Part shown: one piece after another, positions 1 through 64,000 of the stretch | How positions within the stretch are numbered: the stretch's first letter is position 1 | Layout: each line of letters opens with the position of its first letter | Assembly: GCA_046329115.1 (NCBI GenBank) | Contig: JAXLVG010000002.1 | Coordinates: forward strand, 3,714-67,713 | Reading direction: 5' to 3' | DNA length: 64,000 nt | Source of the DNA: Flavobacteriales bacterium | GTDB taxonomy: Bacteria > Bacteroidota > Bacteroidia > Flavobacteriales_F > PHOS-HE28 | Program-made: the position numbers and the translations under genes | The notes under the pieces: generated by a model | What the model was told of the DNA's origin: nothing | Databases searched by the model: none | Seen by the model: only the letters and a program-made list of their open reading frames with translations

Positions 1-492
1 ATACCCCTGTTGGTGCGCAGGGGAGGCACGGTATCCCTCGCCGATGGAACATACCCGTTCCAGCTCGCATTGCCCGCTGGCTCGTATCACGTGGTGGTGC
101 GCCATCGCAATCACCTCCCCGTGTCAGCCGCCACACCCGTCACGTTGTCCACCAATGGGCAAACGGTCGCGATGGATCTGACCTCGGCGGCAGCGCAGGC
201 CTATGGCTCGGAGGCACAAGTGCTGGTCGGTTCGCTGTACTGCATGTGGGCGGGAGATGTGAACGGTGACGGTTCCATCAAGTACACCGGCAGCGGGAAC
301 GACCGCGACCCGATCCTGGTAAGCGTGGGAAGCGCCACCCCGAACAACCTGGTGAACAATGTGTACAGCACGCGCGACGTGAACATGAACGGCCAGGTGA
401 ACTACACCGGCAGCGGGAACGACCGAGACCCCATCCTGGTGAACGTGGGCAGCACCACACCGAACAACGTCCGCAACGCACATCTGCCCTGA
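1..492 (+). CDS. 3' fragment (5' truncated at window edge) of a secreted protein carrying the novel RHRNHL/twin dockerin-like C-terminal module
   Basis: The frame is open from nt 1. The protein holds VVRHRNHLPV followed by two DVNGDG...NDRDPILV...TPNN repeats and ends ...NAHLP. It aligns with the C-termini of the proteins at 13504-16311, 20547-23417, 36715-38922 and 56798-59212. Confidence 0.7.
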   Translation: MPLLVRRGGTVSLADGTYPFQLALPAGSYHVVVRHRNHLPVSAATPVTLSTNGQTVAMDLTSAAAQAYGSEAQVLVGSLYCMWAGDVNGDGSIKYTGSGNDRDPILVSVGSATPNNLVNNVYSTRDVNMNGQVNYTGSGNDRDPILVNVGSTTPNNVRNAHLP

Positions 493-573
493 GCGAAGTC
501 CATTCGCGGCAGGCGACCAGGGAGGCCGGACCGAATTCAGGCCACCCTTTTCAATGACCAGGCGCTGGCCGGC

Positions 574-608
574 GCGTTGACGATGACGAGCGTGCCGATC
601 GGGAAGGC
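574..608. promoter_or_regulatory. Recurrent downstream motif GCGTTGAC(G/A)ATGACGAGCGTGC(C/G)GA(T/C)CGGGAAGGC (copy 1)
   Basis: The same roughly 35 nt string is seen at 23456-23490 (3 mismatches) and in shortened form at 25375-25398. Each copy lies 55-100 nt downstream of the stop of a plus-strand secreted-protein gene. Confidence 0.3.
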
Positions 609-644
609 CTGAGCTGCGGTGCGCCCGTCACGATCGTGTGCAGG

Positions 645-2750
645 CTACGCCCGTTCCACGAAGAACATCTCCATCGCCCCCTTGCCCTTGGCCTGCACCT
701 TGCCGCGGGGGGTGAAGGTGAATGCTGGCGTTGTCACTTGTTGGTTGTCGGTTGTACGGCTGCCGTCACCCGGACCGCCAGCAGACAACTGCGGACCTGC
801 AACCAACCGGTACGTCGCTTCACTGATGTTCACCTTGCCCACCTCACCGGACGATTCCATGCGGCTCGCCGTGTTCACCGTGTCGCCCCAGATGTCGTAC
901 TGGAACTTCTTCACCCCCACGATGCCCGCCACCACCGGGCCGCTGTGCACGCCGATGCGCACTTCGAAGTAGGGCTTGCCCGCCGCGATCTTCCGCTGCT
1001 TGCCCTCCTCGATGAAGTCGCGCATCTCCAGGGCGGCCTTGATGGTGTCCACCGCGTGGGTGGCGTTCGCCACCGGCAGACCACCGGCGGCCATGTAGGC
1101 ATCGCCGATGGTCTTGATCTTCTCGATCCCGTACTTCTCCGTGATCCTGTCGAAGGCGCTGAAGCACTCGTTCAGGTCGCGCACCAGCTCGCGCGGCGTC
1201 AGGTTCTCGCTGAGCGAGGTGAAGCCCTTGAAGTCCGTGAAGAGCACGGTGACCTGATCGATCTGTACGGCCTGCGCCTCCCCCTTTTGCTTCAGCTCCT
1301 CGGCCACCTCCTCCGGCAGGATGTTCAACAACAGGGCCTCGCTGCGTGCCTTCTCCCGGCTGATGCGATTGCGCTGGGTGAAGAACACGATGGCAAAGAG
1401 CGCCACCAGGGCGAAGCCGCCCACGAAGCCGTTGCGGATCACCTTCTGCTTCTGGATCTCCTTGTTCTTCACCGCGGCTTCGGCGGCGAAGGAGAGGCTG
1501 TCGCTCAAGGCGCGTCGGTCGTTCGCGTGCTGGTACTCGGACCGCAGGAGCGCGCGTTGCTCATCCGCGGTCTTCGTACTGTCGCGCAAGGCCAGCAGAT
1601 CCGCGGCCATGCGGTGTGCCATGCGGAGATCCCCCGTCTCTGCATAGCGTGCCTGAAGGAAGAGCAGGAGCTTGTCCATGTTCTCGGGGTCCGGAACACT
1701 GCGCGCCCAAGCCAGCGCCTGCTCGGCCATGGTGATGGCCTTGCGGATGTCATTGCGATGGTACCACCATTCGGCCATCGCATGGCCGGCCGCAGCCTGC
1801 TGCTGCACGTCCTGATGTGCAACGGCCGAGCGCATGGCCTGCTCGAACAGGACCATCGCCGTATCGGTGCGTCCGGCCTCCTGGTGGGCCACACCGAGGT
1901 TCACGAGCAATTGGCCGTACTCCCGCGTTCCTTCCTGGCCGTGTAGCAGTGTCACGGCCTGCTGCCAGAGCTCCACGGCCGCAGGCTTCCTTCCTTCCTC
2001 GTGCAGCAGGGCACCCAGGTTCATGAGCGCCGTCGCACGCCAGGACCGTTCGCCGTTGCGCTCCAATCGACCGATCGCCTCACGGTACAAGGCTTCGGCC
2101 TTCGTGTTGTCGCCAAGCCGCTTGTACATCAGGGCCAGGTTCGACATCACCTGGGCGGACATCACTTCCTGGCCCAGGGTGTCCAGTGCGCGCACAGTGC
2201 GGTCATACCACGTGATGGCCACCATGTACCGACCAAGCGACTCGTTGATCAATGCGATGTTGTTCATGATGGCGGTGGCCAGGTCGTTCCGGCCGGCCTG
2301 CTGGGCCAGCTTCAGCGCCTCCTCAAGGTCGAACAAGCCCTCGTCCGCGCGGCCCATGGACAGGCGGACACTGCCCCGATTGCCCATGGCCGATGCGGCC
2401 AACGCCGGGTCACCGGCGCTCGTGGAAAGGACCAGCACCCGGTCGTAGATCGCCAGTGCACTGTCCGAATGACCCAGTTCCTTGTGCGCGTTGCCCACCA
2501 GGTTGATCGCCGAGCGGTGCGCACGTTCCATCCCTGATCGGCGGGTGAAGCGCTCCAGCGCACGGGCGTAGTGCAGGGAGCTGTCGGGAAGCACGTACAG
2601 GTACGCCTGGCAGAGATCGAACCCGGCACTGTACCGTGCACTGTCCGGCAGCACGGGGTCCGCCCATGCGCTGCGCAGGCTGTCGATGTTCTGCGCGTTC
2701 GCCGCCCAAGGGACCAGCAACGAGAGCGACCACGTCCAGCGCATCCTCAT
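645..2750 (-). CDS. Membrane-anchored class III adenylate/guanylate cyclase with a periplasmic TPR sensor region
   Basis: Signal peptide MRMRWTWSLSLLVPWAANAQ, TPR-like repeats, then a TM helix (GFVGGFALVALFAIVFF). The C-terminal CHD domain has LFTDFKGFTSL...IKTIGDAYMAAGG...YDIWGDTVNTASRMES. The ATGA overlap with the upstream gene implies translational coupling. Confidence 0.85.
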   Translation of the reverse strand: MRMRWTWSLSLLVPWAANAQNIDSLRSAWADPVLPDSARYSAGFDLCQAYLYVLPDSSLHYARALERFTRRSGMERAHRSAINLVGNAHKELGHSDSALAIYDRVLVLSTSAGDPALAASAMGNRGSVRLSMGRADEGLFDLEEALKLAQQAGRNDLATAIMNNIALINESLGRYMVAITWYDRTVRALDTLGQEVMSAQVMSNLALMYKRLGDNTKAEALYREAIGRLERNGERSWRATALMNLGALLHEEGRKPAAVELWQQAVTLLHGQEGTREYGQLLVNLGVAHQEAGRTDTAMVLFEQAMRSAVAHQDVQQQAAAGHAMAEWWYHRNDIRKAITMAEQALAWARSVPDPENMDKLLLFLQARYAETGDLRMAHRMAADLLALRDSTKTADEQRALLRSEYQHANDRRALSDSLSFAAEAAVKNKEIQKQKVIRNGFVGGFALVALFAIVFFTQRNRISREKARSEALLLNILPEEVAEELKQKGEAQAVQIDQVTVLFTDFKGFTSLSENLTPRELVRDLNECFSAFDRITEKYGIEKIKTIGDAYMAAGGLPVANATHAVDTIKAALEMRDFIEEGKQRKIAAGKPYFEVRIGVHSGPVVAGIVGVKKFQYDIWGDTVNTASRMESSGEVGKVNISEATYRLVAGPQLSAGGPGDGSRTTDNQQVTTPAFTFTPRGKVQAKGKGAMEMFFVERA

Positions 2751-4516
2751 CGGCGGTCCAGAGCGTCCAACCGTTCGCGCAACCGTTCGATCAGTTCGCG
2801 TTGCTCTTCGATCAAGGCCTGCTGCTCCTGCACGGCCTTCACCAACGGCACAACGAACTCGGCGTACCGCAGGCCGAGCATGCGGTCGCTGTCGGTCACC
2901 TTGTCCACCCCACTGAAATCATAGCCGACCGCCCTCGCCGCCGAGTCCACTTCCTGGGCGATGAAACCGGTGTAGCGGATGGCCTCCTTCTCCCGCCGCG
3001 CCTGTAGGATCTCCTCCGGTCGCTCGCGCGGGATGGGATGTCCGAGGGAGTCCTCGGTGGTGTCCTCCCCAAGGTCCTTCACGATGCGGGCGACATCCAC
3101 ATGGTAGGTGACCGGTCGAAGTTTCAGGATGAAATCAAGACCGCGCACATCCTCGCGCACATCGCGCTTGTAGCGCGCATCGCTGGGCAGCGTGGTCCAG
3201 CCGGCATACCCGCCGATGCTCGTGACAGCGTTGTTGCCCAGCCGCACGCGGTTGCTCCCGTCGAGCACGGTGCCGTAGCCGAGCGCGGTCGCATTGGTGT
3301 AGCCCGCTGCGTTCTGAACGATGGCCGCCCCCACCAAGGTGCTGTTGGTCGCCCCTGCCAGACCTGCCTGGAACCCGATGGCCGTGTTGTAGTTCTGGTT
3401 CGTGATGCCGATGCCGGCCTGGTAGCCGACGGCGGTGTTGTAGTCTCCCGTTACCGTTGCATTGACACCGATGGCCTGGAAGCCGACAGCCGTGTTGTTC
3501 ACCCCTACGGTGTTGTTCCATAGCGCGAATGCCCCGACAGCGGTGTTGTCGACCCCTGTTGAATTGTCCTCGAGCGCTTCAGCACCAACAGCGACGTTGT
3601 AGATGCCCGATGTGTTGGCATAGAGTGCGGTCTGACCCACGGCGGTGTTCCCGTTGGCCACGTTCGTGTATAGCGCACTGCTGCCAACGGCCGTGTTCCC
3701 GGTGCCCAGCACATTCACCCGCAGCGCGTCACTTCCCACGGCCGTGTTGTCCGCACCAACTCCATTGAAGAGCATGGCTTCGGAACCGACGGCCGTGTTG
3801 TCGCTTCCCACGGTGACGTTCATGGCACGGAAGCCCACGGCGGTGTTGTTGCTGGTGCTGAGGTTCAGGTTCAAGGCCTGGCTGCCTACGGCGGTGTTCT
3901 GGCCGCCCGTGGTGTTGGTGGCCAGCGCCTGGCTGCCCAGGGCGGTGTTGTTGTTCGCCGTGGTATTGGCCGTGAGCGCGTTCTTGCCAACGGCCGTGTT
4001 GTTGGTGCCCGTGTTCACCAGCAGGGCGCGGTGGCCCCAGGACGTGGTGGTACCGGACGGTGTGAGGAAACCGCTGCGCTCATTGTCCACCCGCACCTCC
4101 AACTGGTTGTTGTCCGTGGTGCCCAGGAAGTTGGTGCCGAGCGTCATGCCCGCATTGCCAGTGGTGCTCCAGCCACCACCCGCATTGATCAAGCTGGTCC
4201 ACGCTGTACCATTGAAGTACCAGAAGCCGTCCGTGGTGGTGTCATAGACCAGCAGACCGGTCGCGGGTGCTGCAATGGCGGTCCTCTCGGCCGAGGTGAC
4301 CCGGGGGATGAGCACACCGCGCTTCGTGCCGGTGATCGCGCTGCCATCGATATCCAGCAACGCGCTGGGGTGTGGCGCGGAACCATCCACGTTGATGCCG
4401 ATGTTCTGGGCACGGGCGGTCGCCATCCAGGCGCACACGCACAGCGCGGTGATCGCGACCTCGCGGCTCATCCCCCAAAGCACCGCGGAACAGCGGCGCC
4501 GGGCAATAACCCGCAC
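2747..4516 (-). CDS. Tail-fibre domain protein with a C-terminal peptidase S74 intramolecular chaperone domain and NTAVG-type repeats
   Basis: The C-terminus reads [14 protein letters not shown]...[12 protein letters not shown]...[19 protein letters not shown] plus a coiled coil. The N-terminus reads IGINVDGSAPHPSALLDIDGS...LLVYDTTTDGFWYFNGTAWTSL. A probable ATG start near 4470 (MSREV, signal peptide) is an alternative to the GTG at 4516. Confidence 0.8.
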   Translation of the reverse strand: MRVIARRRCSAVLWGMSREVAITALCVCAWMATARAQNIGINVDGSAPHPSALLDIDGSAITGTKRGVLIPRVTSAERTAIAAPATGLLVYDTTTDGFWYFNGTAWTSLINAGGGWSTTGNAGMTLGTNFLGTTDNNQLEVRVDNERSGFLTPSGTTTSWGHRALLVNTGTNNTAVGKNALTANTTANNNTALGSQALATNTTGGQNTAVGSQALNLNLSTSNNTAVGFRAMNVTVGSDNTAVGSEAMLFNGVGADNTAVGSDALRVNVLGTGNTAVGSSALYTNVANGNTAVGQTALYANTSGIYNVAVGAEALEDNSTGVDNTAVGAFALWNNTVGVNNTAVGFQAIGVNATVTGDYNTAVGYQAGIGITNQNYNTAIGFQAGLAGATNSTLVGAAIVQNAAGYTNATALGYGTVLDGSNRVRLGNNAVTSIGGYAGWTTLPSDARYKRDVREDVRGLDFILKLRPVTYHVDVARIVKDLGEDTTEDSLGHPIPRERPEEILQARREKEAIRYTGFIAQEVDSAARAVGYDFSGVDKVTDSDRMLGLRYAEFVVPLVKAVQEQQALIEEQRELIERLRERLDALDRR

Positions 4517-4525
4517 GTGTTAACG
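4502..4525 (-). promoter_or_regulatory. GGCAATAACCCG...CGTGTTAACG operator-like motif upstream of the tail-fibre gene
   Basis: ggcaataacccgcacgtgttaacg is nearly identical to 8605-8628. It shares the half-site CAATAACCCG with the 7-2-7 palindromes at 10332-10347 and 13434-13449 and with the inverted arms at 20477-20518. Confidence 0.4.
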
Positions 4526-6418
4526 CCCTTCCAGCTGCGCGATACGCTTCTCCAGCCGTTCGATGATGGCCTGCTGCTCCTGCACAGCCTTCACCAACGG
4601 CACAACGAACTCGGCGTAGCGCAAGCCGTACAGGCCGTCGGCGCTCGCCGGTCGGTCAACGCCACTGAAGTCATAGCCCAGTGATCGGCTGGCGGCCTCC
4701 ACTTCCTGTGCGATGAAACCGGTGTAGCGGATGCGCGACTGCTCATCGCGCGCTTGGACATCGAGCGGGTCGGTCTTGTGGATCTCCGCGCCGGTGCTGT
4801 CGTAGCGCACGTCCTCCTTCAACTGCGCGGCCAAGCCGTGGGCATCCACGTTGTAGGTGACGGGTCGCAGTTTCAGGATCAGGTCCAAGCCATGCACATC
4901 CTCGCGCACAGCGGTCTTGAAACGGCCATCGCTGTATGTGGTGAAGTTGACTTGCCCCTTGATGCTGGTGATACTGGTGTTGCCCACATGGATGCGGTTG
5001 CTGGCGTCGGGGTGCGCATTGTACCCCAAGGCCATGGCATTGGTGAAATTGCCTGCGGGATAGGCCAGATAGCCCAGGCTGGTGCAGTTGGTGGTGGACA
5101 CGTTGTTACCGGCGTCGTTCCCCACGGCAGTATTGCCGCTTTGTGAAGTGATCGTGCCCAAGGCATATCTGCCCATAGCCGTGTTGAAGGATCCAGAGGT
5201 GAGGTCTTCCATGGCACGGTGGCCGACGCCGGTGTTGAACTCCCCACTATATACCGACTCAAGCGTATATGCACCGACGGCAACGTTCGCCGACGAATTG
5301 TTTCCTGCGAGGTTGGCGTTCCCGCGCAATGCTTGATATCCTATTGCCACGTTGTAGTTTCCGGAGTCACTTTGGTAAAGCGTCTCGAATCCGAGCGCGA
5401 CATTACCGGTCCCCTTGCTTGAGTTCCACATTGCTCTGGCGCCAACCGCCGTGTTCGCCGTAGCATTGCTATTATCCAAGGCATTCGCCCCACAGGCCGT
5501 GTTGTCATTCCCAGCACGGTTGGAACTGAGCGCGTGGTGTCCTACCGCGGTGTTGAACTCTCCCGTGGTATTGAGTGCAAGGGCGAGACTTCCAACTGCG
5601 ACGGAGAATGATTGTCCTGCGCAGTCTCTCAACGCGGCAAAGCCGAACGCGGTACTCACATTGTCCAGCCCTGATGCAAGCGCATCGGTGCCCAATCCAG
5701 TGGACCATTCTGAAACGATCCCAGCGTGTTGATTGTTGACTTTGAAGCGCAACGGCATGTCATCCGTTGTTCCGATGAAGTGCGTTGCCGTATCCGTGCC
5801 CGCATTCCCTTGCAACCCCCACGCATTCAATGCACCATCCGCACCAGCAGGCCCTTGAGGTCCCGCTGCCCCTTGCGGACCTGTGGCACCCATGGGTCCT
5901 GGTGGTCCTTGCGCACCGGTGGCTCCGGTCGCCCCTGTTGCACCAGCTGGACCGGTCGCCCCTTGTGGCCCGGTAGCACCCACGGGACCTTGCGGGCCTG
6001 CGGGACCGGCCGGTCCTTGTGGGCCGGGCGTGTTGCTCGTTTCAGCATGCAGCGCATATGGCACACTGAGCAGTTGGGTCGTGCTGATGGTGACGCCGTT
6101 CACACGGGTGCGTGCGAACCAAGGACCATCGCTCCAGTCGACGGCGGCCCACGAACCGTTCACGGGCGTGCCCTGCCCGAAGGCGAGGTTCACCAAGCCG
6201 AAGTTGTTCGTGGTGGCGGTATGCTCTTCGCTATAGACCACCGGTCCGTTGATCGCGCCCTGCAGCAGCGACAGTTCGATGGCGGCAGGGACGTTCGCTT
6301 GCACCACACCACTGCCATCGCGCACGATGGCCTGGTAGCTGAAGCTCTGCGGCGCTTGGGCGCAAAGGACCGTACAGGTCACCAGCGCGCACATCAAGAA
6401 GGCGGTTCGCTTGCTCAT
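4520..6418 (-). CDS. Collagen-like (Gly-X-Y) tail-fibre domain protein with a peptidase S74 chaperone C-terminus
   Basis: Signal peptide, then a 60+ residue [64 protein letters not shown] tract. NTA(V/I)G repeats follow, and the C-terminus reads [13 protein letters not shown]...[12 protein letters not shown]...[20 protein letters not shown]. Confidence 0.85.
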
Positions 6419-6873
6419 TGGGACACGATGAACGGGATGGTCTGTAGTTCAGTGTTGCTCCCATCGAAGACCCGTAACCGATACGCTCCACTGGCCAGAT
6501 GATCGACGGCCCAAGCATTCGTCGAAGCGTTGATCGGCCATGTGTCGACGTGTTGACCGAGTGCGTTCAGCACGACCGCATGATGGGCCTCGGAAGAGGT
6601 GGTGCTGAGCTGCAGCAGGCCGCGCGTGGGATTGGGATAGAGCTGCCAGTCCGCGATGGATGTGATCGGCACGACGGCCGTGCTGAAGTCGGACGGGGGT
6701 TGATGGAAACCTTGTGTGGCGACCACGTTGGCGGCTGTGCCCGTTGCGACCACGGGCTCACCGATGGTCCATGCGACGCGCAGGCCACCGGACACCCCCT
6801 CGCCACCTGCTGCAGCGGTGACCTGCTGGGCGTGCGACCGGACCGGTAGCAGAAGTGCGATGACAAGGGTCAT
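6415..6873 (-). CDS. Small secreted protein with a T9SS type-A C-terminal sorting domain
   Basis: Signal peptide [17 protein letters not shown]. The C-terminus reads [15 protein letters not shown]...LNALGQHV...ASGAYRLRV...TIPFIVSQ, typical of the Por secretion CTD. The stop overlaps the start of 4520-6418 (ATGA). Confidence 0.7.
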
Positions 6874-6917
6874 GGTCACCCTGCTCACGACCTCCACCAC
6901 ACGAATGCAAGGCATGC

Positions 6918-8560
6918 TCAATGCTTGATGACGGTGGCGGAATGAACGCCCTGTGAGCGCACCAGCACGGTGTATGCTCCGGGCGCCAGCGCGAACAGAT
7001 CAAGGTGCACCAGTTGTTGGCCCGCGCAGGGTCCGCTCAGCAACCGGTCCAACACGCAGCGTCCGGAACTCTCGATCACCTGCAAGCGCACCGCGCCGCT
7101 GGAGCATGGGAAGGTCAGCTGGACATCACCCGTGGTGAACGAGGGCCAAAGCGAGAATGGCGCCCTGGCGGGCACAGGTTCGGCTTGGCCGGTGTTCACC
7201 GGACCCGCATACTTCACCATGGCGATGTGGAACAGGCCGTCGACCTCCGCACGGCCGATGCCCAGGACAGAACCATCGCTGCAGATGACCAGGTGATTGC
7301 AGGTCTCGTCCCCGCCGGCCTCATCATAGTCCGGGGCCTGGAACCCCTCGTTGTAAGAGAGGTCTGAACCCAGGTCTTCCAGTTGCTCCACGTGCCAGTC
7401 CTCCGCACCGGCCGCCGGGGGAACGTTCCCACCGACGAAGATCCTCCCATCATCCGTTACAGCGAGGGCGTTGTACGCATCCTCCCCGATCTCTGTATCC
7501 TGACCTAACGCGTCCAACACGCCCCCCTCCAGATCGAACAACCAGGCTCTCCGTTCCTGGGTACCCCCGCCGATACGACGCACACCGGCCACGACCATGC
7601 GGTCCTCTCCCAGCATTGAAATGGCACGCCCAGAGAGCTCATCGTCCTCATCGGGCAGCTACGACGCACACCGACCATGCGGTCCTCTCCCAGCATTGAA
7701 ATGGCACGCCCAGAGAGCGCATCGTCCTCATCGGGCAGCAGGGTCACGCCATTGCTATTGCCAAAGGTGGATGAGTAGCCGCCACCGGGATCCACATAGC
7801 CTAATAGCAGCGAGGAGTAACCCGAGAAGGCGAACGCGTCACCGCAGAAATAAATGTTCCCGTTGCTCGCGAGGGTGGCCGCGAGCAGTCTGCCTGCTGT
7901 CGCCTCGCTGAGCGTGAACAGGATCGATCCGTCGCCACCGAAGGAGGGGTCGAGGCCACCGTTCTCCAGATAACGCTCGATCACCACCTGGGTCTCCTCC
8001 TCCGTGGGGCCGGTATAGCCGCACAACACCAGCTTTCCGTCAGGCTGCACCAGTACTTCGCGGCACTCCTCGTGCACCGCCGTGCTGTTGATGTCGCGTT
8101 GGATCAGGCCCGTACCGTTGAAGGTCGCATCCAGCGATCCATCCGCCAGGAAGCGGGCGATGAACATGTTGCGCTCGGTGCCGAACTGGTCGTCATGCAT
8201 ATAGCCCCCCACCACGTAACGGCCCTGCGCATCGATCACCATGGAGCGGGCGAACTCCTCCGTCGGTGAAAGATCGTGCACCACCACCCCATTGTTGCCG
8301 AAGGTCATGTCCGGAGCTCCATCCGCCAGGAAGCGCAGGAGCACGGTACGCGAGCCGTCCACGTCCACTGAGCGGCCCACCACAACGATGCGTCCATCCG
8401 CTTGTTCGGCCCCTGTGACCGCTTGATCGGTGCCCGCGTTCCCTAAGGTGGGCACGAGCAATTTGCCATTGTCGCCGAAGGTGGCGTCCCATGCGCCAGT
8501 CTGGGCATGGATCGGCAACACCGCAAGTACCAGGATGTGGATGCAGAACGAACGAGGCAT
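6918..8560 (-). pseudogene. Delta-60 repeat beta-propeller protein with a T9SS CTD, frameshifted by an internal tandem duplication
   Basis: ORFs 7505-8599 (signal peptide plus delta-60 repeats FGDNGK...) and 6918-7616 (T9SS CTD) overlap. Both contain MLGEDRMV at the duplicated segment. The fused sequence matches the intact paralog 8728-10278 (ARSIALQPDGNMVVAGVKRPTGGSQ vs GRAISMLGEDRMVVAGVRRIGGGTQ). Confidence 0.65.
7575..7740. repeat. Tandem direct duplication (86 bp + 80 bp) inside a coding region
   Basis: acgacgcacacc(ggccac)gaccatgcggtcctctcccagcattgaaatggcacgcccagagagc(t/g)catcgtcctcatcgggcagc occurs twice back to back. The second copy lacks 6 bp. The net insertion is 80 bp, which is not a multiple of 3. 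Confidence 0.85.
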
Positions 8561-8604
8561 GGTGCGAGGTTCTGGCTTGCGAAGCACGCTTCGGGACAAG
8601 CGCA

Positions 8605-8628
8605 GGACAATAACCCGAGCGTGTTAAC
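8605..8628 (-). promoter_or_regulatory. CAATAACCCG...CGTGTTAACG operator-like motif upstream of the delta-60 pseudogene
   Basis: gacaataacccgagcgtgttaacg matches 4502-4525 at 22 of 24 positions. Confidence 0.4.
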
Positions 8629-8727
8629 GTGCCGGCATGCGGAGGAACTGGAAGGCCGCCCGGTATGGGGCGGCCTTCCAGGGCTTCATTCATCGGCAGG
8701 GGCGCATGCATGCCACCATCCGTCAGA

Positions 8728-10278
8728 TCATTGCTTCACCACCTTCACCGTTGAGTAGTGTCCAGCGTTTCCGACCCGAAGGCTGTACGTACCGATCGCG
8801 AGATCGTCAAGGGTGATGTCCAACCGACCTCCTTGGCCGAGCGGTTGCGACCAGCGACGGACCGTTCGACCAGCCGGATCGCTCAGAAGAAGATCCACCA
8901 CCGTGCTCGCCCCGTTCGAAAGCGTCAGGGTCGTCCGTTCGGATACCGGATTCGGAGCAACGCTCAATGTACCGTACGTTGATCGCTCCTCGATCGCGGA
9001 AGAGATATCATTCCGGTATTTGATGAGAACGATGTGGTTGAGCCCGGCGACCTCGGCATACCCGATGCCCAGTACGGAACTATCATTGGTGAAGGCCAGG
9101 TCGAAACAGGTCTCCTCGCCGCCATCCTCGTCATAGTCCGTCGTGACGAATGTTCCATCACCGTTGAGCTCCGCATCCCAGCGTTGGACGTTCCAATTCC
9201 GCGAGTCGGGTCCGTCGGCCACGTTGCCGCCGCCAAGGATGGCACCATTGTTCTGGACCAACAGACAGTTCCAGGCATCCGCGCCTTCCGCACTGTTCTG
9301 GAATGCATCCGTCAACTCCAGGCCGTTGGGATCGAACTGGTGGATGATCCGCCCCTGGCTTCCGCCCGTCGGTCGCTTCACCCCGGCGACGACCATGTTG
9401 CCGTCAGGCTGCAGCGCTATGCTGCGGGCAATGAGGTCAGCACCCTCCTCCGATATCCATGAATGGCCACTGGCGTTCCCAAAATCGGTGGGAATGTTGC
9501 CGGCGGCATCGAGATGCCCGAGGAGCAGGGACAAATCGCTCTCGCCCGTACGTGTGGCCAGACCGCAGAAATAGATGTCGCCCGCATCGCCGAGCACAGC
9601 ACTACGCAGCTCCTCACCCGAAGCGTCGCCGATGGAAACAAGCACCGAGCCGTCCCCTCCGAACGTGGGATCCAGGTCGCCATTGTCCAAGTATCGCTCC
9701 AGCACGACCTCGGTAAGTCCGGTGGCCGCGCCGCTGAAACCACACAGAACGATCCGGCCATCGGGCTGCACCAGCACTTCGTAGGCCTCCTCCGCGTCCG
9801 GGGTGCTGTGGATGTCGCGCACCAGGATGCCGGTACCATTGAAGGAAGGGTCCAGCGAACCGTCCGCAAGGAAGCGCGCCACGAACATATCACTGTTGTT
9901 CTCGGCCGCATCGGAGAATAAATGGCCGCCTACGACCAGCCGGCCTTGCCCATCGAGCTCCGCCGAACGGATGAACTCGCTGCCGGCGGCCAGATCGTGC
10001 TGTACCACACCATCGGTACCGTAGGCGAGGTCGGACGACCCATCGGGGTTGAGCCGCAGCAGCACGGTGTTGTAATGGTCGCCGTCACTGCTGCGCCCGG
10101 CCACAAGTATCCGGTCATCCGGCAGCACCACGGCGGTCACGGTCTGATCGTCGTTGCCCCCGCCCAAGGACGGTACCAGGACCTTTCCATTGTCGCCGAA
10201 CGAAGTATCCCAGCTGCCGGGCTGTGCGAGGGCGCCGAGCCCAAGGAAAGCCATCGTCGAAAGTGCAATGCTTCTCAT
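8728..10278 (-). CDS. Delta-60 repeat beta-propeller protein with a T9SS type-A C-terminal sorting domain
   Basis: Signal peptide MRSIALSTMAFLGLGALAQ. Repeats of the form SFGDNGKVLVP...DGSLDPSFNGTG... follow. The C-terminus reads LSVAPNPVSERTTLTLS...GTYSLRV...STVKVVKQ. Confidence 0.8.
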   Translation of the reverse strand: MRSIALSTMAFLGLGALAQPGSWDTSFGDNGKVLVPSLGGGNDDQTVTAVVLPDDRILVAGRSSDGDHYNTVLLRLNPDGSSDLAYGTDGVVQHDLAAGSEFIRSAELDGQGRLVVGGHLFSDAAENNSDMFVARFLADGSLDPSFNGTGILVRDIHSTPDAEEAYEVLVQPDGRIVLCGFSGAATGLTEVVLERYLDNGDLDPTFGGDGSVLVSIGDASGEELRSAVLGDAGDIYFCGLATRTGESDLSLLLGHLDAAGNIPTDFGNASGHSWISEEGADLIARSIALQPDGNMVVAGVKRPTGGSQGRIIHQFDPNGLELTDAFQNSAEGADAWNCLLVQNNGAILGGGNVADGPDSRNWNVQRWDAELNGDGTFVTTDYDEDGGEETCFDLAFTNDSSVLGIGYAEVAGLNHIVLIKYRNDISSAIEERSTYGTLSVAPNPVSERTTLTLSNGASTVVDLLLSDPAGRTVRRWSQPLGQGGRLDITLDDLAIGTYSLRVGNAGHYSTVKVVKQ

Positions 10279-10283
10279 GGTCT

Positions 10284-10311
10284 GTCGTGTTTTACCCCGG
10301 CAAAACACGAC
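10284..10311 (-). other. Perfect 10 bp stem / 8 nt loop hairpin 6 nt upstream of the ATG of 8728-10278
   Basis: gtcgtgtttt-accccggc-aaaacacgac. The loop motif ccccggc resembles the stems of the terminators at 27086-27120 and 30928-30965. Confidence 0.5.
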
Positions 10312-10326
10312 CAGCAATGAAGGTGC

Positions 10327-10347
10327 GGCAATAACCCGTGCGGGTTA
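10327..10347 (-). promoter_or_regulatory. 7-2-7 inverted repeat TAACCCG-TG-CGGGTTA (NarL/LuxR-type operator candidate)
   Basis: ggcaataacccgtgcgggtta is a perfect heptamer inverted repeat with a 2 bp spacer. It lies between the response-regulator stop and the next gene start. Confidence 0.45.
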
Positions 10348-10350
10348 GGC

Positions 10351-10989
10351 TCACGTCCCGGGATACACCTTCCGGATCGCCTCCATGCGGCCGCTCACCT
10401 GCAGCTTGCTGTAGATGCGGCGCACGTGCACGCGGACCGTCTCGGTGCTCAGATTTAGCTTGTCGGCGATCTCCTTGTACTGCAGACCAGCGGCCAGCCC
10501 ATCGAGCACCTGCTTCTCCCGTTCGCTCAGCTTGTCGTCGTTGATGCGCTGCTGGGTCTCCTTCTGGAAACTGTTCACCACCAACCTGGCGATGGCGCTG
10601 TTCATGGGTGAGCCACCCCGGTGGATGTCGCGGACGGCCTCGAGCAGCTCCTCGGCCGGGGTGCTCTTCAGCAGGTAGCCGGTGGCCCCTGAGCACAAGG
10701 CCTCGAAGATGTACGCCGGGTTCTCGAAGATGGTGAGCATCAGGTACTGCACCTCCGGCTTCAGGCGCTTCGCCTCCCGTACGGTGTCGATGCCGTTCCG
10801 CCCCTCCATGTTGATGTCCATCAGCACCACGTGCAGCTCCAGCTCGGGCAGCTTGTCCAGGTACGCATCACCGCTCTCGAAGACGCGCACCACCTGCATG
10901 TCCCCGGCCCGTTCGATGCGCCGGCGGATGAGCGCACGCAGCTCATCGTCGTCCTCCACGATGGCGATGCGGATGGGGGATGCGGCCAT
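10351..10989 (-). CDS. NarL/LuxR-family response regulator (REC + HTH)
   Basis: MAASPIRIAIVEDDDELRALI...VVLMDINMEG...GATGYLLKS..., then LSEREKQVLDGLAAGLQYKEIADKLNLSTETVRVHVRRIYSKL. The long ORF upstream of MAASP is an opposite-strand GC artefact. Confidence 0.85.
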   Translation of the reverse strand: MAASPIRIAIVEDDDELRALIRRRIERAGDMQVVRVFESGDAYLDKLPELELHVVLMDINMEGRNGIDTVREAKRLKPEVQYLMLTIFENPAYIFEALCSGATGYLLKSTPAEELLEAVRDIHRGGSPMNSAIARLVVNSFQKETQQRINDDKLSEREKQVLDGLAAGLQYKEIADKLNLSTETVRVHVRRIYSKLQVSGRMEAIRKVYPGT

Positions 10990-11018
10990 GCGACCGCAAA
11001 ATACGCGGTCCCCCGGCT

Positions 11019-13370
11019 TCAGGGGAGCTCCATCCGCAGGTGGATGCGCGTGCCCCGGCCATCGCCGCTTTCCACCGTGAGGCGGGCCCCGCAGCGTTCC
11101 GCACGGTGCCGCATGTTCTCCAGGCCGTGCCCCTCCACCTTGTCCGCCCCGATGCCCGAACCGTTGTCCTTCACGTCGAACGCGAGCGTGGTCGGGCTCG
11201 TGTGGAAGCGCACCTCGATCCGCGCGGCCCGGGCATACTTGATCGCGTTGTTCAGCGCTTCGCGGAAGATCAGGTAGATGTCGCGCTTCACCGCCGGGTC
11301 CAGCGTGCGATCCGCGCCTTCGTGCGCGCAGTCGATGCTGTGCTCCACCTTGCCCCACTTGAGCATGCGCTCGGCATGGGCGCGCACGCGCTCGGTGAGC
11401 CCCGCCAGCGAATCGTGGTGCGGATCGATGGACCAGACGATGTCGCCCAGGGAGCGGTTGGCCTCCCCGGCGATGCGCTCGATGTCGTCGGCCAGGGCGG
11501 GCACGGCCCGCACGTCGCTCTGCGCGAGCTCCCTGGCCTCGGTGCTCAGCAGCACGAGCTTGGTGAGGTCGCTGCCGAGCTGGTCGTGCACATCGCGCGC
11601 GATGCGCGTGCGTACTTCGGAGGCCTCGCGCGCCCGCTCGCTCTCCAACAGCCGGGCCTGCGCCTCCAGGATGGCCGCGTTCTTCTCCGCGAGCGCACGA
11701 CGGCTGCGGCGTGCGTTGCGCAGGAGCAGGAAGAGGAGCGCCCCCACCACGGCCACCACGCCGAAGCCCGCGGCCAGAAACAGGTTACGCCGGCGGTGGG
11801 CCGCGAGCTCGCTTTCCTGCGCGGCGTTCGTGGCGGACAGCTCCTCCAGTTCGGCATCCTTGCGTTCCGAGGCGAAGCGGACGTTCAAGGCGTTCAGGTC
11901 CTTGATGCGCTCCAGGTCCAGCAGGCTGTCCTTGGCGGTGAGGTAGAGCCGAAGGGAGGCCAGGGCCTCCGTCGTGTTGCCGTTCGCCTGATGCACTTCG
12001 TGCTGCGCGAACAGGGCATCGCGCCAGGTCTCCAGCCAGCCTTCGCGGGTAGCGAGGGCGATGAGGGTGTCCAGGTCGCCAAGGGCGGCACGGCGATCGG
12101 CCGCATCGCCATGCGCCAGGATCCGCGCGTGCTCCACCCGCAGCCACGCCCGATCGATGCGCAGCCCGGGATGTTGGGCGAGCGCGAGGCCCTCCCCGAT
12201 GTAGGCCCGGGCCTGACCGAAGCGCCCCAGCCGACGGCACACCTTGCCCAGGTCCAGCAGGATGGCCGCCTCCTCAACGCGCTCGCCCTGCACCATGGTG
12301 ACCGCCTGCGGGCCGCGCATCAGCTCCAGCGCCCGCTGCAGGGACCGCAATGCGGTATCCAGCCTGCCCAGCTCCAGGAGGCAGGCACCATAGGTGCCCA
12401 GCAGCGTCGCCTTGACGTGCGCCTGTTCGACCCCCTCCAGAAGGTCGAGCGCCTCCTTCAAATGCGCCAGCGCCGAGGCGCGATCCCCGAAGTCGATGTG
12501 GAGCTCCGCGAGCTCCCGGCCGGTCTCCACGATCATGGCGTTCGACCGCAGCATCTTGGACAGCGCGTGTGCGCGAAGGGCGTCCCGCAGGGCCAGGTCC
12601 TGATCGGCCAGTTCGTTCGCGGCGAAGGCGCGCATGCGGCAGGCCGCGCGCTCGTGCAGGAGCGCGCCGGTGCGCTGGATGAGCGCTTCCGCAACGGCGC
12701 AATGGTGCAGGGTGCGCATGAACGCCTCGGTGGTGATGGCCTCCATGGCACTGTCCAGCTGCAGCTGGATGAGCAGGAAGGTGTCGCGCGAGGCGGTGAT
12801 GACCTCCGCGATGCGATCGCTGGCGCGTTGCACCGTTTCCGGGTCGGCCGATCCACCATACTTGGTAACGCCCAGTGCCCAGTAGAGGCCCGTGGCCGAA
12901 CGGTGGCGTTCGAACGCTTCGAGCGCCTTGGCGTAGTGCACAAGCGCCACGCTGTCCTCGCCTGCATCCTCGCAACGGTCGATGTACAGGCACCAATGCG
13001 CGTAACCCAGGTCCTCCTGCGGTCCATGCTGGGTGAGCAGCCGCAGGGCCCGTTCCAGTTCCGCCGCCTCACCGCCATAATATCCGCTCGTCTGCCTGGC
13101 CGCCACCCGGCGCGTGATCGCACTGCCCAGCAACGAAGGGTCGTTGAGGCGCTCGGCCAGCGCGATCGCCTCCTGCGCCGCCTCCATCGCGCTCACCGGG
13201 TCCGTATCGCGCTGGTACCATGCCAGGCGTTCCAGCTTGCGCGCCCGGTCGGCATCGCTCAAACGCGCATTCGCCAGTTCGCGCTGGAGCCTGCCGATGT
13301 TGACGGCCTGCGCCAACGCCCCGTGCCAGGGCGCAAGCAGCAGCAGGAGGACAAGGGCACGGCCGGTCAT
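11019..13370 (-). CDS. Sensor histidine kinase with periplasmic TPR repeats, HisKA_3 and HATPase_c (HK-A)
   Basis: Signal/TM1 MTGRALVLLLLLAPWHGALAQ, TPR-like region, TM2 LFLAAGFGVVAVVGALLFLLL, then RIARDVHDQLGSDLTKL and ...ALNNAIKYA...VKDNGSGIG...GHGLENMRHRAE. It lies directly upstream of the RR. Confidence 0.85.
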   Translation of the reverse strand: MTGRALVLLLLLAPWHGALAQAVNIGRLQRELANARLSDADRARKLERLAWYQRDTDPVSAMEAAQEAIALAERLNDPSLLGSAITRRVAARQTSGYYGGEAAELERALRLLTQHGPQEDLGYAHWCLYIDRCEDAGEDSVALVHYAKALEAFERHRSATGLYWALGVTKYGGSADPETVQRASDRIAEVITASRDTFLLIQLQLDSAMEAITTEAFMRTLHHCAVAEALIQRTGALLHERAACRMRAFAANELADQDLALRDALRAHALSKMLRSNAMIVETGRELAELHIDFGDRASALAHLKEALDLLEGVEQAHVKATLLGTYGACLLELGRLDTALRSLQRALELMRGPQAVTMVQGERVEEAAILLDLGKVCRRLGRFGQARAYIGEGLALAQHPGLRIDRAWLRVEHARILAHGDAADRRAALGDLDTLIALATREGWLETWRDALFAQHEVHQANGNTTEALASLRLYLTAKDSLLDLERIKDLNALNVRFASERKDAELEELSATNAAQESELAAHRRRNLFLAAGFGVVAVVGALLFLLLRNARRSRRALAEKNAAILEAQARLLESERAREASEVRTRIARDVHDQLGSDLTKLVLLSTEARELAQSDVRAVPALADDIERIAGEANRSLGDIVWSIDPHHDSLAGLTERVRAHAERMLKWGKVEHSIDCAHEGADRTLDPAVKRDIYLIFREALNNAIKYARAARIEVRFHTSPTTLAFDVKDNGSGIGADKVEGHGLENMRHRAERCGARLTVESGDGRGTRIHLRMELP

Positions 13371-13401
13371 GCTGCGAAGGTGCGTGGTGCGCGTGGCACC
13401 G

Positions 13402-13453
13402 GCAATCACCCATGCGGGTGAAGCGACCGGATCAACCCGAACGGGTTATGGCG
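13402..13453. promoter_or_regulatory. Divergent-promoter operator pair (GGCAATCACCC...CAACCCG-AA-CGGGTTATGGC)
   Basis: aacccgaacgggtt is a perfect 7-2-7-type palindrome. The arm sequences match those at 20477-20518. The site lies between HK-A and the divergent novel-CTD gene. Confidence 0.4.
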
Positions 13454-13503
13454 CACCACCGTCCCGACAGGAAGCTTTGCCGTTGATCAATGCTCCACAG
13501 CCG

Positions 13504-16311
13504 ATGAACCGGACATGCACCCTTCTGCTCTGCATCGCGACCGCGCAGCTCGCATCCGCACAGCAATACCCGCTCGACAGTCTTTGCTGGGGACTTACCG
13601 GCAGCGGCATCGCGATCCTGGAGGACACCGTGCACGACCGGATCTTCGTGGGGGGTGACTTCGTACAGGTGCGCGACCCGCGGGAGCTTGAGAACTGCGT
13701 GGAGTTCAACGCGACCAGCGGGCTCGTGGTGCGGCAGTCGCCGAACCCGGACGGGGCGGTGCGGTGCGCGCTGCCCGATGGCGCCGGGGGCTGGTACATC
13801 GGCGGTGACTTCAGCGTGGTCGGCGGCCTGCCACGCGCCCGCCTCGCCCACGTCCTGCCGGACGGCTCTGTGGCGGCATGGGCCCCGGTGGTGGTGGGTT
13901 CGGTGCGCACCATGCTCATCAAAGGCGACACCCTGTACTTCGGTGGCGGCCTCACCACCGTGAACGGTGCGGCACGGACCAACCTGGCGGCCGTGCGCCG
14001 CTCCACCGGCACCAATGTGGCATGGACCCAGGCCACGGCGAACGACACGGTGCGGTGCATGGCCCTGAACAGCGGCCGGCTCTACGTGGGTGGCGACTTC
14101 ACGCAGGTGAACGGATCGGCGCGATCGCGCATCGCTTCCTTCACCGTAAGCAACCACGCGCTCACCACCTGGGCACCCACCGTGGACGACAAGGTGCGCT
14201 GTGCCATCGCAACCGCATCTGCCGTGTACATCTGCGGCGACCTCACCACGGTGAACGGCATCGCGCGCGGTGGCGCCGCATCGTTGAACCCGACGGGCAA
14301 CTTCGTGCTGAACTGGAACCCGAACACGAACGGAACGGTGAACTGCATGGCCCTCTCCGGGTCGTCCATCCTGCTCGGGGGCACGTTCACGCAGGTGAAC
14401 GGTTCCACGCGCAACCGCATCGCCATTGTTTCGGCCGGCACCATAGCGTCGCTGTCAACGTGGACCAAGGACCTCGACGGTGCTGTGGAAGGCATCGCCG
14501 TGCTGAACGATGTGGTCTATGCGACCGGCGCGTTCGAGCGTGTGGATGCCGTATTCCGCCACCGCTTGGTGGCGTTGGGGCTGCCGGGCACCGCCGCGCC
14601 GGCCATCGGCGATTGGCGCGCGAGCGTTCACGGCGAGGCCGCATGGTGCATCGCGGCGCAGGGGTCGGGCATTTTCGTCGGCGGTGCGTTCTCCCGTTGC
14701 GGACTGTCGCGCCGGAGCATCGCCGCTTATGATCAAACCACCGGACTTCCCTTGCCCTGGGACCCGGGGGTGAACGGCGAGGTGCGCTCGCTGGCCCAGG
14801 GCGCTGACGGTACTGTGTACGCCGCCGGGTCGTTCACTTCAGTGGGGGGCGTTGCGCGTGCGAACATGGTGGCCCTCGACCCCCTCACCGGTGCGGTGCT
14901 TTCGTGGAGCGGCGGCGCCACCCTGGGCGATGTGAACGCCATCGTTGTGAGCGGCGATACCCTGGTGGCCTGTGGCACCTTCGCCTTCCTGGGCGGAACG
15001 CCCCGCCTGGGCCTCGGAGCGTTGTCGCGCACCACCGCGGCGGTGCTTCCATGGAACCTGCCGGTGGCGCCCGGCGACGAGCCGAAGAAGCTGTTGCTCC
15101 GCCGGGATACGCTGTACGTGTGCGGCCACATCACCGCCGTTGGCAGTACGGGGCGCAACGCAGTGGCGGCCATCCGCCTCTCCACCGGTACCGTGCTCCC
15201 GTTCGCCGCCGATTGTGCAGCAGGAAGTTCGGCGCAGCAGATGGCCTTGGACGGTGACCGGCTCTGGGTGGGCCGCGTTGATGGCATCTGGGGAGGTGAG
15301 AACATACTCTCGTGGGACCTTCTTGTGCTGAACGCGTACACCGGCGCCATTCTGCCTCGCCAACCCATGGAAGGGAACGCCCTGGCCGTGCGTGGCAACA
15401 AGGTCTTCAGCGGCCAGGCCTACCTCGCCGCCCGGGATGCCGCAACAGGCTGGCTCACCGGGAGCAGCCTCGGGCAGAGCTGCGGGGGTGCGTTGCTGTT
15501 CTCGGAAAGCGGCGACCTGCTTTGTGCAGGCGTGGCGGATAATATCCCCTCCAACAAGGGTTTCTTCCGTGTGCGCATCGATCCGAGCATCTCCATCCGC
15601 GTCATGCTCGATGGACCCTTCAGCACCGGCACCATGACCCCCACCCTGAACGATCTCGGCCTGTTGCCGACCACCGAGCCTTACACGTCCCTGGGCTACA
15701 TGCATACGGGCGGTGGTGGCGGCGAGGTCGCTGGTTCCGCGCTCAACTTCCCGTCGAGCGGCATCATCGACTGGATCGTCGTCGAATACCGGGATGCGGT
15801 GGACCCGTCCATCGTGGTCGCTTCCGCGAGCCGATTGCTCTACTCCAACGGCCGCGTGGAACGGGCGGGGGGTATCAGCATCCCGACCTTCGCCGCCGAT
15901 CCCAACGGCCAGTACCACGTGGCCGTGCGCCACCGCAACCACCTGGGCGTGATGACCGCACAACCGGTGGACTTCTCCACCAGCCCCTTCATCGACTTCA
16001 CGGCGCAGAGCACGGCGGTATTCGGCACTGATACCCGGAAGAACAACAGCGGTACCCTGTGCCTGTGGGCCGGTGATGTGAACTTCGACGGAACGATCAA
16101 GTACACCGGAAGCAACAACGACCGCGACCCCATCCTGGTGAGCATCGGGGGCACCACGCCGAACAGTGTCTTGAGCGGCATGTACAGCGCGGCCGATGTG
16201 AACATGGATGGTCTGGTGAAGTACACCGGCAATAAGAACGATCGCGATCAGGTGCTGCTGAGCATCGGCGGCACCACGCCGAACAGCACGCGCACCGACC
16301 AGCTGCCGTGA
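13504..16311 (+). CDS. Secreted delta-60/beta-propeller repeat protein with the novel RHRNHL/twin dockerin-like C-terminal module (ends ...TDQLP)
   Basis: Signal peptide MNRTCTLLLCIATAQLASAQ. It has many GGDFTQVNG...R.RLA roughly 60 aa repeats. The C-terminal roughly 247 aa (about 15568-16311) is the conserved module. The ORF portion 13114-13503 overlaps HK-A on the other strand and is rejected. Confidence 0.8.
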   Translation: MNRTCTLLLCIATAQLASAQQYPLDSLCWGLTGSGIAILEDTVHDRIFVGGDFVQVRDPRELENCVEFNATSGLVVRQSPNPDGAVRCALPDGAGGWYIGGDFSVVGGLPRARLAHVLPDGSVAAWAPVVVGSVRTMLIKGDTLYFGGGLTTVNGAARTNLAAVRRSTGTNVAWTQATANDTVRCMALNSGRLYVGGDFTQVNGSARSRIASFTVSNHALTTWAPTVDDKVRCAIATASAVYICGDLTTVNGIARGGAASLNPTGNFVLNWNPNTNGTVNCMALSGSSILLGGTFTQVNGSTRNRIAIVSAGTIASLSTWTKDLDGAVEGIAVLNDVVYATGAFERVDAVFRHRLVALGLPGTAAPAIGDWRASVHGEAAWCIAAQGSGIFVGGAFSRCGLSRRSIAAYDQTTGLPLPWDPGVNGEVRSLAQGADGTVYAAGSFTSVGGVARANMVALDPLTGAVLSWSGGATLGDVNAIVVSGDTLVACGTFAFLGGTPRLGLGALSRTTAAVLPWNLPVAPGDEPKKLLLRRDTLYVCGHITAVGSTGRNAVAAIRLSTGTVLPFAADCAAGSSAQQMALDGDRLWVGRVDGIWGGENILSWDLLVLNAYTGAILPRQPMEGNALAVRGNKVFSGQAYLAARDAATGWLTGSSLGQSCGGALLFSESGDLLCAGVADNIPSNKGFFRVRIDPSISIRVMLDGPFSTGTMTPTLNDLGLLPTTEPYTSLGYMHTGGGGGEVAGSALNFPSSGIIDWIVVEYRDAVDPSIVVASASRLLYSNGRVERAGGISIPTFAADPNGQYHVAVRHRNHLGVMTAQPVDFSTSPFIDFTAQSTAVFGTDTRKNNSGTLCLWAGDVNFDGTIKYTGSNNDRDPILVSIGGTTPNSVLSGMYSAADVNMDGLVKYTGNKNDRDQVLLSIGGTTPNSTRTDQLP

Positions 16312-16390
16312 GCGTGGTGCGTCGGTGGTCAACACCCATGTCCGCATGCGGCCGTGCGCATGGCAAGAAGTCCTCGCGGTGATCGCGGGC

Positions 16391-18457
16391 TCAGGCCCGT
16401 TCCACGAAGAACATCTCCATGGCCCCCTTGCCCTTCGCCTGCACCTTGCCGCGGGGGATGAAGGTGAAGCGTTGTCCGTTGTCGGTTGCCGGTTGTCCGT
16501 TGCTGCTGTCCGCCGCGCGCAGGATCGTGTGACCATCAACTGACAACCGACCACCGACAACCAACCGGTACGTCGCTTCACTGATGTTCACCTTGCCCAC
16601 CTCACCGGACGATTCCATGCGGCTCGCCGTGTTCACCGTATCGCCCCAGATATCGTACTGGAACTTCTTCACCCCTACGATGCCCGCGACCACGGGACCT
16701 GTGTGCACGCCGATGCGGATCTCGAAGTAGGGCTTGCCGGCCGCGATCTTCCGCTGCTTGCCCTCCTCGATGAAGTCCCGCATCTCCAAGGCGGCCTTGA
16801 TGGTGTCCACCGCGTGCGTGGCGTTCGCCACCGGCAGGCCACCGGCGGCCATGTAGGCATCGCCGATGGTCTTGATCTTCTCGATCCCGTACTTCTCCGT
16901 GATCCTGTCGAAGGCGCTGAAGCACTCGTTCAGGTCGCGCACCAGCTCGCGCGGCGTCAAGTTCTCGCTGAGCGAGGTGAAGCCCTTGAAGTCGGTGAAG
17001 AGCACGGTGACGTGATCGAGCTGTATGGCCTGCGCCTCGCCCTTCTCCTTCAGTTCATCCGCGACCTCCTCCGGCAGGATGTTCAACAACAGGGCCTCGC
17101 TGCGCGCCTTTTCCCTGCTGATGCGGTTGCGCTGGGTGAAGAAAACCCCGGCCAGAAGGAGCATGAGCCCGAAGCCACCTATGGATGCGTTGCGTTGAAG
17201 CTGCTTCCGACGCAGTGCTTCGGCAGCGATGGCGTCCTTCTTCTCCTGTTCGGCGGCGAGCAGGGCTTCCTTCTTCTCGTATTCATATTGGAAGCGTTGT
17301 TTGAGCAGGTTCCTCCGGTTGCCTTCGTTGACGAAACTGTCACGGGCGGCGATATATGATTCGTGCATGAACAACGCCTCCGCGCTGCGGCCAGCCTGCT
17401 TCAAAGCCCGGTACCGCACCTCACGCGCATCACGCAGGACCTCCAGCCCCCCGAACGCGTTGGCATGCCGCAATGCTCGTTCCGATGAACGTAGTGCCTC
17501 GCTCACCATCCCCTGCTGTAGCCATGAACGCGTGAGTTCCACGGTGGCCGAGGCCGCCAACATCTCGTCCTGATGCTCCAGCGCCAGCTTCAGGCTGCTG
17601 TCCAATAAGGAAACGGCCGCTTCATGTCTGCCTGCCATCATCTCCAACTTGCCCAAGCTGCCCAACGCCGTGGTGATGCTGGTGACATCGTTCATGCGTC
17701 TGGCGATCGCGAGGCTCTTCTCATAGCCATCCCGGGCCTCTTCAAGCCGGCCCTGCCGCTCCTTGGTCATGCCGATGCAGATCCACGCCTCCAGTGCGCA
17801 TTGTTCGTCGCCGATGGCTTCCGCAACGGCAATGCGCCGTTGGAAGTAGTCCAAGGCGATCGCATCCTCACCTTGTTCGTAGAAGGCCACGCCGATATTC
17901 CCAAGTGCCCTGGCAATGACGCTGCTATCGGACATGGCCTCACCGAGCTTCAATGCTCTTGTCAAGTAGTCGATGGAAAGCGCATCGTCCCCTTTGTAGC
18001 TGGCTACGTTCCCCAAGTTGTTCAGGATACCCGCCATCCGCCCGGTGTCCCCGAGCTGTTGCCAAATGGCGTAGCTGCGCCCGTAACAGGCTTCAGCGCT
18101 GTCCCAATGGCCCAGTTCGCGATGGCTGATGCCTTTGAGGTTCCAGGCGCTGGCTTCCTCCCTACGAAGTCCGATGTTCCGGAGCTGTGGGATGAGCTGC
18201 TCCACAGCTTGTGCCAGGCTGTCCGGTGCAGCGCCATACCGCCGTTCGAACAAGTAACTGAGCAGCGCTTTGGTCCGCACGCTATCCGGACGCGTCACAT
18301 CCTGATGCACGGCCAAGAGGCTATCAAGGTCCACCGGGTGCTGTGCCTTGCCACTGGACCCCACCACGGAGGACAGGACAAGCGCAGCTGCAAGCGAGCC
18401 GATGCGGGTACGGAGAACGGTCACGAACATGAGGTGCTCTTCCAGATCATCACGCAA
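16391..18457 (-). CDS. Membrane-anchored class III adenylate cyclase with a periplasmic TPR sensor (paralog of 645-2750)
   Basis: Same architecture as 645-2750. The cyclase domain DNA 16391 to about 17045 is more than 90% identical to 645 to about 1300. The start overlaps the HK-B stop by 8 nt (or lies 20 nt after it if MFVTVL is the start). Confidence 0.85.
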   Translation of the reverse strand: [688 protein letters not shown]

Positions 18458-20471
18458 CGAGCTCCACCTCCAGCCGCACCAATGTACCGCCCTCCGGTTC
18501 GCTGGCGATCACCAGCCTTCCGCCCAGGCGCTCGGCGCGCTCCTTCAAGTTGCGCAACCCGCGGCCCTTGCGCAGGGCGCTGGTGGTGTTGAAACCCTTG
18601 CCATCGTCCTTCACCTCCAGCCGGACGCTGCGCTCCCGTGCCACGAAGGTGACGTGGATGCAATGCGCCTCGGCGTACTTCACCGCGTTGTTCACCGCTT
18701 CGCGCAGGATCAGGTAGAGGTCGCGCTTGGTGGCGGGGTCCACCGGCCGGTCGCGGCCTTCCACAAGGCAATCGATGGTGTACGTGGCACCGCTGGTGCA
18801 CAGCATGTGTTCGCAGAACTGGCGCGACCGGTCCATGAGGCCGGTGAGCGTGTCGTGCGCGGGCTCCACGGCCCACACGATATCGCTGAGCGAGCGGCCC
18901 GCCTCCGAGGCGATGCGGTCGATGTCCGCGACCAGTTGCGGAACGGCGTCGGGGTCGTCCTGCAGGCTTGCGCTCACCTCGCTGCCCAGCATGCTCAGCT
19001 TGGTGAGGTCGCTGCCCAGCTGGTCGTGCACATCGCGCGCGATGCGCGTGCGCACCTGCTCGGCCGCGCGCTGCTGCTCGCTCCGCACCAGCCGGTCCTG
19101 CGCCGCCAGGATGGCGGCATTGGCCTTGCGCACCACGCGCGAACGGCTCCACAGCGCCAGCGCCACGGCGATGGAGAGGACGCAGGCCACGATGATGACG
19201 TTGCGCCGTGTGCGTTCGTCGGCCAGCTGGTGCGCATGCTCCATCGCCGTGGTGCGCGCCGCCGCCGCATGCTCCAGGCTGTCGCGCAATTCCTGCTCGC
19301 GGAAGCGCGCCCACAGCACGGCCTCGCGCCCGTTCATGCGCTCCACACTGTCCTTCAGCGCGGACCAGCGCTCGTGCGCATCCAGTGCCTCCGCCGCGCG
19401 CCCCTGCGCCTTCAGCGCGGTACGCAGGCCGGCCAGCGCATAGAGCATCGAACCTTCATCGCCCAGTTCGCGCGCCACGCCCACATTGCCGAGACCGTCG
19501 GCCAGTGCGAGCCCTCGCCGGTACCAGTGCTCCGCTTCCCGGTGGTCGCCCGATAGCGCGAGGCCATCGCCGATCAGGTTGATGCAACCGCAATGCGCGG
19601 TGAGGTCGCCCATGCGCTCGGCGAGCGCGGCGCATGACCGTGCCGTGCGCAGCCCGTCCGCACCCCTCCCTTGTTCGTAGTACAGCCGGGCGAGCGGCGC
19701 GAGCGCGGGCAGGCTGTCCCACGCATTGCCGGACCGGCCGGCCACCTTCAGGCCGCGCAGCAGCAATGCCTCGGCATCGGCGCTGCGGCCCTGCGTGCGC
19801 CGGATGCGCGCGCGCGCGCTGAGCACCAGCACTGAATCACCGGGGGTGCCGCCGCCCGCGCTGTCCAGTTGCGCCCATGCCGCTTCGTGCGCACGGCCAT
19901 CGGTGAGCAGGCCGGCCAGGTGGATGTGCGCCTGGGCCTCCAGCGACCGGTCGCCCAGCTGCCGCGCGATGGCCAGCGACCGGCGGAAGGAGCGCTCCGC
20001 CTTGTCATGCGCATCGGCCAGGCCGTACACCAGGCCGATGGCATCCAGCCCTTCGGCCGCACCGCGCACATCGCCCACGGCCTCGAACGCGGCGATGGCC
20101 TCTTGGAAGGAGACCAGCGCGGCCGTGAGGTCGCGGGCGAACTTGTGGTGGTAGCCCGTGAGGTAGTGGTACGCGCCCCGGGCGCGCTGGGCGCGTGCAC
20201 GGACGTGCGCATCGCTGTGCCGCAGCAGCTCGCTGCTCAACGCATCCAGCCGCCGCAGGTAAGGGGCCGCCTTGGGCGAGGTGAACCAGGACTCGGCGGC
20301 CCAGGTGAGCAGGGTGAGCTGCGCGGTGTCCTTCCGCGTTGCATCGAGCAGCGGCAGGATGGAGTCCAGCCGCTCCGGCTCAGCCTGGGCCCGCGCGATC
20401 GCAGCGCACAGCACGGCGAGCAACAGAAAGGAAGCGCGGCGGAACACGCGGCAAAGGTGCCGGCCAAGCAA
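18450..20471 (-). CDS. Sensor histidine kinase with periplasmic TPR repeats, HisKA_3 and HATPase_c (HK-B)
   Basis: RIARDVHDQLGSDLTKL is identical to HK-A, then ILREAVNNAVKYA...VKDDGKGF...GRGLRNLKERAERLGG. It probably uses a TTG/alternative start at 20471. No cognate RR is adjacent. It is co-oriented and overlapping with the cyclase 16391-18457. Confidence 0.8.
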   Translation of the reverse strand: MLGRHLCRVFRRASFLLLAVLCAAIARAQAEPERLDSILPLLDATRKDTAQLTLLTWAAESWFTSPKAAPYLRRLDALSSELLRHSDAHVRARAQRARGAYHYLTGYHHKFARDLTAALVSFQEAIAAFEAVGDVRGAAEGLDAIGLVYGLADAHDKAERSFRRSLAIARQLGDRSLEAQAHIHLAGLLTDGRAHEAAWAQLDSAGGGTPGDSVLVLSARARIRRTQGRSADAEALLLRGLKVAGRSGNAWDSLPALAPLARLYYEQGRGADGLRTARSCAALAERMGDLTAHCGCINLIGDGLALSGDHREAEHWYRRGLALADGLGNVGVARELGDEGSMLYALAGLRTALKAQGRAAEALDAHERWSALKDSVERMNGREAVLWARFREQELRDSLEHAAAARTTAMEHAHQLADERTRRNVIIVACVLSIAVALALWSRSRVVRKANAAILAAQDRLVRSEQQRAAEQVRTRIARDVHDQLGSDLTKLSMLGSEVSASLQDDPDAVPQLVADIDRIASEAGRSLSDIVWAVEPAHDTLTGLMDRSRQFCEHMLCTSGATYTIDCLVEGRDRPVDPATKRDLYLILREAVNNAVKYAEAHCIHVTFVARERSVRLEVKDDGKGFNTTSALRKGRGLRNLKERAERLGGRLVIASEPEGGTLVRLEVELVA

Positions 20472-20476
20472 CGAGC

Positions 20477-20518
20477 GGCCAATAACCCGACGGGGTTAAT
20501 ACGCACGGGTTATTGGCC
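20477..20518. promoter_or_regulatory. 13 bp inverted-repeat operator GGCCAATAACCCG-N16-CGGGTTATTGGCC in a 75 bp divergent promoter region
   Basis: The arms are perfectly inverted. The site lies between HK-B (minus) and 20547-23417 (plus). Confidence 0.45.
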
Positions 20519-20546
20519 GCGGGCCCGCGATCGCGAACGTTTGTGC

Positions 20547-23417
20547 ATGCCGTTCGCCATGCGCTCCTCCACCACCGGCCTCGCCGCGCTCCTCCTCCTG
20601 CTCACCCACAGCCATGCCTGTGCACAGCACTTCGCAGTGGACACCACGTGGTGGTACACCGATGGTGAGGTGAAGGCCATCACGGAGGACACGGCGAACG
20701 CGCGCGTGGTGGTGGGCGGACACTTCACGCGCATGCTGCCGCCCCATCCCTCGGCGCACGGCGCCGTGGTGGGCACGCTGAACGATGTGCTGCGCACCGG
20801 TGATGCACGGCCGAACGACCGTGTGCGGTGCGCCGTGCCGGACGGCGGCGGCGGCTGGTACATCGGCGGCGCCTTCACCGCCGTGGACGGTGCCTTCCGC
20901 TACCGGCTTGCGCACCTGCTGGCGGACGGCAGCCTGGGCACGTGGGCACCGGTGGTGAACGGCGAGGTGAACGCCCTGGCGATGAAAGGCGACACCATGT
21001 ACGTGGGCGGCTCCTTCTCGCAGGTGAACGGGCAGACCCGCGTGAACCTCGCCGCCGTGCGGCTGAGCACCGGTGCGAACGTAGCCTGGGGCGGCACCGC
21101 GGATGCGCAGGTGCGCGTGCTCGCCGTCGATGGCGACGACCTCTTCGTGGGCGGCGACTTCACCCATGCCTCCAGCCAGCCGCGCGGGCGTCTGGCCGTG
21201 TACAACACCACCACGCATGCCCTCTCCACCGTGTGGGACCCGGACCTCAACGGGCCCGTGCATGCCCTGGCCTTCGCCACGTATGGCGTGGTGGTGGGCG
21301 GCGACTTCACCCAGGTGGGCACCACCGCGCGCAACCACCTGGCGAGCCTCGAGCGCGCGGACGGAGCGGTGAAGACCTTCAACCCGGGGCCGAACAACAC
21401 GGTGCGTTGCATCCAGGTCACCGGTTCCAACATCTACATCGGGGGCGACTTCACGCAGGTGGGAGCCAACCCGCGCACCTACCTCGCGCTGGTGCACAGC
21501 GGTGGAGGCACCAGCAGCGACTGGATCAATAACATGAACGCACCGGTCTATTCCCTGCACCTGGTAACGGCCGGCGCCCTCTACGTCGGCGGCCAGTTCT
21601 CGCGCGCGGGAGGGGCCTATCGCCACCGCGCGGCCGCCTTCCGCCTGCTGGGCAACGGTACCGCGCCCTGGCTGCTGCCCTGGGCGCCCGCCGGCAACGG
21701 CACGGTGCGCTGCATCGAGCAACAGGGCAACGACCTGTATATCGGCGGCGGCTTCGACACCCTCGGCGTCACCCGGCCGCACATCGCGCTGCTGGACGCG
21801 GCCATCGGCGCTCCCCAGGCCTGGAACGAGGGCACCAGCACCTGGGTGAACACCGTGGCAATCGGGACCACCCGCACCTACGTCGGCGGCGCCTTCGATT
21901 CGCTGTGCACCAGCGGGGCCCTGCGCCAGAAGATCTTCGCCTTCAACAGCGCCACCGGTGCGCTCTCCACCTGGAGCACGGAGCTGGACGACCAGGTGAC
22001 CAGCCTGGCGGTGCATGGCGGCAAGCTTTACGCCTGCGGGCTGTTCACACAGGCGGCCGGGCAGCCGCGGCTGCACTTCGCCGTGTTCGACAACCCGTCC
22101 GCCAACCTGACCTCCCTTAACCCCGATGCCAATGGCGCCCTCTCCCTGCTGCTCCACGGCGATACCTTGTTCCTGGGTGGCTCCCTCGACTTCACGGGCG
22201 ACCCGCCCCGGCCGCTGCTCAACGCGCTCATCCTGCCCGCCGGTACACCCCATCCGTTCGACCCCCAGGTGAACAACACGCACCTGTCGAACCACGTTTT
22301 GCACATGGCCGCGCGCGATGGGCGCATCTACTTCACCGGCCAGTTCGGCTGGGTGGGCGGCATTGACCGGGACAATGCCGCCGCCGTGCGCACAATGGAC
22401 GGGCAGCTGCTGCCCTGGTGGCCCGATGCCCCGGCGCAGAGGGCGCCCATCGCCTTCACCGGCCGCACCATCAGCATGGTGGTGAGCGGCCAGGCCGGCA
22501 CGCAGTGGGAGCTGCGCGCCTTCGATCCGGACGATGGTGCGCGCGTCTCCGACCACCTTGTGCTGGATGGCCGGGCGGACGAACTGCGCACCCTTGCGAA
22601 CGGGCACCTGCTCGTGGGCGGCTCCTTCACCCAGATCGGTGGGCGCCCCGTGCGGCACTTCGCGCGCGTGCACGTTACACCCACCCTGCGCGTGCGGGCC
22701 TTCCTGCAAGGTCCGTTCGATATGGGCACGTTGCTGATGGACAACAACCTCTCCCAGATACAGGCGATCCCCCTGCAGGAGCCCTACACCGCCCTGGGCT
22801 ACGTGCACACGGGCGGTGGCGGCGGCGAGGTGGCCACCACCGCCATCTACGGAGGCATCACCGCCAGCGGCATCGTGGATTGGGTGGTGGTGGAGCTGCG
22901 CGACCCCGTGGATCCCTCCATCGTCGTGGCCTCCCGTTCGGCCCTGCTCCGCCGCGATGGGCTGGTGGTGGACCACACCCAGGGCCCGCTCCTGCCCTTC
23001 GGGCCCGATCCGGACGGCACCTACTACATCGCCATCCGCCACCGCAACCACCTGGGTGCCATGACCGCCGCACCAATGGACATCGGAGGCAACGCACTGG
23101 CGGACTTCGCAGCCAGTGGTGCCGACACCTATGGCACCGACGCCGTACTGAGCGACCCATACTTCAGCCTGCTCCGGGCCGGCGATACCAACTTCGATGG
23201 CGAACTGAAGTACGTGGGCGCCGACAACGACCGCGACCCCATCCTGCTGCGCGTGGGCGGCACCACACCCAATGGCACGGTGATCGGCTACTTCAACGAG
23301 GATGTCACCCTCAACGGCATCTCGCAGTACGTGGGCTCCTTCAACGATCGCGACCTGATCCTGCAGAACGTGGGCGGCCTGGTGCCCACCGCCACGCGCA
23401 CGCAGCAGTTGCCATGA
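20547..23417 (+). CDS. Secreted delta-60/beta-propeller repeat protein with the novel RHRNHL/twin dockerin-like C-terminal module (ends ...TQQLP)
   Basis: Signal peptide MPFAMRSSTTGLAALLLLLTHSHACAQ. GGDFT.VG...R..LA repeats follow. The C-terminal roughly 245 aa (about 22679-23417) is the conserved module. Confidence 0.8.
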   Translation: MPFAMRSSTTGLAALLLLLTHSHACAQHFAVDTTWWYTDGEVKAITEDTANARVVVGGHFTRMLPPHPSAHGAVVGTLNDVLRTGDARPNDRVRCAVPDGGGGWYIGGAFTAVDGAFRYRLAHLLADGSLGTWAPVVNGEVNALAMKGDTMYVGGSFSQVNGQTRVNLAAVRLSTGANVAWGGTADAQVRVLAVDGDDLFVGGDFTHASSQPRGRLAVYNTTTHALSTVWDPDLNGPVHALAFATYGVVVGGDFTQVGTTARNHLASLERADGAVKTFNPGPNNTVRCIQVTGSNIYIGGDFTQVGANPRTYLALVHSGGGTSSDWINNMNAPVYSLHLVTAGALYVGGQFSRAGGAYRHRAAAFRLLGNGTAPWLLPWAPAGNGTVRCIEQQGNDLYIGGGFDTLGVTRPHIALLDAAIGAPQAWNEGTSTWVNTVAIGTTRTYVGGAFDSLCTSGALRQKIFAFNSATGALSTWSTELDDQVTSLAVHGGKLYACGLFTQAAGQPRLHFAVFDNPSANLTSLNPDANGALSLLLHGDTLFLGGSLDFTGDPPRPLLNALILPAGTPHPFDPQVNNTHLSNHVLHMAARDGRIYFTGQFGWVGGIDRDNAAAVRTMDGQLLPWWPDAPAQRAPIAFTGRTISMVVSGQAGTQWELRAFDPDDGARVSDHLVLDGRADELRTLANGHLLVGGSFTQIGGRPVRHFARVHVTPTLRVRAFLQGPFDMGTLLMDNNLSQIQAIPLQEPYTALGYVHTGGGGGEVATTAIYGGITASGIVDWVVVELRDPVDPSIVVASRSALLRRDGLVVDHTQGPLLPFGPDPDGTYYIAIRHRNHLGAMTAAPMDIGGNALADFAASGADTYGTDAVLSDPYFSLLRAGDTNFDGELKYVGADNDRDPILLRVGGTTPNGTVIGYFNEDVTLNGISQYVGSFNDRDLILQNVGGLVPTATRTQQLP

Positions 23418-23455
23418 GGACGCGTGACATGCCGATCACGCGGTACCGGAACGGT

Positions 23456-23490
23456 GCGTTGACAATGACGAGCGTGCGGACCGGGAAGGC
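23456..23490. promoter_or_regulatory. Recurrent downstream motif (copy 2) GCGTTGACAATGACGAGCGTGCGGACCGGGAAGGC
   Basis: 33 of 36 nt match 574-608. Confidence 0.3.
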
Positions 23491-23507
23491 GTAGCGGAAC
23501 CCTCCGC

Positions 23508-23700
23508 TCACTCCAGGACGGTGTCGCCCCGGATGTGATACCTGCACTTCTTCATCCCCAACATACCCGCCATCACCGAACCATTGTGCTCCCTACATTC
23601 GTGGGGCAGCGGCCGCGCTGCGCACTCACCTGCTTCAAACCCGGTCACCATTCCCATGCCCATGCGCGAACCGCTACGCTCGTTCCTCTGCGCCCTGCTG
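23508..23700 (-). pseudogene. Decayed remnant of a class III adenylate cyclase catalytic domain
   Basis: The minus-frame peptide ...ARPLPHECREHNGSVMAGMLGMKKCRYHIRGDTVLE* aligns with the cyclase segment [36 protein letters not shown]. It sits at the position expected for a third cassette cyclase, convergent with 20547-23417. Confidence 0.4.
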
Positions 23701-25320
23701 TGTTCCATCGCACCCTTGCTGAACGCACAGATCGAACAAGTGGCCTCCTTCACTGCGGGCTCCTTCGGGTACGTGCCGCGCGACCTTGTGGTGATGGGCA
23801 GCCACATCTACTTCCGCAACTGGACGGCCGAGAGCGGCATGGAGCTGTGGCGCACCGATGGCACCACCGCCGGCACCGTGCTGGTGAAGGACATCCGGCC
23901 CGGCGCGGGCAACGGGATGGAGGCCAACGAGGGCATGGCCGTGGTGGGCAACACGCTGTACTTCCCCGCCGATGACGGCACCACGGGCTGGGAACTGTGG
24001 AAGTCCGATGGCACGGAGGCCGGCACCATGCTGGTGATGGACATCCGACCCGGGCCTTTGGGTTCCAGCCCGGCCTACCTCACCGCCTTCGGTGACCGGC
24101 TGCTCTTCCGCGCCAACAATGCGACCAGTGAGGCGCTCTACAGCACCGACGGCACCCCCGGCGGCACGTACGCCCCGGTGGACTTCGTCACCCAGCAGAC
24201 CATCACCGTCTCGGGCCCCATCCGCCCCATGGGCGCCGTGGCCGTGTTCCCTGGTACCGCCCTCAGCGAGGCCGGCGGGGAGATCTGGACCACCGACGGC
24301 ACCCCCAGTGGCTGCTTCCTGCTCAGCGACATCTGCCCCGGCATCGGCTGGAGCAACGCCGCCGGCCGCAGCTGGATGGCCGACGACTTCCTCTACTTCC
24401 TGGCCGATGACTGCACCCATGGCATCGAACTGTGGCGCACCAACGGCACCGCACCCACCACCACCCTGGTGGCCGATGTGTACACCGGCACCAACTCCGC
24501 AAGCCCCTACCACCTCGTTCCCCTGGATGGCCAGGTGCTCTTCGCCGCACTGGATGACACCGGCAACGGCATCTACCGCAGCGACGGCACCGCGATTGGC
24601 ACCTACAAGCTCGCCACCATGGGCGTGCCACAGCTCTGGAACGGCGACCGCCAACCCGCGCGGCGCGTGGGCGACATCGCGCTCTTCGTGGGCTTGGATC
24701 CGGACCATGGCTATGAGCTTTGGCGAAGCGATGGCACCGAGGCCGGCACCTACATGGTGAAGGACCTCTGGCCCGGCACCAACGGTTCCATCGCCGGCGC
24801 GGGCTTCAACTTCTGGGTCTTCGGCGGGCAGCTCTACTTCGCGCCCGAAGTGCCCGTGTACAGCACCGAACTGTGGCGCAGCGACGGCACCGAGGCCGGC
24901 ACCGTGATGGTGCAGGACCGCGCGCCCGGCATCAACTACTTCGCGCCGGACCACCTGGTGCAGTTCGGCGACCACATCTACATGACCGGTTCGCTCACAG
25001 CCTCCGACCGCGGCATCTACCGCCTGGAGCTGGCCGGCACCGGCATGGCCGAGAGCGCCACCACCGCCACGCTTCGCGTGTACCCCAACCCCACCAACGG
25101 CAACGGCTGCACGCTGCAACTGCCCAACGGCATCGCCACACAGGGCCCGCTGCGTGTGGAACTGCTGGACGCCACCGGCCGCGTGGTGGTACAACGCACC
25201 CTGCAAGGCGCGCCCACCCTGCAGCTGGAACTGGAGCGGGCCTTGAACCCCGGCGTGTATGCCGTGCGCGTGCACCATGCGCAGGGCGGCCTGCTCACCG
25301 CACAACTGGTGGTGCAGTAA
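23656..25320 (+). CDS. ELWxxDGT-repeat protein with a T9SS type-A C-terminal sorting domain
   Basis: Signal peptide, then repeated ELWRTDGTTAGTVLVKDIRPG / ELWKSDGTEAGT / IELWRTNGTA / YELWRSDGTEAGT units. The C-terminus reads LRVYPNPTNGNGCTLQL...GVYAVRV...LVVQ. Confidence 0.8.
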   Translation: MPMREPLRSFLCALLCSIAPLLNAQIEQVASFTAGSFGYVPRDLVVMGSHIYFRNWTAESGMELWRTDGTTAGTVLVKDIRPGAGNGMEANEGMAVVGNTLYFPADDGTTGWELWKSDGTEAGTMLVMDIRPGPLGSSPAYLTAFGDRLLFRANNATSEALYSTDGTPGGTYAPVDFVTQQTITVSGPIRPMGAVAVFPGTALSEAGGEIWTTDGTPSGCFLLSDICPGIGWSNAAGRSWMADDFLYFLADDCTHGIELWRTNGTAPTTTLVADVYTGTNSASPYHLVPLDGQVLFAALDDTGNGIYRSDGTAIGTYKLATMGVPQLWNGDRQPARRVGDIALFVGLDPDHGYELWRSDGTEAGTYMVKDLWPGTNGSIAGAGFNFWVFGGQLYFAPEVPVYSTELWRSDGTEAGTVMVQDRAPGINYFAPDHLVQFGDHIYMTGSLTASDRGIYRLELAGTGMAESATTATLRVYPNPTNGNGCTLQLPNGIATQGPLRVELLDATGRVVVQRTLQGAPTLQLELERALNPGVYAVRVHHAQGGLLTAQLVVQ

Positions 25321-25374
25321 GCAACGCTGCGCGCTTCGGCAGCGGAGAACGCCGACCGGCACTGCAGGTGTGCT

Positions 25375-25398
25375 GATGCGCGTGCGGATCGGGAAGGC
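25375..25398. promoter_or_regulatory. Recurrent downstream motif (copy 3, shortened) GATGCGCGTGCGGATCGGGAAGGC
   Basis: It shares GTGCGGATCGGGAAGGC with copies 1 and 2. It lies about 55 nt after the stop of 23656-25320. Confidence 0.25.
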
Positions 25399-25439
25399 TT
25401 GACGCACGCTGCACGCCGCCGCACCCGTACCTTACCCGC

Positions 25440-25751
25440 ATGCCCGCCTACACCACCCTTTCTGAAGCCGTGGACGATCTGCAACGCCGCGGCTACACGG
25501 ACGACCTGTCCCTGGGCGGCCACTGCCTGGTGTGCGATGCCCGCGGCATCAGCCTGGACCCCGCCGCCTTCGAGATCGATGAGTTCCACCGCTTCGAGGG
25601 CATGTCCGATCCCGAGGACCAGAGCATCGTGTACGCCATCAGCTCCGTGGATGGGCGCATCAAGGGCATCCTGGTGAACGCCTACGGACCCGATGCCGCG
25701 CCCCTTACGCAGGAGATGGTGCGCAAGCTGGCCACGCACGCCAACGGGTGA
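25440..25751 (+). CDS. Small conserved cytoplasmic protein of unknown function (about 100 aa)
   Basis: Clean ATG ORF with no signal peptide: MPAYTTLSEAVDDLQRRGYTDDLSLGGHCLVCDARGISLDPAAFEIDEFHRFEGMSDPEDQSIVYAI... Confidence 0.5.
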   Translation: MPAYTTLSEAVDDLQRRGYTDDLSLGGHCLVCDARGISLDPAAFEIDEFHRFEGMSDPEDQSIVYAISSVDGRIKGILVNAYGPDAAPLTQEMVRKLATHANG

Positions 25752-25806
25752 GCGGGTTTGCCCGCCGAAGGCATGGCTACCTTGCACAGGTGATGATCAC
25801 ACTTCC

Positions 25807-26247
25807 ATGCACACGCCCGGCCGCATGATGGACCCTGCGGTGCCGCAAGCACCCCGCCTGTTCAAGGTGATCTGCGTGCTCACCATCCTGGGCAATATCG
25901 TCCTCATCCTCGTCAACCTGTTCAAGGCCGGCATGCTGTGGATGGGTGCGGAGAACGGCAGCGTGGGCCAGGCCGCCATCGGGCCCCTCAAGACCTTGCT
26001 CGGCGTGGTGGTCCTCACCTGCGTGGGGGCCGCCATCGGTGCCGCGTTGATGCTGTGGGGCCGCCGGCTGGGCTTCCGCATCTACGCGGTATCCAACATC
26101 GTGCACCTCTTCGCCACCGCGGCCGTCATGCTGCTGTGGCTCATGACGGTCTACCTATCGGTCATCGGCGTGCTGCTCTTCTTCTACGCCTTCATCCCGC
26201 TGGGCTTCCTGCTGTACTTCTGGCGGAACGCGGCGTGGTTGCGGTAA
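25807..26247 (+). CDS. Integral membrane protein (about 4 TM helices), unknown function
   Basis: Hydrophobic segments VICVLTILGNIVLILVNLF, LLGVVVLTCVGAAIGAALMLW, IVHLFATAAVMLLWLMTVYLSVIGVLLFFYAFIPLGFLLYFW. Confidence 0.5.
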   Translation: MHTPGRMMDPAVPQAPRLFKVICVLTILGNIVLILVNLFKAGMLWMGAENGSVGQAAIGPLKTLLGVVVLTCVGAAIGAALMLWGRRLGFRIYAVSNIVHLFATAAVMLLWLMTVYLSVIGVLLFFYAFIPLGFLLYFWRNAAWLR

Positions 26248-26328
26248 TGCGGGACAAGGCCGGCCGAAGGGATGGGCGCCCGGCACAGGCGAGCGGCGGG
26301 TGGCCGGCACCAACGGCCGCATCGGCGC

Positions 26329-26883
26329 TCACTGGAAGCTCATGATCAGGTGAACGGCTCCGGCCGGGATCGCCGGCTCCTTGATCGCTTCGATGATCCC
26401 GTGCTCCAGCGCGAAAGCCACATCCTTCCCCTCGCCCTGACTGAACAAGCCCTCCAGCGCCTCCTTCGTCAGCCTGGAGCGGGTGCTGATGGTCCCCATG
26501 ATGCGGTTCTCCATGCCTTCACAGCGGCTCAGCGTTTCCTTGAGGGCGTTCCGGTTCATGGGGCCGCGCACGTTCATGGCCACGCCGTGGAAATGGAACG
26601 AAGCATTGGGCGAGGCGAACCGCTGCGCGCCGCTCAGGAAGATCACGTTCGCGATGGAGTCGATGTTGCCGATGTTGTGCATGGTGACCTGCATGCCCCC
26701 CTGGAGCGCCTGGAGGAAGTTGTAGAGCACGAAGCCCGAGTCCACATCCCCGCCGTTGGAGGCGATCATGAAGTAGAGCTCATCCGGCTTGTGCTCGTTC
26801 ACCGCGTTGGTGCAGAAGGTGATGAACTTGTTCACCAGTGCCTTATCGATGCCACCAACGAAGGTGAGGTAAACGGTCTTCAT
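26329..26883 (-). CDS. ClpP/crotonase-fold (Clp protease-like) family protein
   Basis: VYLTFVGGIDKALVNKFITFC...ELYFMIASNGGDVDSGFVLYNFLQ... resembles the ClpP N-terminal region (I.L.G.I....A.....L...........I.INSPGG.V.AG.AIYD). It is cytoplasmic. Confidence 0.45.
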   Translation of the reverse strand: MKTVYLTFVGGIDKALVNKFITFCTNAVNEHKPDELYFMIASNGGDVDSGFVLYNFLQALQGGMQVTMHNIGNIDSIANVIFLSGAQRFASPNASFHFHGVAMNVRGPMNRNALKETLSRCEGMENRIMGTISTRSRLTKEALEGLFSQGEGKDVAFALEHGIIEAIKEPAIPAGAVHLIMSFQ

Positions 26884-27085
26884 GGTGGTGCGGGTTGGTG
26901 GTACGGGAAAAGGGCGCTACCGCAATTTACGCAGCCGCACCCGTAACACTGCCGTACCCTGCGTGATGCTCAGCGGAACATCGCGGTTCAAGCCGCGGTC
27001 TTTCACCTATGGCGTTGTGACCTCGCAGTACCGCGCCCCTTCCTCTCCCTCGGCCGCGCCGCCTAAGGCACACCCCCACGAACGG

Positions 27086-27120
27086 AAAAACCCCGGCACA
27101 TCGGCCGGGGTTCTTCGTTG
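27086..27120 (-). terminator. Rho-independent terminator of the HxlR gene
   Basis: Stem aaccccggc / gccggggtt with loop acatcg. The minus strand has a T-tract (gtttttcc) after the hairpin. Confidence 0.55.
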
Positions 27121-27135
27121 TTGGTCGCTCCGGTC

Positions 27136-27465
27136 TCACGCCTTGCCCTCCAGCGAGCGCAGCAGCGCGATGGTCTCCCCGCCCTTGGTGGTGAGGGCGT
27201 ACTCCACGTGCAGGGGTTTCAGGCGCAGCACCGCACGCTGCAGCAGGCCATCGTGCTCCAGCTCGCGCAGGGCGTTGGTGAGCGCCTGCCGGTTGCTGTC
27301 CGGCAGGGCGCGGTGCAGCGCGTTGAAGCGCAGGGGGCCTTCGGCGGCCAGGCGCAGGATCTGCGGCTTCCACTTGCCGGCGATGCTGCGCAGGGCCTGC
27401 TCGGCAGGGCATTCCGCCACGCCCGGGGTGGTCAACTCCGCTTGACCTCTTGCAGCCTTCTTCAT
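27136..27465 (-). CDS. HxlR-family winged-helix transcriptional regulator
   Basis: CPAEQALRSIAGKWKPQILRLAAEGPLRFNALHRALPDSNRQALTNALRELEHDGLL. The long upstream ORF extension is an opposite-strand artefact. Confidence 0.8.
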   Translation of the reverse strand: MKKAARGQAELTTPGVAECPAEQALRSIAGKWKPQILRLAAEGPLRFNALHRALPDSNRQALTNALRELEHDGLLQRAVLRLKPLHVEYALTTKGGETIALLRSLEGKA

Positions 27466-27498
27466 GCGCCGGGATCTTTGCCCCGCAAAGCTACCGGC

Positions 27499-28497
27499 AT
27501 GCGGCACGTCCCCATCACCACAGCCCTCCTGACCGCCTTCGGCCTGGCCGCCTGCGCACAACCCACCGCACCCCCAACCATGTCCAACGCCCTGCTCTGC
27601 GACACCCTTACCGGTGCCTGCTCCGTGCCCGACCATGGCCCCGGGCAGCACGCGGCCGCCACACCGCCGCCACCCGCCACGGCCATCAAGCCCATCACCC
27701 TGCTCTACTTCACCGACCCCATCTGCAGCAGCTGCTGGGGCACCGAACCGCAATTGCGCCGCCTGAAGGCCGCGTACGGCGATGCCATCGATATCCAGTA
27801 CCACATGGGCGGCCTGCTGCCCGGCTGGGATGTGTACAACAGCGGCGGCATCAGCAAGCCCGGCGATGTGGCGGGGCATTGGGACGAGGTGAGCCCGCAC
27901 TACCGCATGCCCATCATCGGCGATGTGTGGCTGGAGGATCCCCTGCCCAGCAGCTATCCGCCCAGCATCGCCTTCAAGGCCGCCGAACTGCAGGACCCGG
28001 CCAAGGCGCTCCTCTTCCTGCGCCGCATGCGCCAACAGGTGTTCATGGAGAAGAAGAACATCACCCGGTGGCCGGTGATCGCCGAAGCCGCCCTGTACGC
28101 CGGGTTGGACACGGCCAAGCTCCACACCGACTTCAACGGTGCGGCCAACGCGCTCTTCCAGGTGGACCTCACGCTGGCGCGATCGCTGGGCGTGCGCGGC
28201 TTCCCCACCTTCATCTTCAGCAACGCGGCCGGCGCACGACAGGTCGTGTACGGCGCACGGCCTTATGCACAGTTCGAGGCGGCCGTTAAGGCGATGGCTC
28301 CGGATGTGAAGGCCGCCGCCTTGCCGGGTGCCTTGAACGACCTGTTCAAGCTGCACGCATCGTGGTGCGCCGAAGAGGTGGCCGTGATGCTGGGCATCCC
28401 GCATGCCGAAGCCCTTGCACAACTGCAGCAGGCGGAGTCCGCCGGTACGCTGGTGGGCCTGCACACGCGGAACGGGAGCGTGTGGTGGAGGAAGTAG
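27499..28497 (+). CDS. DsbA/thioredoxin-fold oxidoreductase lipoprotein (CxxC = CSSC)
   Basis: Lipobox LTAFGLAAC. LLYFTDPICSSCWGTEPQLRRL...GFPTFIF. It is divergent from the HxlR gene with a 33 bp gap. Confidence 0.7.
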   Translation: MRHVPITTALLTAFGLAACAQPTAPPTMSNALLCDTLTGACSVPDHGPGQHAAATPPPPATAIKPITLLYFTDPICSSCWGTEPQLRRLKAAYGDAIDIQYHMGGLLPGWDVYNSGGISKPGDVAGHWDEVSPHYRMPIIGDVWLEDPLPSSYPPSIAFKAAELQDPAKALLFLRRMRQQVFMEKKNITRWPVIAEAALYAGLDTAKLHTDFNGAANALFQVDLTLARSLGVRGFPTFIFSNAAGARQVVYGARPYAQFEAAVKAMAPDVKAAALPGALNDLFKLHASWCAEEVAVMLGIPHAEALAQLQQAESAGTLVGLHTRNGSVWWRK

Positions 28498-28528
28498 ATG
28501 CGTGGGTGCAGGCCATTCGCAGAACCCC

Positions 28529-30838
28529 CTACTTGCCCACGCGCGGCGCCGCCCCCAGCTCGAACAGCAGCTCCCCACCCGCCATCAGCTCGCCGTGCGT
28601 GATGTACGTGCGGTCCAGCAACTGGCCGTTGAGCTTCACGCCGCGCACGTAGACGTTCTTCGGCCCCTGGCCGGTGGTGCGCACGGTGAAGGTGTTGCCG
28701 TTGTCCAGCGGCAGGCTTGCGCGCTCCACCACGGGCGCGCCCAGCTCATACCGGTCGCTGCCGGGGCACAGGGGGTAGAAGCCCAGCGCGCTGAAGATGT
28801 ACCACGCGCTCATCTGCCCGCAATCGTCGTTGCCGCTGAGGCCGTCGGGCTTCGGCTTGTACATCGCATCCATCACCTGCCGCGTGCGCACACCGCTCAT
28901 CCACGGGCGGTCCGTATAGTTGTAGAGGTAGGGCACGTGGTGGCTGGGCTCGTTGCCGTGCACGTAGTTGCCCAGGATGCCGTCGCGCGTGATGTCCTCG
29001 GTCCGCGCGAAGTACTTGTCATCGAGCCGCATGGTGAAGAGCGAATCCAGGTGCTCACCGAAGCGCTTCGGGCCACCCATCAGCGCTGCGAGCGCCACCG
29101 GCTCGTGCGGCACGTAGAGGCCGTAGTTCCACGCGTTGCCCTCGATGAAGCCTTTCTGGTGCGTGTCCAGCGGATCGAAGGCTTGCAGGAAGGAGCCGTC
29201 CGAAAGTCGCGGGCGCATGAAGCCGGATGCCGTGTCGAACACCTGCCGAAAGTTCCGGCTGCGCGCGTAGAACTCCTGCGCGATGTCGTCCCGGCCTGCG
29301 CGCTCCGCCAGGTGCGCGATGCACTGGTCATCGTAGGCATACTCCAGCGTCTTGGACACGCTGGACCCGCTGCGGTCCTCGGGAACAAAACCACGTTCCA
29401 TGTAGTCGCCCAGCCCCTCGAAGTAGGGCACCTGGGCCGTGGAGATACATGCCTCCAGCGCTTTGCTCTTGTCAAAGCCGGTGATGCCCTTGATCTCCGC
29501 ATCCGCGATCACGCTCACGGCGTGGTAGCCGATCATGCACCAGTTCTCGTTGGCGTGGTGGCTCCAGATGGGCAGCATGTGGTGCGCACTCTGGTCGTAG
29601 TGCGCCAGCATGGAGTTGATCAGGTCGCCGCTGCGTTCGCGCTGGATGATGTTGAAGAGCGGATGCAGCGCGCGGTAGGTGTCCCAGAGGGAGAACGTTG
29701 TGTAGTTCGTGAAGCCCTTCGCCCGGTGGATGTTCTGGTCCAGGCCGCGGTACTGGCCGTCCACATCCATGTACACGGTGGGCGAAAGGCAGGCGTGGTA
29801 CATGGCCGTGTAGAAGTTGGTGAGCACCTCCGGGCGCTTGCTCTCGATGCGGATGCGCGCCAGCTCCGTGCGCCAGGCCTCCTGCGTGGCCCGCACCACG
29901 CGGTCGAAGTCCCAATGCGGCACCTCGGCCTGCATGTTGGCCAGGGCGTCCTCGGTGCTCACGCTGCTCAGCGCCACCTTCACCAGCAACGTGGCGGCCG
30001 GCTTCAGGTCGAAGTCGAACCAGGCGCGCAGCTGCTTGCCGGCCATCTCTGGGAAGTCCCGCGTCTGGTCGAACTTCCGCCAAAAGCCCCGGTACTCGGT
30101 GGGGCGCGCATCCGGTTGCTGGCCGTAGTGCGTGATGCGCTCACTGAAGGCCATGGCGAAGTACACCGTGCGCGTGCGGCCCCAGCCGTTGGTCTGCCGG
30201 TAGCCCGTTACCAGCGTGTCGTTCTCGACGCGCACGAAGGTCCACACGTTCTTGTCCGCATGGTTGTAGATACCATGCACCAGGTCGAGGATCACATGCG
30301 CGCTGTCGCGCCGGGCGAACGCATAGCGGTGCATCCCCACCCGCGTGGTGGCGGTTAGCTCCGCCTTGATGCCGTGGTCCTCCAAAAGAACCGCGTACTT
30401 GCCGGGCACCGCCTGCTCGTTCCGGTGGTGGAACACGGAGCGGAACCCGCTCTTCGGGTCCGCTGCGGTGCCGGGGTTCAACTGCAGCGTGCCACTGGTC
30501 GGCATCAGCAGGATGTCACCCAGGTCCGAATGCCCCGTGCCGCTGAAGTGCGTGTGGCTGAAGCCCACGATGGTGCTGTCGTCATACTGATAGCCCGCGC
30601 AAGTACGGTACACGTCGGGGTTGTACTTCCCGCCCACGGCATACGGGAGGGTATCGGTGTCCGGGCTCAGCTGCACCATGCCGAAGGGCGCCGTGGCCCC
30701 GGGGTACACATGGCCCATGCGCTGCGTGCCGATCAAGGGGTCCACGTAGCGCAGCACATCATTGGCGACCTGTTGCGCAGTGGCCGGCAGCGCCATCCAA
30801 CACACCAGCACAGCAAGGCCTTGAGCTTTCCTTCCCAT
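28529..30838 (-). CDS. Glycoside hydrolase family 92 alpha-1,2-mannosidase-like protein
   Basis: Signal peptide. YVDPLIGTQRMGHVYPGATAPFGMVQLSPDT...GFSHTHFSGTG...HGNEPSHHVPYLY...GNDDCGQMSAWYIFSALGFYP. Confidence 0.85.
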   Translation of the reverse strand: MGRKAQGLAVLVCWMALPATAQQVANDVLRYVDPLIGTQRMGHVYPGATAPFGMVQLSPDTDTLPYAVGGKYNPDVYRTCAGYQYDDSTIVGFSHTHFSGTGHSDLGDILLMPTSGTLQLNPGTAADPKSGFRSVFHHRNEQAVPGKYAVLLEDHGIKAELTATTRVGMHRYAFARRDSAHVILDLVHGIYNHADKNVWTFVRVENDTLVTGYRQTNGWGRTRTVYFAMAFSERITHYGQQPDARPTEYRGFWRKFDQTRDFPEMAGKQLRAWFDFDLKPAATLLVKVALSSVSTEDALANMQAEVPHWDFDRVVRATQEAWRTELARIRIESKRPEVLTNFYTAMYHACLSPTVYMDVDGQYRGLDQNIHRAKGFTNYTTFSLWDTYRALHPLFNIIQRERSGDLINSMLAHYDQSAHHMLPIWSHHANENWCMIGYHAVSVIADAEIKGITGFDKSKALEACISTAQVPYFEGLGDYMERGFVPEDRSGSSVSKTLEYAYDDQCIAHLAERAGRDDIAQEFYARSRNFRQVFDTASGFMRPRLSDGSFLQAFDPLDTHQKGFIEGNAWNYGLYVPHEPVALAALMGGPKRFGEHLDSLFTMRLDDKYFARTEDITRDGILGNYVHGNEPSHHVPYLYNYTDRPWMSGVRTRQVMDAMYKPKPDGLSGNDDCGQMSAWYIFSALGFYPLCPGSDRYELGAPVVERASLPLDNGNTFTVRTTGQGPKNVYVRGVKLNGQLLDRTYITHGELMAGGELLFELGAAPRVGK

Positions 30839-30927
30839 GGTGCAAGGTTACCGCGTGCGCCTTCAGCGCGGCAGGTGAGGTCGCGCAGGACAAGAAGGGG
30901 CTTGCTCACAGCTACCGAGAGGCATAC

Positions 30928-30965
30928 GTCCATCAACGAAGAACCCCGGCCAAGGTGCCGGGGTT
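30928..30965 (-). terminator. Rho-independent terminator of asnS
   Basis: Stem aaccccggc / gccggggtt with loop caaggt. Its sequence is near-identical to the 27086-27120 terminator. Confidence 0.55.
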
Positions 30966-30998
30966 CTTTGTTGATGAGGGGCGCAGATCGACCGAACT

Positions 30999-32456
<1,458 letters not shown>

Positions 32457-32502
32457 GGCGTTCGGGCGGCAAAGATGGAACGCCGCCGCGTTCGGCCACC
32501 CG

Positions 32503-33138
32503 CTACGCCAGTCCCTTGCGGATCGCCAGCGCCACCGCCTCACTCGCGCTTTGCACACGCAGCTTGGCGTACACGTTGCTCACGTGCTTGTTCACCGTGG
32601 CATACGCGATGTTCAGGTCGCTGGCGATGTGCTTGTAGGTGTGCCCCAGCACCAGCAGGTTCAGGATCTGGCGCTCGCGCTCGCTCAGGTGGAACTCATC
32701 GGAGGAGGCCGGTGCGGGGCCGTGCTTCATCAGCTTCAGCACGCGGCGCGCGATGCTCGGCGTCATGGGCGCACCGCCCTCGAGCACCTCCCGGATGCCC
32801 TCGATCAGCCGCATGGGCTCCGTCTGCTTCAGGAAGTAGCCGTCCGCCCCGGCGCTGATGGCGGCGAAGATCCGGGCATCGTCCTCGATCACCGTGAGCA
32901 TGATGATGGGCAGCTGCGGAAAGCGCGCCCGCAGCAGGGCGGCCGCCTGCACGCCATCCACGCCCGGCATGTCGATGTCCATCAGCACCACCTGCGGCGT
33001 GCAGCCCTCCACATCGCGGATGGCGTTGCGGGCGCTGGGGAAGGCCCCCACGCACTCCAGGTCGGTCACTGAACCGATCACAGCCTCCAGCCCCTCGCGT
33101 TGCGCGCGGCTGTCGTCGAAAAGGGCGACGCGGATCAT
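32503..33138 (-). CDS. NarL/LuxR-family response regulator
   Basis: MIRVALFDDS...VVLMDIDMPGVDG..., then LSERERQILNLLVLGHTYKHIASDLNIAYATVNKHVSNVYAKL. Confidence 0.85.
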   Translation of the reverse strand: MIRVALFDDSRAQREGLEAVIGSVTDLECVGAFPSARNAIRDVEGCTPQVVLMDIDMPGVDGVQAAALLRARFPQLPIIMLTVIEDDARIFAAISAGADGYFLKQTEPMRLIEGIREVLEGGAPMTPSIARRVLKLMKHGPAPASSDEFHLSERERQILNLLVLGHTYKHIASDLNIAYATVNKHVSNVYAKLRVQSASEAVALAIRKGLA

Positions 33139-33186
33139 GGGGGCAAAGGTCCGCACGGGGTGGCGGCGCGGCAATACCTGAGTTCA

Positions 33187-36100
33187 CTACCTGCGCAGTT
33201 GGAACCGCAATGTGATGACCGTGCCGCCCACCGGCCCGTTCGTCACCTCCACGGCGCCCCCCACCTCCTGTGCCCGCCGCTGCATGTTCCCCAGGCCGTT
33301 GCCGCCCAGTGTGTCCTTCGGCAGATCGGCCGTGGCGAATCCCTGGCCATCGTCCTCCACGGTGAGCAGCAGCTCGCCGCGCTCCTCCCGCAGGGCCACA
33401 CGGATGCGTGTGCAGTGCGCGTGCCGCACGGCGTTGGCCACCGCCTCCTTGAACACCAGGTAGAGGCTCTTGCGCTCTTCCATGCCCAGGCGTTGCACCA
33501 GCAAGGGGGCCGGCGCATCGAAGGCCAGCGCGATGCCCGCGGCCTCGCACAGGGGCTGTGCGTAGGCGCGCATGCGGTGCAGCACGTCCTCCAGCGCATC
33601 GTTGCCGCTGTTCACGCTCCACACGATGTCGTTCATGCCCTCCAACGCGGCCTTGCTGTTCTCGGCGATGCGCTGCAGCATGGTATCGGCGCGCCCGGCG
33701 AGCACGTTGCTGTTGCGCACCGCCGTGGTGAAGAGCACGTTGCTGCTCAGGCGGCTGCCCACCTCGTCGTGCAGGTCGCGTGCGATGCGGTCGCGCACGC
33801 GGATCACCTCGCGCAGGCGCTGCATCCGGTAGCGGAAGAAGGCGTACACCGTGCCAGCGACCAACAGCACGCATGCGGCGATGAACCACCAGCGCAGGTA
33901 GAAGGGCCGCAGCACGACCACGTGCATGCGCAGCTCATCGTTGGTCCACCGGCCCTCGGCATCCATGGCGCGCAAGCGCAGCAGGTGTTCGCCATACGGC
34001 AGCGAAACGAAACGCAGGTGCGGATCGGCCTGCACGTTCCAATCGTTGTCGATGCCATCGATGCGGTAGGCATAGCGCACCTGCGACGGCGGATCGTAGC
34101 TGAGCAGCGCGAGGTCGAGCGTGAAATAGCGATCGTTCGGTCGCATGATCAGCATGTTGCCTGCGGTCACTTCATCCGTGAGGTCGGTGGCCCCGGCGTC
34201 ATCACCGTGTTGTAGCTGCACCCGTTTCAACACCAGCGGCGCCGGCCGTTCATCGGTGTTGCTCGTGAAGTCCTGCGGATCGAAGGCCGTGATGCCGTTC
34301 AGCCCACCGAAGTAGAGCCGGCCATCATCGCCTTGGGCGTGCGCGATGCGGTTGAACTCGTCCGAAGCGATGCCGTTCGCTGTGGTGATTACCGTGACCT
34401 GTCCGGTGCTCGGCCGGTAGCGCACCAGGCCACCGTTGCTCGGCAGCCAGAGCCAGCCGGCCTCATCCGGATACACCGCGTGGATGCTCGCGGAGGGAAG
34501 TCCTTCGCGCGGACCGATCTCGCGCAGTTCGCCCGTGCGGCGGTCCCAACGCAGCAGCCCGCGCGTGCCTGTGGCCAGCCAATGCAGGCCGGCGCTGTCC
34601 ACGTACACGTGGCGGATGTCGTCCGTGGGGAGCACGTGCGCGGCATCCTTCGCGCGGTCGGCACCGGTCCACCAGCGGTCCAGCACTTCGCCGTTCGCGT
34701 CAAGCTCAAAGAGCCCGGCATCGGTGCAGGCGAGGATCCGTCCGTTGTGCGCACGCGATAGATGAACGATGCGCGCGTCGTCGAACATGCTGTGTTGCGC
34801 ATGGATGATGCGATCGACACTGTCCGCCTGCGCCACACGGAACAGGCCGCGATCACTTCCGGCGAACACGCTGCCATCGGGTGCCGACACCAAGCTCCAC
34901 ACCAACCGCCCGGCGCTGTTCACCGTGCGGAGCACACGTCCGTCCGCATCCTCATGCACGATCGTGCGCGCCTGTGCGCGCCACACACCGCCGTGTCCAT
35001 CCGGCACCAACGCCAAGCGCACCACGCGCGCGGTGTCGCTGCGCAGCACGGCACCGGTGCGGGCGTCCAGCACGAAGTAGCCTTCCATGTCCGTGTTCAC
35101 GTACACGCGTTCGTGCTGCACCACCAGACCGCGTATACGTTTACCGAAGGCCTGTTTCAACTGCGGCTCATGCAACAGCCGCTGGAAGCGGTCCGGTTGC
35201 AGGGTGAGCTTGAAGAGCCCGAAATCCGTGGCCAGCCAGATGTGGCCGAGACGGTCGCGCAAAGCGTCGTTCACCATGAACGAGGCTTCCGGGTACCGCG
35301 CAGCGAGGTCAAAGAGCGTATCAGCCAGCAACGGATCGGTGCCGGGCGACCAGCTGCGCACGGCGGTGCCCAGCAACCAGGTACGCTCCGTGATCGGCAT
35401 GGCCAAACTGCCCCACTTCACGTCGGAAGGCAAAGCGGCATGCCGGCCCAAACTGGTCGCATGGCCTTCGCGGTCCACCAACAGCACCTGCACGCCGTCC
35501 GGTGTGCGTTGCAATACGTAGGTGCCCGGTGTACCGGGCGTGGAACGAAGATCCAGTCCGCGAAGCGGAGCGCCGGCCACCGCGCTGTAGCGGCCGAGCA
35601 CCTCGGCACGGTCTCCGTTCAACCGCAGGTGCACCAGATCGAACTCGTTGGTGGTGCGGCACCAGCACAAGAGCTGTCCATCGTCGTCCAGGCGCACGGG
35701 TTCCAGCAGGCAATGGCCATCGTTGCGCGTGGGCGTGGGTCCGCGGCGCGGTGCGGGATAGCCGGCCACCGTGAGGTCGATGGTGCGGAAGCCTTCCGCG
35801 CTGTTGCGGTACAGCACGAAGCCGCCCCACACGCCGAGCGCGATGGTGCCATTGGGCGATGCGGCCCAGGCGCGCAGCGGTTCGCTCAACGCGGGGGGCA
35901 GGGCGGCGCCGAAATGATCGCGCGCGGGCTGTGCCTGGCCGGTGCGCGGATCGAGCACATCGAGCGCGCCGTTGGTGTGGGGTACCCACAAGAGGCCGTC
36001 GCCATCGCGCATCACACCTTCCGGTGAATCAGTGCTGAGGCCGTTGGTGCGCGTGAGCAGATCGAAGGCGCGGCCATCGAAGCGCGCGAGGCCGAGCGGT

Positions 36101-36282
36101 GTGGCCGCCCACACGAAGCCGCGGTCGTCCTGCGCCAGGCCCAGCACGCGCCGGTCCGGCAGGCCGTTCTCCACGCCGTACCGTTCTGCGGAGAAAAGGA
36201 ACGCGGCGCTGTCGCGCTCCTGCGCGCGACCGGTCACGCCTGCGAGCCACGCACACAGCAGGAAGAGCGCTCGCCGCCGCAT
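33187..36282 (-). CDS. Two-component-regulator propeller / Y_Y_Y domain sensor histidine kinase (HisKA_3 + HATPase_c)
   Basis: Signal peptide MRRRALFLLCAWLAGVTGRAQ. Periplasmic propeller repeats (LWVPHTNGALDVLD, IWLATDFGLFKL, LWLPSNGGLVRYRP...). A Y_Y_Y-like region (YAYRIDGIDNDWN...), a TM helix, then RDLHDEVGSRLSS and HATPase motifs. It lies upstream of the RR 32503-33138. Confidence 0.85.
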   Translation of the reverse strand: MRRRALFLLCAWLAGVTGRAQERDSAAFLFSAERYGVENGLPDRRVLGLAQDDRGFVWAATPLGLARFDGRAFDLLTRTNGLSTDSPEGVMRDGDGLLWVPHTNGALDVLDPRTGQAQPARDHFGAALPPALSEPLRAWAASPNGTIALGVWGGFVLYRNSAEGFRTIDLTVAGYPAPRRGPTPTRNDGHCLLEPVRLDDDGQLLCWCRTTNEFDLVHLRLNGDRAEVLGRYSAVAGAPLRGLDLRSTPGTPGTYVLQRTPDGVQVLLVDREGHATSLGRHAALPSDVKWGSLAMPITERTWLLGTAVRSWSPGTDPLLADTLFDLAARYPEASFMVNDALRDRLGHIWLATDFGLFKLTLQPDRFQRLLHEPQLKQAFGKRIRGLVVQHERVYVNTDMEGYFVLDARTGAVLRSDTARVVRLALVPDGHGGVWRAQARTIVHEDADGRVLRTVNSAGRLVWSLVSAPDGSVFAGSDRGLFRVAQADSVDRIIHAQHSMFDDARIVHLSRAHNGRILACTDAGLFELDANGEVLDRWWTGADRAKDAAHVLPTDDIRHVYVDSAGLHWLATGTRGLLRWDRRTGELREIGPREGLPSASIHAVYPDEAGWLWLPSNGGLVRYRPSTGQVTVITTANGIASDEFNRIAHAQGDDGRLYFGGLNGITAFDPQDFTSNTDERPAPLVLKRVQLQHGDDAGATDLTDEVTAGNMLIMRPNDRYFTLDLALLSYDPPSQVRYAYRIDGIDNDWNVQADPHLRFVSLPYGEHLLRLRAMDAEGRWTNDELRMHVVVLRPFYLRWWFIAACVLLVAGTVYAFFRYRMQRLREVIRVRDRIARDLHDEVGSRLSSNVLFTTAVRNSNVLAGRADTMLQRIAENSKAALEGMNDIVWSVNSGNDALEDVLHRMRAYAQPLCEAAGIALAFDAPAPLLVQRLGMEERKSLYLVFKEAVANAVRHAHCTRIRVALREERGELLLTVEDDGQGFATADLPKDTLGGNGLGNMQRRAQEVGGAVEVTNGPVGGTVITLRFQLRR

Positions 36283-36339
36283 GCCGCAAGATATCCGCAC
36301 AACGTCCATACTTCCCGCACACAGGTGCTCACACAACGC

Positions 36340-36650
36340 CACACATTCACTCCGTGCCTCCGTGTGAACCCGCATTCGCATTTCTCCGTGCCTCCGTGTC
36401 TCCGTGTGAGCCCTCTCCTCCCTCCGTGGGTCCGTGTGACCTCGGCATTCCCTCCGTGTCCCCGTGCCTCCGTGTGAACCCGCATTCGCATTTCTCCGTG
36501 TCTCCGTGCCTCAGTCTGAGCCTGTATTCGCATTCTCCTTGCGTCCACATTCGCATTTCTCCGTGCCTCCGTGTGAACCCGCATTCGCATTTCTCCGTGT
36601 CTCCGTGCCTCCGTGTGAGCTCATGTCCACCGTGCCTCCTTCCCCCAGGT
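36340..36650. repeat. CTCCGTG-rich degenerate direct-repeat block in a divergent intergenic region
   Basis: Three copies of about 34-40 nt (ccgtgcctccgtgtgaacccgcattcgcatttctccgtg) at about 36350, 36462 and 36566. The intervening sequence is built from the same ctccgtg and attcgcatt submotifs. Confidence 0.8.
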
Positions 36651-36714
36651 AGTGGAATCACCCATTGACGCGCATTCGCCCGGCGTGGTGCTTTGTAGGA
36701 CCATCCTCCGCACC

Positions 36715-38922
36715 ATGCGCCTGCTCCACCACGCCCTTGCCCTGGCCGCCCTCACCGCCAGCCTCTCCGTGCACGCCCAACCGGCGTTCCGCTCGGCAAG
36801 CTCGGCGATGTTCAATGACACGATCTGCACAGTGAACAAGCCTGCCGGCGTGGTGACCGGGGATGTACTGATCGCGTGCGGGTTTGGGGAAGGGGCGTCG
36901 TTATCGGGTCCGACCTTCGTTGCACCCAACGGATGGACCCTGGCCGCTACGCAGTCCATGAACCTTTCAGCACGAATAGTGCTCTACAGCCGGGTCGTGA
37001 CCGCTACCGAACCAGCGTCCTATGTGTGGAGCGCGTCCCCCATCCAAGGGGGTGGTGTCGTCGGCATCATGGCCTTCAGTGGCATTGACACCATTGCTCC
37101 GATCGATGTGATCGCCGGGTCGAGCACGAGCACCAACATCACCCAGACGGCTCCTTCGGTCACCCCGAGCTTCAGTCCGGCCATGATCCTCACCTGGCAT
37201 GCGAACCTCAGCTGCAACACCTGGACATCACCCGCGGGCATGATCCAGGCGATCAGCAGATCCTCCACACAGCCTTTCAACGTGGCAGGTGTCTCGATCT
37301 GCGGCAGTTACCTGTTCCAAGCCACGGCCGCGGCCACAGGAACGCTCACTGCAACGCTCGGGTTGGACCTTGATCAGATCGGCCGCGCCTACACGCTGGC
37401 CCTGCGCTCGGCCAACACCACCCCCACGGCCACCAACCTCAACGCGCCCGAGGTCGTGTTCGAGGACACGCCCCAGGACCTCACGGACATCGTAGTGGGC
37501 GATGCCCAGGGATCGAACCTCACCGTTACGCTCATGCTCTCCAACCCGGTCGTCGGCAGCCTTAGCACCGCTACGGTGAACAGCACCACGTCCAGCTTTA
37601 CCAGCTCCACCGGCGTATGGACCGCCACCGGTCCTGCCGCCGACCTGAACACGCTCCTCGCCGGGCTCATCTTCAACCCCGCTCTGAACTACTACGGCTC
37701 GTTCACCCTGGGCGTGCAGGTGAGCGATGGCGCGCTGAGCGTCACCGGCACCAAGGCCTTCACCGTGGAACCGGAGAACGATGCCCCCACCCTGAGCGCG
37801 CCCACCTCTTTCGCTTGTGCCCTTGGCAAGCCCCTCATGATCAGTGTGGCCGGTCTCAACGGCATCACCGTGAACGATGCGGACGACACCAGCCTGGAGA
37901 TGGACCTGGACTTCACCCTCGGCTCGGCCTCCGTCACCCTGGCCACCACAGCAGGCCTCACCTTCACCCAGGGCGACGGCACGGCGGACAACCGCATGAC
38001 CTTCCAAGGCACCAAGGCCGCCATCAACGCAGCGCTCAACGGCATGGTGGTGCTGATGAACACCTACGGCAACGTGGCCAACGTCTTCACGGTCACCGAC
38101 CTGGGCGGTGGCCTGGGCATGCCGCAGGCCTCGGTCTCACAGTCCCTCGTCTTCCAGGTGCGCAACCTGCAGGTGAACGCCCGCGTGGTGCTGCAAGGCG
38201 CGTACGATGCCACCACCGGCCTGATGAACGACAACCTGCGCAGTGCGGGCCTGGTACCTCTGACACAGCCCTTCACCGCACTGGGCTACCAGCACCTCAA
38301 GGGCGGTGGCGCGGAGGTGACCACGCCCGCCGTGCTCGCCGTCACCGGCCCGAACGCCATCGTGGACTGGGTGCTGGTGGAGAAGCGCAACAGCACCGGC
38401 TCCACCGTGCTCTGCTCCACGGCCGCCCTGCTGCAGCGCGATGGCGATGTAGTGGAGGTGAACGGCACCTCGCCCGTGAAGCTCCATGACATCACCACCT
38501 CCGGTGCCATCGTGGTCCGCCACCGCAATCACCTGGGCGTGATGTCCGGCAACTTGAGCTTCAGCACCGGGCAGAACCCCACGCCCACGGCGGTGGACTT
38601 CACGCTGGCGGCCACCGCCACCTACGGCAGCAATGCGCGCACAAGCATCACCGGTGCGTTCCCGGTGCAAGCGCTGTGGGCCGGCGATGTGAACTTCAAC
38701 GGCACCACCCGGTACGTGGGCGCCGGCAACGATCGCGATCCGATCCTGCTGACCGTTGGCAGCACCGCGCCCAACAACGTGATCAACTCCACCTACAGCA
38801 CCCGCGATGTGAACCTTGACGGGCAGGTGAAGTACACCGGTGCGGACAACGATCGCGACCCTATCCTCCTCACCGTGGGCAGCACCACGCCCAACAATGT
38901 GCGCTTGGCGCAAGTGCCGTGA
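36715..38922 (+). CDS. Secreted cadherin-like/Ig-like repeat protein with the novel RHRNHL/twin dockerin-like C-terminal module (ends ...LAQVP)
   Basis: Signal peptide MRLLHHALALAALTASLSVHAQ. A central region has ...VEPENDAPTLSAP... and related repeats. The C-terminal roughly 250 aa (about 38169-38922) reads VLQGAYDATTGLMNDNLRSAGLVPLTQPFTALGY...IVVRHRNHLGVM...WAGDVNFNG...NDRDPILL...TAPNN...DVNLDG...NDRDPILL...TTPNN. Confidence 0.8.
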   Translation: MRLLHHALALAALTASLSVHAQPAFRSASSAMFNDTICTVNKPAGVVTGDVLIACGFGEGASLSGPTFVAPNGWTLAATQSMNLSARIVLYSRVVTATEPASYVWSASPIQGGGVVGIMAFSGIDTIAPIDVIAGSSTSTNITQTAPSVTPSFSPAMILTWHANLSCNTWTSPAGMIQAISRSSTQPFNVAGVSICGSYLFQATAAATGTLTATLGLDLDQIGRAYTLALRSANTTPTATNLNAPEVVFEDTPQDLTDIVVGDAQGSNLTVTLMLSNPVVGSLSTATVNSTTSSFTSSTGVWTATGPAADLNTLLAGLIFNPALNYYGSFTLGVQVSDGALSVTGTKAFTVEPENDAPTLSAPTSFACALGKPLMISVAGLNGITVNDADDTSLEMDLDFTLGSASVTLATTAGLTFTQGDGTADNRMTFQGTKAAINAALNGMVVLMNTYGNVANVFTVTDLGGGLGMPQASVSQSLVFQVRNLQVNARVVLQGAYDATTGLMNDNLRSAGLVPLTQPFTALGYQHLKGGGAEVTTPAVLAVTGPNAIVDWVLVEKRNSTGSTVLCSTAALLQRDGDVVEVNGTSPVKLHDITTSGAIVVRHRNHLGVMSGNLSFSTGQNPTPTAVDFTLAATATYGSNARTSITGAFPVQALWAGDVNFNGTTRYVGAGNDRDPILLTVGSTAPNNVINSTYSTRDVNLDGQVKYTGADNDRDPILLTVGSTTPNNVRLAQVP

Positions 38923-38995
38923 GCGGTCTGGACCAGAGGTAATGACCGAAGCCCTGCGTGAAGCGGGGCGGCTATCGCTCACCGGACCACCGCGC

Positions 38996-39781
38996 TCACT
39001 TACTCGTTCCAGGGCCTTGGGCGCGCTCCGCCCAGGCCTTCTCCAGTGCCATGCGGAAGGTCTCCTGAGGTTGGGCACCGCTCACGGCGAAGCGCCGGTC
39101 GAACACGAAGAAGGGCACGCCGCGAACGCCCAGCCTGGCCGCCTCCTGCTCGTCGGCCCGTACCTCTGCGGCCCAGCCATCACCGGCCAGCGCCTGTTCG
39201 ACCGTCTGCGCGTCCAGCCCGACCTCTTTGGCGAGCTGAAGTAGGAAGGCCCGATCCGCCAGGTGGCGGCCCTCGGTGAAGTAGGCGCGGAAAAGTCGCT
39301 CCTTCACCCGGTCACCCGCGCCCTCGCGCTTGGCGTACTGTAGCAGGCGGTGCGCATCGAAGGAGCTGCCCACGATGGTCTTCTCCATGTCGTACTGCAG
39401 GCCCAGGCCTGCCGCCCGGTCCACCACGCCCTGCACCCGGGAGCGGGCCTCGGCCTCGGAGATCCCGTAGCGCTCCATCAGCATGGCGATGGTGCTCTGC
39501 CCGGTGCTGGGTGGCGCATCCGGGTCCAGCTCGAAGCTGCGCCACACCACCTGCACGCTGTCCTTGTGGGGGAACTCCGCCAGCGCATGCTCCAGCTCGC
39601 GCTTGCCGATGTAACAGAAAGGGCACACCACGTCGCTCCACACCTCGATGGTGAGGGGCTGGCCGGTGCCGCCGGTGGGTCGTTCGTTCATGAGGGGTTG
39701 GAACTGGGCGCGGACGGGCATCAACGCCAGGGTCAGCCCCGCAACGGCGAGGGGGCGGCGCAGCCGTTCCGGGAGTTCCAT
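38996..39781 (-). CDS. DsbA/FrnE-family thiol-disulfide oxidoreductase (CPFC)
   Basis: Signal peptide. VWSDVVCPFCYIGKRELEHAL...GVRGVPFFVFDRRFAVSGAQP. Confidence 0.8.
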   Translation of the reverse strand: MELPERLRRPLAVAGLTLALMPVRAQFQPLMNERPTGGTGQPLTIEVWSDVVCPFCYIGKRELEHALAEFPHKDSVQVVWRSFELDPDAPPSTGQSTIAMLMERYGISEAEARSRVQGVVDRAAGLGLQYDMEKTIVGSSFDAHRLLQYAKREGAGDRVKERLFRAYFTEGRHLADRAFLLQLAKEVGLDAQTVEQALAGDGWAAEVRADEQEAARLGVRGVPFFVFDRRFAVSGAQPQETFRMALEKAWAERAQGPGTSK

Positions 39782-39844
39782 GCCGGCAAAGTTCGGTCGT
39801 CCATCCCGCGGATGAACCGCCCATCACATTGGAAACGTTCCCTA

Positions 39845-39876
39845 TTGCATTTCGTTTCCGTCGTTCCATACGTTTG
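39845..39876 (+). promoter_or_regulatory. Bacteroidota-type sigma-A promoter candidate (-33 TTG / -7 TAcgTTTG) for the tetR-efflux operon
   Basis: ttg at 39845-39847 and tacgtttg at 39869-39876 with a 21 nt spacer, about 37 nt upstream of the TetR ATG. Confidence 0.35.
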
Positions 39877-39912
39877 CGCCCCCCTAGAAATCGCCTTTCC
39901 GCCCGACCTGCA

Positions 39913-40533
39913 ATGGACATCCGCAAAAAGGAGATCCTGGAACAAGCTATGAAGCTCTTCATGCGCCTGGGCATCAAGAGCATGACCATGGACGACGTGG
40001 CCACGCACCTGCGCGTGAGCAAGAAGACGCTGTACGAACATTTCAAGGACAAGAACGACCTGGTGGAGCAGGTGGTGGCCGCCGTGTGCAAGCACCACAG
40101 CTCCAGCATCGATGCCATCTGCGCAAAGGGGCTCAACGCGATCGACGAGAACCACGAGATCACCAAGTTCATCGTAGCCCAGATCGGCGGGGTGCACCCC
40201 AGCGTGCAGTTCGATCTGCAGAAGTACCACCCCAAGGCCTGGGAGACACTGGAGCACTCCGAACAGAACGATGTGCACCGCTGCGTCACCTCCAACCTGC
40301 GGAAGGGCATCAAGGAGGGGCTCTACCGCGATGACCTGGACGTGGAGGTGATCACCCGCCTCTACCTCGCCCGCATGGACACCACGTGGGACGGCCGCGT
40401 GTTCCCGCCGGAGCAGTTCAACATCACCGACGTGCTCTGGAAGCACTTCGAATACCACATCCGCGGGATCGCCAGCCGCAAGGGCGTGGACTACCTCGAC
40501 AAGAAAGTGAAGAAGGAACGGGCCAACGCCTGA
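39913..40533 (+). CDS. TetR/AcrR-family transcriptional regulator
   Basis: MKLFMRLGIKSMTMDDVATHLRVSKKTLYEHFKDKNDLV (HTH). It is the first gene of the efflux operon. Confidence 0.85.
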   Translation: MDIRKKEILEQAMKLFMRLGIKSMTMDDVATHLRVSKKTLYEHFKDKNDLVEQVVAAVCKHHSSSIDAICAKGLNAIDENHEITKFIVAQIGGVHPSVQFDLQKYHPKAWETLEHSEQNDVHRCVTSNLRKGIKEGLYRDDLDVEVITRLYLARMDTTWDGRVFPPEQFNITDVLWKHFEYHIRGIASRKGVDYLDKKVKKERANA

Positions 40534-40545
40534 ACACCGACCGCC

Positions 40546-41874
40546 ATGAAGATCATCCTCACCGTACTGGGCCTCTCCACCGCGTTGCTCACGCACGCGC
40601 AGGGCCCCCTCAGCCTCAGCCTGCAACAGGCCATGGACCTGGCCGCGCAGCAGAGCTACGCCGTGCGCGCCAGCGCCCTGGAGGCGCAGAAGAGCATCGC
40701 CCGTTCCAAGGAGGTCACCGCCATCGGCTTCCCGCAGATCAACGGCGAGGCCCAGATGCAGAACTTCATCGATGTGCCCACGCAGCTGGTGCCGAACTTC
40801 TTCACGCCCGGTATCGGGCCGGAGTACATCGCGGCACAGTTCTCCCTGCCGTGGAACGCCAGCGGCGGCGTCACCCTCACCCAGCTCCTGTTCGACGGCA
40901 GCTACCTGGTGGGCCTGCAGGCCGCGCGTGAACTGAAGGTGCAGAGCGAGGAGGACCTGCTGAAGGCACAGGCCGATGCGCGCAACCAGGCCGCCAAGGC
41001 CTACTTCGGCGTGCTCGGCGCCGAGGAGGGCATGCGCCTGGTGGGCGAAGGCATCCCCCTGCTGGAGAAGAGCCTGCGCGAAGTGATCGCCATGAAGGAC
41101 GCGGGCTTCATGGAGCAGACGGACGCGGACCGCATCAACATCCAGCTGGAGCAGGCACGCGCACAACAACGCGACTTCCAACGGCAGGCCGACGTGGCGC
41201 GCATGCTGCTGGCCCTCACCCTGGGCACCCCGCAGGGCACGCCCATCACCCTTACCGACAAGCTGGAGACCATCCTCGCCGACGGCGGTGAGGCCGGCCT
41301 CGCCGAGCAGGCCTTCGACCCCGCCGGCCATGTGGAGCAGCGCCAGGCCGACGTGCTGGTGCGCCTGCAGGAACTGAACGTGCGCAACGACAAGGCCAAG
41401 GCCCTCCCCTCGCTCGGCGGCTTCATCTCGCACCAGCAGGTGTGGAACGGCCCCAGCTTCGATCCCGGCGGCGAATACCCCTTCTACCCCACCACCGTGT
41501 GGGGCCTGAAGCTCAGCGTGCCCATCCTCAGCTCGGGCCAGCGCTACCACAAGCTCAAGCAGGACCAGCTGGCCCTGGAGCAGGTGCAGATCAACCGCAC
41601 CGCCACCGAGCAGCGCCTGCGCATGCAGGCCGAACAGCAGCGCACCCAGGTGCGCGCCGCGTACGACAGCTACGGCACCTCCGAGCGCAACCTGCAACTG
41701 GCGAAAAGCATCTTCGACCGCACCAGCATCAAGTTCACCAACGGCTCCGCCTCCAGCTTCGAGCTCACGCAGGAACAGGGCAATCACCTGGTGGCCCAGC
41801 AGACCTACGTGCAGAACCTGGTGCAGCTGCTCATCGCCCGCGCCGACCTGCGCAAGGCCCTCGACCTCTACTGA
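40546..41874 (+). CDS. TolC-family outer-membrane efflux protein
   Basis: Signal peptide, two-fold repeat architecture, and a C-terminus typical of OMF proteins. It lies 12 nt after tetR. Confidence 0.8.
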   Translation: MKIILTVLGLSTALLTHAQGPLSLSLQQAMDLAAQQSYAVRASALEAQKSIARSKEVTAIGFPQINGEAQMQNFIDVPTQLVPNFFTPGIGPEYIAAQFSLPWNASGGVTLTQLLFDGSYLVGLQAARELKVQSEEDLLKAQADARNQAAKAYFGVLGAEEGMRLVGEGIPLLEKSLREVIAMKDAGFMEQTDADRINIQLEQARAQQRDFQRQADVARMLLALTLGTPQGTPITLTDKLETILADGGEAGLAEQAFDPAGHVEQRQADVLVRLQELNVRNDKAKALPSLGGFISHQQVWNGPSFDPGGEYPFYPTTVWGLKLSVPILSSGQRYHKLKQDQLALEQVQINRTATEQRLRMQAEQQRTQVRAAYDSYGTSERNLQLAKSIFDRTSIKFTNGSASSFELTQEQGNHLVAQQTYVQNLVQLLIARADLRKALDLY

Positions 41875-41907
41875 CCGATCCACACCCGCTTCAAGAACCC
41901 ATCCGTG

Positions 41908-43062
41908 ATGAAGAACACGATCGCATACATCCTCCTCGCCACGCTGCTCGCCGCCTGCGGCGCCCAGGAGCCCCAAGGAGAGCTCGGCCGCAAGCGTGCG
42001 GAACGTGACTCGCTGAAGGCCGCCTACGACGAGCTGGGCGTCCGCATCAAGGAGATCGAGGAATGGCTCGCAGCCAACGACAGCACGGCCCGGCGCAACC
42101 TGCCCATGGTGCGCGTGCAGCCCCTGCGCACCACCCGCTTCGACCACTACGTGGACGTGCACGGCAGCGTGAAGGCCGACCGCGCCGCAGCGCTCTACGC
42201 CATGGGCGGCGGCCGCGTGCGCACCATTCACGTGAGCATCGGCGACCGTGTGCAGCGCGGCGACCAGCTGATCACGCTGGACAACGACATCATCCGTGAG
42301 CAGATCGAGCAGGCGCGCACCGGCTACGAGCTGGCGCGCACCGCCTTCGAGAAGCAGGACCGCCTCTGGAAGCAGCAGATCGGCAGCGAGATGCAATGGC
42401 TGCAGGCCAAGGCCCAGATGGAGCAGGCCAAGGCCGGGCTGGACGCACTGCACGAGCAGCAGCGCCTGAGCAACGTCACCGCACCGTTCGACGGCACCGT
42501 GGACGACATCATGGTGCGCGTGGGCGACATGGCCGCACCGCAGGTCCCCGTGGCCCGCGTGGTGGACCTGTCCGGCGCCCAGCTGGAGGCCGACATGCCC
42601 GAGAACTACCTGGACCGCGTGCGCAAGGATGCGCCCGCACGAGTCCGCTTCCCCTCGCTCGACACCACTTTCGAGGCGCATGTGGAGCATGTGGGCACCT
42701 TCATCGACCCGGCCAACCGAACCTTCAAGCTGGTGGTGCACGTGCCCAAGGGCGGCGGCTATATCCGCCCCAACCTGCTCAGCGACATCAGTGTGCTGGA
42801 CCAGCGCATCGACAGCGCCATCGTGGTGCCGGCCGGCGCCATCCTGGAGGATGTGAACGGCACCAGCTACGTGTTCACCGTGGAAGCCACCAACGGCGAA
42901 GCCCACGCCACCAAGGTGCCCGTGCGCCGGGTGAGCGAGTACAAAGGCCAGGCCTGCATCGCGCCCCTGGCCGCCGGCACCTTGAACAGTGCCGCCTCCG
43001 TGGTGACCGACGGCGCACGCAACCTGAGCAACGGCCAGCTGGTGCGCATCAGCGACCTGTGA
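41908..43062 (+). CDS. Efflux RND transporter periplasmic adaptor subunit (HlyD/MFP family)
   Basis: Lipoprotein signal LLATLLAACGAQ, a coiled-coil region, and beta-barrel/MP domains (GTVDDIMVRVGDM..., ...VVPAGAILEDVNGTSYVF). Confidence 0.8.
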   Translation: MKNTIAYILLATLLAACGAQEPQGELGRKRAERDSLKAAYDELGVRIKEIEEWLAANDSTARRNLPMVRVQPLRTTRFDHYVDVHGSVKADRAAALYAMGGGRVRTIHVSIGDRVQRGDQLITLDNDIIREQIEQARTGYELARTAFEKQDRLWKQQIGSEMQWLQAKAQMEQAKAGLDALHEQQRLSNVTAPFDGTVDDIMVRVGDMAAPQVPVARVVDLSGAQLEADMPENYLDRVRKDAPARVRFPSLDTTFEAHVEHVGTFIDPANRTFKLVVHVPKGGGYIRPNLLSDISVLDQRIDSAIVVPAGAILEDVNGTSYVFTVEATNGEAHATKVPVRRVSEYKGQACIAPLAAGTLNSAASVVTDGARNLSNGQLVRISDL

Positions 43063-43084
43063 CCGCAACGGATCCGTTACGACC

Positions 43085-46000
43085 ATGAACGCACACGACA
43101 TCGAGAAGGACCTGCACGGGCCCGAACGCCAGTTCGCCATCACCAGCTGGGCGGTGAAGAACCGCACCACGGTGATCGTGCTCACCCTCCTGATCTGCCT
43201 CACCGGCATCTACTCCTACATGGTGATGCCGAAGGAGAGCTTCCCCGAGGTGGTGACGCCCGAGATCTACGTGGGCACCCCCTACAACAGCAGCTCGGTG
43301 GTGGACATCGAGAAGCTGATCACCAAGCCGCTGGAGAAGGAGATCAACACCATCAGCGGGGTGGACCAGATCAAGAGCACCAGCGTGCCGAACTACTCGG
43401 TGATCGACGTGAAGTTCAACTACAACGTCACCCCCACCGAGGCGCTGCGCAAGGTGAAGGACGCGGTGGACAAGGCCCGCGGCGATGCGGACTTCCCGCG
43501 CGACCTGCCGGCCGAGCCCAACGTGTTCGAGATGAACTTCAGCGAGCTGATGCCGGTGATGAACATCAACATCAGCGGCGACTATCCGCTGGAGCAGCTG
43601 CACCAGTACGCCAAGCACCTGGAGGACCGCATCGAGAGCCTGCCCGAGATCAACAAGGTGGAGATCCGCGGCGTGCCCGAGCGCGAGATGCGCGTAAGCG
43701 TGGACCTGGCACGGCTGGAGGCGCTGGAGCTCAGCTTCAACGACGTGGCCATGGCCCTGCAGAGCGAGAACCTCACCATGAGCGGCGGCGAACTGCTGGT
43801 GAACGGCCAGCGCCGCGCCGTGCGCGTGATCGGCGAGTTCAAGGACGTGGAGCAGGTGAAGGACATCGTGGTGAAGAACGAGTTCCAGCGCGAGGTGCGC
43901 CTGGGCGACATCGCCTCCGTGGAGTTCGCCTACAAGGAGGCCGAGAGCTTCGCCCGCGAGTACGGCAAGCCCGTGGTGATGCTGGACGTGATCAAGCGCG
44001 CCGGGGAGAACCTGCTCACCGCGAGCGACAACATCGAGCGCATCCTCGCCGAGGACAAGGGCCGCGTGCTGCCCGCCGACCTCACCATCACCAAGACCGG
44101 TGATCAGAGCGACCAGACACGCGCCAGCGTGGACGAGCTGATGAACCACATCGTGCTCGGGGTGATCCTGGTGGTGGGCGTGCTCATGCTCTTCCTGGGC
44201 CTGCGCAACGCCCTCTTCGTGGGCCTCGCGATCCCCATGAGCATGTTCATCTCCTTCACCGTGCTGAACGCCTTCGGCGTCACGCTGAACATCATGGTGC
44301 TCTTCTCCCTGATCCTCGCCCTCGGCCGACTGGTCGACGACGGAATCGTGATCGTGGAGAACATCTACCGCCACATGAGCAACGGCGAGCCCCCGCTGAA
44401 AGCCACCCGCCTTGCCGTGGGCGAAGTGACCCTGCCGATCAGCACCGCCACCATCGCCACGGTGATGGTCTTCGTGCCCCTGCTCTTCTGGCCCGGCCTC
44501 ATGGGCGAGTTCATGAAGTGGATGCCCATCACCTTCATGATCGCCCTGGGCTCCTCGCTCTTCGTGGCACTGGTGGTGAACCCGGCGCTCGCCTCCAAGT
44601 TCATGAAGGTGAACGAGGCACCGCCCACCATGCGCGGCACCTGGCGCACCGCCGGCATCCTGATGGCCGTGGGCTCGGGCCTCATCGCCCTCGGCCTGGG
44701 CACGCACCTCAACGCCATCTTCGGTCTGGGCACGCTCGCGTTCTTCCTCGGCATCCTCGCCCTGGTCTTCACCAAGTGGATCGTGCCCGCCACGGACTGG
44801 TTCCAGAACACCTGGCTGCCGCGCCTGGAGGACCGCTACGAGGCCTTCCTGCGCTACGCCCTCGCCAAGCACCACCCACGCACCTTCTTCCTGGGCACCA
44901 TCGGCCTGCTGGTCGCGGCCTTCGCCCTCATCGGCATCGCCCCGCCCAAGACCCTCTTCTTCCCCGCCAACCAGCCGCAGTACATCAACGCCTTCATCGA
45001 GGCGCCCATCGGCACGGACATCCTGAAGACGGACAGCGTGGCCCGCGCGATCGAGGCGCAGGTGATGCGCGTGATCAACGCACCGAAGTACATGGAGGTG
45101 CGCACCATCACCTTGCCGGACGGCACCACCCGCACGGACACGGTGAACAAGGTCGTGAACTCGGTGATCACCCAGGTGGGCCGCGGCACCAGCGACCCCG
45201 GCAGCGGTGAAATGGAGCTGAGCGCCACGCCCCACAAGGCCCGCGTGCAGGTGAGCTTCGTGAAGTACGCCGACCGCCACGGCATCAAGACCAACACGGT
45301 GCTCGAGGAGCTCCAGAAGGGCGTCACCGGCTACCCCGGCGTGCTCGTGTCCGTGGTGAAGAACGCCGACGGGCCGCCCGTGGGCAAACCCATCAACATC
45401 GAGATCACCGGCGACGACATCGAAGGCCTGCTGGCCGAGGCCGAGCGCGTGAAGACCTTCATCGAGGGCCGCAACGTGCCCGGTGTGGAGGCGCTGCGCA
45501 TCGACATCGACCGCGCCAAGCCGGAGATGCCCATCACCATCGACCGCGCGAAGGCCCGTCGCTTCAACGTGAGCACCTACGCCATCGCGGACGCCATCCG
45601 CACCGCGCTCTTCGGCAAGGAGGTGAGCACCTACCGCATCGACGGGGACGATGACGACTACGAGATCAACGTGCGCCTGAAGGACGAGTACCGCTACGAC
45701 CCCCAGCGTCTGATGGACATGAAGATCACCTTCCGCGACATGCTCACCGGCCAGATCCGCCAGGTGCCCATCAGCGCTGTGGCAACCGCCGAGCGCGGCA
45801 CCAGCTTCAGCGCCATCAAGCGCAAGGACCTCAAGCGCGTGGTGACAGTGAGCAGCAACGTGATCGCCGGCTACAACAACAACGAGGTGGTGCAGCACGT
45901 GAAGGACGAGATGGCCTCCGGCTTCGATGCCGACGACCGCTTCGCCATGCGCTTCACCGGCGAGCAGGAGGACCAGGCCAAGGACATGGGCTTCCTGATG

Positions 46001-46669
46001 GTGGCCTTCCTGGTGGCCATCTTCATCGTGTTCCTCATCATCGTGGCCCAGTTCAACAGCATCAGCTACCCGGCCGTGGTGCTCAGCACGGTGATCTTCT
46101 CCACCATCGGCGTGTTCCTCGGGCTCGTGGTGTTCCGCATGGAGTTCGTGGTGCTCATGACCATGCTCGGCATCATCTCGCTGATCGGCGTGGTGGTGAA
46201 CAACGCCATCGTGCTCATGGACTTCGCACGTCTGCTCTTCGCGCGCAGCCGCCGGTTGCTCGGCCTCGACGAGGAGGCCGTGCTGCCGATCAACGAGAGC
46301 CGCGAGGCCCTGGTGCTGGCCGGCAAGACGCGTCTGCGTCCCGTGCTGCTCACCGCCGTCACCGCCATCCTCGGCCTGCTGCCGCTCGCCATCGGCATCA
46401 ACTTCAACTTCTTCACGCTCTTCAGCGAGCTGGACCCGCACATCCACATGGGCGGTGACAACAGCATCTTCTGGAGCCCGCTGAGCTGGGCCGTGATCTT
46501 CGGCCTCACCTTCGCCACCTTCCTCACGCTGATCATGGTGCCGGTGATGCTGCTGATCATCGCCAAGATCAAGCACCGCCGCGCCTCCAAGCGCGGGCTC
46601 ATCCAACTGCCCAAGGTGGTCATCCCCCCGGTGGAGCCTCAGGGCGACATGGGGCCGGTGCTCCAGTGA
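43085..46669 (+). CDS. Efflux RND transporter permease subunit (AcrB/HAE1-like)
   Basis: 1194 aa with 12 predicted TM helices and two large periplasmic loops. It has the FSLILALGRLVDDGIVIVENI and MVLMDFARLL motifs. Confidence 0.9.
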   Translation: MNAHDIEKDLHGPERQFAITSWAVKNRTTVIVLTLLICLTGIYSYMVMPKESFPEVVTPEIYVGTPYNSSSVVDIEKLITKPLEKEINTISGVDQIKSTSVPNYSVIDVKFNYNVTPTEALRKVKDAVDKARGDADFPRDLPAEPNVFEMNFSELMPVMNINISGDYPLEQLHQYAKHLEDRIESLPEINKVEIRGVPEREMRVSVDLARLEALELSFNDVAMALQSENLTMSGGELLVNGQRRAVRVIGEFKDVEQVKDIVVKNEFQREVRLGDIASVEFAYKEAESFAREYGKPVVMLDVIKRAGENLLTASDNIERILAEDKGRVLPADLTITKTGDQSDQTRASVDELMNHIVLGVILVVGVLMLFLGLRNALFVGLAIPMSMFISFTVLNAFGVTLNIMVLFSLILALGRLVDDGIVIVENIYRHMSNGEPPLKATRLAVGEVTLPISTATIATVMVFVPLLFWPGLMGEFMKWMPITFMIALGSSLFVALVVNPALASKFMKVNEAPPTMRGTWRTAGILMAVGSGLIALGLGTHLNAIFGLGTLAFFLGILALVFTKWIVPATDWFQNTWLPRLEDRYEAFLRYALAKHHPRTFFLGTIGLLVAAFALIGIAPPKTLFFPANQPQYINAFIEAPIGTDILKTDSVARAIEAQVMRVINAPKYMEVRTITLPDGTTRTDTVNKVVNSVITQVGRGTSDPGSGEMELSATPHKARVQVSFVKYADRHGIKTNTVLEELQKGVTGYPGVLVSVVKNADGPPVGKPINIEITGDDIEGLLAEAERVKTFIEGRNVPGVEALRIDIDRAKPEMPITIDRAKARRFNVSTYAIADAIRTALFGKEVSTYRIDGDDDDYEINVRLKDEYRYDPQRLMDMKITFRDMLTGQIRQVPISAVATAERGTSFSAIKRKDLKRVVTVSSNVIAGYNNNEVVQHVKDEMASGFDADDRFAMRFTGEQEDQAKDMGFLMVAFLVAIFIVFLIIVAQFNSISYPAVVLSTVIFSTIGVFLGLVVFRMEFVVLMTMLGIISLIGVVVNNAIVLMDFARLLFARSRRLLGLDEEAVLPINESREALVLAGKTRLRPVLLTAVTAILGLLPLAIGINFNFFTLFSELDPHIHMGGDNSIFWSPLSWAVIFGLTFATFLTLIMVPVMLLIIAKIKHRRASKRGLIQLPKVVIPPVEPQGDMGPVLQ

Positions 46670-46690
46670 GCGCAGACATACCACGCGATG

Positions 46691-46716
46691 GAACGGCCCC
46701 GGTAGCGGGGCCGTTC
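46691..46716 (+). terminator. Terminator hairpin after the RND operon
   Basis: gaacggccccg-gtag-cggggccgttc, 22 nt after the stop. Confidence 0.45.
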
Positions 46717-46807
46717 CCGTTCCCGCCCGCCGCTATGAACAGCCGCATCGTGGAAGGTCGTTCCGGATCCACGGCCACCCCTCCCCCGCTTCCGGTATGT
46801 TCGCTCG

Positions 46808-49120
46808 ATGTCCCTGCGCTCCCTGCTCCTCGCGACCTGCCTCGGGGCTTGCCTGGCCGGTCATGAAGCCCAGGCACAGGCCACATCCGGCACCCTGCGC
46901 GGCACGGTGACCGATGATCGCAATGCACGACCCCTGCCAGCTGCGGAAGTGGAGCTCCTGGCACCGGACACCACCATCCGGGCGGCCACGGATGCGGATG
47001 GGCATTTCCGCATGGACGCCGTGCCCGTCGGCATCCATCGCCTGCGCGTTACGCTGAACGGATTCGCGCCCGCCGACATCCCGGAGGTGTGGGTGCGGGC
47101 CGGCAAGGAGGAGGTGGTGGACATCGCCTTGGAACCCGCCGTGATCGAGCTGCCGGCCGGTGAGGTGGTGCGCCAGCGCAAGGACCCGGGCGCGGTGACG
47201 CTCACCGTGGAACAGACCCTGCGCTACCCGGCCGCCTTCTTCGACCCGGCGCGCGTGGCCACGGTGTCCGCCGGCGTGGCCAACATCAACGACCAGGCGA
47301 ACCACTTCAGTGTGCGGGGCAACAACCCCAACGGCAACGCCTGGTTGCTGGAAGGTGCGGAGATGGTGAACCCGAACCACCTGTCCAACGCGGGAACACC
47401 CAGCGACCTGCCCATGCTCAGCGGTGGCGGCGTGAACATCCTGAGCGCCCAGATGCTCGGCACCTCACGCCTGCTGAAAGGCTCCTGGGCACCGGACCGC
47501 GGCAACGCGCTCGGTGGCATCATGGACATGGAGCTCCGGCGCGGCAACACCAGTACCCGCGAATGGACCGCGCAAGCCGGCCTCATCGGGCTTGACCTGT
47601 CCACGGAAGGTCCGTTGGGCAAGGGCGGCCGCTCCTCCTACCTGGTGAACTACCGCTACTCCACCCTCGGCCTGCTGGGCGCGATGGGCGTGGACCTGGG
47701 CGATGAGGTGATCACCTTCCAGGACCTTTCCTTCCATGTCACACTGCCACTGGCCGCACGCGGTGAACTGCGCTTCTTCGGACTGGGCGGGAACAGCAGC
47801 AATGTCTTCGAGGCGCAGCGCGATACCAGCGAATGGGAATTCGACAAGGATGGCTCAGACATCACCTACACGGCGCGCACCGGGGCGGCCGGCACCACCG
47901 CACGCCTGCCGGTGGGCAGGCAGGGATCGCTCATGGCCACCGTGCTCCTTTCCGCCACCGGCCAGGAACGTCAACGGATCCGCCTTGGCGACGACCTGAA
48001 GCCGCTTGACACCACCACGTACGACCTGCACGAACGGAAGCTCTCCACCGTGGTGCGGTACGATGGTGCGCTGACGGCACGGTCGCGCTGGAGCCTCGGT
48101 GCCTCGGCGATGGAACGGGAGGTCACCAACCTCTTCGATGAACGCATCACCGGCTGGCTCGTGCGCCCGCACGTTAACACACGCTGGTCCGTGGGCGACC
48201 ATTGGACCGTGGGCCTCGGGCTGGCGTATGCGCACTTCACCCTCACCAACAGCGCGGTGGCGGAGCCGCGTGCTTCCCTACACTGGAACATGCGCAACGG
48301 CCGCCGGCTGTCGGCAAGCGCTGGGCGGCGGTCACAGCTGCCCATGCACCAGCTCCTGCGGGTGCGCTTCACCGATGTGCGTCCATGGAACCAGCAATTG
48401 GGCCCGACGCTCTCCGATGAGGTGGTGCTCGCCTACGATCATCCGCTCAACGAACGCCTCACCTTCCACCTGGAGGTCTTTCACCAGCAACTTTCCGACC
48501 TGCCTGAGCGGGACCCCGCTTACACCTGGAGCCTTGAACAGGATAACCTGGTGAACCAGTGGGACGAGCCGGCGATCATCAAATACCTGAACACCGGGAG
48601 GGCCACCAACACCGGAGCGGAGGCATCGCTGGAGCGCACTTTCGCCCGGGGCTTCTTCTACCTGGTGAATGCGACGGTCTACGAAAGTCGCTGGGAACTG
48701 GGCGCCGTAGAGCAGGACACCCGCTGGAACGGCCGGTACATCGTCAACGCGGCCGGTGGCCGGGAGTTCGTGAAGCGCACGAACGACCGCGTCCGCACCT
48801 GGGGAATCACCAGCCGCCTGGTGCTGATGGGCGGTGCGCGCACCACACCGATCGATGTGCAGGCCTCGGAGGAGGTGCGCGGCACGGTGCCGGGCGGGCC
48901 CGCATGGTCGGCACAGTTCGATGACCTTCACCGGCTCGACCTGCGCGTGTACCTGAAGCGCGAGCGCAAGGGCCGCACCGGCCTGTGGGCGCTGGACCTG
49001 CAGAACGCCGTGAACGCGCAGAACGCCGCCTACCAGTACTACGATGTCCGCAAGGGCGAGGTGGTGACCAAGTACCAGCTCGGCCTCATCCCCAACCTCA
49101 GCTACCGCATCGAATTCTGA
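46808..49120 (+). CDS. TonB-dependent receptor-like outer-membrane protein with an N-terminal carboxypeptidase regulatory-like domain
   Basis: Signal peptide. GTLRGTVTDDRNARPLPAAEVELL...DADGHFRMDAVPVGIHRLRV. Plug and barrel regions follow, with a C-terminal ...NLSYRIEF. Confidence 0.7.
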   Translation: MSLRSLLLATCLGACLAGHEAQAQATSGTLRGTVTDDRNARPLPAAEVELLAPDTTIRAATDADGHFRMDAVPVGIHRLRVTLNGFAPADIPEVWVRAGKEEVVDIALEPAVIELPAGEVVRQRKDPGAVTLTVEQTLRYPAAFFDPARVATVSAGVANINDQANHFSVRGNNPNGNAWLLEGAEMVNPNHLSNAGTPSDLPMLSGGGVNILSAQMLGTSRLLKGSWAPDRGNALGGIMDMELRRGNTSTREWTAQAGLIGLDLSTEGPLGKGGRSSYLVNYRYSTLGLLGAMGVDLGDEVITFQDLSFHVTLPLAARGELRFFGLGGNSSNVFEAQRDTSEWEFDKDGSDITYTARTGAAGTTARLPVGRQGSLMATVLLSATGQERQRIRLGDDLKPLDTTTYDLHERKLSTVVRYDGALTARSRWSLGASAMEREVTNLFDERITGWLVRPHVNTRWSVGDHWTVGLGLAYAHFTLTNSAVAEPRASLHWNMRNGRRLSASAGRRSQLPMHQLLRVRFTDVRPWNQQLGPTLSDEVVLAYDHPLNERLTFHLEVFHQQLSDLPERDPAYTWSLEQDNLVNQWDEPAIIKYLNTGRATNTGAEASLERTFARGFFYLVNATVYESRWELGAVEQDTRWNGRYIVNAAGGREFVKRTNDRVRTWGITSRLVLMGGARTTPIDVQASEEVRGTVPGGPAWSAQFDDLHRLDLRVYLKRERKGRTGLWALDLQNAVNAQNAAYQYYDVRKGEVVTKYQLGLIPNLSYRIEF

Positions 49121-49124
49121 ACCC

Positions 49125-49493
49125 ATGCGCACCCTCCTGTACATCCTGCTCGCGCTCGTCTTCGCGCTCTTCGCCTACTGGAACCTGAACGACCCGGACG
49201 CGCCGGTCTGGGTGGCCGCCTATGGCGCCGTAGCGCTGCTCTTCGGGCTGGCGGCCGCCGGCCGAGGTGACCGCCGCATCACCGTGGCGCTGGGCGCCCT
49301 GCTCTTCGGGTGGATGCTGACCATGCTACCGGGCATGTTCGCCTGGGTGCGCGACGGCATGCCGTCCATCACCGAGGAGATGAAGGCCACCGCTCCGCAC
49401 ATCGAAGTGGTGCGCGAGTTCCTGGGGCTGATGATCGCGGTGGGTTGCCTGGGTGTACTGTTCCTCTTCCAGCGGTCCGCGCGCACCGACTGA
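49125..49493 (+). CDS. Small integral membrane protein (about 4 TM helices)
   Basis: MRTLLYILLALVFALFAYW..., VWVAAYGAVALLFGLAAAG, ALGALLFGWMLTMLPGMFAW, FLGLMIAVGCLGVLFLF. It lies 4 nt after the receptor gene. Confidence 0.5.
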   Translation: MRTLLYILLALVFALFAYWNLNDPDAPVWVAAYGAVALLFGLAAAGRGDRRITVALGALLFGWMLTMLPGMFAWVRDGMPSITEEMKATAPHIEVVREFLGLMIAVGCLGVLFLFQRSARTD

Positions 49494-49669
49494 TCATGAC
49501 GGTGCCGCAGGCCCGTTGCGGCAAATCCCGCACCGGCGTAGCGCCTTGGAACAGGGACTCCGGGTACGCTTAGCGCGCGCAGGTGACCTTGCAGCAGAAG
49601 AGGCTGGAAAAGAAGCAGGGCCCCCTCGTTCGAGGAGGCCCTGCCCAGGTCCTGATCAGGGTCTGATCA

Positions 49670-52600
49670 CTACTGCACCATCAGGCGCCCATGGACCATG
49701 CGGCCATTGAGCAGCAACTGATACGGATACACACCAGGGTCAAGTGCGCTCACCTCCTGCCATACACGCACTTCCTGGCCCTCGGTCACCATGCCATCGA
49801 ACAGCACGCGCATCGGGCGGCCCTGCACATCGAAGAGGCTCAGCACCGCGCGGCCTTCGGACACGGCCTTGAAGCTCAGGGTGGTGATGTCGCGGCTGGG
49901 GTTGGGCACCACGGAAACCTCCATGACTCTCTGCTGGTCGGCGTAACCGCAGCAATCGCCCATGAGCCAGATCGTCTGCTCCGCCGTCGCTGCATTGCCA
50001 CAGGCATCCATGGCCGTGTAGGTGCGGTGGATGTAACACTTGCCCTCCTTGGTGGTGATCCATTCATCCACCACGTCCACACCAAGCTCACCCTGGCAGT
50101 TATCCCAGGCCGTGCACTTGGCCGGCTCGGGGATCTCCTTGCACGTGGCCTTCACTTCGGCCTCCAGCTCGCACGTGAGCTCGGGGGCGGTGTTGTCGGT
50201 CACCGTGATGTGCTGGGTGGCGGTGCCCAGGTTGCCGCAGTCATCCATGGCCCAGTAGGTGCGCACGATGGTGTAGCTGCACTTGTCCTTGCCTTCCTCC
50301 ACCGCATCGGTGACGTGCACCACCAGATCGCTCTTGCAGGCATCCTCGGCCCACACGCCATCATCCTTCTGGGGCACTTCGCCACACTCCACCGTCACAT
50401 CGGCCGGCACGTTCAGGATCGTCGGGCCCTGGGTGTCCACCACGGTGATCACCTGCGTGAGCTGCTCCGTGTTGCCCTCGGTATCCGAGAAGGTCCAGAC
50501 GCGGGTGAGGATGCGCGGACAGGTACCGCTCCAGTTGTCCGTCCAGGTGAACAGGACCACCTCGGGGCACTTCTCATCCTTGCGCAGCACCGGATAGGTG
50601 AGCGCGCCGGGGCTCACATCGGCACCGCACTCCACGGTCAGTTCCGTGAAGATCGGATCGATGATGATCGGCGGGCATTCATCACCGCAATCCTCCTTGC
50701 CGATGATCACCGTGCCCGATGCCTCGCACTGGTTGGCGTCGAACACCGTGACCGTGTACTCGCCTTCGCAGAGACCCTCCACCGTGGCACCCACGGCGCC
50801 CGTGCTCCAAAGCACCGTGTAGGGCGCCTGACCACCGCTCAACTGAACGCTTGCGGAACCGCTGCAGGGCGCCTGGCAATTCACCGGGGTGCCCGTCAGT
50901 TGGATCTGCAGAGCGTCCGCGCAAGCGAGCACCGCCACGGCGGAACCGCTGCAACCGGCGGCATCGTTCACCACCACACTGTACGTACCGTTGGCCACAG
51001 CGCCCAGGTCGGCCGTGGTGGCGCCGTTGCTCCACAGATAACTGTAGTTGCCGCTGCCACCGGTCACCGCGCTAACGATACCGCCTTGGGCACCGCCGCA
51101 GGTGGGACATTGCGCGTCCAGTTCCACCGTCAAGGGCTGCGGAAGCTCCACCAGCACCTCATCCGTAGCGGAACAGCCATTGGCACCAGTGACCGTCAAC
51201 GTGTACAGGCCCGCCGCGTTCACCAACGGTGATTGCAGCGTGCTCGCGAAACCACCCGGACCGCTCCAGACAAAGCTCACATCCGCCTGATCGCTGGATC
51301 CGGTGAGCTGGGCCGTTCCGGTCGCACAATCGATCTGGCCGGCGGTGGCCACTGCCTGGGGAAGGTCATTGTCCGCCATCACAACAGCCTCGGCCGTTCC
51401 AATGCATGCTAACGGACCGTTCTCCGTTTGAATGCTCGCGCCAGTGACCGTGAGCACATAGGTGCCCACTGCATCAACGATCGGATTCTGCTGCGCACTG
51501 GTGTATCCGCCAGGGCCGATCCATGCGTAATTCACGTTCGGCGTGATACTGCTGCCGGCAAGTTGGACCTGCGGAATGAGACAGCTTAGTTCTCCGCCGG
51601 AAGCTTCGGCACTTGCCGTGCTGCTCTCCACGACCACTTGGGCGGTCGACGTTGCAGTGCAACCGTTCGAGCCGGTCACTGTCAGGATGTACGTACCTGC
51701 CACCGCCACGACTGGCGCGGCTTGCGTACTGGTGAATCCACCGGGACCCGTCCAACTCAAGCTTCCTGAACCAGTACCCTGCAGTTGGGCCGACAGGATG
51801 TTGCAGTTGATAGCTCCTCCTTGTGCGTTCGCTTGAGGAAGTTCAGCGTCGGCATCCACTTCCGCATCGGCCGTGCTGGTGCAACCGTTCGCGCCGGTCA
51901 CCGTCAGCACATACGTGCCTGCCTCGCTCACCGTCGGGTTCTGGGCGTTGCTCGTGAAGCCGTTCGGGCCCGTCCAGGAGAACGTGCCATTGCCCACGCC
52001 CTGCAGCTGAACGCTCAGCGTCGTGCAGGTCAGCGTGCCGCCGGTCGCTTGTGCACCGGGAACGTTGTCGTCCTGGCCCACTTCCGTGCTGGCCGTGCTC
52101 GTGCAACCGTTCGCACCCGTCACCGTCAGAATGTACGTGCCCGACACGGTCACCACCGGGTCCTCATCCGTACTGCTGAAACCGCCTGGACCGCTCCAGG
52201 AATAGGTCACATTCGCGCTCGGCGAACCGCCGTTCAGTTGCACGCCCGTCTCTGCGTTGTTGCAGTCGAGCACACCGCCTTCGGCCGTCGCGCCGGGAGG
52301 GGTGATGTCCTGTTCCACCTCCTCGGTGATCGAAGCCGTGCAGCCGTTCGTCACGTCCGATACGGTCAGTGTGTACATCCCGGGGATCAAGGCCGCCACC
52401 GTCGATGTGCCGGTCACACCAGAACCATCGGGCAGTTCCCATGAATAGCTCGGGATCAGGGCGTTCGACTGTGCGAACAACAATACTGATTGATCCTCAC
52501 AGGTGATCTCACCCGTCACCACGATGTCCACGCTGGGAACCACCGTGTTCTGAACCACCACCGCGTCATCCGTGCTCGTGCAACCGTTCGCGCCGGTCAC

Positions 52601-55600
52601 CGTCAGCACATACGTGCCTGCCTCGCTCACCGTCGGGTTCTGGTCGTTGCTCGTGAACCCGTTCGGACCCGTCCACGCGAAGGTGCCGTTGCCCACGCCC
52701 TGCAGCTGGACGCTCAGCGTCGTGCAGGTCAGCGTGCCACCGGCCGCTTGTGCACCCGGAACATTGTCGTCCTGGCCCACCTCCGTGCTGGCCGTGCTCG
52801 TGCAACCGTTCGCGCCGGTCACCGTCAGCACATACGTGCCCGCCTCGCTCACCGTCGGGTTCTGGTCGTTGCTCGTGAACCCGTTCGGACCCGTCCAGGA
52901 GAAGGTGCCGTTGCCCGCGCCCTGCAGTTGGACGCTCAGCGTCGTACAGGTCAGCGTGCCGCCAGACGCTTGCGCGCCGGGAACCGCGTTGTCCAGTTCA
53001 ACCTCGGCCTGGTCGGTGGCCGTGCATCCGGTCTGCGGGTCCGTAACGGTGAGGGCATAGAACCCGGGCGCGTTCACCGTCACGCTGGGGCTGCTGCCAC
53101 CGGAAACGATGCCGGGGCCGCTCCAACCGAACGAAACACCGTTGGTCTGTGAGGATCCATTCAGCACGACCTGTCCGTTGTTCGCGCACGTGATCACCGC
53201 ATCGTTCCCTGCGTTCGCATCCGGTACACCCGTACCTCCGATGTTCACAGGCAGAACCACCGAACACTGGTTGGCATCGGTCACCGTGACGGAGTATACC
53301 CCGGCGGGAACGTTCGCGATGGCCGACCCTACCGCACCTGTGCTCCATACGTAGCTGTAGCCGGGCGTGCCACCCGTACCGGAGACGCTTGCCGATCCAT
53401 TGTCCTGTCCGCAGGTGGCCGGCGTGGTGTTGACGTTACCGCTGACGGCGCTCGGCTGTCCCACTTGGAAGGTGTTCGATGCCTGACATCCGTTCGCATC
53501 CGTCACGGTGACACTGTAGCTGCCGGCAGCCAGACCGGTCGCGGTCTGCGTGGTCTGTCCATTGCTCCAGAGGTACGTGAAGCCCGGCGTGCCATCGGCA
53601 GTGGCCGTGATGCTTCCATCAGCTCCGCCATTGCACGAAGCGTCGTTCACGTCGCCGGTGACGCTCATGATGCGCACGGTGACCACCTGGTCCGCGGCGC
53701 CTGCGAGAATGCAGGCATCACCACCGATGATCCGGCGGATGAAGGTCTTCTGGGTCAGCGGACCGATATCCGTGCCCAGCAGGTTCTGACCGGTGGCACC
53801 TGCGATGTTCGCCCAGTTGACACTGTCCGTACTGATCTGCCATTGGAAGGTGGCCGCCGAACCGAAGGACGGATAAGCGGACGCCGCGTTGTTCCGAACG
53901 ATGGTGGGCAGCACATAGCTCGGCTGTGAGCCTTGGATGTCGCCCGGAATGCTGCCCGCACAGATCGCGGTGCCGGTATACGTAATGCTGTTGCCCAGCA
54001 GGTCCGGGGGATTGGCCCATACCACCAGGCCAGGCTCGTAGATGGCCGAGCTGCTGCTCAACTTGGTGGTGTTCAACGCACCCTGGGTCAGGGGAATGTT
54101 GTTGCTCTCCGCCGTCACGATCGTGTAGATGCGGCAGTTGCTGAACTTGATGCCACGCTCACCCACGGGATCGTAATCGTCCGTCGTGCCGCCGTAGTAG
54201 GTGCTGAACTCCAGCGCCGTCAGGTCGCTCTCCAGCTTGAAGAAGACCTTGTCGTTCTCACCCTGGTTGGTGGTCTGCAGCGGCACGTTCGGCGAAGCGC
54301 TCACCGGGAAGTTCGTGCTGTTCGTGTAGCCGAACACGTAGACATCGTTGTTCAGGTCCACGTTCAGGCCCATCATGTTCACTTCGTTGTTCGAACCGCC
54401 CACATAGGTGCCACCAAGCAGTGTCTGGTCGCTGACGGCCATGCGGCCCACATAGAAGTCGTTGCTCCCGTTGTGGCCCGTATCATAGGAGCCGCTCGTG
54501 ATGTTGGCGCTGTTCAGGCCTTCGGTCACACCACCGAAATAGAGCTCCGTGCGCGTCGTGTTGAACTCCATGCACAGGAGGTTCGCATCATTGTTCGTCC
54601 CGGAGGAGAAGTAGGAGCTCCAGGTGGTGGCGGCCGTGGTGCCATTGAGGCGTTGCAGGAAGCCGGCCGACGTACCGCCGCGGGTCGATTGGCGCGGGCT
54701 CACCGTTGGGAAGTTGGAACTGGAGGTGTTGCCACCCACGAACAGGTCGCCGTTCACCGGATCGTGCAGCATGATGCTGGCCCGGTCGGCCGCACCACCG
54801 CCGTAGTTGCGCATCCACACCAGCGACGACAGGTCCTGGTTGATGCGGAAAAGGAGCACATCGCTGCCGCCGTTGTTGGTGTTGCTGGCACCGCTGCCCG
54901 CGTTCAGCGTCGACAGGTTTGTGCTGGTGGTACTGCCACAGACGAACACGTCCCCATTCGGGGCGGTGCGCACATCGTAGTTGTCATCCGCACCGTTCCC
55001 ACCCACAATGGCCGCTTTGATGCTCTGACCGTCCTGGGTGATCTTCAGCACAAACACATCGATGTCCGCCTGCGCCTGTTGGTTGATGCTTGCGCCGGTG
55101 AAGGCACTGCCACCGAGCACGGGGAAGTTCGTGCTGGAGGTCTGGCCGGTGATGTACAGGTTCCCATCCGGACCCTGTTCCATCGCATACGGATTGTCAT
55201 CACCGTTACCGCCGATGTACGTCTGCCAGACGCGCGTGCCGGACCCTCCGATGTTGGCAGGTTCCAGGTACTTCCCCACGATGGTCTCCAGGGCTCCGTT
55301 CGCCGTGACGTCGAACGCGCCAACGGTGATGTTGTCCGTGGTGCCGACCACGCGGGCCACCATGTAGATGGCACCGTCGCTGGGATCCACCCAGATGGCA
55401 TGGCCGTGGTTGTCGTCCGAGCTGTTGGTGTTCACCCAGGTGGCCCAACGCATGGCGATCGGGTCGATCACCAGGGGTTGCGACCGGTCGTACGCCCCAA
55501 GGGTGAAGCCGAGGATGTTGCCGTTCCGAACGGTGTATTGTGCCTCCACGCGGCGCTCGCGACCACCGACGCGCTGGTAAACGACCGGCGCCGGGTAGGT

Positions 55601-56329
55601 CATGTCCCCGAGGCTGGTGGGCATCACCAGCTCGCCCTTGGCGCTCACGCGGAGGTCGTTGATCCCTTTGAACTCGATGGCGATGGCACCCGGGTCGCTG
55701 TTGGGCGCGCAGATCACATCGTACTCCAGCGAACCGTCGGCCGCCGGGTAGTAGCGTACATCGATGCCGCGGTACACCCCCGTGTACCACACTTCCTGGT
55801 AGCTGTGGACGTTCAGCGCCTCCCTGCCCCCCAGGAAATAGTTGTTCACCTCCGGATGCACATCGCGGCTTTCCACGCGCATGGTGGGCAACGCGTTCTG
55901 GAACTTCATCAGCCAGCCATGGCCGCGTTCATGCCAGATGAGCGGCCGCCACGGTTTCCCGTCGTGCTGCTCCTGCTCGATCCGCATGCCCTCCTCCTGC
56001 CGGGCCTTCACGGCCGCCGGGTCGTATGCCTTCATGAGCATGCCCTCCGGCGTGGCCAGCGCCTGGCCCAACGGGAAGTCCGCCTTGAAGCGGATCGAGG
56101 GGTTGAACTGGCCCTTGTTCTCGATGAACTCGATGCGTTCATCGTACTTGTGCAGCAGCTGGTCCAGGTCCCCCATCCCGCCATCATGTGGCTTCGCACT
56201 GTTGGCAGGGTGGTGCGCATGCTGGGCAAGGTCCGCCAACTGGGCGGACACCATGGCGCTACAGGCCATGGCCCCCGCCAGCAGCGCGCCCTTCAAGCGC
56301 CTGTGCGATGTGTTCGTGGTCCGTGTCAT
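49670..56329 (-). CDS. Giant T9SS-sorted adhesin (about 2200 aa) with SBBP beta-propeller repeats, tandem Ig/PKD-like domains, SprB repeats, HYR-like domains and a type-A CTD
   Basis: SBBP-like YIGGNGDDNPYAMEQGPDGNLYITGQTSSTNFP. SprB repeats (CNGGADGSITATADGTPGFTYLWSNGQTT...YSVTVTDANGC). At least three near-identical 84 aa units (GGTLTCTTLSVQLQGVGNGTF.WTGPNGFTSN.QNPTVSEAGTYVLTVTGANGCTST). HYR-like D.QGPTILNVPADVTVEC and DNTAPELTC segments. CTD VVPNPSRDITTLSF...GVYPYQLLLNGRMVHGRLMVQ. The start could be as far upstream as 56455. Confidence 0.8.
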   Translation of the reverse strand: MTRTTNTSHRRLKGALLAGAMACSAMVSAQLADLAQHAHHPANSAKPHDGGMGDLDQLLHKYDERIEFIENKGQFNPSIRFKADFPLGQALATPEGMLMKAYDPAAVKARQEEGMRIEQEQHDGKPWRPLIWHERGHGWLMKFQNALPTMRVESRDVHPEVNNYFLGGREALNVHSYQEVWYTGVYRGIDVRYYPAADGSLEYDVICAPNSDPGAIAIEFKGINDLRVSAKGELVMPTSLGDMTYPAPVVYQRVGGRERRVEAQYTVRNGNILGFTLGAYDRSQPLVIDPIAMRWATWVNTNSSDDNHGHAIWVDPSDGAIYMVARVVGTTDNITVGAFDVTANGALETIVGKYLEPANIGGSGTRVWQTYIGGNGDDNPYAMEQGPDGNLYITGQTSSTNFPVLGGSAFTGASINQQAQADIDVFVLKITQDGQSIKAAIVGGNGADDNYDVRTAPNGDVFVCGSTTSTNLSTLNAGSGASNTNNGGSDVLLFRINQDLSSLVWMRNYGGGAADRASIMLHDPVNGDLFVGGNTSSSNFPTVSPRQSTRGGTSAGFLQRLNGTTAATTWSSYFSSGTNNDANLLCMEFNTTRTELYFGGVTEGLNSANITSGSYDTGHNGSNDFYVGRMAVSDQTLLGGTYVGGSNNEVNMMGLNVDLNNDVYVFGYTNSTNFPVSASPNVPLQTTNQGENDKVFFKLESDLTALEFSTYYGGTTDDYDPVGERGIKFSNCRIYTIVTAESNNIPLTQGALNTTKLSSSSAIYEPGLVVWANPPDLLGNSITYTGTAICAGSIPGDIQGSQPSYVLPTIVRNNAASAYPSFGSAATFQWQISTDSVNWANIAGATGQNLLGTDIGPLTQKTFIRRIIGGDACILAGAADQVVTVRIMSVTGDVNDASCNGGADGSITATADGTPGFTYLWSNGQTTQTATGLAAGSYSVTVTDANGCQASNTFQVGQPSAVSGNVNTTPATCGQDNGSASVSGTGGTPGYSYVWSTGAVGSAIANVPAGVYSVTVTDANQCSVVLPVNIGGTGVPDANAGNDAVITCANNGQVVLNGSSQTNGVSFGWSGPGIVSGGSSPSVTVNAPGFYALTVTDPQTGCTATDQAEVELDNAVPGAQASGGTLTCTTLSVQLQGAGNGTFSWTGPNGFTSNDQNPTVSEAGTYVLTVTGANGCTSTASTEVGQDDNVPGAQAAGGTLTCTTLSVQLQGVGNGTFAWTGPNGFTSNDQNPTVSEAGTYVLTVTGANGCTSTDDAVVVQNTVVPSVDIVVTGEITCEDQSVLLFAQSNALIPSYSWELPDGSGVTGTSTVAALIPGMYTLTVSDVTNGCTASITEEVEQDITPPGATAEGGVLDCNNAETGVQLNGGSPSANVTYSWSGPGGFSSTDEDPVVTVSGTYILTVTGANGCTSTASTEVGQDDNVPGAQATGGTLTCTTLSVQLQGVGNGTFSWTGPNGFTSNAQNPTVSEAGTYVLTVTGANGCTSTADAEVDADAELPQANAQGGAINCNILSAQLQGTGSGSLSWTGPGGFTSTQAAPVVAVAGTYILTVTGSNGCTATSTAQVVVESSTASAEASGGELSCLIPQVQLAGSSITPNVNYAWIGPGGYTSAQQNPIVDAVGTYVLTVTGASIQTENGPLACIGTAEAVVMADNDLPQAVATAGQIDCATGTAQLTGSSDQADVSFVWSGPGGFASTLQSPLVNAAGLYTLTVTGANGCSATDEVLVELPQPLTVELDAQCPTCGGAQGGIVSAVTGGSGNYSYLWSNGATTADLGAVANGTYSVVVNDAAGCSGSAVAVLACADALQIQLTGTPVNCQAPCSGSASVQLSGGQAPYTVLWSTGAVGATVEGLCEGEYTVTVFDANQCEASGTVIIGKEDCGDECPPIIIDPIFTELTVECGADVSPGALTYPVLRKDEKCPEVVLFTWTDNWSGTCPRILTRVWTFSDTEGNTEQLTQVITVVDTQGPTILNVPADVTVECGEVPQKDDGVWAEDACKSDLVVHVTDAVEEGKDKCSYTIVRTYWAMDDCGNLGTATQHITVTDNTAPELTCELEAEVKATCKEIPEPAKCTAWDNCQGELGVDVVDEWITTKEGKCYIHRTYTAMDACGNAATAEQTIWLMGDCCGYADQQRVMEVSVVPNPSRDITTLSFKAVSEGRAVLSLFDVQGRPMRVLFDGMVTEGQEVRVWQEVSALDPGVYPYQLLLNGRMVHGRLMVQ
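51580..53060 (-). repeat. Intragenic near-identical tandem repeats (about 252 bp units) within the giant adhesin gene
   Basis: Six-frame ORFs 51843-52106 and 52566-52805 give near-identical peptides. Plus-frame 52572-53060 shows two consecutive copies. Confidence 0.7.
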
Positions 56330-56740
56330 CGGCGTATCGGGTGTTGGTGTTCTCATGAGAAAAGCAGCAGCAATGCACCCACCACGCACAAACCCCAGAG
56401 CTCGGGGTCGCACAGGTCGGTGTACAGTGAGCGGGGCAAGCGCGCGGAAAACCATCCTCCATCGCTCACCGCATGGGTGGCCGATGCCGGTGTGGAGCGG
56501 TCATCGCCGCTGATCGCGGTTGCGCGCCCAAGGCCCTCGGCGGGGCCTGTCCGTTCTCCGTGCATGATCGGGTTCCGTTGCTGTGTCCAAGCAGCTCACG
56601 GTCGATCAGGAAGAAGCGGCCCAAAAGAACACCGGCGGACCTCCGCTTGTCAAGTTTCGTCGTCCGGAATAAGCGCTCCATCGACACCCGAACCTGTTCG
56701 TCGATGAGCCATGCAAGGGACCGGCCCGGGTCGCGGGTGC

Positions 56741-56779
56741 CCAAAAAGGCGAACGGCGACCTGTTCGGGTCGCCGTTCG
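56741..56779 (-). terminator. Rho-independent terminator of 56798-59212
   Basis: A perfect 12 bp stem cgaacggcgacc / ggtcgccgttcg with loop tgttcg. The minus strand follows with CUUUUUGG. Confidence 0.6.
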
Positions 56780-56797
56780 AATGAAGCGCGAACAGGT

Positions 56798-59212
56798 CTA
56801 GGGGATCTGTTCGGAGCGGATGTTGTTCGGCGTGGTGCTGCCCACGTTCACCAGGATCGCGTCCCGGTCGTTACCGCTGCCCACGTAGATCACGGTGCCG
56901 TCCATGTTGGTGTCTTCCGTGTAGTACCCTGCGACCGTACTGTTCGGCGTGGTGCTGCCGACACGTACCAGGATGGGATCACGGTCGTTCCCGGCTCCCG
57001 TGTACCCGAGCTGCTTGTTGAAGGTGACATCACCGGTCCACATGGCCATCACGGACCCGACCATGGAGCGCGCCTCCGTGCCGTAAGTGGATGTGGCCGC
57101 ACTGGTGAGGTCGATGGTCGTAGTGGTTGAAGATAGTGCCAGCGCAGCCCCTGTCATCACACCCAGGTGATTGCGGTGTCGAACGGCAACGAAGTAAGCA
57201 GCCGACGGCGTCGTCAGGGACACAGGGCTCGTACCGTCCAGGGCAACAACGTCACCATCCCGCTGCAGCAGCGCGGCACAGCTGGCCAATACCGTTGAAG
57301 GGGAGCTGCTGTTCCGCAACTCCACGATCACCCAGTCCACAATGGCGTTGTTACCCGTGACGGATAGAACACCGGAACCAAGCGTCCCGCCCGCACCGGG
57401 CAGACCGGTGAACACATATCCAAGGCCAGTGTACGGCTCGGTCGCGGGCAGGATCCCTGCCGAACGCAACGCGTCCGACATCAACCCGGTGGCGATATCG
57501 TAAGGTCCGCTCAGGAAGACCTTCGGGGAGACCTTCACATCCGGTGTCGTCAAGGGAGGGAAGGAGAATTTGAACATCCGCGTGCTCCATCCGCCCGTCG
57601 GATTGTATTGCGCCGTTCCATAGAAAGAAAGCCCATCCGCGGGGTCAACGTTCAGTGAGCCATAGTCTCCGTACCGATTGCTGGTGTTGCTGGCCGCCCC
57701 GGCCACAATGGAGGTCTCCGCCATCGTCATCTGCCCCAGTGGATCGGTGCGGTAGCGGCCAGTGTAACGGACGCTGGGATACACGTTGCCGCCCGTGGTC
57801 CCGCTGATGTTGTACATGAGGCCGATATCCCCGTTCTGGTTGATGGCGATCCCGCTCATCCATCGGTCGTTCGCATCCGGCGACCAGGTGCCTTGCTGGT
57901 AGATCGACCAGGGGTTCGCACTGCCGCCGGTCCTGTGGAGCTCATACCAGCGCACGCCACCCCGGTCGGAGCCCACATCGGTCACGTGGCTGCAAACGAT
58001 GGCCTCATAGCCGAAGGCGGAACTGAGGTTCCGGTAGCACACCCGGTTCATCAGCACTTCGCGCAGCGGGTCCAGCGTGGTGGTGGTGCCGGGTTGGTTC
58101 ATGCAAGCGAAAGCGGTGTAGCCACACAGCCCCGTATCAAACGCCTCCGTGTTCATCGTGGTGGGTCCGGAGATGGTGCTGCTCGCGGGGGTGGCCGCGT
58201 TGTAGTTGATGGTCCACATCTCCAGGCGGTCAACGTCCGTGGTGATGGTGGTCCAGGCATCATCGGCCATGCGCATGAACATGGCCGGCGCGCCGGCGGG
58301 CGGTGCATCACCACCGTCAAAGTGCACCGGCGTGCAGGCCTGGAAGCCGATGGTGGCGTAGGCGGGAACGGTGAACCGCACGGCGGTCCCTGCCGTGCCG
58401 GCGAGCATGTTCGCACGAGGCAGGGCGTAGATGGCGGGTGAGTTCTCGTTCGAGGTCACCACATAGCAGTTGTTCCAAACCCCGTACTTGGGATAGTCCG
58501 GGAAGTTGGTGGCGGTGTAGCTGTACGCATACCACGCCCCCGTGGGATCGGCCGTCTGCGACACGGCCACATACAGGTTGTTGTTGCCCGATGCGAACTC
58601 GGTCATCAGCCAGCGGTCGGCAAGGGCATCGTACAGCACCACGGGGTCGCCAAGGCCGCTGTAACTGATGATGGAACTGAGGAAATTGTCCATGTACGTC
58701 TGGGCGGCCCCCACCGTGGCGAGGCTCTTGTTGCAGATGCGGAAGTAGGCACCGGAGCCACCGTTGATCATCTGGATCACATGGTTCGGACCGACAGCAA
58801 GGCATGGATCGGGCGGATTCACGCCCGTGTTGCCGATGCCGTTCACACTGATGTCGACCGCACGCTCGAACCCATGCAACGGAGCAGCCGTCTGCAGCGC
58901 GGGATCCTCACCGAGGGGACGCGCCGTGGGGTCCACATGCGCATGGAGCCGCGCCTCCTTGGTCCCTGGCGGATTCCGCTTGACGACCAGACCGTTCGCA
59001 TCACGCACTACCGCGTTCTCGAAGACCTGCGTGCTGTCCCAGTGAACGAAGGGCTGCACCGTTCCAAGGAATTCCACCGGCACCGTCCGGTCGATGTTGA
59101 TGAGCAACTGACCACCTGCATCCGGGTTGCTGATGTTCTGCGCCAGAAGCCCTAGGCCGACCAGGGATGCGAACGCGGTGGCCAACGGACGAATGCGTAC
59201 TGAAAGGGTCAT
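56798..59212 (-). CDS. Secreted protein (unknown, possibly hydrolase-like N-terminal region) with the novel RHRNHL/twin dockerin-like C-terminal module (ends ...SEQIP)
   Basis: Signal peptide MTLSVRIRPLATAFASLVGLGLLAQ. The C-terminal roughly 245 aa (56801 to about 57535) reads VFLSGPYDIATGLMSDALRSAGILPATEPYTGLGY...IVDWVIVELR...VAVRHRNHLGVM...WTGDVTFNKQLGYTGAGNDRDPILVRVGSTTPNS...DTNMDGTVIYVGSGNDRDAILVNVGSTTPNN. Confidence 0.8.
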   Translation of the reverse strand: MTLSVRIRPLATAFASLVGLGLLAQNISNPDAGGQLLINIDRTVPVEFLGTVQPFVHWDSTQVFENAVVRDANGLVVKRNPPGTKEARLHAHVDPTARPLGEDPALQTAAPLHGFERAVDISVNGIGNTGVNPPDPCLAVGPNHVIQMINGGSGAYFRICNKSLATVGAAQTYMDNFLSSIISYSGLGDPVVLYDALADRWLMTEFASGNNNLYVAVSQTADPTGAWYAYSYTATNFPDYPKYGVWNNCYVVTSNENSPAIYALPRANMLAGTAGTAVRFTVPAYATIGFQACTPVHFDGGDAPPAGAPAMFMRMADDAWTTITTDVDRLEMWTINYNAATPASSTISGPTTMNTEAFDTGLCGYTAFACMNQPGTTTTLDPLREVLMNRVCYRNLSSAFGYEAIVCSHVTDVGSDRGGVRWYELHRTGGSANPWSIYQQGTWSPDANDRWMSGIAINQNGDIGLMYNISGTTGGNVYPSVRYTGRYRTDPLGQMTMAETSIVAGAASNTSNRYGDYGSLNVDPADGLSFYGTAQYNPTGGWSTRMFKFSFPPLTTPDVKVSPKVFLSGPYDIATGLMSDALRSAGILPATEPYTGLGYVFTGLPGAGGTLGSGVLSVTGNNAIVDWVIVELRNSSSPSTVLASCAALLQRDGDVVALDGTSPVSLTTPSAAYFVAVRHRNHLGVMTGAALALSSTTTTIDLTSAATSTYGTEARSMVGSVMAMWTGDVTFNKQLGYTGAGNDRDPILVRVGSTTPNSTVAGYYTEDTNMDGTVIYVGSGNDRDAILVNVGSTTPNNIRSEQIP

Positions 59213-59331
59213 GATCGCCTTTGTAAAAGGTCGACCAAAGTAGAGCAAGCCGATCCCGAGCGCCAGCACATTGGTCATGTTCGCCGACCATCCGGACGAA
59301 CGGGGGATCCCGACCGATGAACGCCGCCGGA

Positions 59332-59943
59332 TCAGTGACCGGATCCGCCGCGCACCCCTGCACGCACCGGCGTGATCAAGTGGTTCGCCTTCGGTGGGAT
59401 GGGGCAGCTGTATTTGTCGTTGTAGGCGCAATACGGGTTGTAGGCCCGGTTGAAGTCCAGGTCCACCTCCGGGCCCAAGGGTGCCACCAGGTCCAGGTAA
59501 CGCCCCACCCCATAGGTCTCATCGCCGTTGGTGAGATCGGTGAACGGCACGAACAAGTGATCCTCATGACCGGGATGCGGAGGAACGCTCTCGTACACCT
59601 CAAGGGTGCGCCCGGTCCCGTTCAACGTGAAGCGCAGGAGACCGTGCACCTTGTAAGTCGGCGTGCGCGTGCGGGTGGTGGCCATGGCGAAGGGCTCCGC
59701 GTCCGACACGCGCGTGAACGTGGCACGCACACAGTATGCACTGTCGAACGGGAACACATCGAGACCATTGAAGTGCCTGCGCGCTTCTTCCGTCAATGGA
59801 GAGGTGGCGCTGTCCGCGAACTCGGTGTTCATCCCTTGCCAGTAGGCATCAAAGGCGGCGCGGCCAGACCCACCACACTGCGCAGCCGTGTGTTCGATCG
59901 CTGACACCGTCATTGCGGCAAGAAGGATATGACGTGTGATCAT
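59332..59943 (-). CDS. DUF1684 domain protein
   Basis: Signal peptide MITRHILLAAMTVSAIEHTAAQ. YLDLVAPLGPEVDLDFNRAYNPYCAYNDKYSCPIPPKANHL. Its start overlaps the upstream A2M stop by 4 nt. Confidence 0.75.
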   Translation of the reverse strand: MITRHILLAAMTVSAIEHTAAQCGGSGRAAFDAYWQGMNTEFADSATSPLTEEARRHFNGLDVFPFDSAYCVRATFTRVSDAEPFAMATTRTRTPTYKVHGLLRFTLNGTGRTLEVYESVPPHPGHEDHLFVPFTDLTNGDETYGVGRYLDLVAPLGPEVDLDFNRAYNPYCAYNDKYSCPIPPKANHLITPVRAGVRGGSGH

Positions 59944-62900
59944 GGCTGCTGGACCTTTACCCGTACACCCTCGCTGTGCGAGCTGAACTCCGGTGCGTAC
60001 ATGCACATGGCCGTGGTGATGCCGTTGCTGAAGTCGCCGGCGTGGGTGACGCGCAGAGCATACTCGAACACGTACGTGCCCGGCGCGATGCGATCGAAGA
60101 AGAAGTCCATGCTGGCATCCCGGATGCTCTGGTAATAGCCCAGGCCGCCCTGGTACCGGTAGCCGCTCAGCGCTTCCGTGGCCTCAAGTCCGGCCGCGCG
60201 CAGGTCCTTCAGGTGCACGAAATCCAGGTAGCGGTCGGTGCGGAGCTCGATGCGGATGGTGACCTGATCGCCCACCTTCAATTGCCGCGGACCGTTCAAT
60301 GCCACCAGGCGCGTGCCCTCATCCGTGCGCTCGGCCAGCATCACCTGCTTGCGGAGGCTGAAGGGGCTTTCATGCGCGGTGACCTTGTCCATGCGCTCCA
60401 AGTACTGCCAGTGCAGCGCGCCCCACTGAACGCCATCCCTCGCTGTGGTCACGCGCACGTCGCCCATGGCGGGTTTCACCTCGGATCCGCTCCAGTGCTG
60501 CTCGAAGCGGCCCGTGCCGGGCTCCATGTTCTTGGGATCCACCTTGGTTCCACCCACGGTGATCACCGGTGCGTCCTTCGCATCCAACCAATTATCCCCC
60601 GTAAGCAGCAGCGCGTAGCAGGCATCGGCCGTGGCCTTGGTGGTCTTCCAGTCGGTGGTCTGCTTCAGCTTCAACAGGTACTGGCGCAGGGCGTTCACCG
60701 CTTCAGGGTCCTTCGCCACCTCGTGGAAGGCCTCGATCATCAACGCGTGCGTCTCCGTGGGGAAGCTCCACCAGTCGTAGCCACCGTTGAAGTTCGGCCA
60801 GTACATGCCCAGCTCCTCGCTCACGGTGGCGCGCTCCTTCACGCTCCTCATCACCTGCGCGGCCTGCGGCATGCTGAACCGCTGGAAGATCAAGGCAAGC
60901 ATCGCCTGTTCCTGTAAACCGTGATCAAGCCACGTGGCGGCAAGGCGGTCGCGGTAGTAGTTGGCAGCGGTTGCCGTGGCGCCGTCGATGGGCCAGCGGG
61001 TGAAGAAGCTGCGCGCGTACAACCAGTGGATCACATCGGAACCGGGGCGGTAGGTCTTCTCCTCGCCGGCCTTCAGATGCTTGCGCAGGTCGCGGTAGCG
61101 GCGCTCCAGGTCCTGGTCCATCCAGCGCACGGCACGCTTCAGCATCGCGTTCGCCTCAGCATTCTCTCGAACATCCGCGGCGTTCAGCTTCTCCAGATGA
61201 CCCAGCCCGGCCACGATGTGCTCGGTGATCCACACGCTCTCGCGCATGCCGGTCCACCACGGCCACGCGCCGTTAGGGAGCTGCATGTCCTTCAACTTCT
61301 TCAAGGCCGTGGCCTCCTCGGTGGCCATGCGCTGAAGGTCGAAGAGCAGCGCGATGCGCTCCTTGCGTGCCCGTTCGTTCTGCACATCAAGCACCCACGG
61401 CGTTTCGGCGAGCACCATGCCCTTCAGCTCCGCGTTCCGCTCCAGGGCACTGGCAAAGGCATCGGGACCGCCGCCCTTCGCCGTGCTCTTCCATTGCTCG
61501 AACATTTGCTTGATCGCGGGGCGCTCCGCCACGATGTGCGCGGCGAGGCGGTTGGCGTAGTAGCGGCTGAAGGTCTGCTCGGCGCACTCGTAAGGGAACT
61601 CCATCAGGTAGGGCAGTGCCTGCACGGCGTACCAAGCCGGGTTCGGGGTGAACTCGAGCGTGAGGGACTTGTGCTGCAGGGTGCCGCTGGCGCTGGAGCG
61701 CTTCAGCTTCTCGAGGGCGAAGGACTTGGTGCCGGCCTTGCTCACGGCCAGCGGCAGGCTTTCCGTGACCAGCAACTTGTCGGTGAGCACGGGCAGCACG
61801 CGCTCCTCGCCATCGGCCGCAGTGCTGCCACCCACCGGACCGCCGCCGCCCTGTGCCACCATGCGCACGGCCACCGCGTCCACATTCTCGGGCACCACCA
61901 CGCTCCACTCGACCACACCGCTCTCGCCGGGCGCGGCCACGAAGACCTGCTGCGGCACCTTGAGCCCGAAGGCCTTGTCGAGCGGGGCGTTGGTGAAGGG
62001 GTCGAAGAGCGCGAGCGTGGCGCGGCCCTCGATGCGCTGCTCCAGGGCGTTGACCTTGGCCGTGAGCGTGATGCGGTCGCCGGCGCGCACGAAGCGCGGC
62101 AGGTTGGGCACCACCATCAGGGGCTTCTGCGCCACGGCGGTGCGCGTGAACTCCGCAGTGCGCATGTCGGTGGTGTGCGCCAGGCCCAGCAGCTTCCACC
62201 GCGTGAGCGCATCGGGCAGGGTGAAGCGGAGCACCACGCTGCCGTCGCGGTCGGTGAGCAGGTCGGGGAAGAAGAAAGCCGTCTCGTTGAAGTTGGTGCG
62301 GACGGGCTGCGCGACGGGCTCCGGTACGATGCTGGTGGTGGCACCGTTGGTGTTCGTTACGCTGAACGCGTAGGTTCCCTGCGTGTCCGCCTTGGCCAAT
62401 GCGCCGCTCACATTGCCCAGTTCCACACGATCCTCTGCGACCTCCTCGGCCGCGGCGAACTGCACAGTGCGGATCCCCCTCCCGGCAAGGTCCGCATCAC
62501 CGTTCCACCCATAGCTACGCAGCTGGCGCTCATCCCCCGCGCCCCACAGGTACTTCACGGTGGGATAGGCACGCGAGTAACCCCAGGGCAGATCATTGCC
62601 CCACCACAGCCGGTCGCCGCTGCGCTCACCGAAACCATCAGCACCTTGCCACGCACGCTCCGCGTAGTTGCTTCCCCAAAGCGACATGTTCCACTGGTGG
62701 GGCACGAAGGCATCCAGCGAAGCATCGTACATCGCGGTGAGCAGCTGCGCCGCCACCTGCTCGCCCTTGGGTCCGCTGATGCGCAGCCGCCATTCCTCCT
62801 GCGCGCCGGGCAACAACTTGTCGCGGAAGCTCATCCACTCCACGCGCAGCTCCTTGTTGGTCCACGGCACTTCGATCGTGATCTGCTCCTGGTGGACGCG

Positions 62901-64000
62901 GTCCCGCTCCACGCATAGGAGGTGCACGGTGAAGCCGCCACGATCATCCTCCATCACCGGAACCTCCACGCGCTGCTGGCCGGCCTTCAGCGTGAACCAG
63001 CGGCGCACGGCGATGTTCGCACCGCGTTCGACCTCCATCAGCACATGCGCTTCGGGCAGGGCGGTGCTCAGCAGGAACACAGCCTTCTCACCGGGCTCGG
63101 CACGCAGCTTCACACCCTCGGCGTGGAAGCCCTCGGTCACGAAGCCGGTGTTCTGGATCTCGGGGTCCAGCACGGTGAAGGTCTTGCGCACGGTGAGGGG
63201 CACGCCCTCCGCATCCTTGGTGCTCACCTCGATGCGGTAGCGACCCACGGGCCAGGACCGCACGTCCCCGAGCTTCAGCGCCTGGCCACCAGCCTTCCAC
63301 ATGGTGCGCTCCAACGCCGTGTTGGCCGCAGGCCAGGTGAGGTCGTCGTCCTCCTGAGCGTACACTTCACCGGGGAACTGCTGTGCATGCTCTTCCGCAG
63401 TGAGCACGAAGCGGTCCGGCCGCTCCCACAGGCGCGGGCGCAGGGGCAGCCTGGGCGTCTCGAGCCGCACGATGCGCACGTCCATGGGCAGGTCCACCGG
63501 CTGGCCGTTGAGGTTGCGCAGCAGCACGCCGATGCTGTCGGTGGTGCTGCGGTCGATGGCCGCGCCCAACGCGATGTCGATATCGATGCCGCGGTAACCC
63601 ACGCTGAGCGCGGTGCTGCCCGGCTGCGACTCGCCGTTGATGTCCGTGACGGTCGCCGACACGTTGAAGTCGAAGGTGGGATCCGCAGCGCGGGGCAGGC
63701 TGTTGTCGGCCTTGGCCTTGAAGGCGATGGTGAACTTGCCCTGGGCATCGGTGGTGGCTGTGCCGCTGGCCACCTCGGTGCTGGTGCCCCAGCCCGGGAA
63801 GCCGCGCCAGCCCCAGCCGCACCACCACGGCATGCGCGCGCTGCGCATCACCGTCCACTGCACCTGCGCGCCGTCGAGCGGTGCACCCGCATAGCTCTTC
63901 GCCACGCCGCTCACCGTGGCCTCGCCGCCGAGCTTGGGCGTTGCGGTCACCGGATCGAAGACCACCTCGAAGGTGGGCCGCTTGTACTCCTCCACGCTCA
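59940..64000 (-). CDS. Alpha-2-macroglobulin family protein (C-terminal about 1350 aa; N-terminus lies beyond the window end)
   Basis: Thioester motif EFPYECAEQTFSRYY, MG-domain repeats and a C-terminal receptor-binding-like domain. The ORF is open to the window edge. Confidence 0.8.
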   Translation of the reverse strand, partial: SVEEYKRPTFEVVFDPVTATPKLGGEATVSGVAKSYAGAPLDGAQVQWTVMRSARMPWWCGWGWRGFPGWGTSTEVASGTATTDAQGKFTIAFKAKADNSLPRAADPTFDFNVSATVTDINGESQPGSTALSVGYRGIDIDIALGAAIDRSTTDSIGVLLRNLNGQPVDLPMDVRIVRLETPRLPLRPRLWERPDRFVLTAEEHAQQFPGEVYAQEDDDLTWPAANTALERTMWKAGGQALKLGDVRSWPVGRYRIEVSTKDAEGVPLTVRKTFTVLDPEIQNTGFVTEGFHAEGVKLRAEPGEKAVFLLSTALPEAHVLMEVERGANIAVRRWFTLKAGQQRVEVPVMEDDRGGFTVHLLCVERDRVHQEQITIEVPWTNKELRVEWMSFRDKLLPGAQEEWRLRISGPKGEQVAAQLLTAMYDASLDAFVPHQWNMSLWGSNYAERAWQGADGFGERSGDRLWWGNDLPWGYSRAYPTVKYLWGAGDERQLRSYGWNGDADLAGRGIRTVQFAAAEEVAEDRVELGNVSGALAKADTQGTYAFSVTNTNGATTSIVPEPVAQPVRTNFNETAFFFPDLLTDRDGSVVLRFTLPDALTRWKLLGLAHTTDMRTAEFTRTAVAQKPLMVVPNLPRFVRAGDRITLTAKVNALEQRIEGRATLALFDPFTNAPLDKAFGLKVPQQVFVAAPGESGVVEWSVVVPENVDAVAVRMVAQGGGGPVGGSTAADGEERVLPVLTDKLLVTESLPLAVSKAGTKSFALEKLKRSSASGTLQHKSLTLEFTPNPAWYAVQALPYLMEFPYECAEQTFSRYYANRLAAHIVAERPAIKQMFEQWKSTAKGGGPDAFASALERNAELKGMVLAETPWVLDVQNERARKERIALLFDLQRMATEEATALKKLKDMQLPNGAWPWWTGMRESVWITEHIVAGLGHLEKLNAADVRENAEANAMLKRAVRWMDQDLERRYRDLRKHLKAGEEKTYRPGSDVIHWLYARSFFTRWPIDGATATAANYYRDRLAATWLDHGLQEQAMLALIFQRFSMPQAAQVMRSVKERATVSEELGMYWPNFNGGYDWWSFPTETHALMIEAFHEVAKDPEAVNALRQYLLKLKQTTDWKTTKATADACYALLLTGDNWLDAKDAPVITVGGTKVDPKNMEPGTGRFEQHWSGSEVKPAMGDVRVTTARDGVQWGALHWQYLERMDKVTAHESPFSLRKQVMLAERTDEGTRLVALNGPRQLKVGDQVTIRIELRTDRYLDFVHLKDLRAAGLEATEALSGYRYQGGLGYYQSIRDASMDFFFDRIAPGTYVFEYALRVTHAGDFSNGITTAMCMYAPEFSSHSEGVRVKVQQP

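What the first reader, a model, noticed from the sequence alone, without database searches (positions are those of the whole stretch)
645..6873. Translationally coupled operon: small T9SS protein, collagen-like S74 tail-fibre protein, S74 tail-fibre protein, TPR adenylate cyclase
Four minus-strand genes are joined by ATGA overlaps or a gap of 3 nt or less (6415/6418, 4516/4520, 2747/2750). Two encode tail-fibre-like proteins that self-process through a C-terminal peptidase-S74 intramolecular chaperone. One of them has a 60+ residue collagen Gly-X-Y triple-helix tract. There is no phage context: no capsid, terminase, integrase or baseplate genes. Cellular use of S74 fibres is known in Bacteroidota but poorly understood. 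Direct coupling to a cAMP-producing sensor cyclase, plus a candidate NarL-type operator just upstream, is an unusual arrangement.
Basis: partly seen in the sequence, partly recalled or inferred. Interest (0 to 1): 0.55.

Follow-up and report, generated by a model that had tools for sequence, protein, structure and literature searches.

The report
Regulated cell-surface fibre gene island
A high-GC Flavobacteriales chromosome carries two phage-tail-fibre-like, self-cleaving fibre genes inside a roughly 20 kb sensor-controlled gene island; one fibre is paired with a tiny secretion-tagged partner protein, and that pairing recurs widely in Bacteroidota.

Summary
The four minus-strand genes and their domains are real. 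They are a TPR/class III adenylate cyclase (645-2750), an S74 fibre (2747-4471), a collagen+S74 fibre (4520-6418) and a small T9SS-CTD protein (6415-6873). The window holds no phage genes.

They are not one isolated operon. The ATGA overlaps at 2750 and 6418 are real. The "3-nt gap" at 4516/4520 is a start-codon error: fib2 starts at ATG 4471. The 48-nt gap holds a conserved palindrome, TAACCCG-N2-CGGGTTA, joined to a promoter-like TTG-N21-nnnTTTG.

This 7-2-7 palindrome occurs at 7 sites in the window (0.06 hits expected). All are intergenic and lie between 4.5 and 20.5 kb. They precede fib2, two delta-60 T9SS genes, two TPR histidine kinases and two DUF5122 genes. A NarL-type regulator gene sits in the middle. 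Related Flavobacteriales loci keep the sites and the gene order.

The cyclase link is specific to this clade (1 of 79 distant fibre loci), and the window's cyclase sensor domain has been swapped.

The broadest result concerns the small T9SS protein. In 63 of 85 metagenome cases and 7 of 8 genome cases it is followed at once by a gene opening with the fib1-type N-domain. None of 61 complete proteins with that domain has its own T9SS CTD. Phage relatives share only the repeats and S74.

The parts
645..2750 (-). cyc1: signal-like N-terminus, TPR region (residues ~20-435), one TM helix (440-458) and a class III adenylate cyclase domain (494-699). Its start codon overlaps the fib2 stop (ATGA).
   Evidence: Pfam PF00211 E 1e-56 and TPR families. 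Hydrophobic segment and the motifs FTD504, GDA549, WGD621 and NTASR626. Junction sequence.
2747..4471 (-). fib2: signal peptide (…ARA/QN), fib2-type N-domain (21-100), 13 repeats of ~17 aa (NTAVGxxAL…), S74 intramolecular chaperone with SDARYK at residue 430, and a C-terminal helix.
   Evidence: The ATG 4471 start is supported by orthologue alignment and promoter geometry.
4472..4525 (-). Promoter/operator in front of fib2: 7-2-7 palindrome TAACACG-TG-CGGGTTA (4507-4522) plus TTG (4504-4506), 21 nt, TGCTTTG (4476-4482), 4 nt, then ATG 4471.
   Evidence: The same arrangement precedes fib2-type genes in L001, L006, L020, L044 and L167.
4520..6418 (-). fib1: signal peptide, fib1-type Ig-like N-domain (21-128), collagen tract, 9 repeats of ~17 aa, and S74 domain with SDGRFK at residue 496. 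Its start overlaps the small-gene stop (ATGA).
5828..6025 (-). Collagen Gly-X-Y tract in fib1, 22 triplets.
   Evidence: PF01391.
6415..6873 (-). Small T9SS protein: signal peptide, ~60-aa N-part (GG…V.WTIGEP…TQGFHQP) and a type A CTD. An alternative start is ATG 6915 (166 aa).
6918..8560 (-). Delta-60/DUF5122 beta-propeller T9SS-type gene (d60a), split into two ORFs by an 80-bp tandem duplication at 7592-7739.
8580..8629 (-). Promoter/operator in front of d60a: TAACACG-CT-CGGGTTA, TTG, N21, TGCTTCG.
8648..8681 (-). Perfect 14-bp GC-rich hairpin after the d60b stop; a likely terminator.
   Evidence: z = -3.14.
8728..10278 (-). d60b: delta-60 repeat beta-propeller protein with a T9SS CTD.
10301..10350 (-). 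Promoter/operator in front of d60b: a perfect TAACCCG-CA-CGGGTTA, TTG, N21, TGTTTTG.
10351..10989 (-). NarL/FixJ-family response regulator (REC + GerE HTH).
11019..13370 (-). HK1: signal-like N-terminus, TPR region, TM helix, HisKA_3 and HATPase_c.
13403..13451 (.). Two palindromic sites in the divergent region between HK1 (-) and the DUF5122 gene (+).
13504..16311 (+). DUF5122 beta-propeller protein with a signal peptide and dockerin-like C-terminal repeats. It is preceded by a palindrome, N21 and AGCTTTG.
16391..18457 (-). cyc2: second TPR adenylate cyclase. Its catalytic domain is 86% identical to cyc1 and its TPR region 25% identical. It lies directly after HK2.
18450..20447 (-). HK2: TPR region, TM helix and HisKA_3 histidine kinase.
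20480..20515 (.). Two overlapping palindromic sites, one facing HK2 (-) and one facing the DUF5122/Rax2 gene (+, about 20547-23417).

Best explanation
This is a chromosomal island of about 20 kb in an uncultured high-GC Flavobacteriales bacterium. It encodes envelope or surface proteins and is probably run by its own two-component system.

Shown:
- Two TPR-sensor histidine kinases, one NarL-family response regulator and two TPR-sensor class III adenylate cyclases surround genes for delta-60/DUF5122 beta-propeller proteins (some with T9SS CTDs), a small T9SS-CTD protein and two trimeric-fibre-type proteins.
- Seven copies of a 7-2-7 palindrome (TAACCCG-N2-CGGGTTA) lie in front of these genes, fused to a promoter-like TTG-N21-nnnTTTG. 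They occur nowhere else in the 64 kb.

Inferred regulation: the response regulator binds these sites, which overlap the -33 element, and activates at least five transcription units. Two of them are [d60a, small T9SS, fib1] and [fib2, cyc1].

Inferred fibre biology: both fibres are exported by Sec. They trimerise on their C-terminal S74 intramolecular chaperone, which then cuts itself off at Ser496 (fib1) or Ser430 (fib2). The mature fibre has an N-terminal docking domain, a collagen stalk (fib1 only) and a 17-residue-repeat beta-helix. It would serve as an adhesin, as the Bdellovibrio MAT fibres do.

Inferred partner role: fib1's Ig-like N-domain works with the co-translated small T9SS protein. 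That protein supplies the T9SS signal and/or a surface anchor, both of which the fibre lacks.

Inferred cyclase role: cyc1 is made together with fib2. Its TPR domain sits in the periplasm and converts some envelope cue into cAMP. This link is specific to this clade.
For: - Genes and domains.
- S74: Pfam hits above threshold, the SDxxxK dyad invariant or nearly so across 19 homologues, and the model's C-terminal domain matching MyRF ICA 7dc3 (prob 1.0, TM 0.60), 3gud and 3gw6.
- Operator: GGTTATTG 5 hits against 0.42 expected; the full palindrome with up to 3 mismatches gives 12 strand-hits against 0.06 expected. All are intergenic and face the downstream gene.
- Promoter-like geometry: a constant TTG-N21-nnnTTTG.
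- Conservation of sites: the same sites precede fib2-type, delta-60 and HK genes in L001, L004, L006, L008, L020, L044, L071, L167, L168 and L171.
- Conserved order HK, RR, d60, small T9SS, fib1, fib2, cyclase in L004, L167 and L168. A fib2-cyclase junction also occurs in L001 and L006.
- Terminator-like hairpin after d60b.
- Small-T9SS/fib1-N pairing: 63 of 85 and 7 of 8. ATGA or 5-6-nt junctions in L004, L008, L020 and L035.
- Zero of 61 complete fib1-N proteins carry a CTD, and the family alignment shows no lipoprotein cysteine.
- Cellular, not phage: N-domain HMMs find 0 hits in 80 viral loci against 127 in 79 genome loci. No phage genes in the window.
Against: - No transcript data exist, and read-through from fib1 into fib2 is not excluded because no terminator lies between them.
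- The promoter assignment rests on resemblance to the Bacteroidota -33/-7 consensus. The strict TAnnTTTG motif is almost absent from this window.
- That the adjacent regulator binds the palindrome is inferred only from its family and its position.
- Fibre trimerisation, cleavage and surface location are untested. The structure models are monomers, and the whole-fib2 model has only mean pLDDT 69.8.
- fib2-type fibres have no small partner, so their export route is unexplained.
- d60a, the first gene of the fib1 unit, is frameshifted here.
- L020 has the same island without a cyclase within reach, so the cyclase may be a passenger.
Confidence: 0.6

Rival explanations
1. One reading: one translationally coupled four-gene operon (6873 to 645) with a promoter and NarL operator upstream of the small T9SS gene. 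In this model fibre production is hard-wired to cAMP synthesis.
For: ATGA overlaps at 6418 and 2750. No terminator-like site lies in the fib1-fib2 gap, and the terminator scan is at chance level. The four-gene order is conserved in L004, L167 and L168.
Against: A conserved operator and promoter-like element lies between fib1 and fib2, and the GTG 4516 start sits inside it. Upstream of 6873 there is no intergenic space or palindrome; the preceding gene ends 2-44 nt away. In L001 and L006, fib2 and the cyclase occur without the small gene or fib1. L020 has the small gene and fib1 plus further fibres but no cyclase.
Confidence: 0.15
2. A prophage, tailocin or phage-remnant tail-fibre cassette that happens to sit next to signalling genes.
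For: PHROG 4636 (tail spike) and other tail families hit both fibres. tblastn finds tail-fibre and tail-spike genes in 79 phage records, and 423 relatives occur in IMG/VR.
Against: Phage matches are below 60% identity and cover only the repeats and S74, roughly residues 100/143-565. Both N-domain types and the small protein are absent from all 80 viral loci. No capsid, terminase, integrase, baseplate or sheath gene is in the 64 kb. No credible tRNA attachment site was found. More than 7,700 cellular homologues have signal peptides.
Confidence: 0.04
3. Trimeric autotransporter adhesins (type Vc), which is how JGI labels many homologues.
For: The NTAVGxxAL repeats resemble YadA-type head repeats. 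'Trimeric autotransporter adhesin' appears as a source name for several hits.
Against: There is no C-terminal beta-barrel anchor. The C-terminus is an S74 chaperone plus a helix, which would be cleaved off.
Confidence: 0.03
4. The cyclase and the kinases are only syntenic neighbours. A pre-existing signalling cluster (HK, cyclase, RR, cyclase) received fibre genes by insertion, and the palindrome is bound by some other regulator, or is simply a promoter motif for an alternative sigma factor.
For: L001 shows the bare backbone HK, cyclase, RR, fib2, cyclase. Only 1 of 79 distant fibre loci has a cyclase. The cyc1 sensor is swapped, at 24-26% identity against 55-77% among L001, L004 and L006.
Against: The palindrome precedes the fibre, delta-60 and kinase genes alike and is confined to the island. 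A 7-2-7 inverted repeat with a 2-bp spacer fits a dimeric HTH regulator, not a -35/-10 pair. The fib2-cyclase junction is kept as a 4-nt or 1-nt overlap in three lineages.
Confidence: 0.15

Closest known systems
Bdellovibrio bacteriovorus MAT (mosaic adhesive trimer) fibres, S74 subgroup (PMC10769870)
   Same: These are cellular, not phage, proteins. They have a signal peptide, a conserved beta-rich N-domain thought to dock on the cell surface, a long trimeric repeat body, and a C-terminal S74 chaperone with SDxxxK that cleaves itself. They occur as several paralogues.
   Different: The phylum differs. The N-domains are not the MAT N-domain (NCBIfam Bdello_MAT_N scores 16 bits against a cut-off of 60). 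fib1 has a collagen stalk. One class is paired with a T9SS-CTD mini-protein. The genes sit in a two-component regulon with cyclases.
Phage tail fibres and spikes with an S74 intramolecular chaperone (K1F endosialidase 3GW6, GA-1 3GUD, T5 pb1; PHROG 4636)
   Same: The repeat body and S74 domain are shared at 30-40% identity, as are the Ser-Lys dyad and the fold of the C-terminal domain.
   Different: The window proteins have no virion-attachment N-terminus. They carry Sec signal peptides and cell-type N-domains that are absent from 80 viral loci. There are no phage neighbours.
NarL/NarP 7-2-7 operators of Escherichia coli (heptamers TACYYMT inverted with a 2-bp spacer; from established knowledge)
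   Same: An inverted heptamer pair with a 2-bp spacer (TAACCCG-N2-CGGGTTA), next to a NarL/FixJ-family regulator and HisKA_3 kinases.
   Different: The heptamer sequence differs. The site is fused to a Bacteroidota-type -33 TTG. The sensors are periplasmic TPR arrays, not NarX-type. Binding is untested.
Porphyromonas gingivalis FimS/FimR, a two-component system with a TPR periplasmic sensor that controls fimbriae
   Same: A Bacteroidota sensor with a TPR region between a signal or TM segment and a TM helix, linked to genes for surface filaments. There are weak profile hits to NF053520 for cyc1, cyc2 and HK1.
   Different: Scores of 44-62 bits are far below the 600-bit cut-off. The kinase core here is HisKA_3. 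Two of the sensors output through a cyclase rather than a kinase.
T9SS type A CTD cargo proteins
   Same: The small protein and d60b carry the CTD (TIGR04183/PF18962).
   Different: The small protein's mature part is only about 60 residues, and it is systematically paired with a large CTD-less fibre gene. I found no description of such a pairing in the searchable literature.

Membership tests
Peptidase S74 / intramolecular-chaperone auto-processing fibres | Pfam PF13884 domain above the gathering score at the C-terminal end | tested here: met
   32.3 bits (fib2) and 31.2 bits (fib1) against a cut-off of 22.
Peptidase S74 / intramolecular-chaperone auto-processing fibres | Catalytic Ser-Lys dyad in an SDxxxK motif | tested here: met
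   SDARYK at residue 430 in fib2 and SDGRFK at residue 496 in fib1. D, R and K are invariant and S nearly invariant in 19 homologues.
Peptidase S74 / intramolecular-chaperone auto-processing fibres | Fold of the chaperone domain | tested here: met
   Foldseek top hits are 7dc3 (prob 1.00, TMt 0.60), 3gud and 3gw6. E-values are weak (0.04-0.5) because the whole 574-aa model was the query.
Peptidase S74 / intramolecular-chaperone auto-processing fibres | Trimerisation and self-cleavage | not testable with these tools
   Only monomer models could be made.
Bdellovibrio MAT superfamily | Conserved MAT N-terminal domain (NCBIfam NF053851) | tested here: not met
   fib1 scores 16 bits, E 0.008, against a cut-off of 60. 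fib2 has no hit.
Bacterial collagen-like protein | Uninterrupted Gly-X-Y tract with a PF01391 hit | tested here: met
   22 triplets; 45.9 bits against 27.2.
T9SS type A cargo | C-terminal sorting domain (TIGR04183/PF18962) | tested here: met
   Met for the small protein only: 31.2 bits against 23 and 31.1 bits against 27.
T9SS type A cargo (asked of the two fibres) | C-terminal sorting domain on the fibre itself | tested here: not met
   No CTD hit in fib1 or fib2. Zero of 61 complete fib1-N proteins has one.
Class III adenylate cyclase | PF00211 domain with metal-binding Asp pair, Lys/Asp base-specifying pair, and Asn/Arg | tested here: met
   191.7 bits. The motifs FTD504, K-x3-D in KTIGDA, WGD621 and NTASR626 were read from the sequence. 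Enzyme activity is untested.
NarL/FixJ two-component system | REC + GerE regulator and HisKA_3 kinase | tested here: met
   The NarL equivalog itself is not met (122 bits against 250), so this is membership at family level only.
NarL-type 7-2-7 operator | Inverted heptamers with a 2-bp spacer, bound by the regulator | tested here: inconclusive
   The geometry and the enrichment are met. Binding could not be tested.
Prophage / tailocin cluster | Neighbouring capsid, terminase, sheath, baseplate or integrase genes | tested here: not met
   None was found among the large ORFs of the window that were scanned.
Trimeric autotransporter adhesin | C-terminal YadA-type membrane anchor | tested here: not met
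   No such Pfam hit even at E up to 10.
Single polycistronic operon 6873-645 | No internal promoter or terminator | tested here: not met
   A conserved operator/promoter lies at 4472-4525. Transcripts were not measured.

The most novel reading that the evidence does not exclude
The ~160-aa T9SS-CTD mini-protein may be a trans-acting adaptor. Its ~60-residue mature part would bind the Ig-like N-domain of a CTD-less, non-lipoprotein fibre matured by S74. It would then carry the fibre through the T9SS (hitch-hiking), tether it to the cell surface after CTD removal, or both. That would define a two-partner route for displaying phage-derived collagen-stalk fibres across Bacteroidota. In this clade, display would be switched on by a TPR-sensor two-component regulon that also raises cAMP.
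Probability: 0.25. Interest if true: 0.8.

Novelty: new variant of a known kind. Interest (0 to 1): 0.5.

Why it matters
Bacteroidota genomes hold thousands of genes annotated as 'tail fiber domain-containing protein', and I found no functional study of them. This locus offers three handles on them.

First, a simple sequence criterion separates the cellular fibres from phage ones: two N-domain types that are absent from viral contigs.

Second, there is a recurrent genetic partner, a T9SS mini-protein, for one fibre class. That class has neither a T9SS signal nor a lipoprotein signal. The pairing suggests how such fibres reach or stay on the surface, and it can be tested with T9SS mutants.

Third, there is a compact, predictable regulon: a 7-2-7 operator, TPR kinases and TPR cyclases. 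It could show what cue switches the fibres on and what cAMP does in environmental Flavobacteriales.

Tried and rejected
- The sigma-70 promoter and terminator scan was at chance level and is not suited to this phylum.
- The strict Bacteroidota -7 motif TAnnTTTG gave 2 hits in 64 kb, none in the locus.
- A profile search of the PDB by sequence gave no hits.
- Foldseek with the fib1 N-domain gave only generic Ig-like sandwiches, TM at or below 0.48.
- Rfam found nothing in 1-24000.
- The ARAGORN calls lie inside coding ORFs and are probably false.
- The RNA fold of the region downstream of cyc1 is not significant, z = 0.08.
- The word-indexed protein search with the 130-aa fib1 N-domain returned only fragments.
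- Literature searches pairing S74, tail fibre or collagen-like terms with Bacteroidota or T9SS gave nothing relevant. The exception is one Tannerella OMV proteome that lists a 'tail fiber domain-containing protein'.
- PF26696 (PTL_trimer), which is precomputed for homologues, is missing from the local Pfam copy.
- A complex prediction for the small protein with the fib1 N-domain could not be run.
- I considered and dropped a CRP-type site as the palindrome's identity. CRP sites have 5-6-5 geometry, which does not fit.

Full report
**What is there**

- cyc1 (645-2750, 701 aa) has many TPR hits and a class III cyclase domain (PF00211, E 1e-56). It has a signal-like N-terminus and a single strong hydrophobic helix at residues 440-458. 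It also carries the expected catalytic motifs FTD504, KTIGDA, WGD621 and NTASR626. The TPR array is therefore predicted to face the periplasm and the cyclase the cytoplasm.
- fib2 and fib1 both hit Peptidase_S74 above the gathering score. Both carry the SDxxxK dyad: SDARYK at 430 and SDGRFK at 496.
- fib1 has 22 uninterrupted Gly-X-Y triplets.
- The small protein has a T9SS type A CTD.
- The ATGA overlaps at 2750 and 6418 are in the sequence.

**Fibre anatomy**

An alignment of 19 homologues (A1) gives this order: signal peptide ending in AQ, an N-domain, a GNAGT..TNFIGTTDN segment, 16-17-residue NTAVGxxAL repeats, the S74 domain and a C-terminal helix. fib2 has 13 repeats and fib1 has 9.

The AlphaFold monomer of fib2 has mean pLDDT 69.8, rising to 80-93 in the repeats. 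Its C-terminal domain finds MyRF ICA 7dc3 (prob 1.0, TM 0.60), 3gud and 3gw6.

The fib1 N-domain (A3) models confidently (pLDDT 85.5) as a seven-strand beta-sandwich. It has no specific structural relative.

**Cellular, not phage**

- The family is very large: more than 7,700 hits, with source names such as 'tail fiber domain-containing protein' from Bacteroidota, Saprospiraceae and Chitinophagaceae.
- Phage records match below 60% identity and only over the repeats and S74. PHROG tail-spike family 4636 matches the same part.
- In IMG/VR, 423 or more relatives exist, but matches start at about residue 100-143.
- I built HMMs from the two N-domain types and from the small protein's N-part. They find 0 hits in the 80 viral loci. 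By contrast the fib2-type N-domain is found 127 times in 79 genome loci.
- The rest of the window is ordinary chromosome. It holds GH92, an aminoacyl-tRNA synthetase, ClpP, DsbA, TetR, an RND efflux pump, alpha-2-macroglobulin and a SprB-repeat T9SS giant protein.

**The operon claim**

Upstream of the small gene there is no free space. A delta-60/DUF5122 T9SS-type gene ends at 6918, which is 44 nt before ATG 6873. If the ATG 6915 start used by other gene callers is right (P0149, 166 aa), the gap is only 2 nt.

All genes from 13370 down to 645 share one strand. In order they are HK1, a NarL-family regulator, d60b, d60a, the small T9SS gene, fib1, fib2 and cyc1.

While reading the intergenic regions I saw GGGTTATTG three times.

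- A search gives 5 hits of GGTTATTG against 0.42 expected.
- The full palindrome TAACCCG-N2-CGGGTTA-TTG, with up to 3 mismatches, gives 12 strand-hits at 7 sites against 0.06 expected.
- Every site is intergenic and lies between 4.5 and 20.5 kb.
- Each site faces a gene: fib2, d60a, d60b, HK1, the divergent DUF5122 gene at 13504, HK2, or the divergent DUF5122/Rax2 gene at about 20547.
- Twenty-one nt after the TTG, each of the six best sites has nnnTTTG or nnnTTCG (TGCTTTG, TGCTTCG, TGTTTTG, ACCTTTG, ACGTTTG, AGCTTTG). The second HK1 site has ACCTGCG instead.

From established knowledge, Bacteroidota promoters use a -33 TTG and a -7 TAnnTTTG. I therefore read these as promoters whose -33 element is overlapped by a dimeric-regulator site. 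The 7-2-7 geometry is that of NarL-type operators.

For fib2, HK1 and HK2 the start codon lies 4 nt after the -7-like element. This points to leaderless mRNAs and fixes the fib2 start at ATG 4471.

A perfect 14-bp hairpin follows d60b (z = -3.14).

**Conservation**

- Orthologous loci at 85, 71 and 65% fib2 identity keep HK, RR, (T9SS cargo), fib2 and a TPR cyclase.
- L167 and L168 keep the whole order HK2, HK1, RR, d60, small T9SS, fib1, fib2, cyclase.
- The palindrome plus promoter recurs upstream of fib2-type, delta-60 and kinase genes in at least ten related loci. It is absent from unrelated Bacteroidota loci and from viral loci.

**The cyclase link**

Only 1 of 79 more distant fibre loci has a cyclase within 10 kb. 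L020, a close relative with the same kinase, regulator, d60, small gene and fib1 followed by further fibre genes, has none within the fetched locus.

The catalytic domains of all paralogues are 82-100% identical over residues 450-650, while the TPR sensors are about 25% identical. The sensors at the fib2-adjacent position in L001, L004 and L006 are 55-77% identical to each other but only 24-26% identical to the window's cyc1. The sensor part has therefore been exchanged while the position was kept.

A second kinase-cyclase pair (HK2, cyc2) lies at 16391-20447.

**The small T9SS protein**

Homologues of the small protein were fetched from metagenomes.

- In 63 of 85 occurrences the next gene starts with the fib1-type N-domain, within 0-130 nt. 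Many exceptions sit at contig ends.
- In the genome set the figure is 7 of 8.
- Junctions are ATGA or 5-6 nt in L004, L008, L020 and L035.
- Of 61 complete proteins with this N-domain, 36 end in S74 and 42 have a collagen tract. None has a T9SS CTD.
- The family alignment shows no conserved lipoprotein cysteine.
- The small protein's N-part defines at least 187 clusters at 50% identity. Nearly all are 150-180 aa, and a few long proteins carry 4-12 copies.

This supports a functional pair. Which way it works (anchor, hitch-hiking or both) is inference.

**Comparison with known systems**

The nearest characterised analogue is the S74 subgroup of Bdellovibrio MAT fibres (PMC10769870). The two share a signal peptide, a conserved N-domain presumed to dock on the cell, a trimeric body, and S74 self-cleavage at SDxxxK.

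The N-domains here are not the MAT N-domain (16 bits against a cut-off of 60), so this is resemblance in working, not family membership.

The sensors weakly resemble the TPR sensor of P. gingivalis FimS, far below threshold.

I found no paper on these Bacteroidota fibres or on the pairing.

**Verdict**

The single-operon reading and the operator location are wrong. The cyclase coupling is real but specific to this clade.

The added value lies in three things: the conserved 7-2-7 regulon, the N-domain criterion that separates cellular fibres from phage ones, and the widespread small-T9SS/fibre module.

Novelty: a new variant of a known kind. Interest: 0.5.

Noticed in passing
window 7592-7739: An 80-bp tandem duplication (1.9 copies, 98% identical) frameshifts the delta-60 T9SS gene into two ORFs, 7505-8599 and 6918-7616. 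It is either a recent pseudogenisation or an assembly artefact.
   Followed up: partly
window 645-2750 compared with L001 11731-13854, L004 11698-13758 and L006 11791-13815: The cyclase next to fib2 keeps a 90-100% identical catalytic domain. Its TPR sensor is only 24-26% identical to those at the same position in relatives, which are 55-77% identical to each other. The breakpoint lies just before the TM helix, so this looks like a sensor-domain swap.
   Followed up: partly
window 16391-20447: A second TPR kinase (HK2) is followed directly by a second TPR cyclase (cyc2), with an 8-nt ORF overlap at 18450-18457 if the longest ORF is used. L001 has the same kinase-cyclase pair upstream of the regulator.
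   Followed up: partly
window 10-492 (+) and 16000-16311 (+): Two plus-strand proteins end in the same dockerin-like double repeat (DVN.DG.IKYTG..NDRDPIL). Neither has a T9SS CTD hit. This may be an unrecognised C-terminal sorting or binding module of the DUF5122 proteins in this island.
   Followed up: no
window 8648-8681: A perfect 14-bp GC-rich hairpin with a 6-nt loop follows the d60b stop. It has no U-tract (z = -3.14).
   Followed up: partly
window 5001-5500: GC content drops to 0.57 inside fib1, against 0.61-0.66 in the flanks. fib1 also failed a GC3 filter of >0.72 that the neighbouring genes passed. This may reflect a foreign origin or a constraint from the repeats.
   Followed up: no
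whole window: The canonical Bacteroidota -7 motif TAnnTTTG is nearly absent (2 hits in 64 kb, 3.65 expected). The promoters inferred here keep only TTTG, and several imply leaderless mRNAs.
   Followed up: partly
L020 6532-15864: A related Flavobacteriales MAG carries at least five fibre genes in tandem after the small T9SS gene. This suggests expansion of paralogous fibres, as seen in the Bdellovibrio MAT family.
   Followed up: no
P0165, P0167, P0292, P0293: The ~45-aa N-motif of the small T9SS protein occurs 4-12 times in a few proteins of 700-1550 aa. It is therefore a repeatable mini-domain in its own right.
   Followed up: no
window 15841-15939 and 54829-54924: ARAGORN calls a tRNA-Pro and a tRNA-Gly of 96-99 nt inside long coding ORFs. 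These are probably false positives.
   Followed up: no
window 49670-56455: A 2261-aa protein with SprB repeats, DUF7948, HYR-like and Ig domains and a T9SS CTD. It is a gliding-type giant adhesin and is unrelated to the island.
   Followed up: no

What the first reader, a model, noticed from the sequence alone, without database searches (positions are those of the whole stretch)
10327..10347. Candidate regulon operator: 7-2-7 inverted repeat TAACCCG-NN-CGGGTTA (half-site GGCAATAACCCG) upstream of at least five genes
Near-perfect copies are:
- 10332-10347, taacccg tg cgggtta, upstream of the delta-60/T9SS gene.
- 13434-13449, caacccg aa cgggtta, plus ggcaatcaccc-atg-cgggtg at 13402-13421, in the HK-A / novel-CTD-A divergent region.
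- 20477-20518, arms ggccaataacccg and cgggttattggcc 16 nt apart, in the 75 bp HK-B / novel-CTD-B divergent region.
- 4502-4525 and 8605-8628, (g)caataacccg.(a/g)cgtgttaacg, upstream of the tail-fibre operon and the delta-60 pseudogene.

All sit 5-55 nt upstream of minus-strand start codons. The heptamer 7-2-7 geometry is the hallmark of NarL/FixJ-family binding sites. A NarL/LuxR response regulator (10351-10989, cognate to HK-A) is encoded right here. This suggests one two-component system controls the kinases, cyclases, propeller proteins and tail-fibre operon of this locus.
Basis: partly seen in the sequence, partly recalled or inferred. Interest (0 to 1): 0.6.

Follow-up and report, generated by a model that had tools for sequence, protein, structure and literature searches.

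The report
Conserved response-regulator operator beside seven promoters
A 16-bp palindrome (TAACCCG-NN-CGGGTTA) sits directly upstream of seven promoters in one gene cluster of an uncultured wastewater Flavobacteriales bacterium and is conserved in related species, so it is most likely the binding site of the NarL-type response regulator encoded in the cluster: a real but ordinary kind of regulatory element.

Summary
TAACCCGNNCGGGTTA (≤2 mismatches) occurs 6 times in the window against 0.10 expected. This resolves into 7 oriented copies in 5 intergenic regions between 4.5 and 20.5 kb.

The heptamer arm belongs to the palindrome. The GGCAAT part, found only on the gene-proximal side, is the -33 TTG of a Bacteroidota-type sigma-A promoter. 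Every copy is followed by TTG, a 21-nt non-conserved spacer, then nnCTT(T/C)G (the -7 box), then a start codon 3-25 nt later. That predicts a palindrome centre near -43.5, the position of the E. coli NarL 7-2-7 site at yeaR.

The same architecture lies upstream of orthologous genes (tail-fibre-like proteins, DUF5122 propellers, TPR histidine kinases) in 6 related MAGs and 15 metagenome contigs. Spacer identity there is about random. Exact-pattern hits in those relatives all fall inside the homologous cluster, which suggests a small, mainly local regulon.

The only DNA-binding protein in the cluster is a NarL/FixJ-family response regulator. Its recognition helix is TVRVHVRR, against NarL TVKVHVKH. 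Binding and activation are inferred, not shown.

Verdict: new member of a known kind, of modest interest.

The parts
10332..10347 (-). Operator 3: perfect palindrome TAACCCGCACGGGTTA. It lies 3 nt after the RR stop codon and upstream of the DUF5122+T9SS-CTD propeller gene. -33 TTG at 10331-10329, -7 box TGTTTTG at 10307-10301, predicted TSS about 10296.
   Evidence: Orthologous sites lie directly after the RR gene in L016, L018, L072, L076, L118, L133, L135, L140 and L146 and in L124 and L145.
4507..4522 (-). Operator 1: TAACACGTGCGGGTTA (read on the minus strand). It overlaps the stop codon of gene 4520-6418. -33 TTG at 4506-4504, -7 box TGCTTTG at 4482-4476. The predicted TSS coincides with ATG 4471 (leaderless). 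It drives the fibre1 and TPR-cyclase A genes.
   Evidence: Orthologous sites lie upstream of fibre1 orthologues in 8 loci.
8611..8626 (-). Operator 2: TAACACGCTCGGGTTA. -33 TTG at 8610-8608, -7 box TGCTTCG at 8586-8580. It lies upstream of DUF5122 gene 7505-8560, which is followed by genes 6918-7616, 6415-6921 and 4520-6418.
13406..13421 (-). Operator 4: TCACCCGCATGGGTGA. -33 TTG at 13405-13403, -7 box ACCTTCG at 13381-13375. The predicted TSS is at ATG 13370 (leaderless). It drives the HK-A and RR operon, so this would be autoregulation.
   Evidence: Orthologous sites lie upstream of HK-A orthologues in L018, L072, L110 and L118.
13433..13448 (+). Operator 5: CAACCCGAACGGGTTA. The -33 element is TGG at 13449-13451 (weak). 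-7 box AGCTTTG at 13473-13479. It lies upstream of the large DUF5122 protein A, which starts at 13504.
20483..20498 (-). Operator 6: TAACCCCGTCGGGTTA. -33 TTG at 20482-20480, -7 box ACCTTTG at 20458-20452. The predicted TSS is at GTG 20447 (leaderless). It drives HK-B and TPR-cyclase B.
20497..20512 (+). Operator 7: TAATACGCACGGGTTA, overlapping operator 6 by 2 bp. -33 TTG at 20513-20515, -7 box ACGTTTG at 20537-20543. It lies upstream of the large DUF5122/Rax2 protein B, with ATG at 20547 (leaderless).
10351..10989 (-). NarL/FixJ-family response regulator (REC + GerE/LuxR HTH, 212 aa). It is the candidate binder. Recognition helix TVRVHVRRIY.
11019..13370 (-). HK-A: signal peptide, TPR, HisKA_3 and HATPase_c histidine kinase, in an operon with the RR.
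18450..20447 (-). HK-B: a second TPR-HisKA_3 kinase. It is followed by TPR-adenylate/guanylate cyclase B (16391-18457), with which it overlaps.
645..4471 (-). Target operon: fibre1 (2747-4471; Peptidase_S74 chaperone domain, PTL_trimer) plus TPR-cyclase A (645-2750).
4520..10278 (-). Target genes:
- DUF5122+CTD propeller (8728-10278), ended by a terminator hairpin at 8645-8672
- DUF5122 (7505-8560)
- unknown gene (6918-7616)
- T9SS-CTD protein (6415-6921)
- collagen/Peptidase_S74 fibre2 (4520-6418)
13504..16311 (+). Target gene: large secreted DUF5122 beta-propeller protein A.
20547..23417 (+). Target gene: large secreted DUF5122/Rax2 beta-propeller protein B.

Best explanation
The palindrome TAACCCG-NN-CGGGTTA is the operator of a dimeric NarL/FixJ-family response regulator. 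The most likely binder is the one encoded at 10351-10989, phosphorylated by the TPR-HisKA_3 kinases of the cluster.

Each operator directly abuts the -33 TTG of a Bacteroidota sigma-A promoter. The layout is TTG, then 21 nt, then nnCTTTG, and the predicted TSS lies 5 nt after the final G of the box. This places the operator at about -51 to -36, centred near -43.5.

From that position the phosphorylated regulator most likely activates seven promoters:
- the HK-A and RR operon, which would be positive autoregulation
- HK-B with cyclase B
- two large propeller proteins
- two DUF5122 gene sets
- the fibre1 and cyclase A operon

Together this forms a small, mainly cluster-local regulon of T9SS-secreted or surface proteins and cNMP cyclases.

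Shown here: the motif, its enrichment, its fixed geometry relative to a second conserved block and to start codons, its conservation upstream of orthologous genes, and the family of the regulator.

Inferred: the TSS positions, binding by this regulator, and activation rather than repression.
For: 1. **Enrichment.** 6 hits against 0.10 expected. PWM scores are 27-35 bits against at most 19.8 in simulated windows.
2. **An independent second block.** Among 23 oriented sites from the window and 6 related MAGs, positions 42-48, which were not used to pick the sites, read TGCTTTG: T45 in 21/23, T46 in 22/23, G48 in 20/23. The 21-nt spacer carries about 0 bits.
3. **This is the general promoter form here.** TTG-N20-22-nnnTTTG occurs 13 times against 3.3 expected. 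The hits include genes without the palindrome, at 33174(-), 36665(+) and 27450(+). The Bacteroidetes consensus is -7 TAnnTTTG and -33 TTTG (PMC2483708, PMC7366714). In F. psychrophilum the box lies at -12 to -5 (PMC9723704).
4. **Footprinting.** In 35 unique sites, pairwise identity is 0.82 for the motif, 0.67 for the box and 0.31 for the spacer. The sites precede orthologues of fibre1 (8 loci), the propeller+CTD gene (5), HK-A (4), HK-B (2) and the large propellers (2), at 40-90% protein identity.
5. **Locality.** The genome-contig scan gave 104 stretches. Eight of them, from 6 related MAGs, all lie in loci homologous to this cluster; the rest are singletons in unrelated taxa. The metagenome scan gave 15 of 30 stretches homologous to the cluster; the others are mostly low-GC.
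6. **The regulator.** It has REC + GerE domains. Its best solved relatives are VraR, DesR and NarL, with E 1e-24 to 1e-26. Its helix aligns as TVRVHVRR to NarL TVKVHVKH. NarL Lys188, Val189 and Lys192 make the base contacts (PMC10853779), so the equivalent residues here are R/V/R.
7. **Geometry matches NarL.** NarL prefers 7-2-7 sites (PMC4549865). The yeaR site TAACCAATAAATGGTA is centred at -43.5, just upstream of the -35 element (PMC10853779).
8. **Motif-unbiased loci.** Loci fetched through RR homologues show a split. The four with helix RVHVRR (L140, L144, L145, L146) all carry the motif. The five with helix RKHVR(N/H) or RVHVRK carry none at ≥20 bits. Four RK-type loci, three of those five (L143, L147, L148) plus the motif-fetched L125, instead carry a TAC(C/T)AC…GTA element in the same place.
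9. **Half-site behaviour.** Deviations from the palindrome are one-sided in 26 cases and compensatory in 2, as expected for protein half-sites.
Against: - No binding or expression data exist.
- TSSs are predicted from the -7 box only.
- The -33 TTG is very well conserved, whereas activator-dependent promoters often have poor upstream elements. This leaves repression possible.
- The proximal arm plus TTATTG is better conserved than the distal arm, so part of the 'operator' signal could be promoter signal.
- The helix/operator co-variation rests on few loci and has exceptions. L144 (RVHVRR) has TACTACA-CA-CGGGGTA after its RR. L125 combines an RK-type RR with TAACCCG-type sites.
- 'Local regulon' rests on a strict exact pattern that recovers only 4 of the 7 window sites, and on incomplete MAGs.
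Confidence: 0.65

Rival explanations
1. It is a genuine operator, but it is used for repression, or it is bound by a different unlinked transcription factor rather than by the adjacent response regulator.
For: The -33 TTG and the -7 TTTG are near the local consensus at most sites, so the promoters might be active without help. A dimer at -51 to -36 could hinder contacts by sigma region 4 or the alpha subunit. L125 pairs TAACCCG sites with an RK-type RR. Many other TF families also bind 16-bp palindromes.
Against: The RR is the only DNA-binding protein conserved in the cluster. A site precedes its own operon. The 7-2-7 geometry, the TAACC start of the heptamer and the -43.5 position all match NarL activation sites (PMC10853779, PMC4549865). 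The other LuxR-type RR in the window has a different helix, TVNKHVSN.
Confidence: 0.22
2. The conserved block is not a factor-binding site. It is an extended upstream promoter element (UP-like, or an alternative/ECF sigma -35 region) recognised directly by RNA polymerase.
For: The motif has a fixed register with the -33 and -7 elements in every copy. The gene-proximal arm fused to TTATTG is the best-conserved part.
Against: The -7 box and the spacing are the same as in non-regulon promoters that lack the palindrome, which argues for the housekeeping sigma. Two-fold symmetry has no role in sigma or alpha-CTD recognition. ECF promoters have distinct downstream elements.
Confidence: 0.07
3. It is a structural or selfish palindrome: a terminator hairpin, a REP/MITE-like repeat, a recombinase site, or a leftover of segmental duplication of paralogous promoters.
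For: Two copies lie at or within 3 nt of the upstream gene's stop codon (4507, 10332). The cluster contains paralogous gene pairs. The 20470-20525 region folds well, with z -5.4.
Against: Single palindromes fold no better than shuffles (z -1.4, -0.1, +0.2), whereas the real terminator at 8645-8672 has z -7.1. Copies in divergent regions lie upstream of both predicted TSSs, so they would not be transcribed. Compensatory changes are few, 2 against 26 one-sided. Spacers are at random identity, 0.31, so this is not recent duplication. No copies were found outside the cluster in related genomes.
Confidence: 0.04

Closest known systems
E. coli NarL/NarP 7-2-7 heptamer sites (for example yeaR TAACCAATAAATGGTA at -43.5; ogt and napF at -44.5)
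   Same: Both are inverted heptamers separated by 2 bp and bound, in the known case, by a dimer of a REC+GerE regulator partnered with a HisKA_3 kinase. Both lie immediately upstream of the promoter's upstream element. The heptamer starts TAACC in both. The recognition helix is TV(R/K)VHV(R/K) in both.
   Different: The heptamer ends -CCG rather than the NarL consensus. The helix has Arg where NarL has Lys188 and Lys192. The promoter is of the Bacteroidota -33/-7 type, not -35/-10. The kinases are TPR proteins with no nitrate-sensing domain. The regulon comprises secreted propeller and fibre proteins and cyclases. Nothing has been tested experimentally.
LuxR/TraR-type lux and tra boxes (18-20-bp palindromes centred near -42.5)
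   Same: Both involve a GerE/LuxR HTH dimer on a palindrome overlapping or abutting the upstream promoter element, in a class-II-like activation geometry. This comparison is from my own knowledge.
   Different: Those regulators are ligand-binding, not phosphorylation-controlled, and their palindromes are longer.
Bacteroidota sigma-A (sigma-ABfr) promoters: -33 TTTG and -7 TAnnTTTG
   Same: The TTTG core of the -7 box and an upstream TTG lie about 20 nt apart. Leaders are short or absent, and no Shine-Dalgarno sequence is evident.
   Different: The TA of TAnnTTTG is not conserved in this high-GC lineage, where the box reads (T/A)(G/C)CTTTG. The spacer is rigidly 21 nt between TTG and the 7-mer. 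An unusually large share of start codons sit 4-5 nt after the box.

Membership tests
NarL/FixJ (LuxR-type HTH) response-regulator operator | Two-fold symmetric site made of two heptamers in inverted orientation with a 2-bp spacer (7-2-7) | tested here: met
   The consensus is TAACCCG-NN-CGGGTTA over 35 unique sites. NarL's preference for 7-2-7 sites is reported in PMC4549865.
NarL/FixJ (LuxR-type HTH) response-regulator operator | A regulator with REC and GerE/LuxR HTH domains, plus a HisKA_3 kinase, encoded with the sites | tested here: met
   Pfam scans. PDB relatives VraR, DesR and NarL. The arrangement is conserved in L140 and L144-L146.
NarL/FixJ (LuxR-type HTH) response-regulator operator | Base-contacting residues of the recognition helix compatible with a NarL-like heptamer | tested here: inconclusive
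   The alignment gives R/V/R at NarL positions Lys188/Val189/Lys192 (PMC10853779). The substitutions are conservative, but specificity cannot be computed from this.
NarL/FixJ (LuxR-type HTH) response-regulator operator | Physical binding of the phosphorylated regulator to the site | not testable with these tools
   This needs EMSA, footprinting or DAP-seq.
NarL/FixJ (LuxR-type HTH) response-regulator operator | Operator sequence changes together with the regulator's recognition helix across paralogues | tested here: inconclusive
   Of 11 RVHVRR-type loci, 10 have TAACCCG..CGGGTTA directly after the RR. Of 5 RK-type loci, 4 have a TAC(C/T)AC-type element there and 1 has none. Exceptions are L144 and L125.
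Class-II-like activator site (centre about -41.5 to -44.5) | Site centre 41-45 bp upstream of a mapped transcription start | tested here: inconclusive
   The centre comes out at -43.5 if the -7 box occupies -12 to -5 as in F. psychrophilum (PMC9723704). No TSS has been mapped for this organism.
Bacteroidota sigma-A promoter | A -7 TAnnTTTG box and a -33 TTTG/TTG about 19-21 nt upstream | tested here: met
   The TTTG core and the TTG are met with a fixed spacer. The TA dinucleotide is not conserved: canonical TAnnTTTG occurs only twice in the window.
Intrinsic terminator / REP-like structural palindrome | A stable hairpin, compensatory changes that keep pairing, and location at 3' ends or dispersed through the genome | tested here: not met
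   z-scores are -1.4 to +0.2. There are 2 compensatory against 26 one-sided changes. No copies lie outside the cluster in related genomes.

The most novel reading that the evidence does not exclude
The cluster may be one of a family of self-contained, autoregulated 'surface-remodelling' islands in uncultured high-GC Flavobacteriales. In this reading, paralogous TPR-kinase and NarL-type regulator pairs have diversified together with their operators: helix RVHVRR with TAACCCG, and helix RKHVR(N/H) with TAC(C/T)AC. Each operator would be fused in a rigid register to a mostly leaderless sigma-A promoter. Each system would drive T9SS-secreted propeller proteins and phage-tail-fibre-like collagen proteins, together with cNMP cyclases. 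If so, this is a natural set of orthogonal operator/regulator pairs, and the first defined activator-dependent promoter architecture for this phylum.
Probability: 0.25. Interest if true: 0.55.

Novelty: new member of a known kind. Interest (0 to 1): 0.35.

Why it matters
Transcription activation in Bacteroidota is poorly defined: the primary sigma factor and its -33/-7 promoter differ from the E. coli model. Here an uncultured lineage offers a clean, conserved promoter-operator module with a fixed register and an obvious candidate regulator. That gives a directly testable model of how a NarL-type regulator works on a Bacteroidota promoter. It also ties a set of secreted propeller proteins, tail-fibre-like proteins and cyclases of unknown role into one regulatory unit. 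Apart from that, it is a standard two-component regulon.

Tried and rejected
- **RNA hairpin or terminator reading.** Folding of three palindromes is no better than shuffles.
- **Canonical TAnnTTTG search.** It found only 2 hits, so I relaxed to the TTTG core with fixed spacing.
- **tRNA scan.** It gave two over-long calls inside coding regions, which I treat as false positives.
- **Greedy longest-ORF gene calling.** It picked wrong strands in this high-GC DNA. I replaced it with codon-position GC and Pfam.
- **Second LuxR-type RR (32503-33147) as the binder.** Unlikely, because its recognition helix differs.
- **Recent duplication as the source of motif similarity.** Rejected, because the spacers are at random identity.
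- **Genome-wide regulon.** Not supported by the exact-pattern scans, though their sensitivity is limited.
- **Helix/operator co-variation.** Suggestive only.
- **Literature search for a prior description of this motif or regulon.** It found nothing relevant.

Full report
**1.

The pattern TAACCCGNNCGGGTTA with up to two mismatches occurs six times in the 64-kb window, against 0.10 expected. None of 100 shuffles reached six. The matches are at 4507, 8611, 10332 (perfect), 13433, 20483 and 20497. A seventh, more degenerate copy is at 13406-13421.

A 22-nt weight matrix scores the seven sites at 27-35 bits, or 17.8-30.3 bits leave-one-out. The best hit in 20 simulated windows was 19.8 bits. Nothing else in the window exceeds 17 bits except reverse readings of the same palindromes.

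All copies are intergenic and all lie between 4.5 and 20.5 kb.

**2. The genes around it**

Pfam scans and start-codon placement give this map.

| Coordinates | Strand | Gene |
|---|---|---|
| 645-2750 | - | TPR-adenylate/guanylate cyclase A |
| 2747-4471 | - | tail-fibre-like protein (Peptidase_S74 chaperone domain) |
| 4520-6418 | - | collagen/Peptidase_S74 protein |
| 6415-6921 | - | T9SS-CTD protein |
| 6918-7616 | - | unknown |
| 7505-8560 | - | DUF5122 propeller |
| 8728-10278 | - | DUF5122 + T9SS CTD |
| 10351-10989 | - | REC+GerE response regulator |
| 11019-13370 | - | TPR-HisKA_3 kinase A |
| 13504-16311 | + | large DUF5122 protein A |
| 16391-18457 | - | TPR-cyclase B |
| 18450-20447 | - | TPR-HisKA_3 kinase B |
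| 20547-23417 | + | large DUF5122/Rax2 protein B |

The source is an uncultured high-GC (about 65%) 'Flavobacteriales bacterium' found in metagenome assemblies; several related MAG names point to wastewater plants.

**3. The motif is directional and part of a promoter module**

When each copy is read toward the gene it precedes, the gene-proximal arm always continues as CGGGTTA-TTG-(S)C. The distal arm has no such extension.

I aligned 23 oriented sites from the window and six related MAGs on the motif. This reveals a second conserved block that played no part in choosing the sites. Positions 42-48 read TGCTTTG, with T45 in 21/23, T46 in 22/23 and G48 in 20/23. It is separated from TTG by a 21-nt spacer with essentially no information.

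Start codons follow 3-25 nt later. In five of the seven window promoters the gap is only 3-4 nt.

The same TTG-N21-nnnTTTG arrangement precedes genes in the window that lack the palindrome. Examples are the second response regulator at 33174(-), the gene at 36665(+), and 27450(+). The pattern occurs 13 times against 3.3 expected.

This matches the Bacteroidetes primary-sigma promoter, with -7 TAnnTTTG and -33 TTTG (PMC2483708, PMC7366714). The leading TA is not conserved in this lineage.

In Flavobacterium psychrophilum the box occupies -12 to -5 (PMC9723704). Applying that register here gives:
- TTG at -35 to -33
- the palindrome at -51 to -36
- the palindrome centre at -43.5

These positions are inferred. 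No TSS has been mapped for this organism.

**4. Conservation in other species**

*Genome scan.* One exact-pattern scan of 185,579 species genomes returned 104 stretches. Ninety-six are singletons in unrelated taxa, about the number expected by chance for a 32-bit pattern in 596 Gb. The other eight stretches, from six related Flavobacteriales/Bacteroidota MAGs, all lie in loci homologous to this cluster at 65-88% DNA identity.

*Metagenome scan.* A scan with the motif plus the TTYG box returned 30 stretches. Fifteen are homologous to the cluster. The other fifteen show no homology to the window, and all but two are low-GC.

*What the sites precede.* In these loci the sites lie upstream of orthologues of the following genes, at 40-90% protein identity:
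- fibre1, in 8 loci
- the propeller+CTD gene, in 5
- kinase A, in 4
- kinase B, in 2
- the large propellers, in 2

*Footprint.* Over 35 unique sites, mean pairwise identity is 0.82 in the motif, 0.67 in the box and 0.31 in the spacer. The spacer value is near the random expectation for this base composition. This is a clear phylogenetic footprint. It also rules out recent duplication as the cause of the similarity.

*Locality.* Every exact hit in the related genomes falls inside the cluster, so the regulon appears small and local. The caveat is that the exact pattern recovers only four of the seven window sites, and MAGs are incomplete.

**5. Protein site, not nucleic-acid structure**

- The palindromes fold no better than shuffled sequence (z -1.4, -0.1, +0.2). 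The genuine terminator hairpin at 8645-8672 has z -7.1.
- In the divergent regions the palindromes lie upstream of both predicted TSSs, so they would not be transcribed.
- Departures from the consensus are one-sided in 26 cases (19 distal, 7 proximal). They are compensatory in only 2.
- This pattern fits two protein half-sites of unequal quality, not a stem.

**6. The likely binder**

The cluster encodes one DNA-binding protein, the 212-aa REC+GerE regulator, in an operon with kinase A.

Its closest solved relatives are VraR, DesR and NarL, with E 1e-24 to 1e-26. Its recognition helix aligns as TVRVHVRR to NarL TVKVHVKH. NarL Lys188, Val189 and Lys192 make the base contacts (PMC10853779), so the equivalent residues here are Arg, Val and Arg.

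The comparison with NarL sites:
- NarL prefers inverted heptamers separated by 2 bp (PMC4549865).
- The yeaR site TAACCAATAAATGGTA is centred at -43.5, just upstream of the -35 element, and activates by a non-canonical class II mode (PMC10853779).
- The ogt and napF sites lie at about -44.5 (PMC10853779, PMC4549865).
- The element here shares the 7-2-7 geometry, the TAACC start of the heptamer and the predicted position.
- One site precedes the kinase A and regulator operon, as expected for an autoregulated two-component system.

The other LuxR-type regulator in the window (32503-33147) has a different helix, TVNKHVSN.

**7. A partial test of the regulator-operator link**

I fetched nine loci through regulator homologues, so they were not selected for the motif.

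| Helix type | Loci | Result |
|---|---|---|
| RVHVRR | L140, L144, L145, L146 | all carry motif sites; L145 has four promoter sites, including a divergent pair |
| RKHVR(N/H) or RVHVRK | L141, L142, L143, L147, L148 | none carries a site of ≥20 bits |

Three of the RK-type loci (L143, L147, L148), plus the motif-fetched L125, have a different element in the same place. It reads TAC(C/T)AC…GTA, abuts TTG-N21-box and lies directly after the regulator's stop codon.

This is what co-evolution of helix and operator would predict. The numbers are small, however, and there are exceptions:
- L144 has a hybrid site after its regulator.
- L125 combines an RK-type regulator with TAACCCG-type sites upstream of neighbouring fibre genes.

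**8. Mechanism proposed**

The TPR kinases sense an unknown periplasmic or surface cue and phosphorylate the regulator. A regulator dimer then binds at about -43.5 and helps sigma-A RNA polymerase at seven promoters. This switches on the kinases and the regulator itself, the two cyclases (as downstream operon members), four DUF5122 propeller proteins and the fibre-like proteins.

My estimates, which are inference and not measurement:
- The element is a functional transcription-factor site: about 0.9.
- The binder is this regulator: about 0.7.
- The effect is activation rather than repression: about 0.6.

The well-conserved TTG is the main reason to keep repression open.

**9. Comparison and novelty**

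The element works like, and probably belongs with, NarL/FixJ-family 7-2-7 operators.

It differs in four respects:
- the heptamer sequence
- the host promoter type
- the TPR kinases
- the regulon content

I found no prior description. It is a new member of a known kind.

It is useful as a defined activator-promoter module for Bacteroidota and for linking a set of uncharacterised secreted proteins. It is not surprising in principle.

Noticed in passing
window 4471, 13370, 20447, 20547; also 30838, 33147, 39823 region: Many start codons sit only 3-5 nt after the -7 TTTG box, which predicts leaderless mRNAs. This applies to 5 of the 7 regulon promoters and to several unrelated genes. The gap distribution in the window and related loci peaks at 4-5 nt, with 13 cases against about 2 per other bin. 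Leaderless or near-leaderless mRNAs are only about 4-5.5% in B. thetaiotaomicron and F. psychrophilum (PMC7366714, PMC9723704), so this lineage may use them far more often.
   Followed up: partly
L143 10646-10700; L147 10636-10700; L148 3475-3535; L125 after 10675: A paralogous regulator subfamily (63-71% identical, helix TVRKHVR(N/H)) has a different element, TAC(C/T)AC…GTA, in the same register against TTG-N21-box directly after its stop codon. This may be a set of orthogonal regulator/operator pairs.
   Followed up: partly
window 8645-8672: A strong GC-rich hairpin (13-bp stem, -29 kcal/mol, z -7.1) lies downstream of gene 8728-10278. It is the likely terminator separating that gene from the next regulated promoter, although no T-run follows it.
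   Followed up: partly
window 7592-7739: An 80-bp unit is duplicated in tandem at 98% identity, where ORFs 7505-8560 and 6918-7616 overlap.
   Followed up: no
window 36350-36607: A degenerate repeat array (period 34-42, 5-7 copies, units like CTCCGTGCCTCCGTGTGAACCCGCATTCGCATTT) lies in the divergent region between gene 33187-36381(-) and gene 36619(+).
   Followed up: no
window 51869-52984: About five copies of a 222-bp repeat lie inside the giant ORF 49670-56455(-). They are probably repeated Ig-like domains of a very large surface protein.
   Followed up: no
window 15841-15939 and 54829-54924: ARAGORN reports two over-long 'tRNAs' (96-99 nt) inside coding regions. They are probably false positives.
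   Followed up: no
window 20470-20525: The two back-to-back operators of the 75-bp divergent region together form a 15-bp perfect inverted repeat (GGCCAATAACCCG…CGGGTTATTGGCC, z -5.4). I read this as a by-product of two mirrored promoter-operator modules. A cruciform or shared-occupancy effect was not examined.
   Followed up: partly
L144 3612-9971: In one relative, three TPR-HisKA_3 kinases in tandem precede the regulator, and at least two of them have their own operator. The number of kinases feeding this regulator varies between species.
   Followed up: no

Follow-up and report, generated by a model that had tools for sequence, protein, structure and literature searches.

A putative regulon of cell-surface protein genes under two-component control in an uncultured lineage of Flavobacteriales

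The gene cluster in the 64-kb stretch of Flavobacteriales DNA analysed here (hereafter, the window) is probably part of a conserved regulon that puts cell-surface proteins under two-component control, rather than a three-gene signalling cassette in several copies. HKA and HKB, two paralogous kinases whose TPR domains are extracytoplasmic, would most likely both phosphorylate a single response regulator (RR, 10351–10989), which as a dimer would occupy a 7-2-7 palindrome at seven promoters. These promoters would drive HKA-RR, HKB-cycA, CTDA, CTDB, two genes for DUF5122 T9SS propellers and tf1-cyc0. The predicted products include secreted propellers, tail-fibre-like proteins and propellers with an X-module and a dockerin-like docking domain. 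With TPR cyclases at the 3′ ends of two of the operons, cAMP-synthesizing capacity would be co-expressed with the regulon. The catalytic modules of these cyclases appear to have been homogenized by recombination while their TPR sensors diverged, and lineage-specific rearrangement among paralogues probably accounts for the convergence of cyclase and CTD genes and for the interleaving of kinase and CTD genes. The gene content, with domain architectures, and the motif with its fixed spacing are direct observations, as is their conservation in relatives. The features are as follows.

1–492 (+), 3′ end of the CTD-0 gene; the whole protein is seen in the close strain L159
645–2750 (−), cyc0, class III adenylate cyclase with extracytoplasmic TPR
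2747–4516 (−), tf1, tail-fibre-like secreted protein with Peptidase_S74 chaperone domain; likely start ATG 4471
4507–4522, 7-2-7 palindrome TAACCCGCACGTGTTA, 27 nt upstream of TTTG, putative tf1 promoter
4520–6418 (−), tf2, tail-fibre-like, collagen repeats and Peptidase_S74
6415–6921 (−), small secreted protein with T9SS-type C-terminal motif, a member of the collinear block kept in relatives
6918–8599 (−), disrupted DUF5122 T9SS propeller paralogue, split into two ORFs by an 80-nt tandem duplication (7592–7659 / 7672–7739)
8611–8626, 7-2-7 palindrome TAACCCGAGCGTGTTA, 27 nt upstream of TTCG, fronting ORF 7505–8599
8728–10317 (−), DUF5122 beta-propeller protein with T9SS type A-like C-terminus; likely start ATG 10278
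10332–10347, perfect 7-2-7 palindrome TAACCCGTGCGGGTTA, 27 nt upstream of TTTG, between the RR stop and the 8728–10317 gene
10351–10989 (−), RR, NarL/LuxR-family response regulator (REC and GerE)
11019–13370 (−), HKA: signal peptide, TPR, TM, HisKA_3, HATPase_c; 29 nt upstream of RR
13406–13421, palindrome TCACCCATGCGGGTGA, HKA-facing, 27 nt from TTCG and 4 nt more to ATG
13433–13448, palindrome CAACCCGAACGGGTTA, CTDA-facing, 27 nt from TTTG
13504–16311 (+), CTDA: signal peptide, DUF5122 propeller repeats, 241-aa XDoc-like C-terminal module ending QLP
16391–18430 (−), cycA, class III adenylate cyclase with extracytoplasmic TPR (16391–18457 with TTG start)
18450–20447 (−), HKB, orphan TPR HisKA_3 kinase (18450–20471 with TTG start)
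20483–20498, perfect palindrome TAACCCGACGGGGTTA, HKB-facing, 27 nt from TTTG
20497–20512, palindrome TAATACGCACGGGTTA, CTDB-facing, 27 nt from TTTG and 3 nt more to ATG
20547–23417 (+), CTDB, CTDA paralogue (39% identity) of the same architecture
23452–23589 (−), decayed cyclase remnant: catalytic-domain fragment 23518–23589 and segment 23452–23490, with internal deletion
36652–38922 (+) and 56798–59431 (−), two further CTD genes, without cyclase

All the ORFs named in an earlier sequence-only reading of this DNA were found at or near the coordinates given there; the RR gene, which follows HKA, lies inside those coordinates yet was missing from its gene list. Pfam searches found TPR, HisKA_3 and HATPase_c domains in 11019–13370 (−) and 18450–20471 (−), TPR and Guanylate_cyc domains in 645–2750 (−) and 16391–18457 (−), and DUF5122/Rax2 propeller repeats in 13504–16311 (+) and 20547–23417 (+), with no match in the last ∼ 240 aa of the latter two. 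The start of HKB is most likely GTG 20447, because the promoter −7 box falls within the TTG-started ORF. The cyc0 start overlaps the tf1 stop, which makes cyc0 the last gene of the tf1 operon. HKB and cycA, said earlier to overlap by 8 nt, do so with the TTG start of cycA and are separated by 19 nt with the more plausible ATG at 18430; being co-directional with a gap of no more than 19 nt they are probably co-transcribed, as had been proposed. An Rfam scan of the window found no RNA family. A sigma-70 scan of the window gave no promoters and terminator-like sites only at chance level; a blank scan is to be expected for Bacteroidota promoters, and these were therefore read by hand.

The domains of HKA (HisKA_3, 28.9 bits; HATPase_c, 51.2 bits), HKB (32.9 and 49.4 bits) and RR (Response_reg, 80.4 bits; GerE, 70.3 bits) all score above the Pfam cut-offs and are those of a NarL-type two-component system, and the NCBIfam equivalogs NarX/NarQ/UhpB/LiaS and NarL/NarP all stayed far under their cut-offs (e.g. 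NarL, 122 versus 250; UhpB, 70–80 versus 408). According to a hydropathy scan and the positive-inside rule, each of the four TPR sensors has an N-terminal signal-like segment and one internal TM helix with an Arg/Lys cluster just after it, which puts the TPR region on the outer side of the membrane and the catalytic domain in the cytoplasm, in agreement with the periplasmic topology suggested earlier. HKB has no adjoining RR in this genome and its partner was therefore taken from relatives, where HKB, HKA and RR are contiguous and form one operon (L002, L082, L135). The block conserved in relatives comprises HKB-HKA-RR-propeller-small protein-tf2-tf1-cyc0; RR is the best conserved protein of the cluster (81–89% in relatives) and the only DNA-binding protein of the block.

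The candidate operator has the consensus TAACCCG-NN-CGGGTTA, that is CAATAACCCG-NN-CGGGTTATTG. With at most one mismatch, AACCCNNNNGGGTT was found 7 times in the window versus 1.37 expected, and all seven window matches to TAACCCN4GGGTTA with at most two mismatches are intergenic and lie within 4.5–20.5 kb. They front HKA, HKB(-cycA), CTDA, CTDB, the two T9SS propeller genes and tf1(-cyc0), and on the gene-facing side of every one of them a −7 box, TTTG or TTCG, follows at a distance of 27 nt. This spacing is kept at 21 of 22 sites in the window and relatives, against a background frequency of 0.5% per position for TTTG/TTCG. In the seven putative promoters the palindrome abuts the −33 TTG; together with the 27-nt distance to the −7 box, and assuming the −33/−7 layout of Bacteroidota promoters, this would put its centre at ∼ −44, an activator position. 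NarL-family regulators bind inverted heptamers in the 7-2-7 arrangement, and a single site at −44.5 is enough for activation (PMC9314961). An alternative-sigma promoter element was considered and rejected: both arms of the palindrome are conserved even where there is a gene on one side only (sites 4507, 8611 and 10332).

In 2.06 Mb of loci gathered for comparison, 14 of the 15 sites with at most one mismatch fall in orthologous clusters (L001, L002, L082, L085, L135), at the same intergenic positions as in the window. Where RR is 81% identical (L120), the equivalent promoter position carries shifted palindromes, e.g. TACCCATTAGTGGGTA. Loci with a paralogous RR (58%) have a different motif at that position; a strict palindrome finder applied beside the paralogous regulator at eight other loci returned no 7-2-7 palindrome, only an asymmetric conserved motif. 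As motif and regulator occur together and vary together in a small number of genomes, the NarL-type RR is predicted to bind the palindrome. The inverted heptamers and their conserved placement near promoters are seen; what binds them, whether genes are activated or repressed and which signals the kinases respond to are what we infer. The palindrome is absent from the two further CTD genes (36652–38922, + and 56798–59431, −), so the regulon does not span the whole CTD family.

A palindrome of 16–22 bp centred near −44 would also suit class II activation by a Crp/Fnr-type factor, and the site can be read as 5-6-5 (TAACC-N6-GGTTA). Since cyclases are embedded in two regulon operons, a cAMP-responsive factor encoded elsewhere might be the binder, with the TPR cyclases rather than the kinases driving the regulon. 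We consider this quite unlikely and keep it as a minor alternative, because there is no cNMP-binding or Crp/Fnr gene among the scanned window ORFs or in the conserved block of the relatives; besides, two relatives (L001, L002) retain the sites though their loci have no cyclase, and the motif co-varies with the divergence of RR.

The sequence-only reading had seen a tandemly duplicated cassette of kinase, secreted propeller protein and cyclase recurring three times. The repeated order is real in this genome, but it is a product of local reshuffling and not a conserved signalling cassette. The paralogues have diverged unequally: the kinases are 38% identical, the propeller CTD proteins 39%, the TPR parts of the cyclases ∼ 25% and their TM and catalytic parts ∼ 95% at the amino acid and 88% at the nucleotide level. 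Nor do the three gene pairs show the comparable divergence and collinear DNA similarity of a segmental duplication; the DNA repeats are short conserved segments only. The three-gene unit as such is absent from the relatives L001, L002, L082, L135, L120, L085 and L159, each of which differs in order and content; in the closest one (L001), the arrangement is HKA(−), CTDA(+), CTDB(+), the two CTD genes being direct neighbours, 80 nt apart, without a cyclase or kinase gene in between. Of the partial cassette described at the start of the window, the cyclase convergent with a CTD gene is present, whereas the kinase and the propeller are not: the CTD-0 protein of the near-identical strain L159 has 500 aa, made up of a signal peptide, three AEYFWDxDPG repeats and the XDoc-like CTD, with no propeller, and there is no divergent HisKA_3 kinase upstream of its gene. 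The cyclase remnant beyond CTDB does exist, although at 23452–23589 and not at 23508–23700; two collinear stretches of its DNA match the 3′ region of cyc0 (72 nt at 78% and 39 nt at 90%), tblastn adds a match of 24 aa, and its segment 23452–23490 corresponds to DNA downstream of the cyc0 stop.

The linkage of the cyclase to the other two genes is likewise not kept in relatives. In L002, L082 and L135 there is no CTD gene convergent to the cyc0 orthologue. A convergent CTD-cyclase pair occurs at 1 of 78 CTD-centred and at 2 of 80 cyclase-centred loci (these two near-identical), and there is no CTD gene within 10 kb at 74 of the 80 cyclase-centred loci. Kinase-CTD adjacency, on the other hand, is retained at orthologous loci, and co-regulation through the shared operator is a better account of it than ligand sensing. 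All three cyclase copies in the window are convergent to CTD genes; this is unlikely by pure chance and is accounted for here only by duplication history.

One might go further and suppose that nothing beyond shared ancestry links these genes, three expanded paralogue families having become neighbours through neutral local duplication, deletion and recombination. Such a history would fit the size of the CTD family (at least 584 genomic matches, frequently arrayed in tandem), the frequent tandem arrays of TPR cyclases, a gene order that differs between every pair of relatives examined and the decay of one cyclase copy and the frameshift in a propeller paralogue. It remains unlikely as a full explanation, because the operator, with its fixed spacing, is kept across genomes before HKA, HKB, CTDA and CTDB, which argues that at least these four are co-regulated.

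Both intact cyclases match Guanylate_cyc (PF00211) far above the cut-off of 21.9 bits (cyc0, 191.7 bits; cycA, 186.7 bits). Aligned to C1/C2 of AC9, they have LFTDF, KTIGDAY and a third motif of 14 residues, and they keep the two metal-binding Asp residues, the adenine-specifying Lys/Asp pair and the transition-state Asn and Arg, residue roles that we assume to be those established for mammalian adenylate cyclase C1/C2. By domain and catalytic residues they are class III adenylate cyclases, predicted to synthesize cAMP. The two genes are mosaic: the TM and catalytic module of cycA (core, 16559–17143) is near-identical to its cyc0 counterpart within an 815-nt block of 88% identity, versus ∼ 25% amino acid identity in the TPR part, and the 195 codons of the catalytic core differ by 22 synonymous and 7 non-synonymous codons. 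This TPR-cyclase architecture is abundant in Bacteroidota metagenomes, with at least 480 relatives confirmed among the 600 stretches listed, and a literature search on TPR-linked class III cyclases in Bacteroidetes found no paper characterizing it in the library searched.

Pfam and NCBIfam assigned the C-terminal module of the CTD proteins to no family, even at E ≤ 10 and across 70 family members. The T9SS type A sorting domain (TIGR04183 / PF18962) likewise had no match at E ≤ 10 at the C-terminus of CTDA or CTDB, and it does match neighbouring proteins, e.g. that of 23584–25320. The AF2 model of the module folds like a cellulosomal X-module plus dockerin, with a predicted beta-sandwich followed by a duplicated loop-helix calcium-binding repeat. 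Foldseek E-values for this likeness are weak (0.009–0.11), and Pfam Dockerin_1 gave no significant match (none of the four window copies and, at E 0.11, 1 of the 70 family members). The module is confined to a clade of Flavobacteriales, is always terminal and is fused to many different secreted domains. It always ends in R-x-x-Q-[LVMI]-P; the invariance of this tail, noted earlier from the window copies, holds more widely, since 117 of 120 family members, whose N-terminal domains are of many kinds, have a Q-[LVMI]-P end.

The sequence-only reading had further proposed that this tail is sensed by the neighbouring TPR proteins. On this view the tail, or the whole CTD, would serve as the periplasmic ligand of the kinases and cyclases, so that two-component and cAMP signalling would respond to the traffic of surface proteins. 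Apart from the gene order of the window, where three cyclase copies are convergent with, and two kinases divergent from, CTD genes, the proposal can draw on independent convergent CTD-cyclase pairs (L062 and L109/L134), on the extracytoplasmic TPR regions, on the binding of the CTD of PorA, a T9SS cargo protein of the same phylum, to the sensor kinase PorY in the periplasm (PMC12152298) and on the suspicion that FimS binds a polypeptide through its periplasmic TPRs (PMC11053733). We nevertheless find it very unlikely. It fails the synteny test: the cyclase-CTD and HKB-cycA arrangements are absent from the closest relatives, and 77 of the 78 CTD-centred loci have no adjoining convergent cyclase. 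The tail is invariant over hundreds of paralogues with unrelated N-terminal domains, whereas the four TPR domains share ∼ 25% identity and change rapidly even between orthologues in corresponding positions; the tail thus cannot explain the diversification of the sensors. In the AF2 model, moreover, it is no free peptide but a strand within the second dockerin-like repeat. Also very unlikely, in our view, is that the XDoc-like module is a new Bacteroidota domain for surface anchoring or export sorting and that, by analogy with PorA-PorY, the TPR kinases and cyclases monitor it as it crosses the periplasm; were that so, the locus would connect a new display system with cAMP/two-component signalling in a feedback circuit.

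The regulon reading provides a concrete putative regulon for an uncultured high-GC Flavobacteriales lineage of wastewater and freshwater, outlined by a candidate 7-2-7 operator at a constant place in its promoters, by two TPR kinases that would feed into one regulator and by a set of surface proteins as targets. The unannotated CTD, common to hundreds of secreted proteins in this clade, appears from its modelled fold to resemble an X-module plus dockerin, which would point to surface display of the cohesin-dockerin style in a Gram-negative phylum whose surface anchoring is known mainly from the T9SS. Neither the regulon nor the XDoc-like CTD overturns current understanding, and the ligand-sensing idea is unsupported.

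Among known systems, NarX/NarQ-NarL/NarP share with the window a HisKA_3 kinase and a REC-GerE regulator; their operator, two inverted heptamers 2 bp apart, has the geometry of the candidate operator described here, and the L120 variant TACCCAT-TA-GTGGGTA resembles the E. coli heptamer, TACYYMT. In the window, however, the sensor is a TPR array instead of a periplasmic P-box/HAMP domain, the promoter context is of the Bacteroidota −33/−7 type and binding by RR is predicted. In FimS/FimR of Porphyromonas gingivalis, a kinase with periplasmic TPRs between two hydrophobic segments controls surface-appendage genes (PMC11053733). HKA and HKB similarly hold their TPR sensor between an N-terminal hydrophobic segment and a TM helix, and the NCBIfam FimS model (NF053520) partly matches the TPR regions of both kinases and both cyclases, although with scores (18.7–61.5 bits; HKA, 43.9; HKB, 18.7) far below the equivalog cut-off of 600. 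The window system also differs in combining a HisKA_3 core with a NarL/GerE-type regulator, in having two kinases per regulator and in its targets, propeller and tail-fibre-like proteins instead of fimbriae. PorA-PorXY is the closest known analogue of sensing through a secreted C-terminus, but PorA carries a canonical T9SS CTD and PorY is no TPR kinase, whereas the window CTD is not of T9SS type A and the genomic linkage is not conserved. Compared with the cellulosomal X-module plus type II dockerin (XDoc) of Clostridium thermocellum CipA / ScaA, the repeats of the window family are longer and have an invariant NDRD motif and the invariant R-x-x-Q-[LVMI]-P end; the host is a Gram-negative member of the Flavobacteriales. 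Finally, cyc0 and cycA resemble membrane class III cyclases in coupling a Guanylate_cyc domain with the full set of catalytic residues through a single TM helix to an outside sensor, and differ from them in that this sensor is a TPR array.

The window (~65% G+C) contains all of the open reading frames named in the sequence-only reading, which had arranged them as a repeated cassette of kinase, propeller protein and cyclase. These genes, with their Pfam domains, and the features discussed with them are as follows.

645–2750, minus strand: cyc0, adenylate cyclase (TPR, Guanylate_cyc)
10351–10989, minus strand: RR, NarL/LuxR response regulator (REC, GerE), 29 nt after HKA
11019–13370, minus strand: HKA, kinase (TPR, HisKA_3, HATPase_c)
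13504–16311, plus strand: CTDA, secreted protein (DUF5122/Rax2 propeller repeats)
16391–18457, minus strand: cycA, adenylate cyclase (TPR, Guanylate_cyc)
18450–20471, minus strand: HKB, kinase (TPR, HisKA_3, HATPase_c)
20547–23417, plus strand: CTDB, secreted protein (DUF5122/Rax2 propeller repeats)
23518–23589: cyclase remnant, first match to cyc0 (78% over 72 nt)
23452–23490: cyclase remnant, second match to cyc0 (90% over 39 nt)
36652–38922, plus strand: third CTD gene, with a Reg_prop/Y_Y_Y HisKA_3 kinase plus regulator divergent from it and DsbA after it
56798–59431, minus strand: fourth CTD gene

The response regulator lies within the coordinates covered by that reading, yet is absent from it. 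The last ~240 residues of CTDA and CTDB, which end in the same C-terminal domain (CTD), had no match in Pfam or NCBIfam. The proposed cyclase remnant is genuine: two collinear stretches match the 3' part of cyc0 at the DNA level, with ~270 nt absent between them. T9SS type A sorting domains are found on genes adjoining the cluster, whose close relatives are all Flavobacteriales MAGs.

Two tail-fibre-like secreted proteins, tf1 and tf2 (2747–4516 and 4520–6418, both minus strand), end in a Peptidase_S74 intramolecular chaperone domain, with collagen triple-helix repeats in one of the two; both are conserved beside the two-component system in all relatives examined. A DUF5122 T9SS propeller paralogue of the gene 8728–10317 contains an 80-nt tandem duplication (7592–7659/7672–7739, 99% identity), a recent frameshifting event that divides it into ORFs 7505–8599 and 6918–7616; this extra paralogue is absent from the related loci L002, L082 and L135. 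The very long putative ORFs 39733–43209 and 43049–46684 (both minus strand; 1158 and 1211 aa) have no Pfam match and are overlapped by equally long opposite-strand ORFs, e.g. 43085–46669 on the plus strand.

The paralogues have diverged too unequally for a duplicated three-gene unit. HKA and HKB share 38% identity (46% in the kinase core) and CTDA and CTDB 39%, whereas cyc0 and cycA are ~25% identical in their TPR regions and ~95% identical at the protein level from the TM helix on. At the DNA level the near-identical catalytic module reaches 88% over an 815-nt block (645–1460 vs 16391–17200), and its 195-codon core (801–1385 vs 16559–17143) has 22 synonymous and 7 non-synonymous codon differences. 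Judged by their sequences, cyc0 and cycA are mosaic genes, a pattern that points to old paralogues whose catalytic modules have undergone recombination or gene conversion, not to a recent duplication of the entire gene. In L082 and L135 the positional orthologue of cyc0 retains 81–82% identity in the catalytic part and an estimated ~29% in the TPR part, next to a tf1 gene of 86%; thus, the TPR sensor domains turn over very fast.

Nor did the partial cassette proposed at the window start hold up. Locus L159, from a nearly identical strain (cyc0 100%, tf1 98% identical), shows the sequence left of the window: instead of a propeller, a 500-aa repeat protein carries the CTD there, and the genes upstream of it encode a 368-aa protein, LigB and ArsC, with no divergent HisKA_3 kinase. 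No cyclase lies beside the third and fourth CTD genes, and the 7-2-7 palindrome described below is absent upstream of both. Their N-terminal parts belong to no Pfam family, and their XDoc-like C-terminal modules are 43–46% identical to the matching region of CTDA/CTDB. A degenerate tandem array (36350–36607) of 34–42-nt units with the consensus CTCCGTGCCTCCGTGTGAACCCGCATTCGCATTT occupies the space between the divergently oriented third CTD gene and its kinase (33187–36381, minus strand).

A CTD profile scanned against one genome per species found at least 584 relatives, among the matches listed all in Flavobacteriales/Bacteroidota MAGs. In the 78 CTD-centred loci kept (1.19 Mb), CTD genes mostly adjoin other CTD genes. 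Any cyclase was present in only four of these loci, convergent and adjacent in one (L062); HisKA_3 kinases were present in 12, divergent from and adjacent to the CTD gene in the orthologous loci L001 and L002 (L069 is not counted here). The reciprocal scan, with cycA as the query in metagenomes (80 loci, 0.87 Mb), placed a CTD gene within 10 kb of the cyclase in six loci and a convergent adjacent pair only in L109 and L134, which are near-identical to each other; tandem cyclase arrays are common in this set. In the closest species (L001, ~77–79% identity) HKA on the minus strand is followed by CTDA and CTDB on the plus strand, 80 nt apart, and cycA and HKB are absent from the locus. In L002, L082 and L135, HKB, HKA, RR, a propeller gene, a small protein, tf2, tf1 and cyc0 follow each other on a single strand, with one CTD propeller gene divergent from HKB and none convergent with the cyc0 orthologue. 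In L120 and L085 the same block varies again and also includes CTD genes together with one to three cyclases. The HKB–cycA junction was not seen in any other locus examined. Thus, the conserved neighbourhood comprises the kinases, the regulator, the surface-protein genes and cyc0, whereas the kinase/CTD/cyclase order and orientation first described are specific to the present genome.

These comparisons also bear on the proposal that the C-terminal tail of the CTD proteins is the ligand of the neighbouring TPR kinases and cyclases. The protein database contains at least 712 relatives of the 241-aa CTD, almost all unnamed and without a Pfam domain, fused to many different N-terminal domains, and the Q-[LVMIF]-P end is present in 117 of 120 relatives among the matches listed. 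In the structure model the CTD resembles an XDoc docking unit, at least in appearance, and may work like one; sequence comparison did not place it in the dockerin family. Its last residues are not a free tail in this model but form a strand (235–237) that runs parallel to its counterpart in repeat 1. Tail sensing has a real precedent in the binding of the PorA CTD by PorY (PMC12152298), but the proposal does not pass the synteny test suggested along with it, and it leaves unexplained why four sensors ~25% identical would recognize one invariant tail found on hundreds of proteins; we consider it very improbable. Co-regulation is the better-supported mechanism.

A palindrome is common to both intergenic regions that separate a kinase from a CTD gene and to the orthologous regions of L001 and L002. 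When up to one mismatch is allowed, AACCCNNNNGGGTT occurs seven times in the window (1.37 expected), a count reached in no shuffle. The 16-mer TAACCCN4GGGTTA, with at most two mismatches, has exactly seven sites in 64 kb, all intergenic (4507, 8611, 10332, 13406, 13433, 20483 and 20497), and the extended consensus CAATAACCCG-NN-CGGGTTATTG consists of two inverted heptamers 2 bp apart. The sites face tf1, whose stop cyc0 overlaps; the disrupted propeller gene 7505–8599; the propeller gene 8728–10317; HKA, then RR; CTDA; HKB, then cycA; and CTDB. On the gene-facing side TTG follows every site, and TTTG or TTCG stands exactly 27 nt past the 16-mer, a spacing kept in 21 of 22 sites in the window and six related loci against a TTTG/TTCG background of 0.5% per position. 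Of the 15 sites with no more than one mismatch in the 2.06 Mb of loci retrieved, 14 belong to orthologous clusters, where their positions are those of the window: between RR and the propeller gene, upstream of tf1 and of HKA, in the divergent region between HKB and the CTD gene and, in L001, before CTDB.

We take TTG and TTTG, 24 nt apart, to be the putative −33 and −7 elements of the Bacteroidota promoter consensus, so that the centre of the palindrome would lie near −44. The start codons of HKA (13370), HKB (20447), CTDB (20547) and tf1 (4471) lie only 3–4 nt past the putative −7 box, so these mRNAs may be leaderless or near-leaderless; the same geometry shifts the HKB start to the GTG at 20447. 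A start codon close to the −7 box is also seen upstream of tf1 in L082, L135 and L159.

The sole DNA-binding protein of the conserved block is RR, which is also its best-conserved member (81–89%, compared with 44%–81% for the kinases, cyc0 and the propeller protein, and 86% for tf1). Inverted heptamers in 7-2-7 arrangement are bound by regulators of the NarL family, for which one site at −44.5 is enough for activation (PMC9314961). The motif varies with the regulator: L120, with an 81% identical regulator, has shifted palindromes at the same promoter position, e.g. TACCCATTAGTGGGTA, and loci with a 58% identical paralogue have a different motif, TACTACT...AGCATTG. Among the window ORFs scanned there was no Crp/Fnr-type gene. 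We therefore assign the site to the NarL-type regulator as its predicted, and on balance probable, binder. The second motif, (G)TACTACT-N6-7-AG(C/T)ATTG, is conserved before tail-fibre-like genes downstream of the paralogous TPR-kinase/regulator pair (L002 15290–15440, L085 10660–10730, L009 7860–8010 and L120 21655–21800), with TTTG about as far away as after the 7-2-7 palindrome in L002, L009 and L120 (the L085 excerpt stops short). The two motifs suggest that related regulons form a family in which the operators have diverged.

We propose that the two TPR kinases would feed one NarL-type regulator acting on the seven promoters of secreted and surface-protein genes, with cyc0 and cycA as co-transcribed passengers whose catalytic modules would be kept alike by recombination. 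The cyclase catalytic domain can be aligned with both halves of mammalian AC9 and keeps both metal-binding Asp residues, the Lys/Asp adenine pair and the Asn/Arg pair, so adenylate cyclase is its likely activity. All four sensors have an N-terminal signal-like segment ending in A-x-A or similar and one TM helix with a cluster of Arg and Lys residues after it (RNARRSRR, QRNRISREKAR or RSRVVRK), which bears out the placement of their TPR arrays outside the cytoplasm. The periplasmic TPR domains cover residues ~24–531 in HKA, ~22–415 in HKB (numbered from the GTG at 20447), ~21–439 in cyc0 and ~31–413 in cycA (numbered from an ATG at 18430). A third kind of periplasmic-TPR sensor is found in L159 just past the window's left end, a TPR and His_kinase (PF06580, LytS-type) protein with a LytTR regulator (11421–13358 and 10715–11446, both minus strand); this organism thus joins TPR arrays, as outside sensors, to three different output modules. 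Extracytoplasmic TPR arrays, as predicted here, are also those of Porphyromonas gingivalis FimS (PMC11053733), and the TPR-sensor two-component regulon, the class III cyclases and the dockerin-like module are all of already known kinds.
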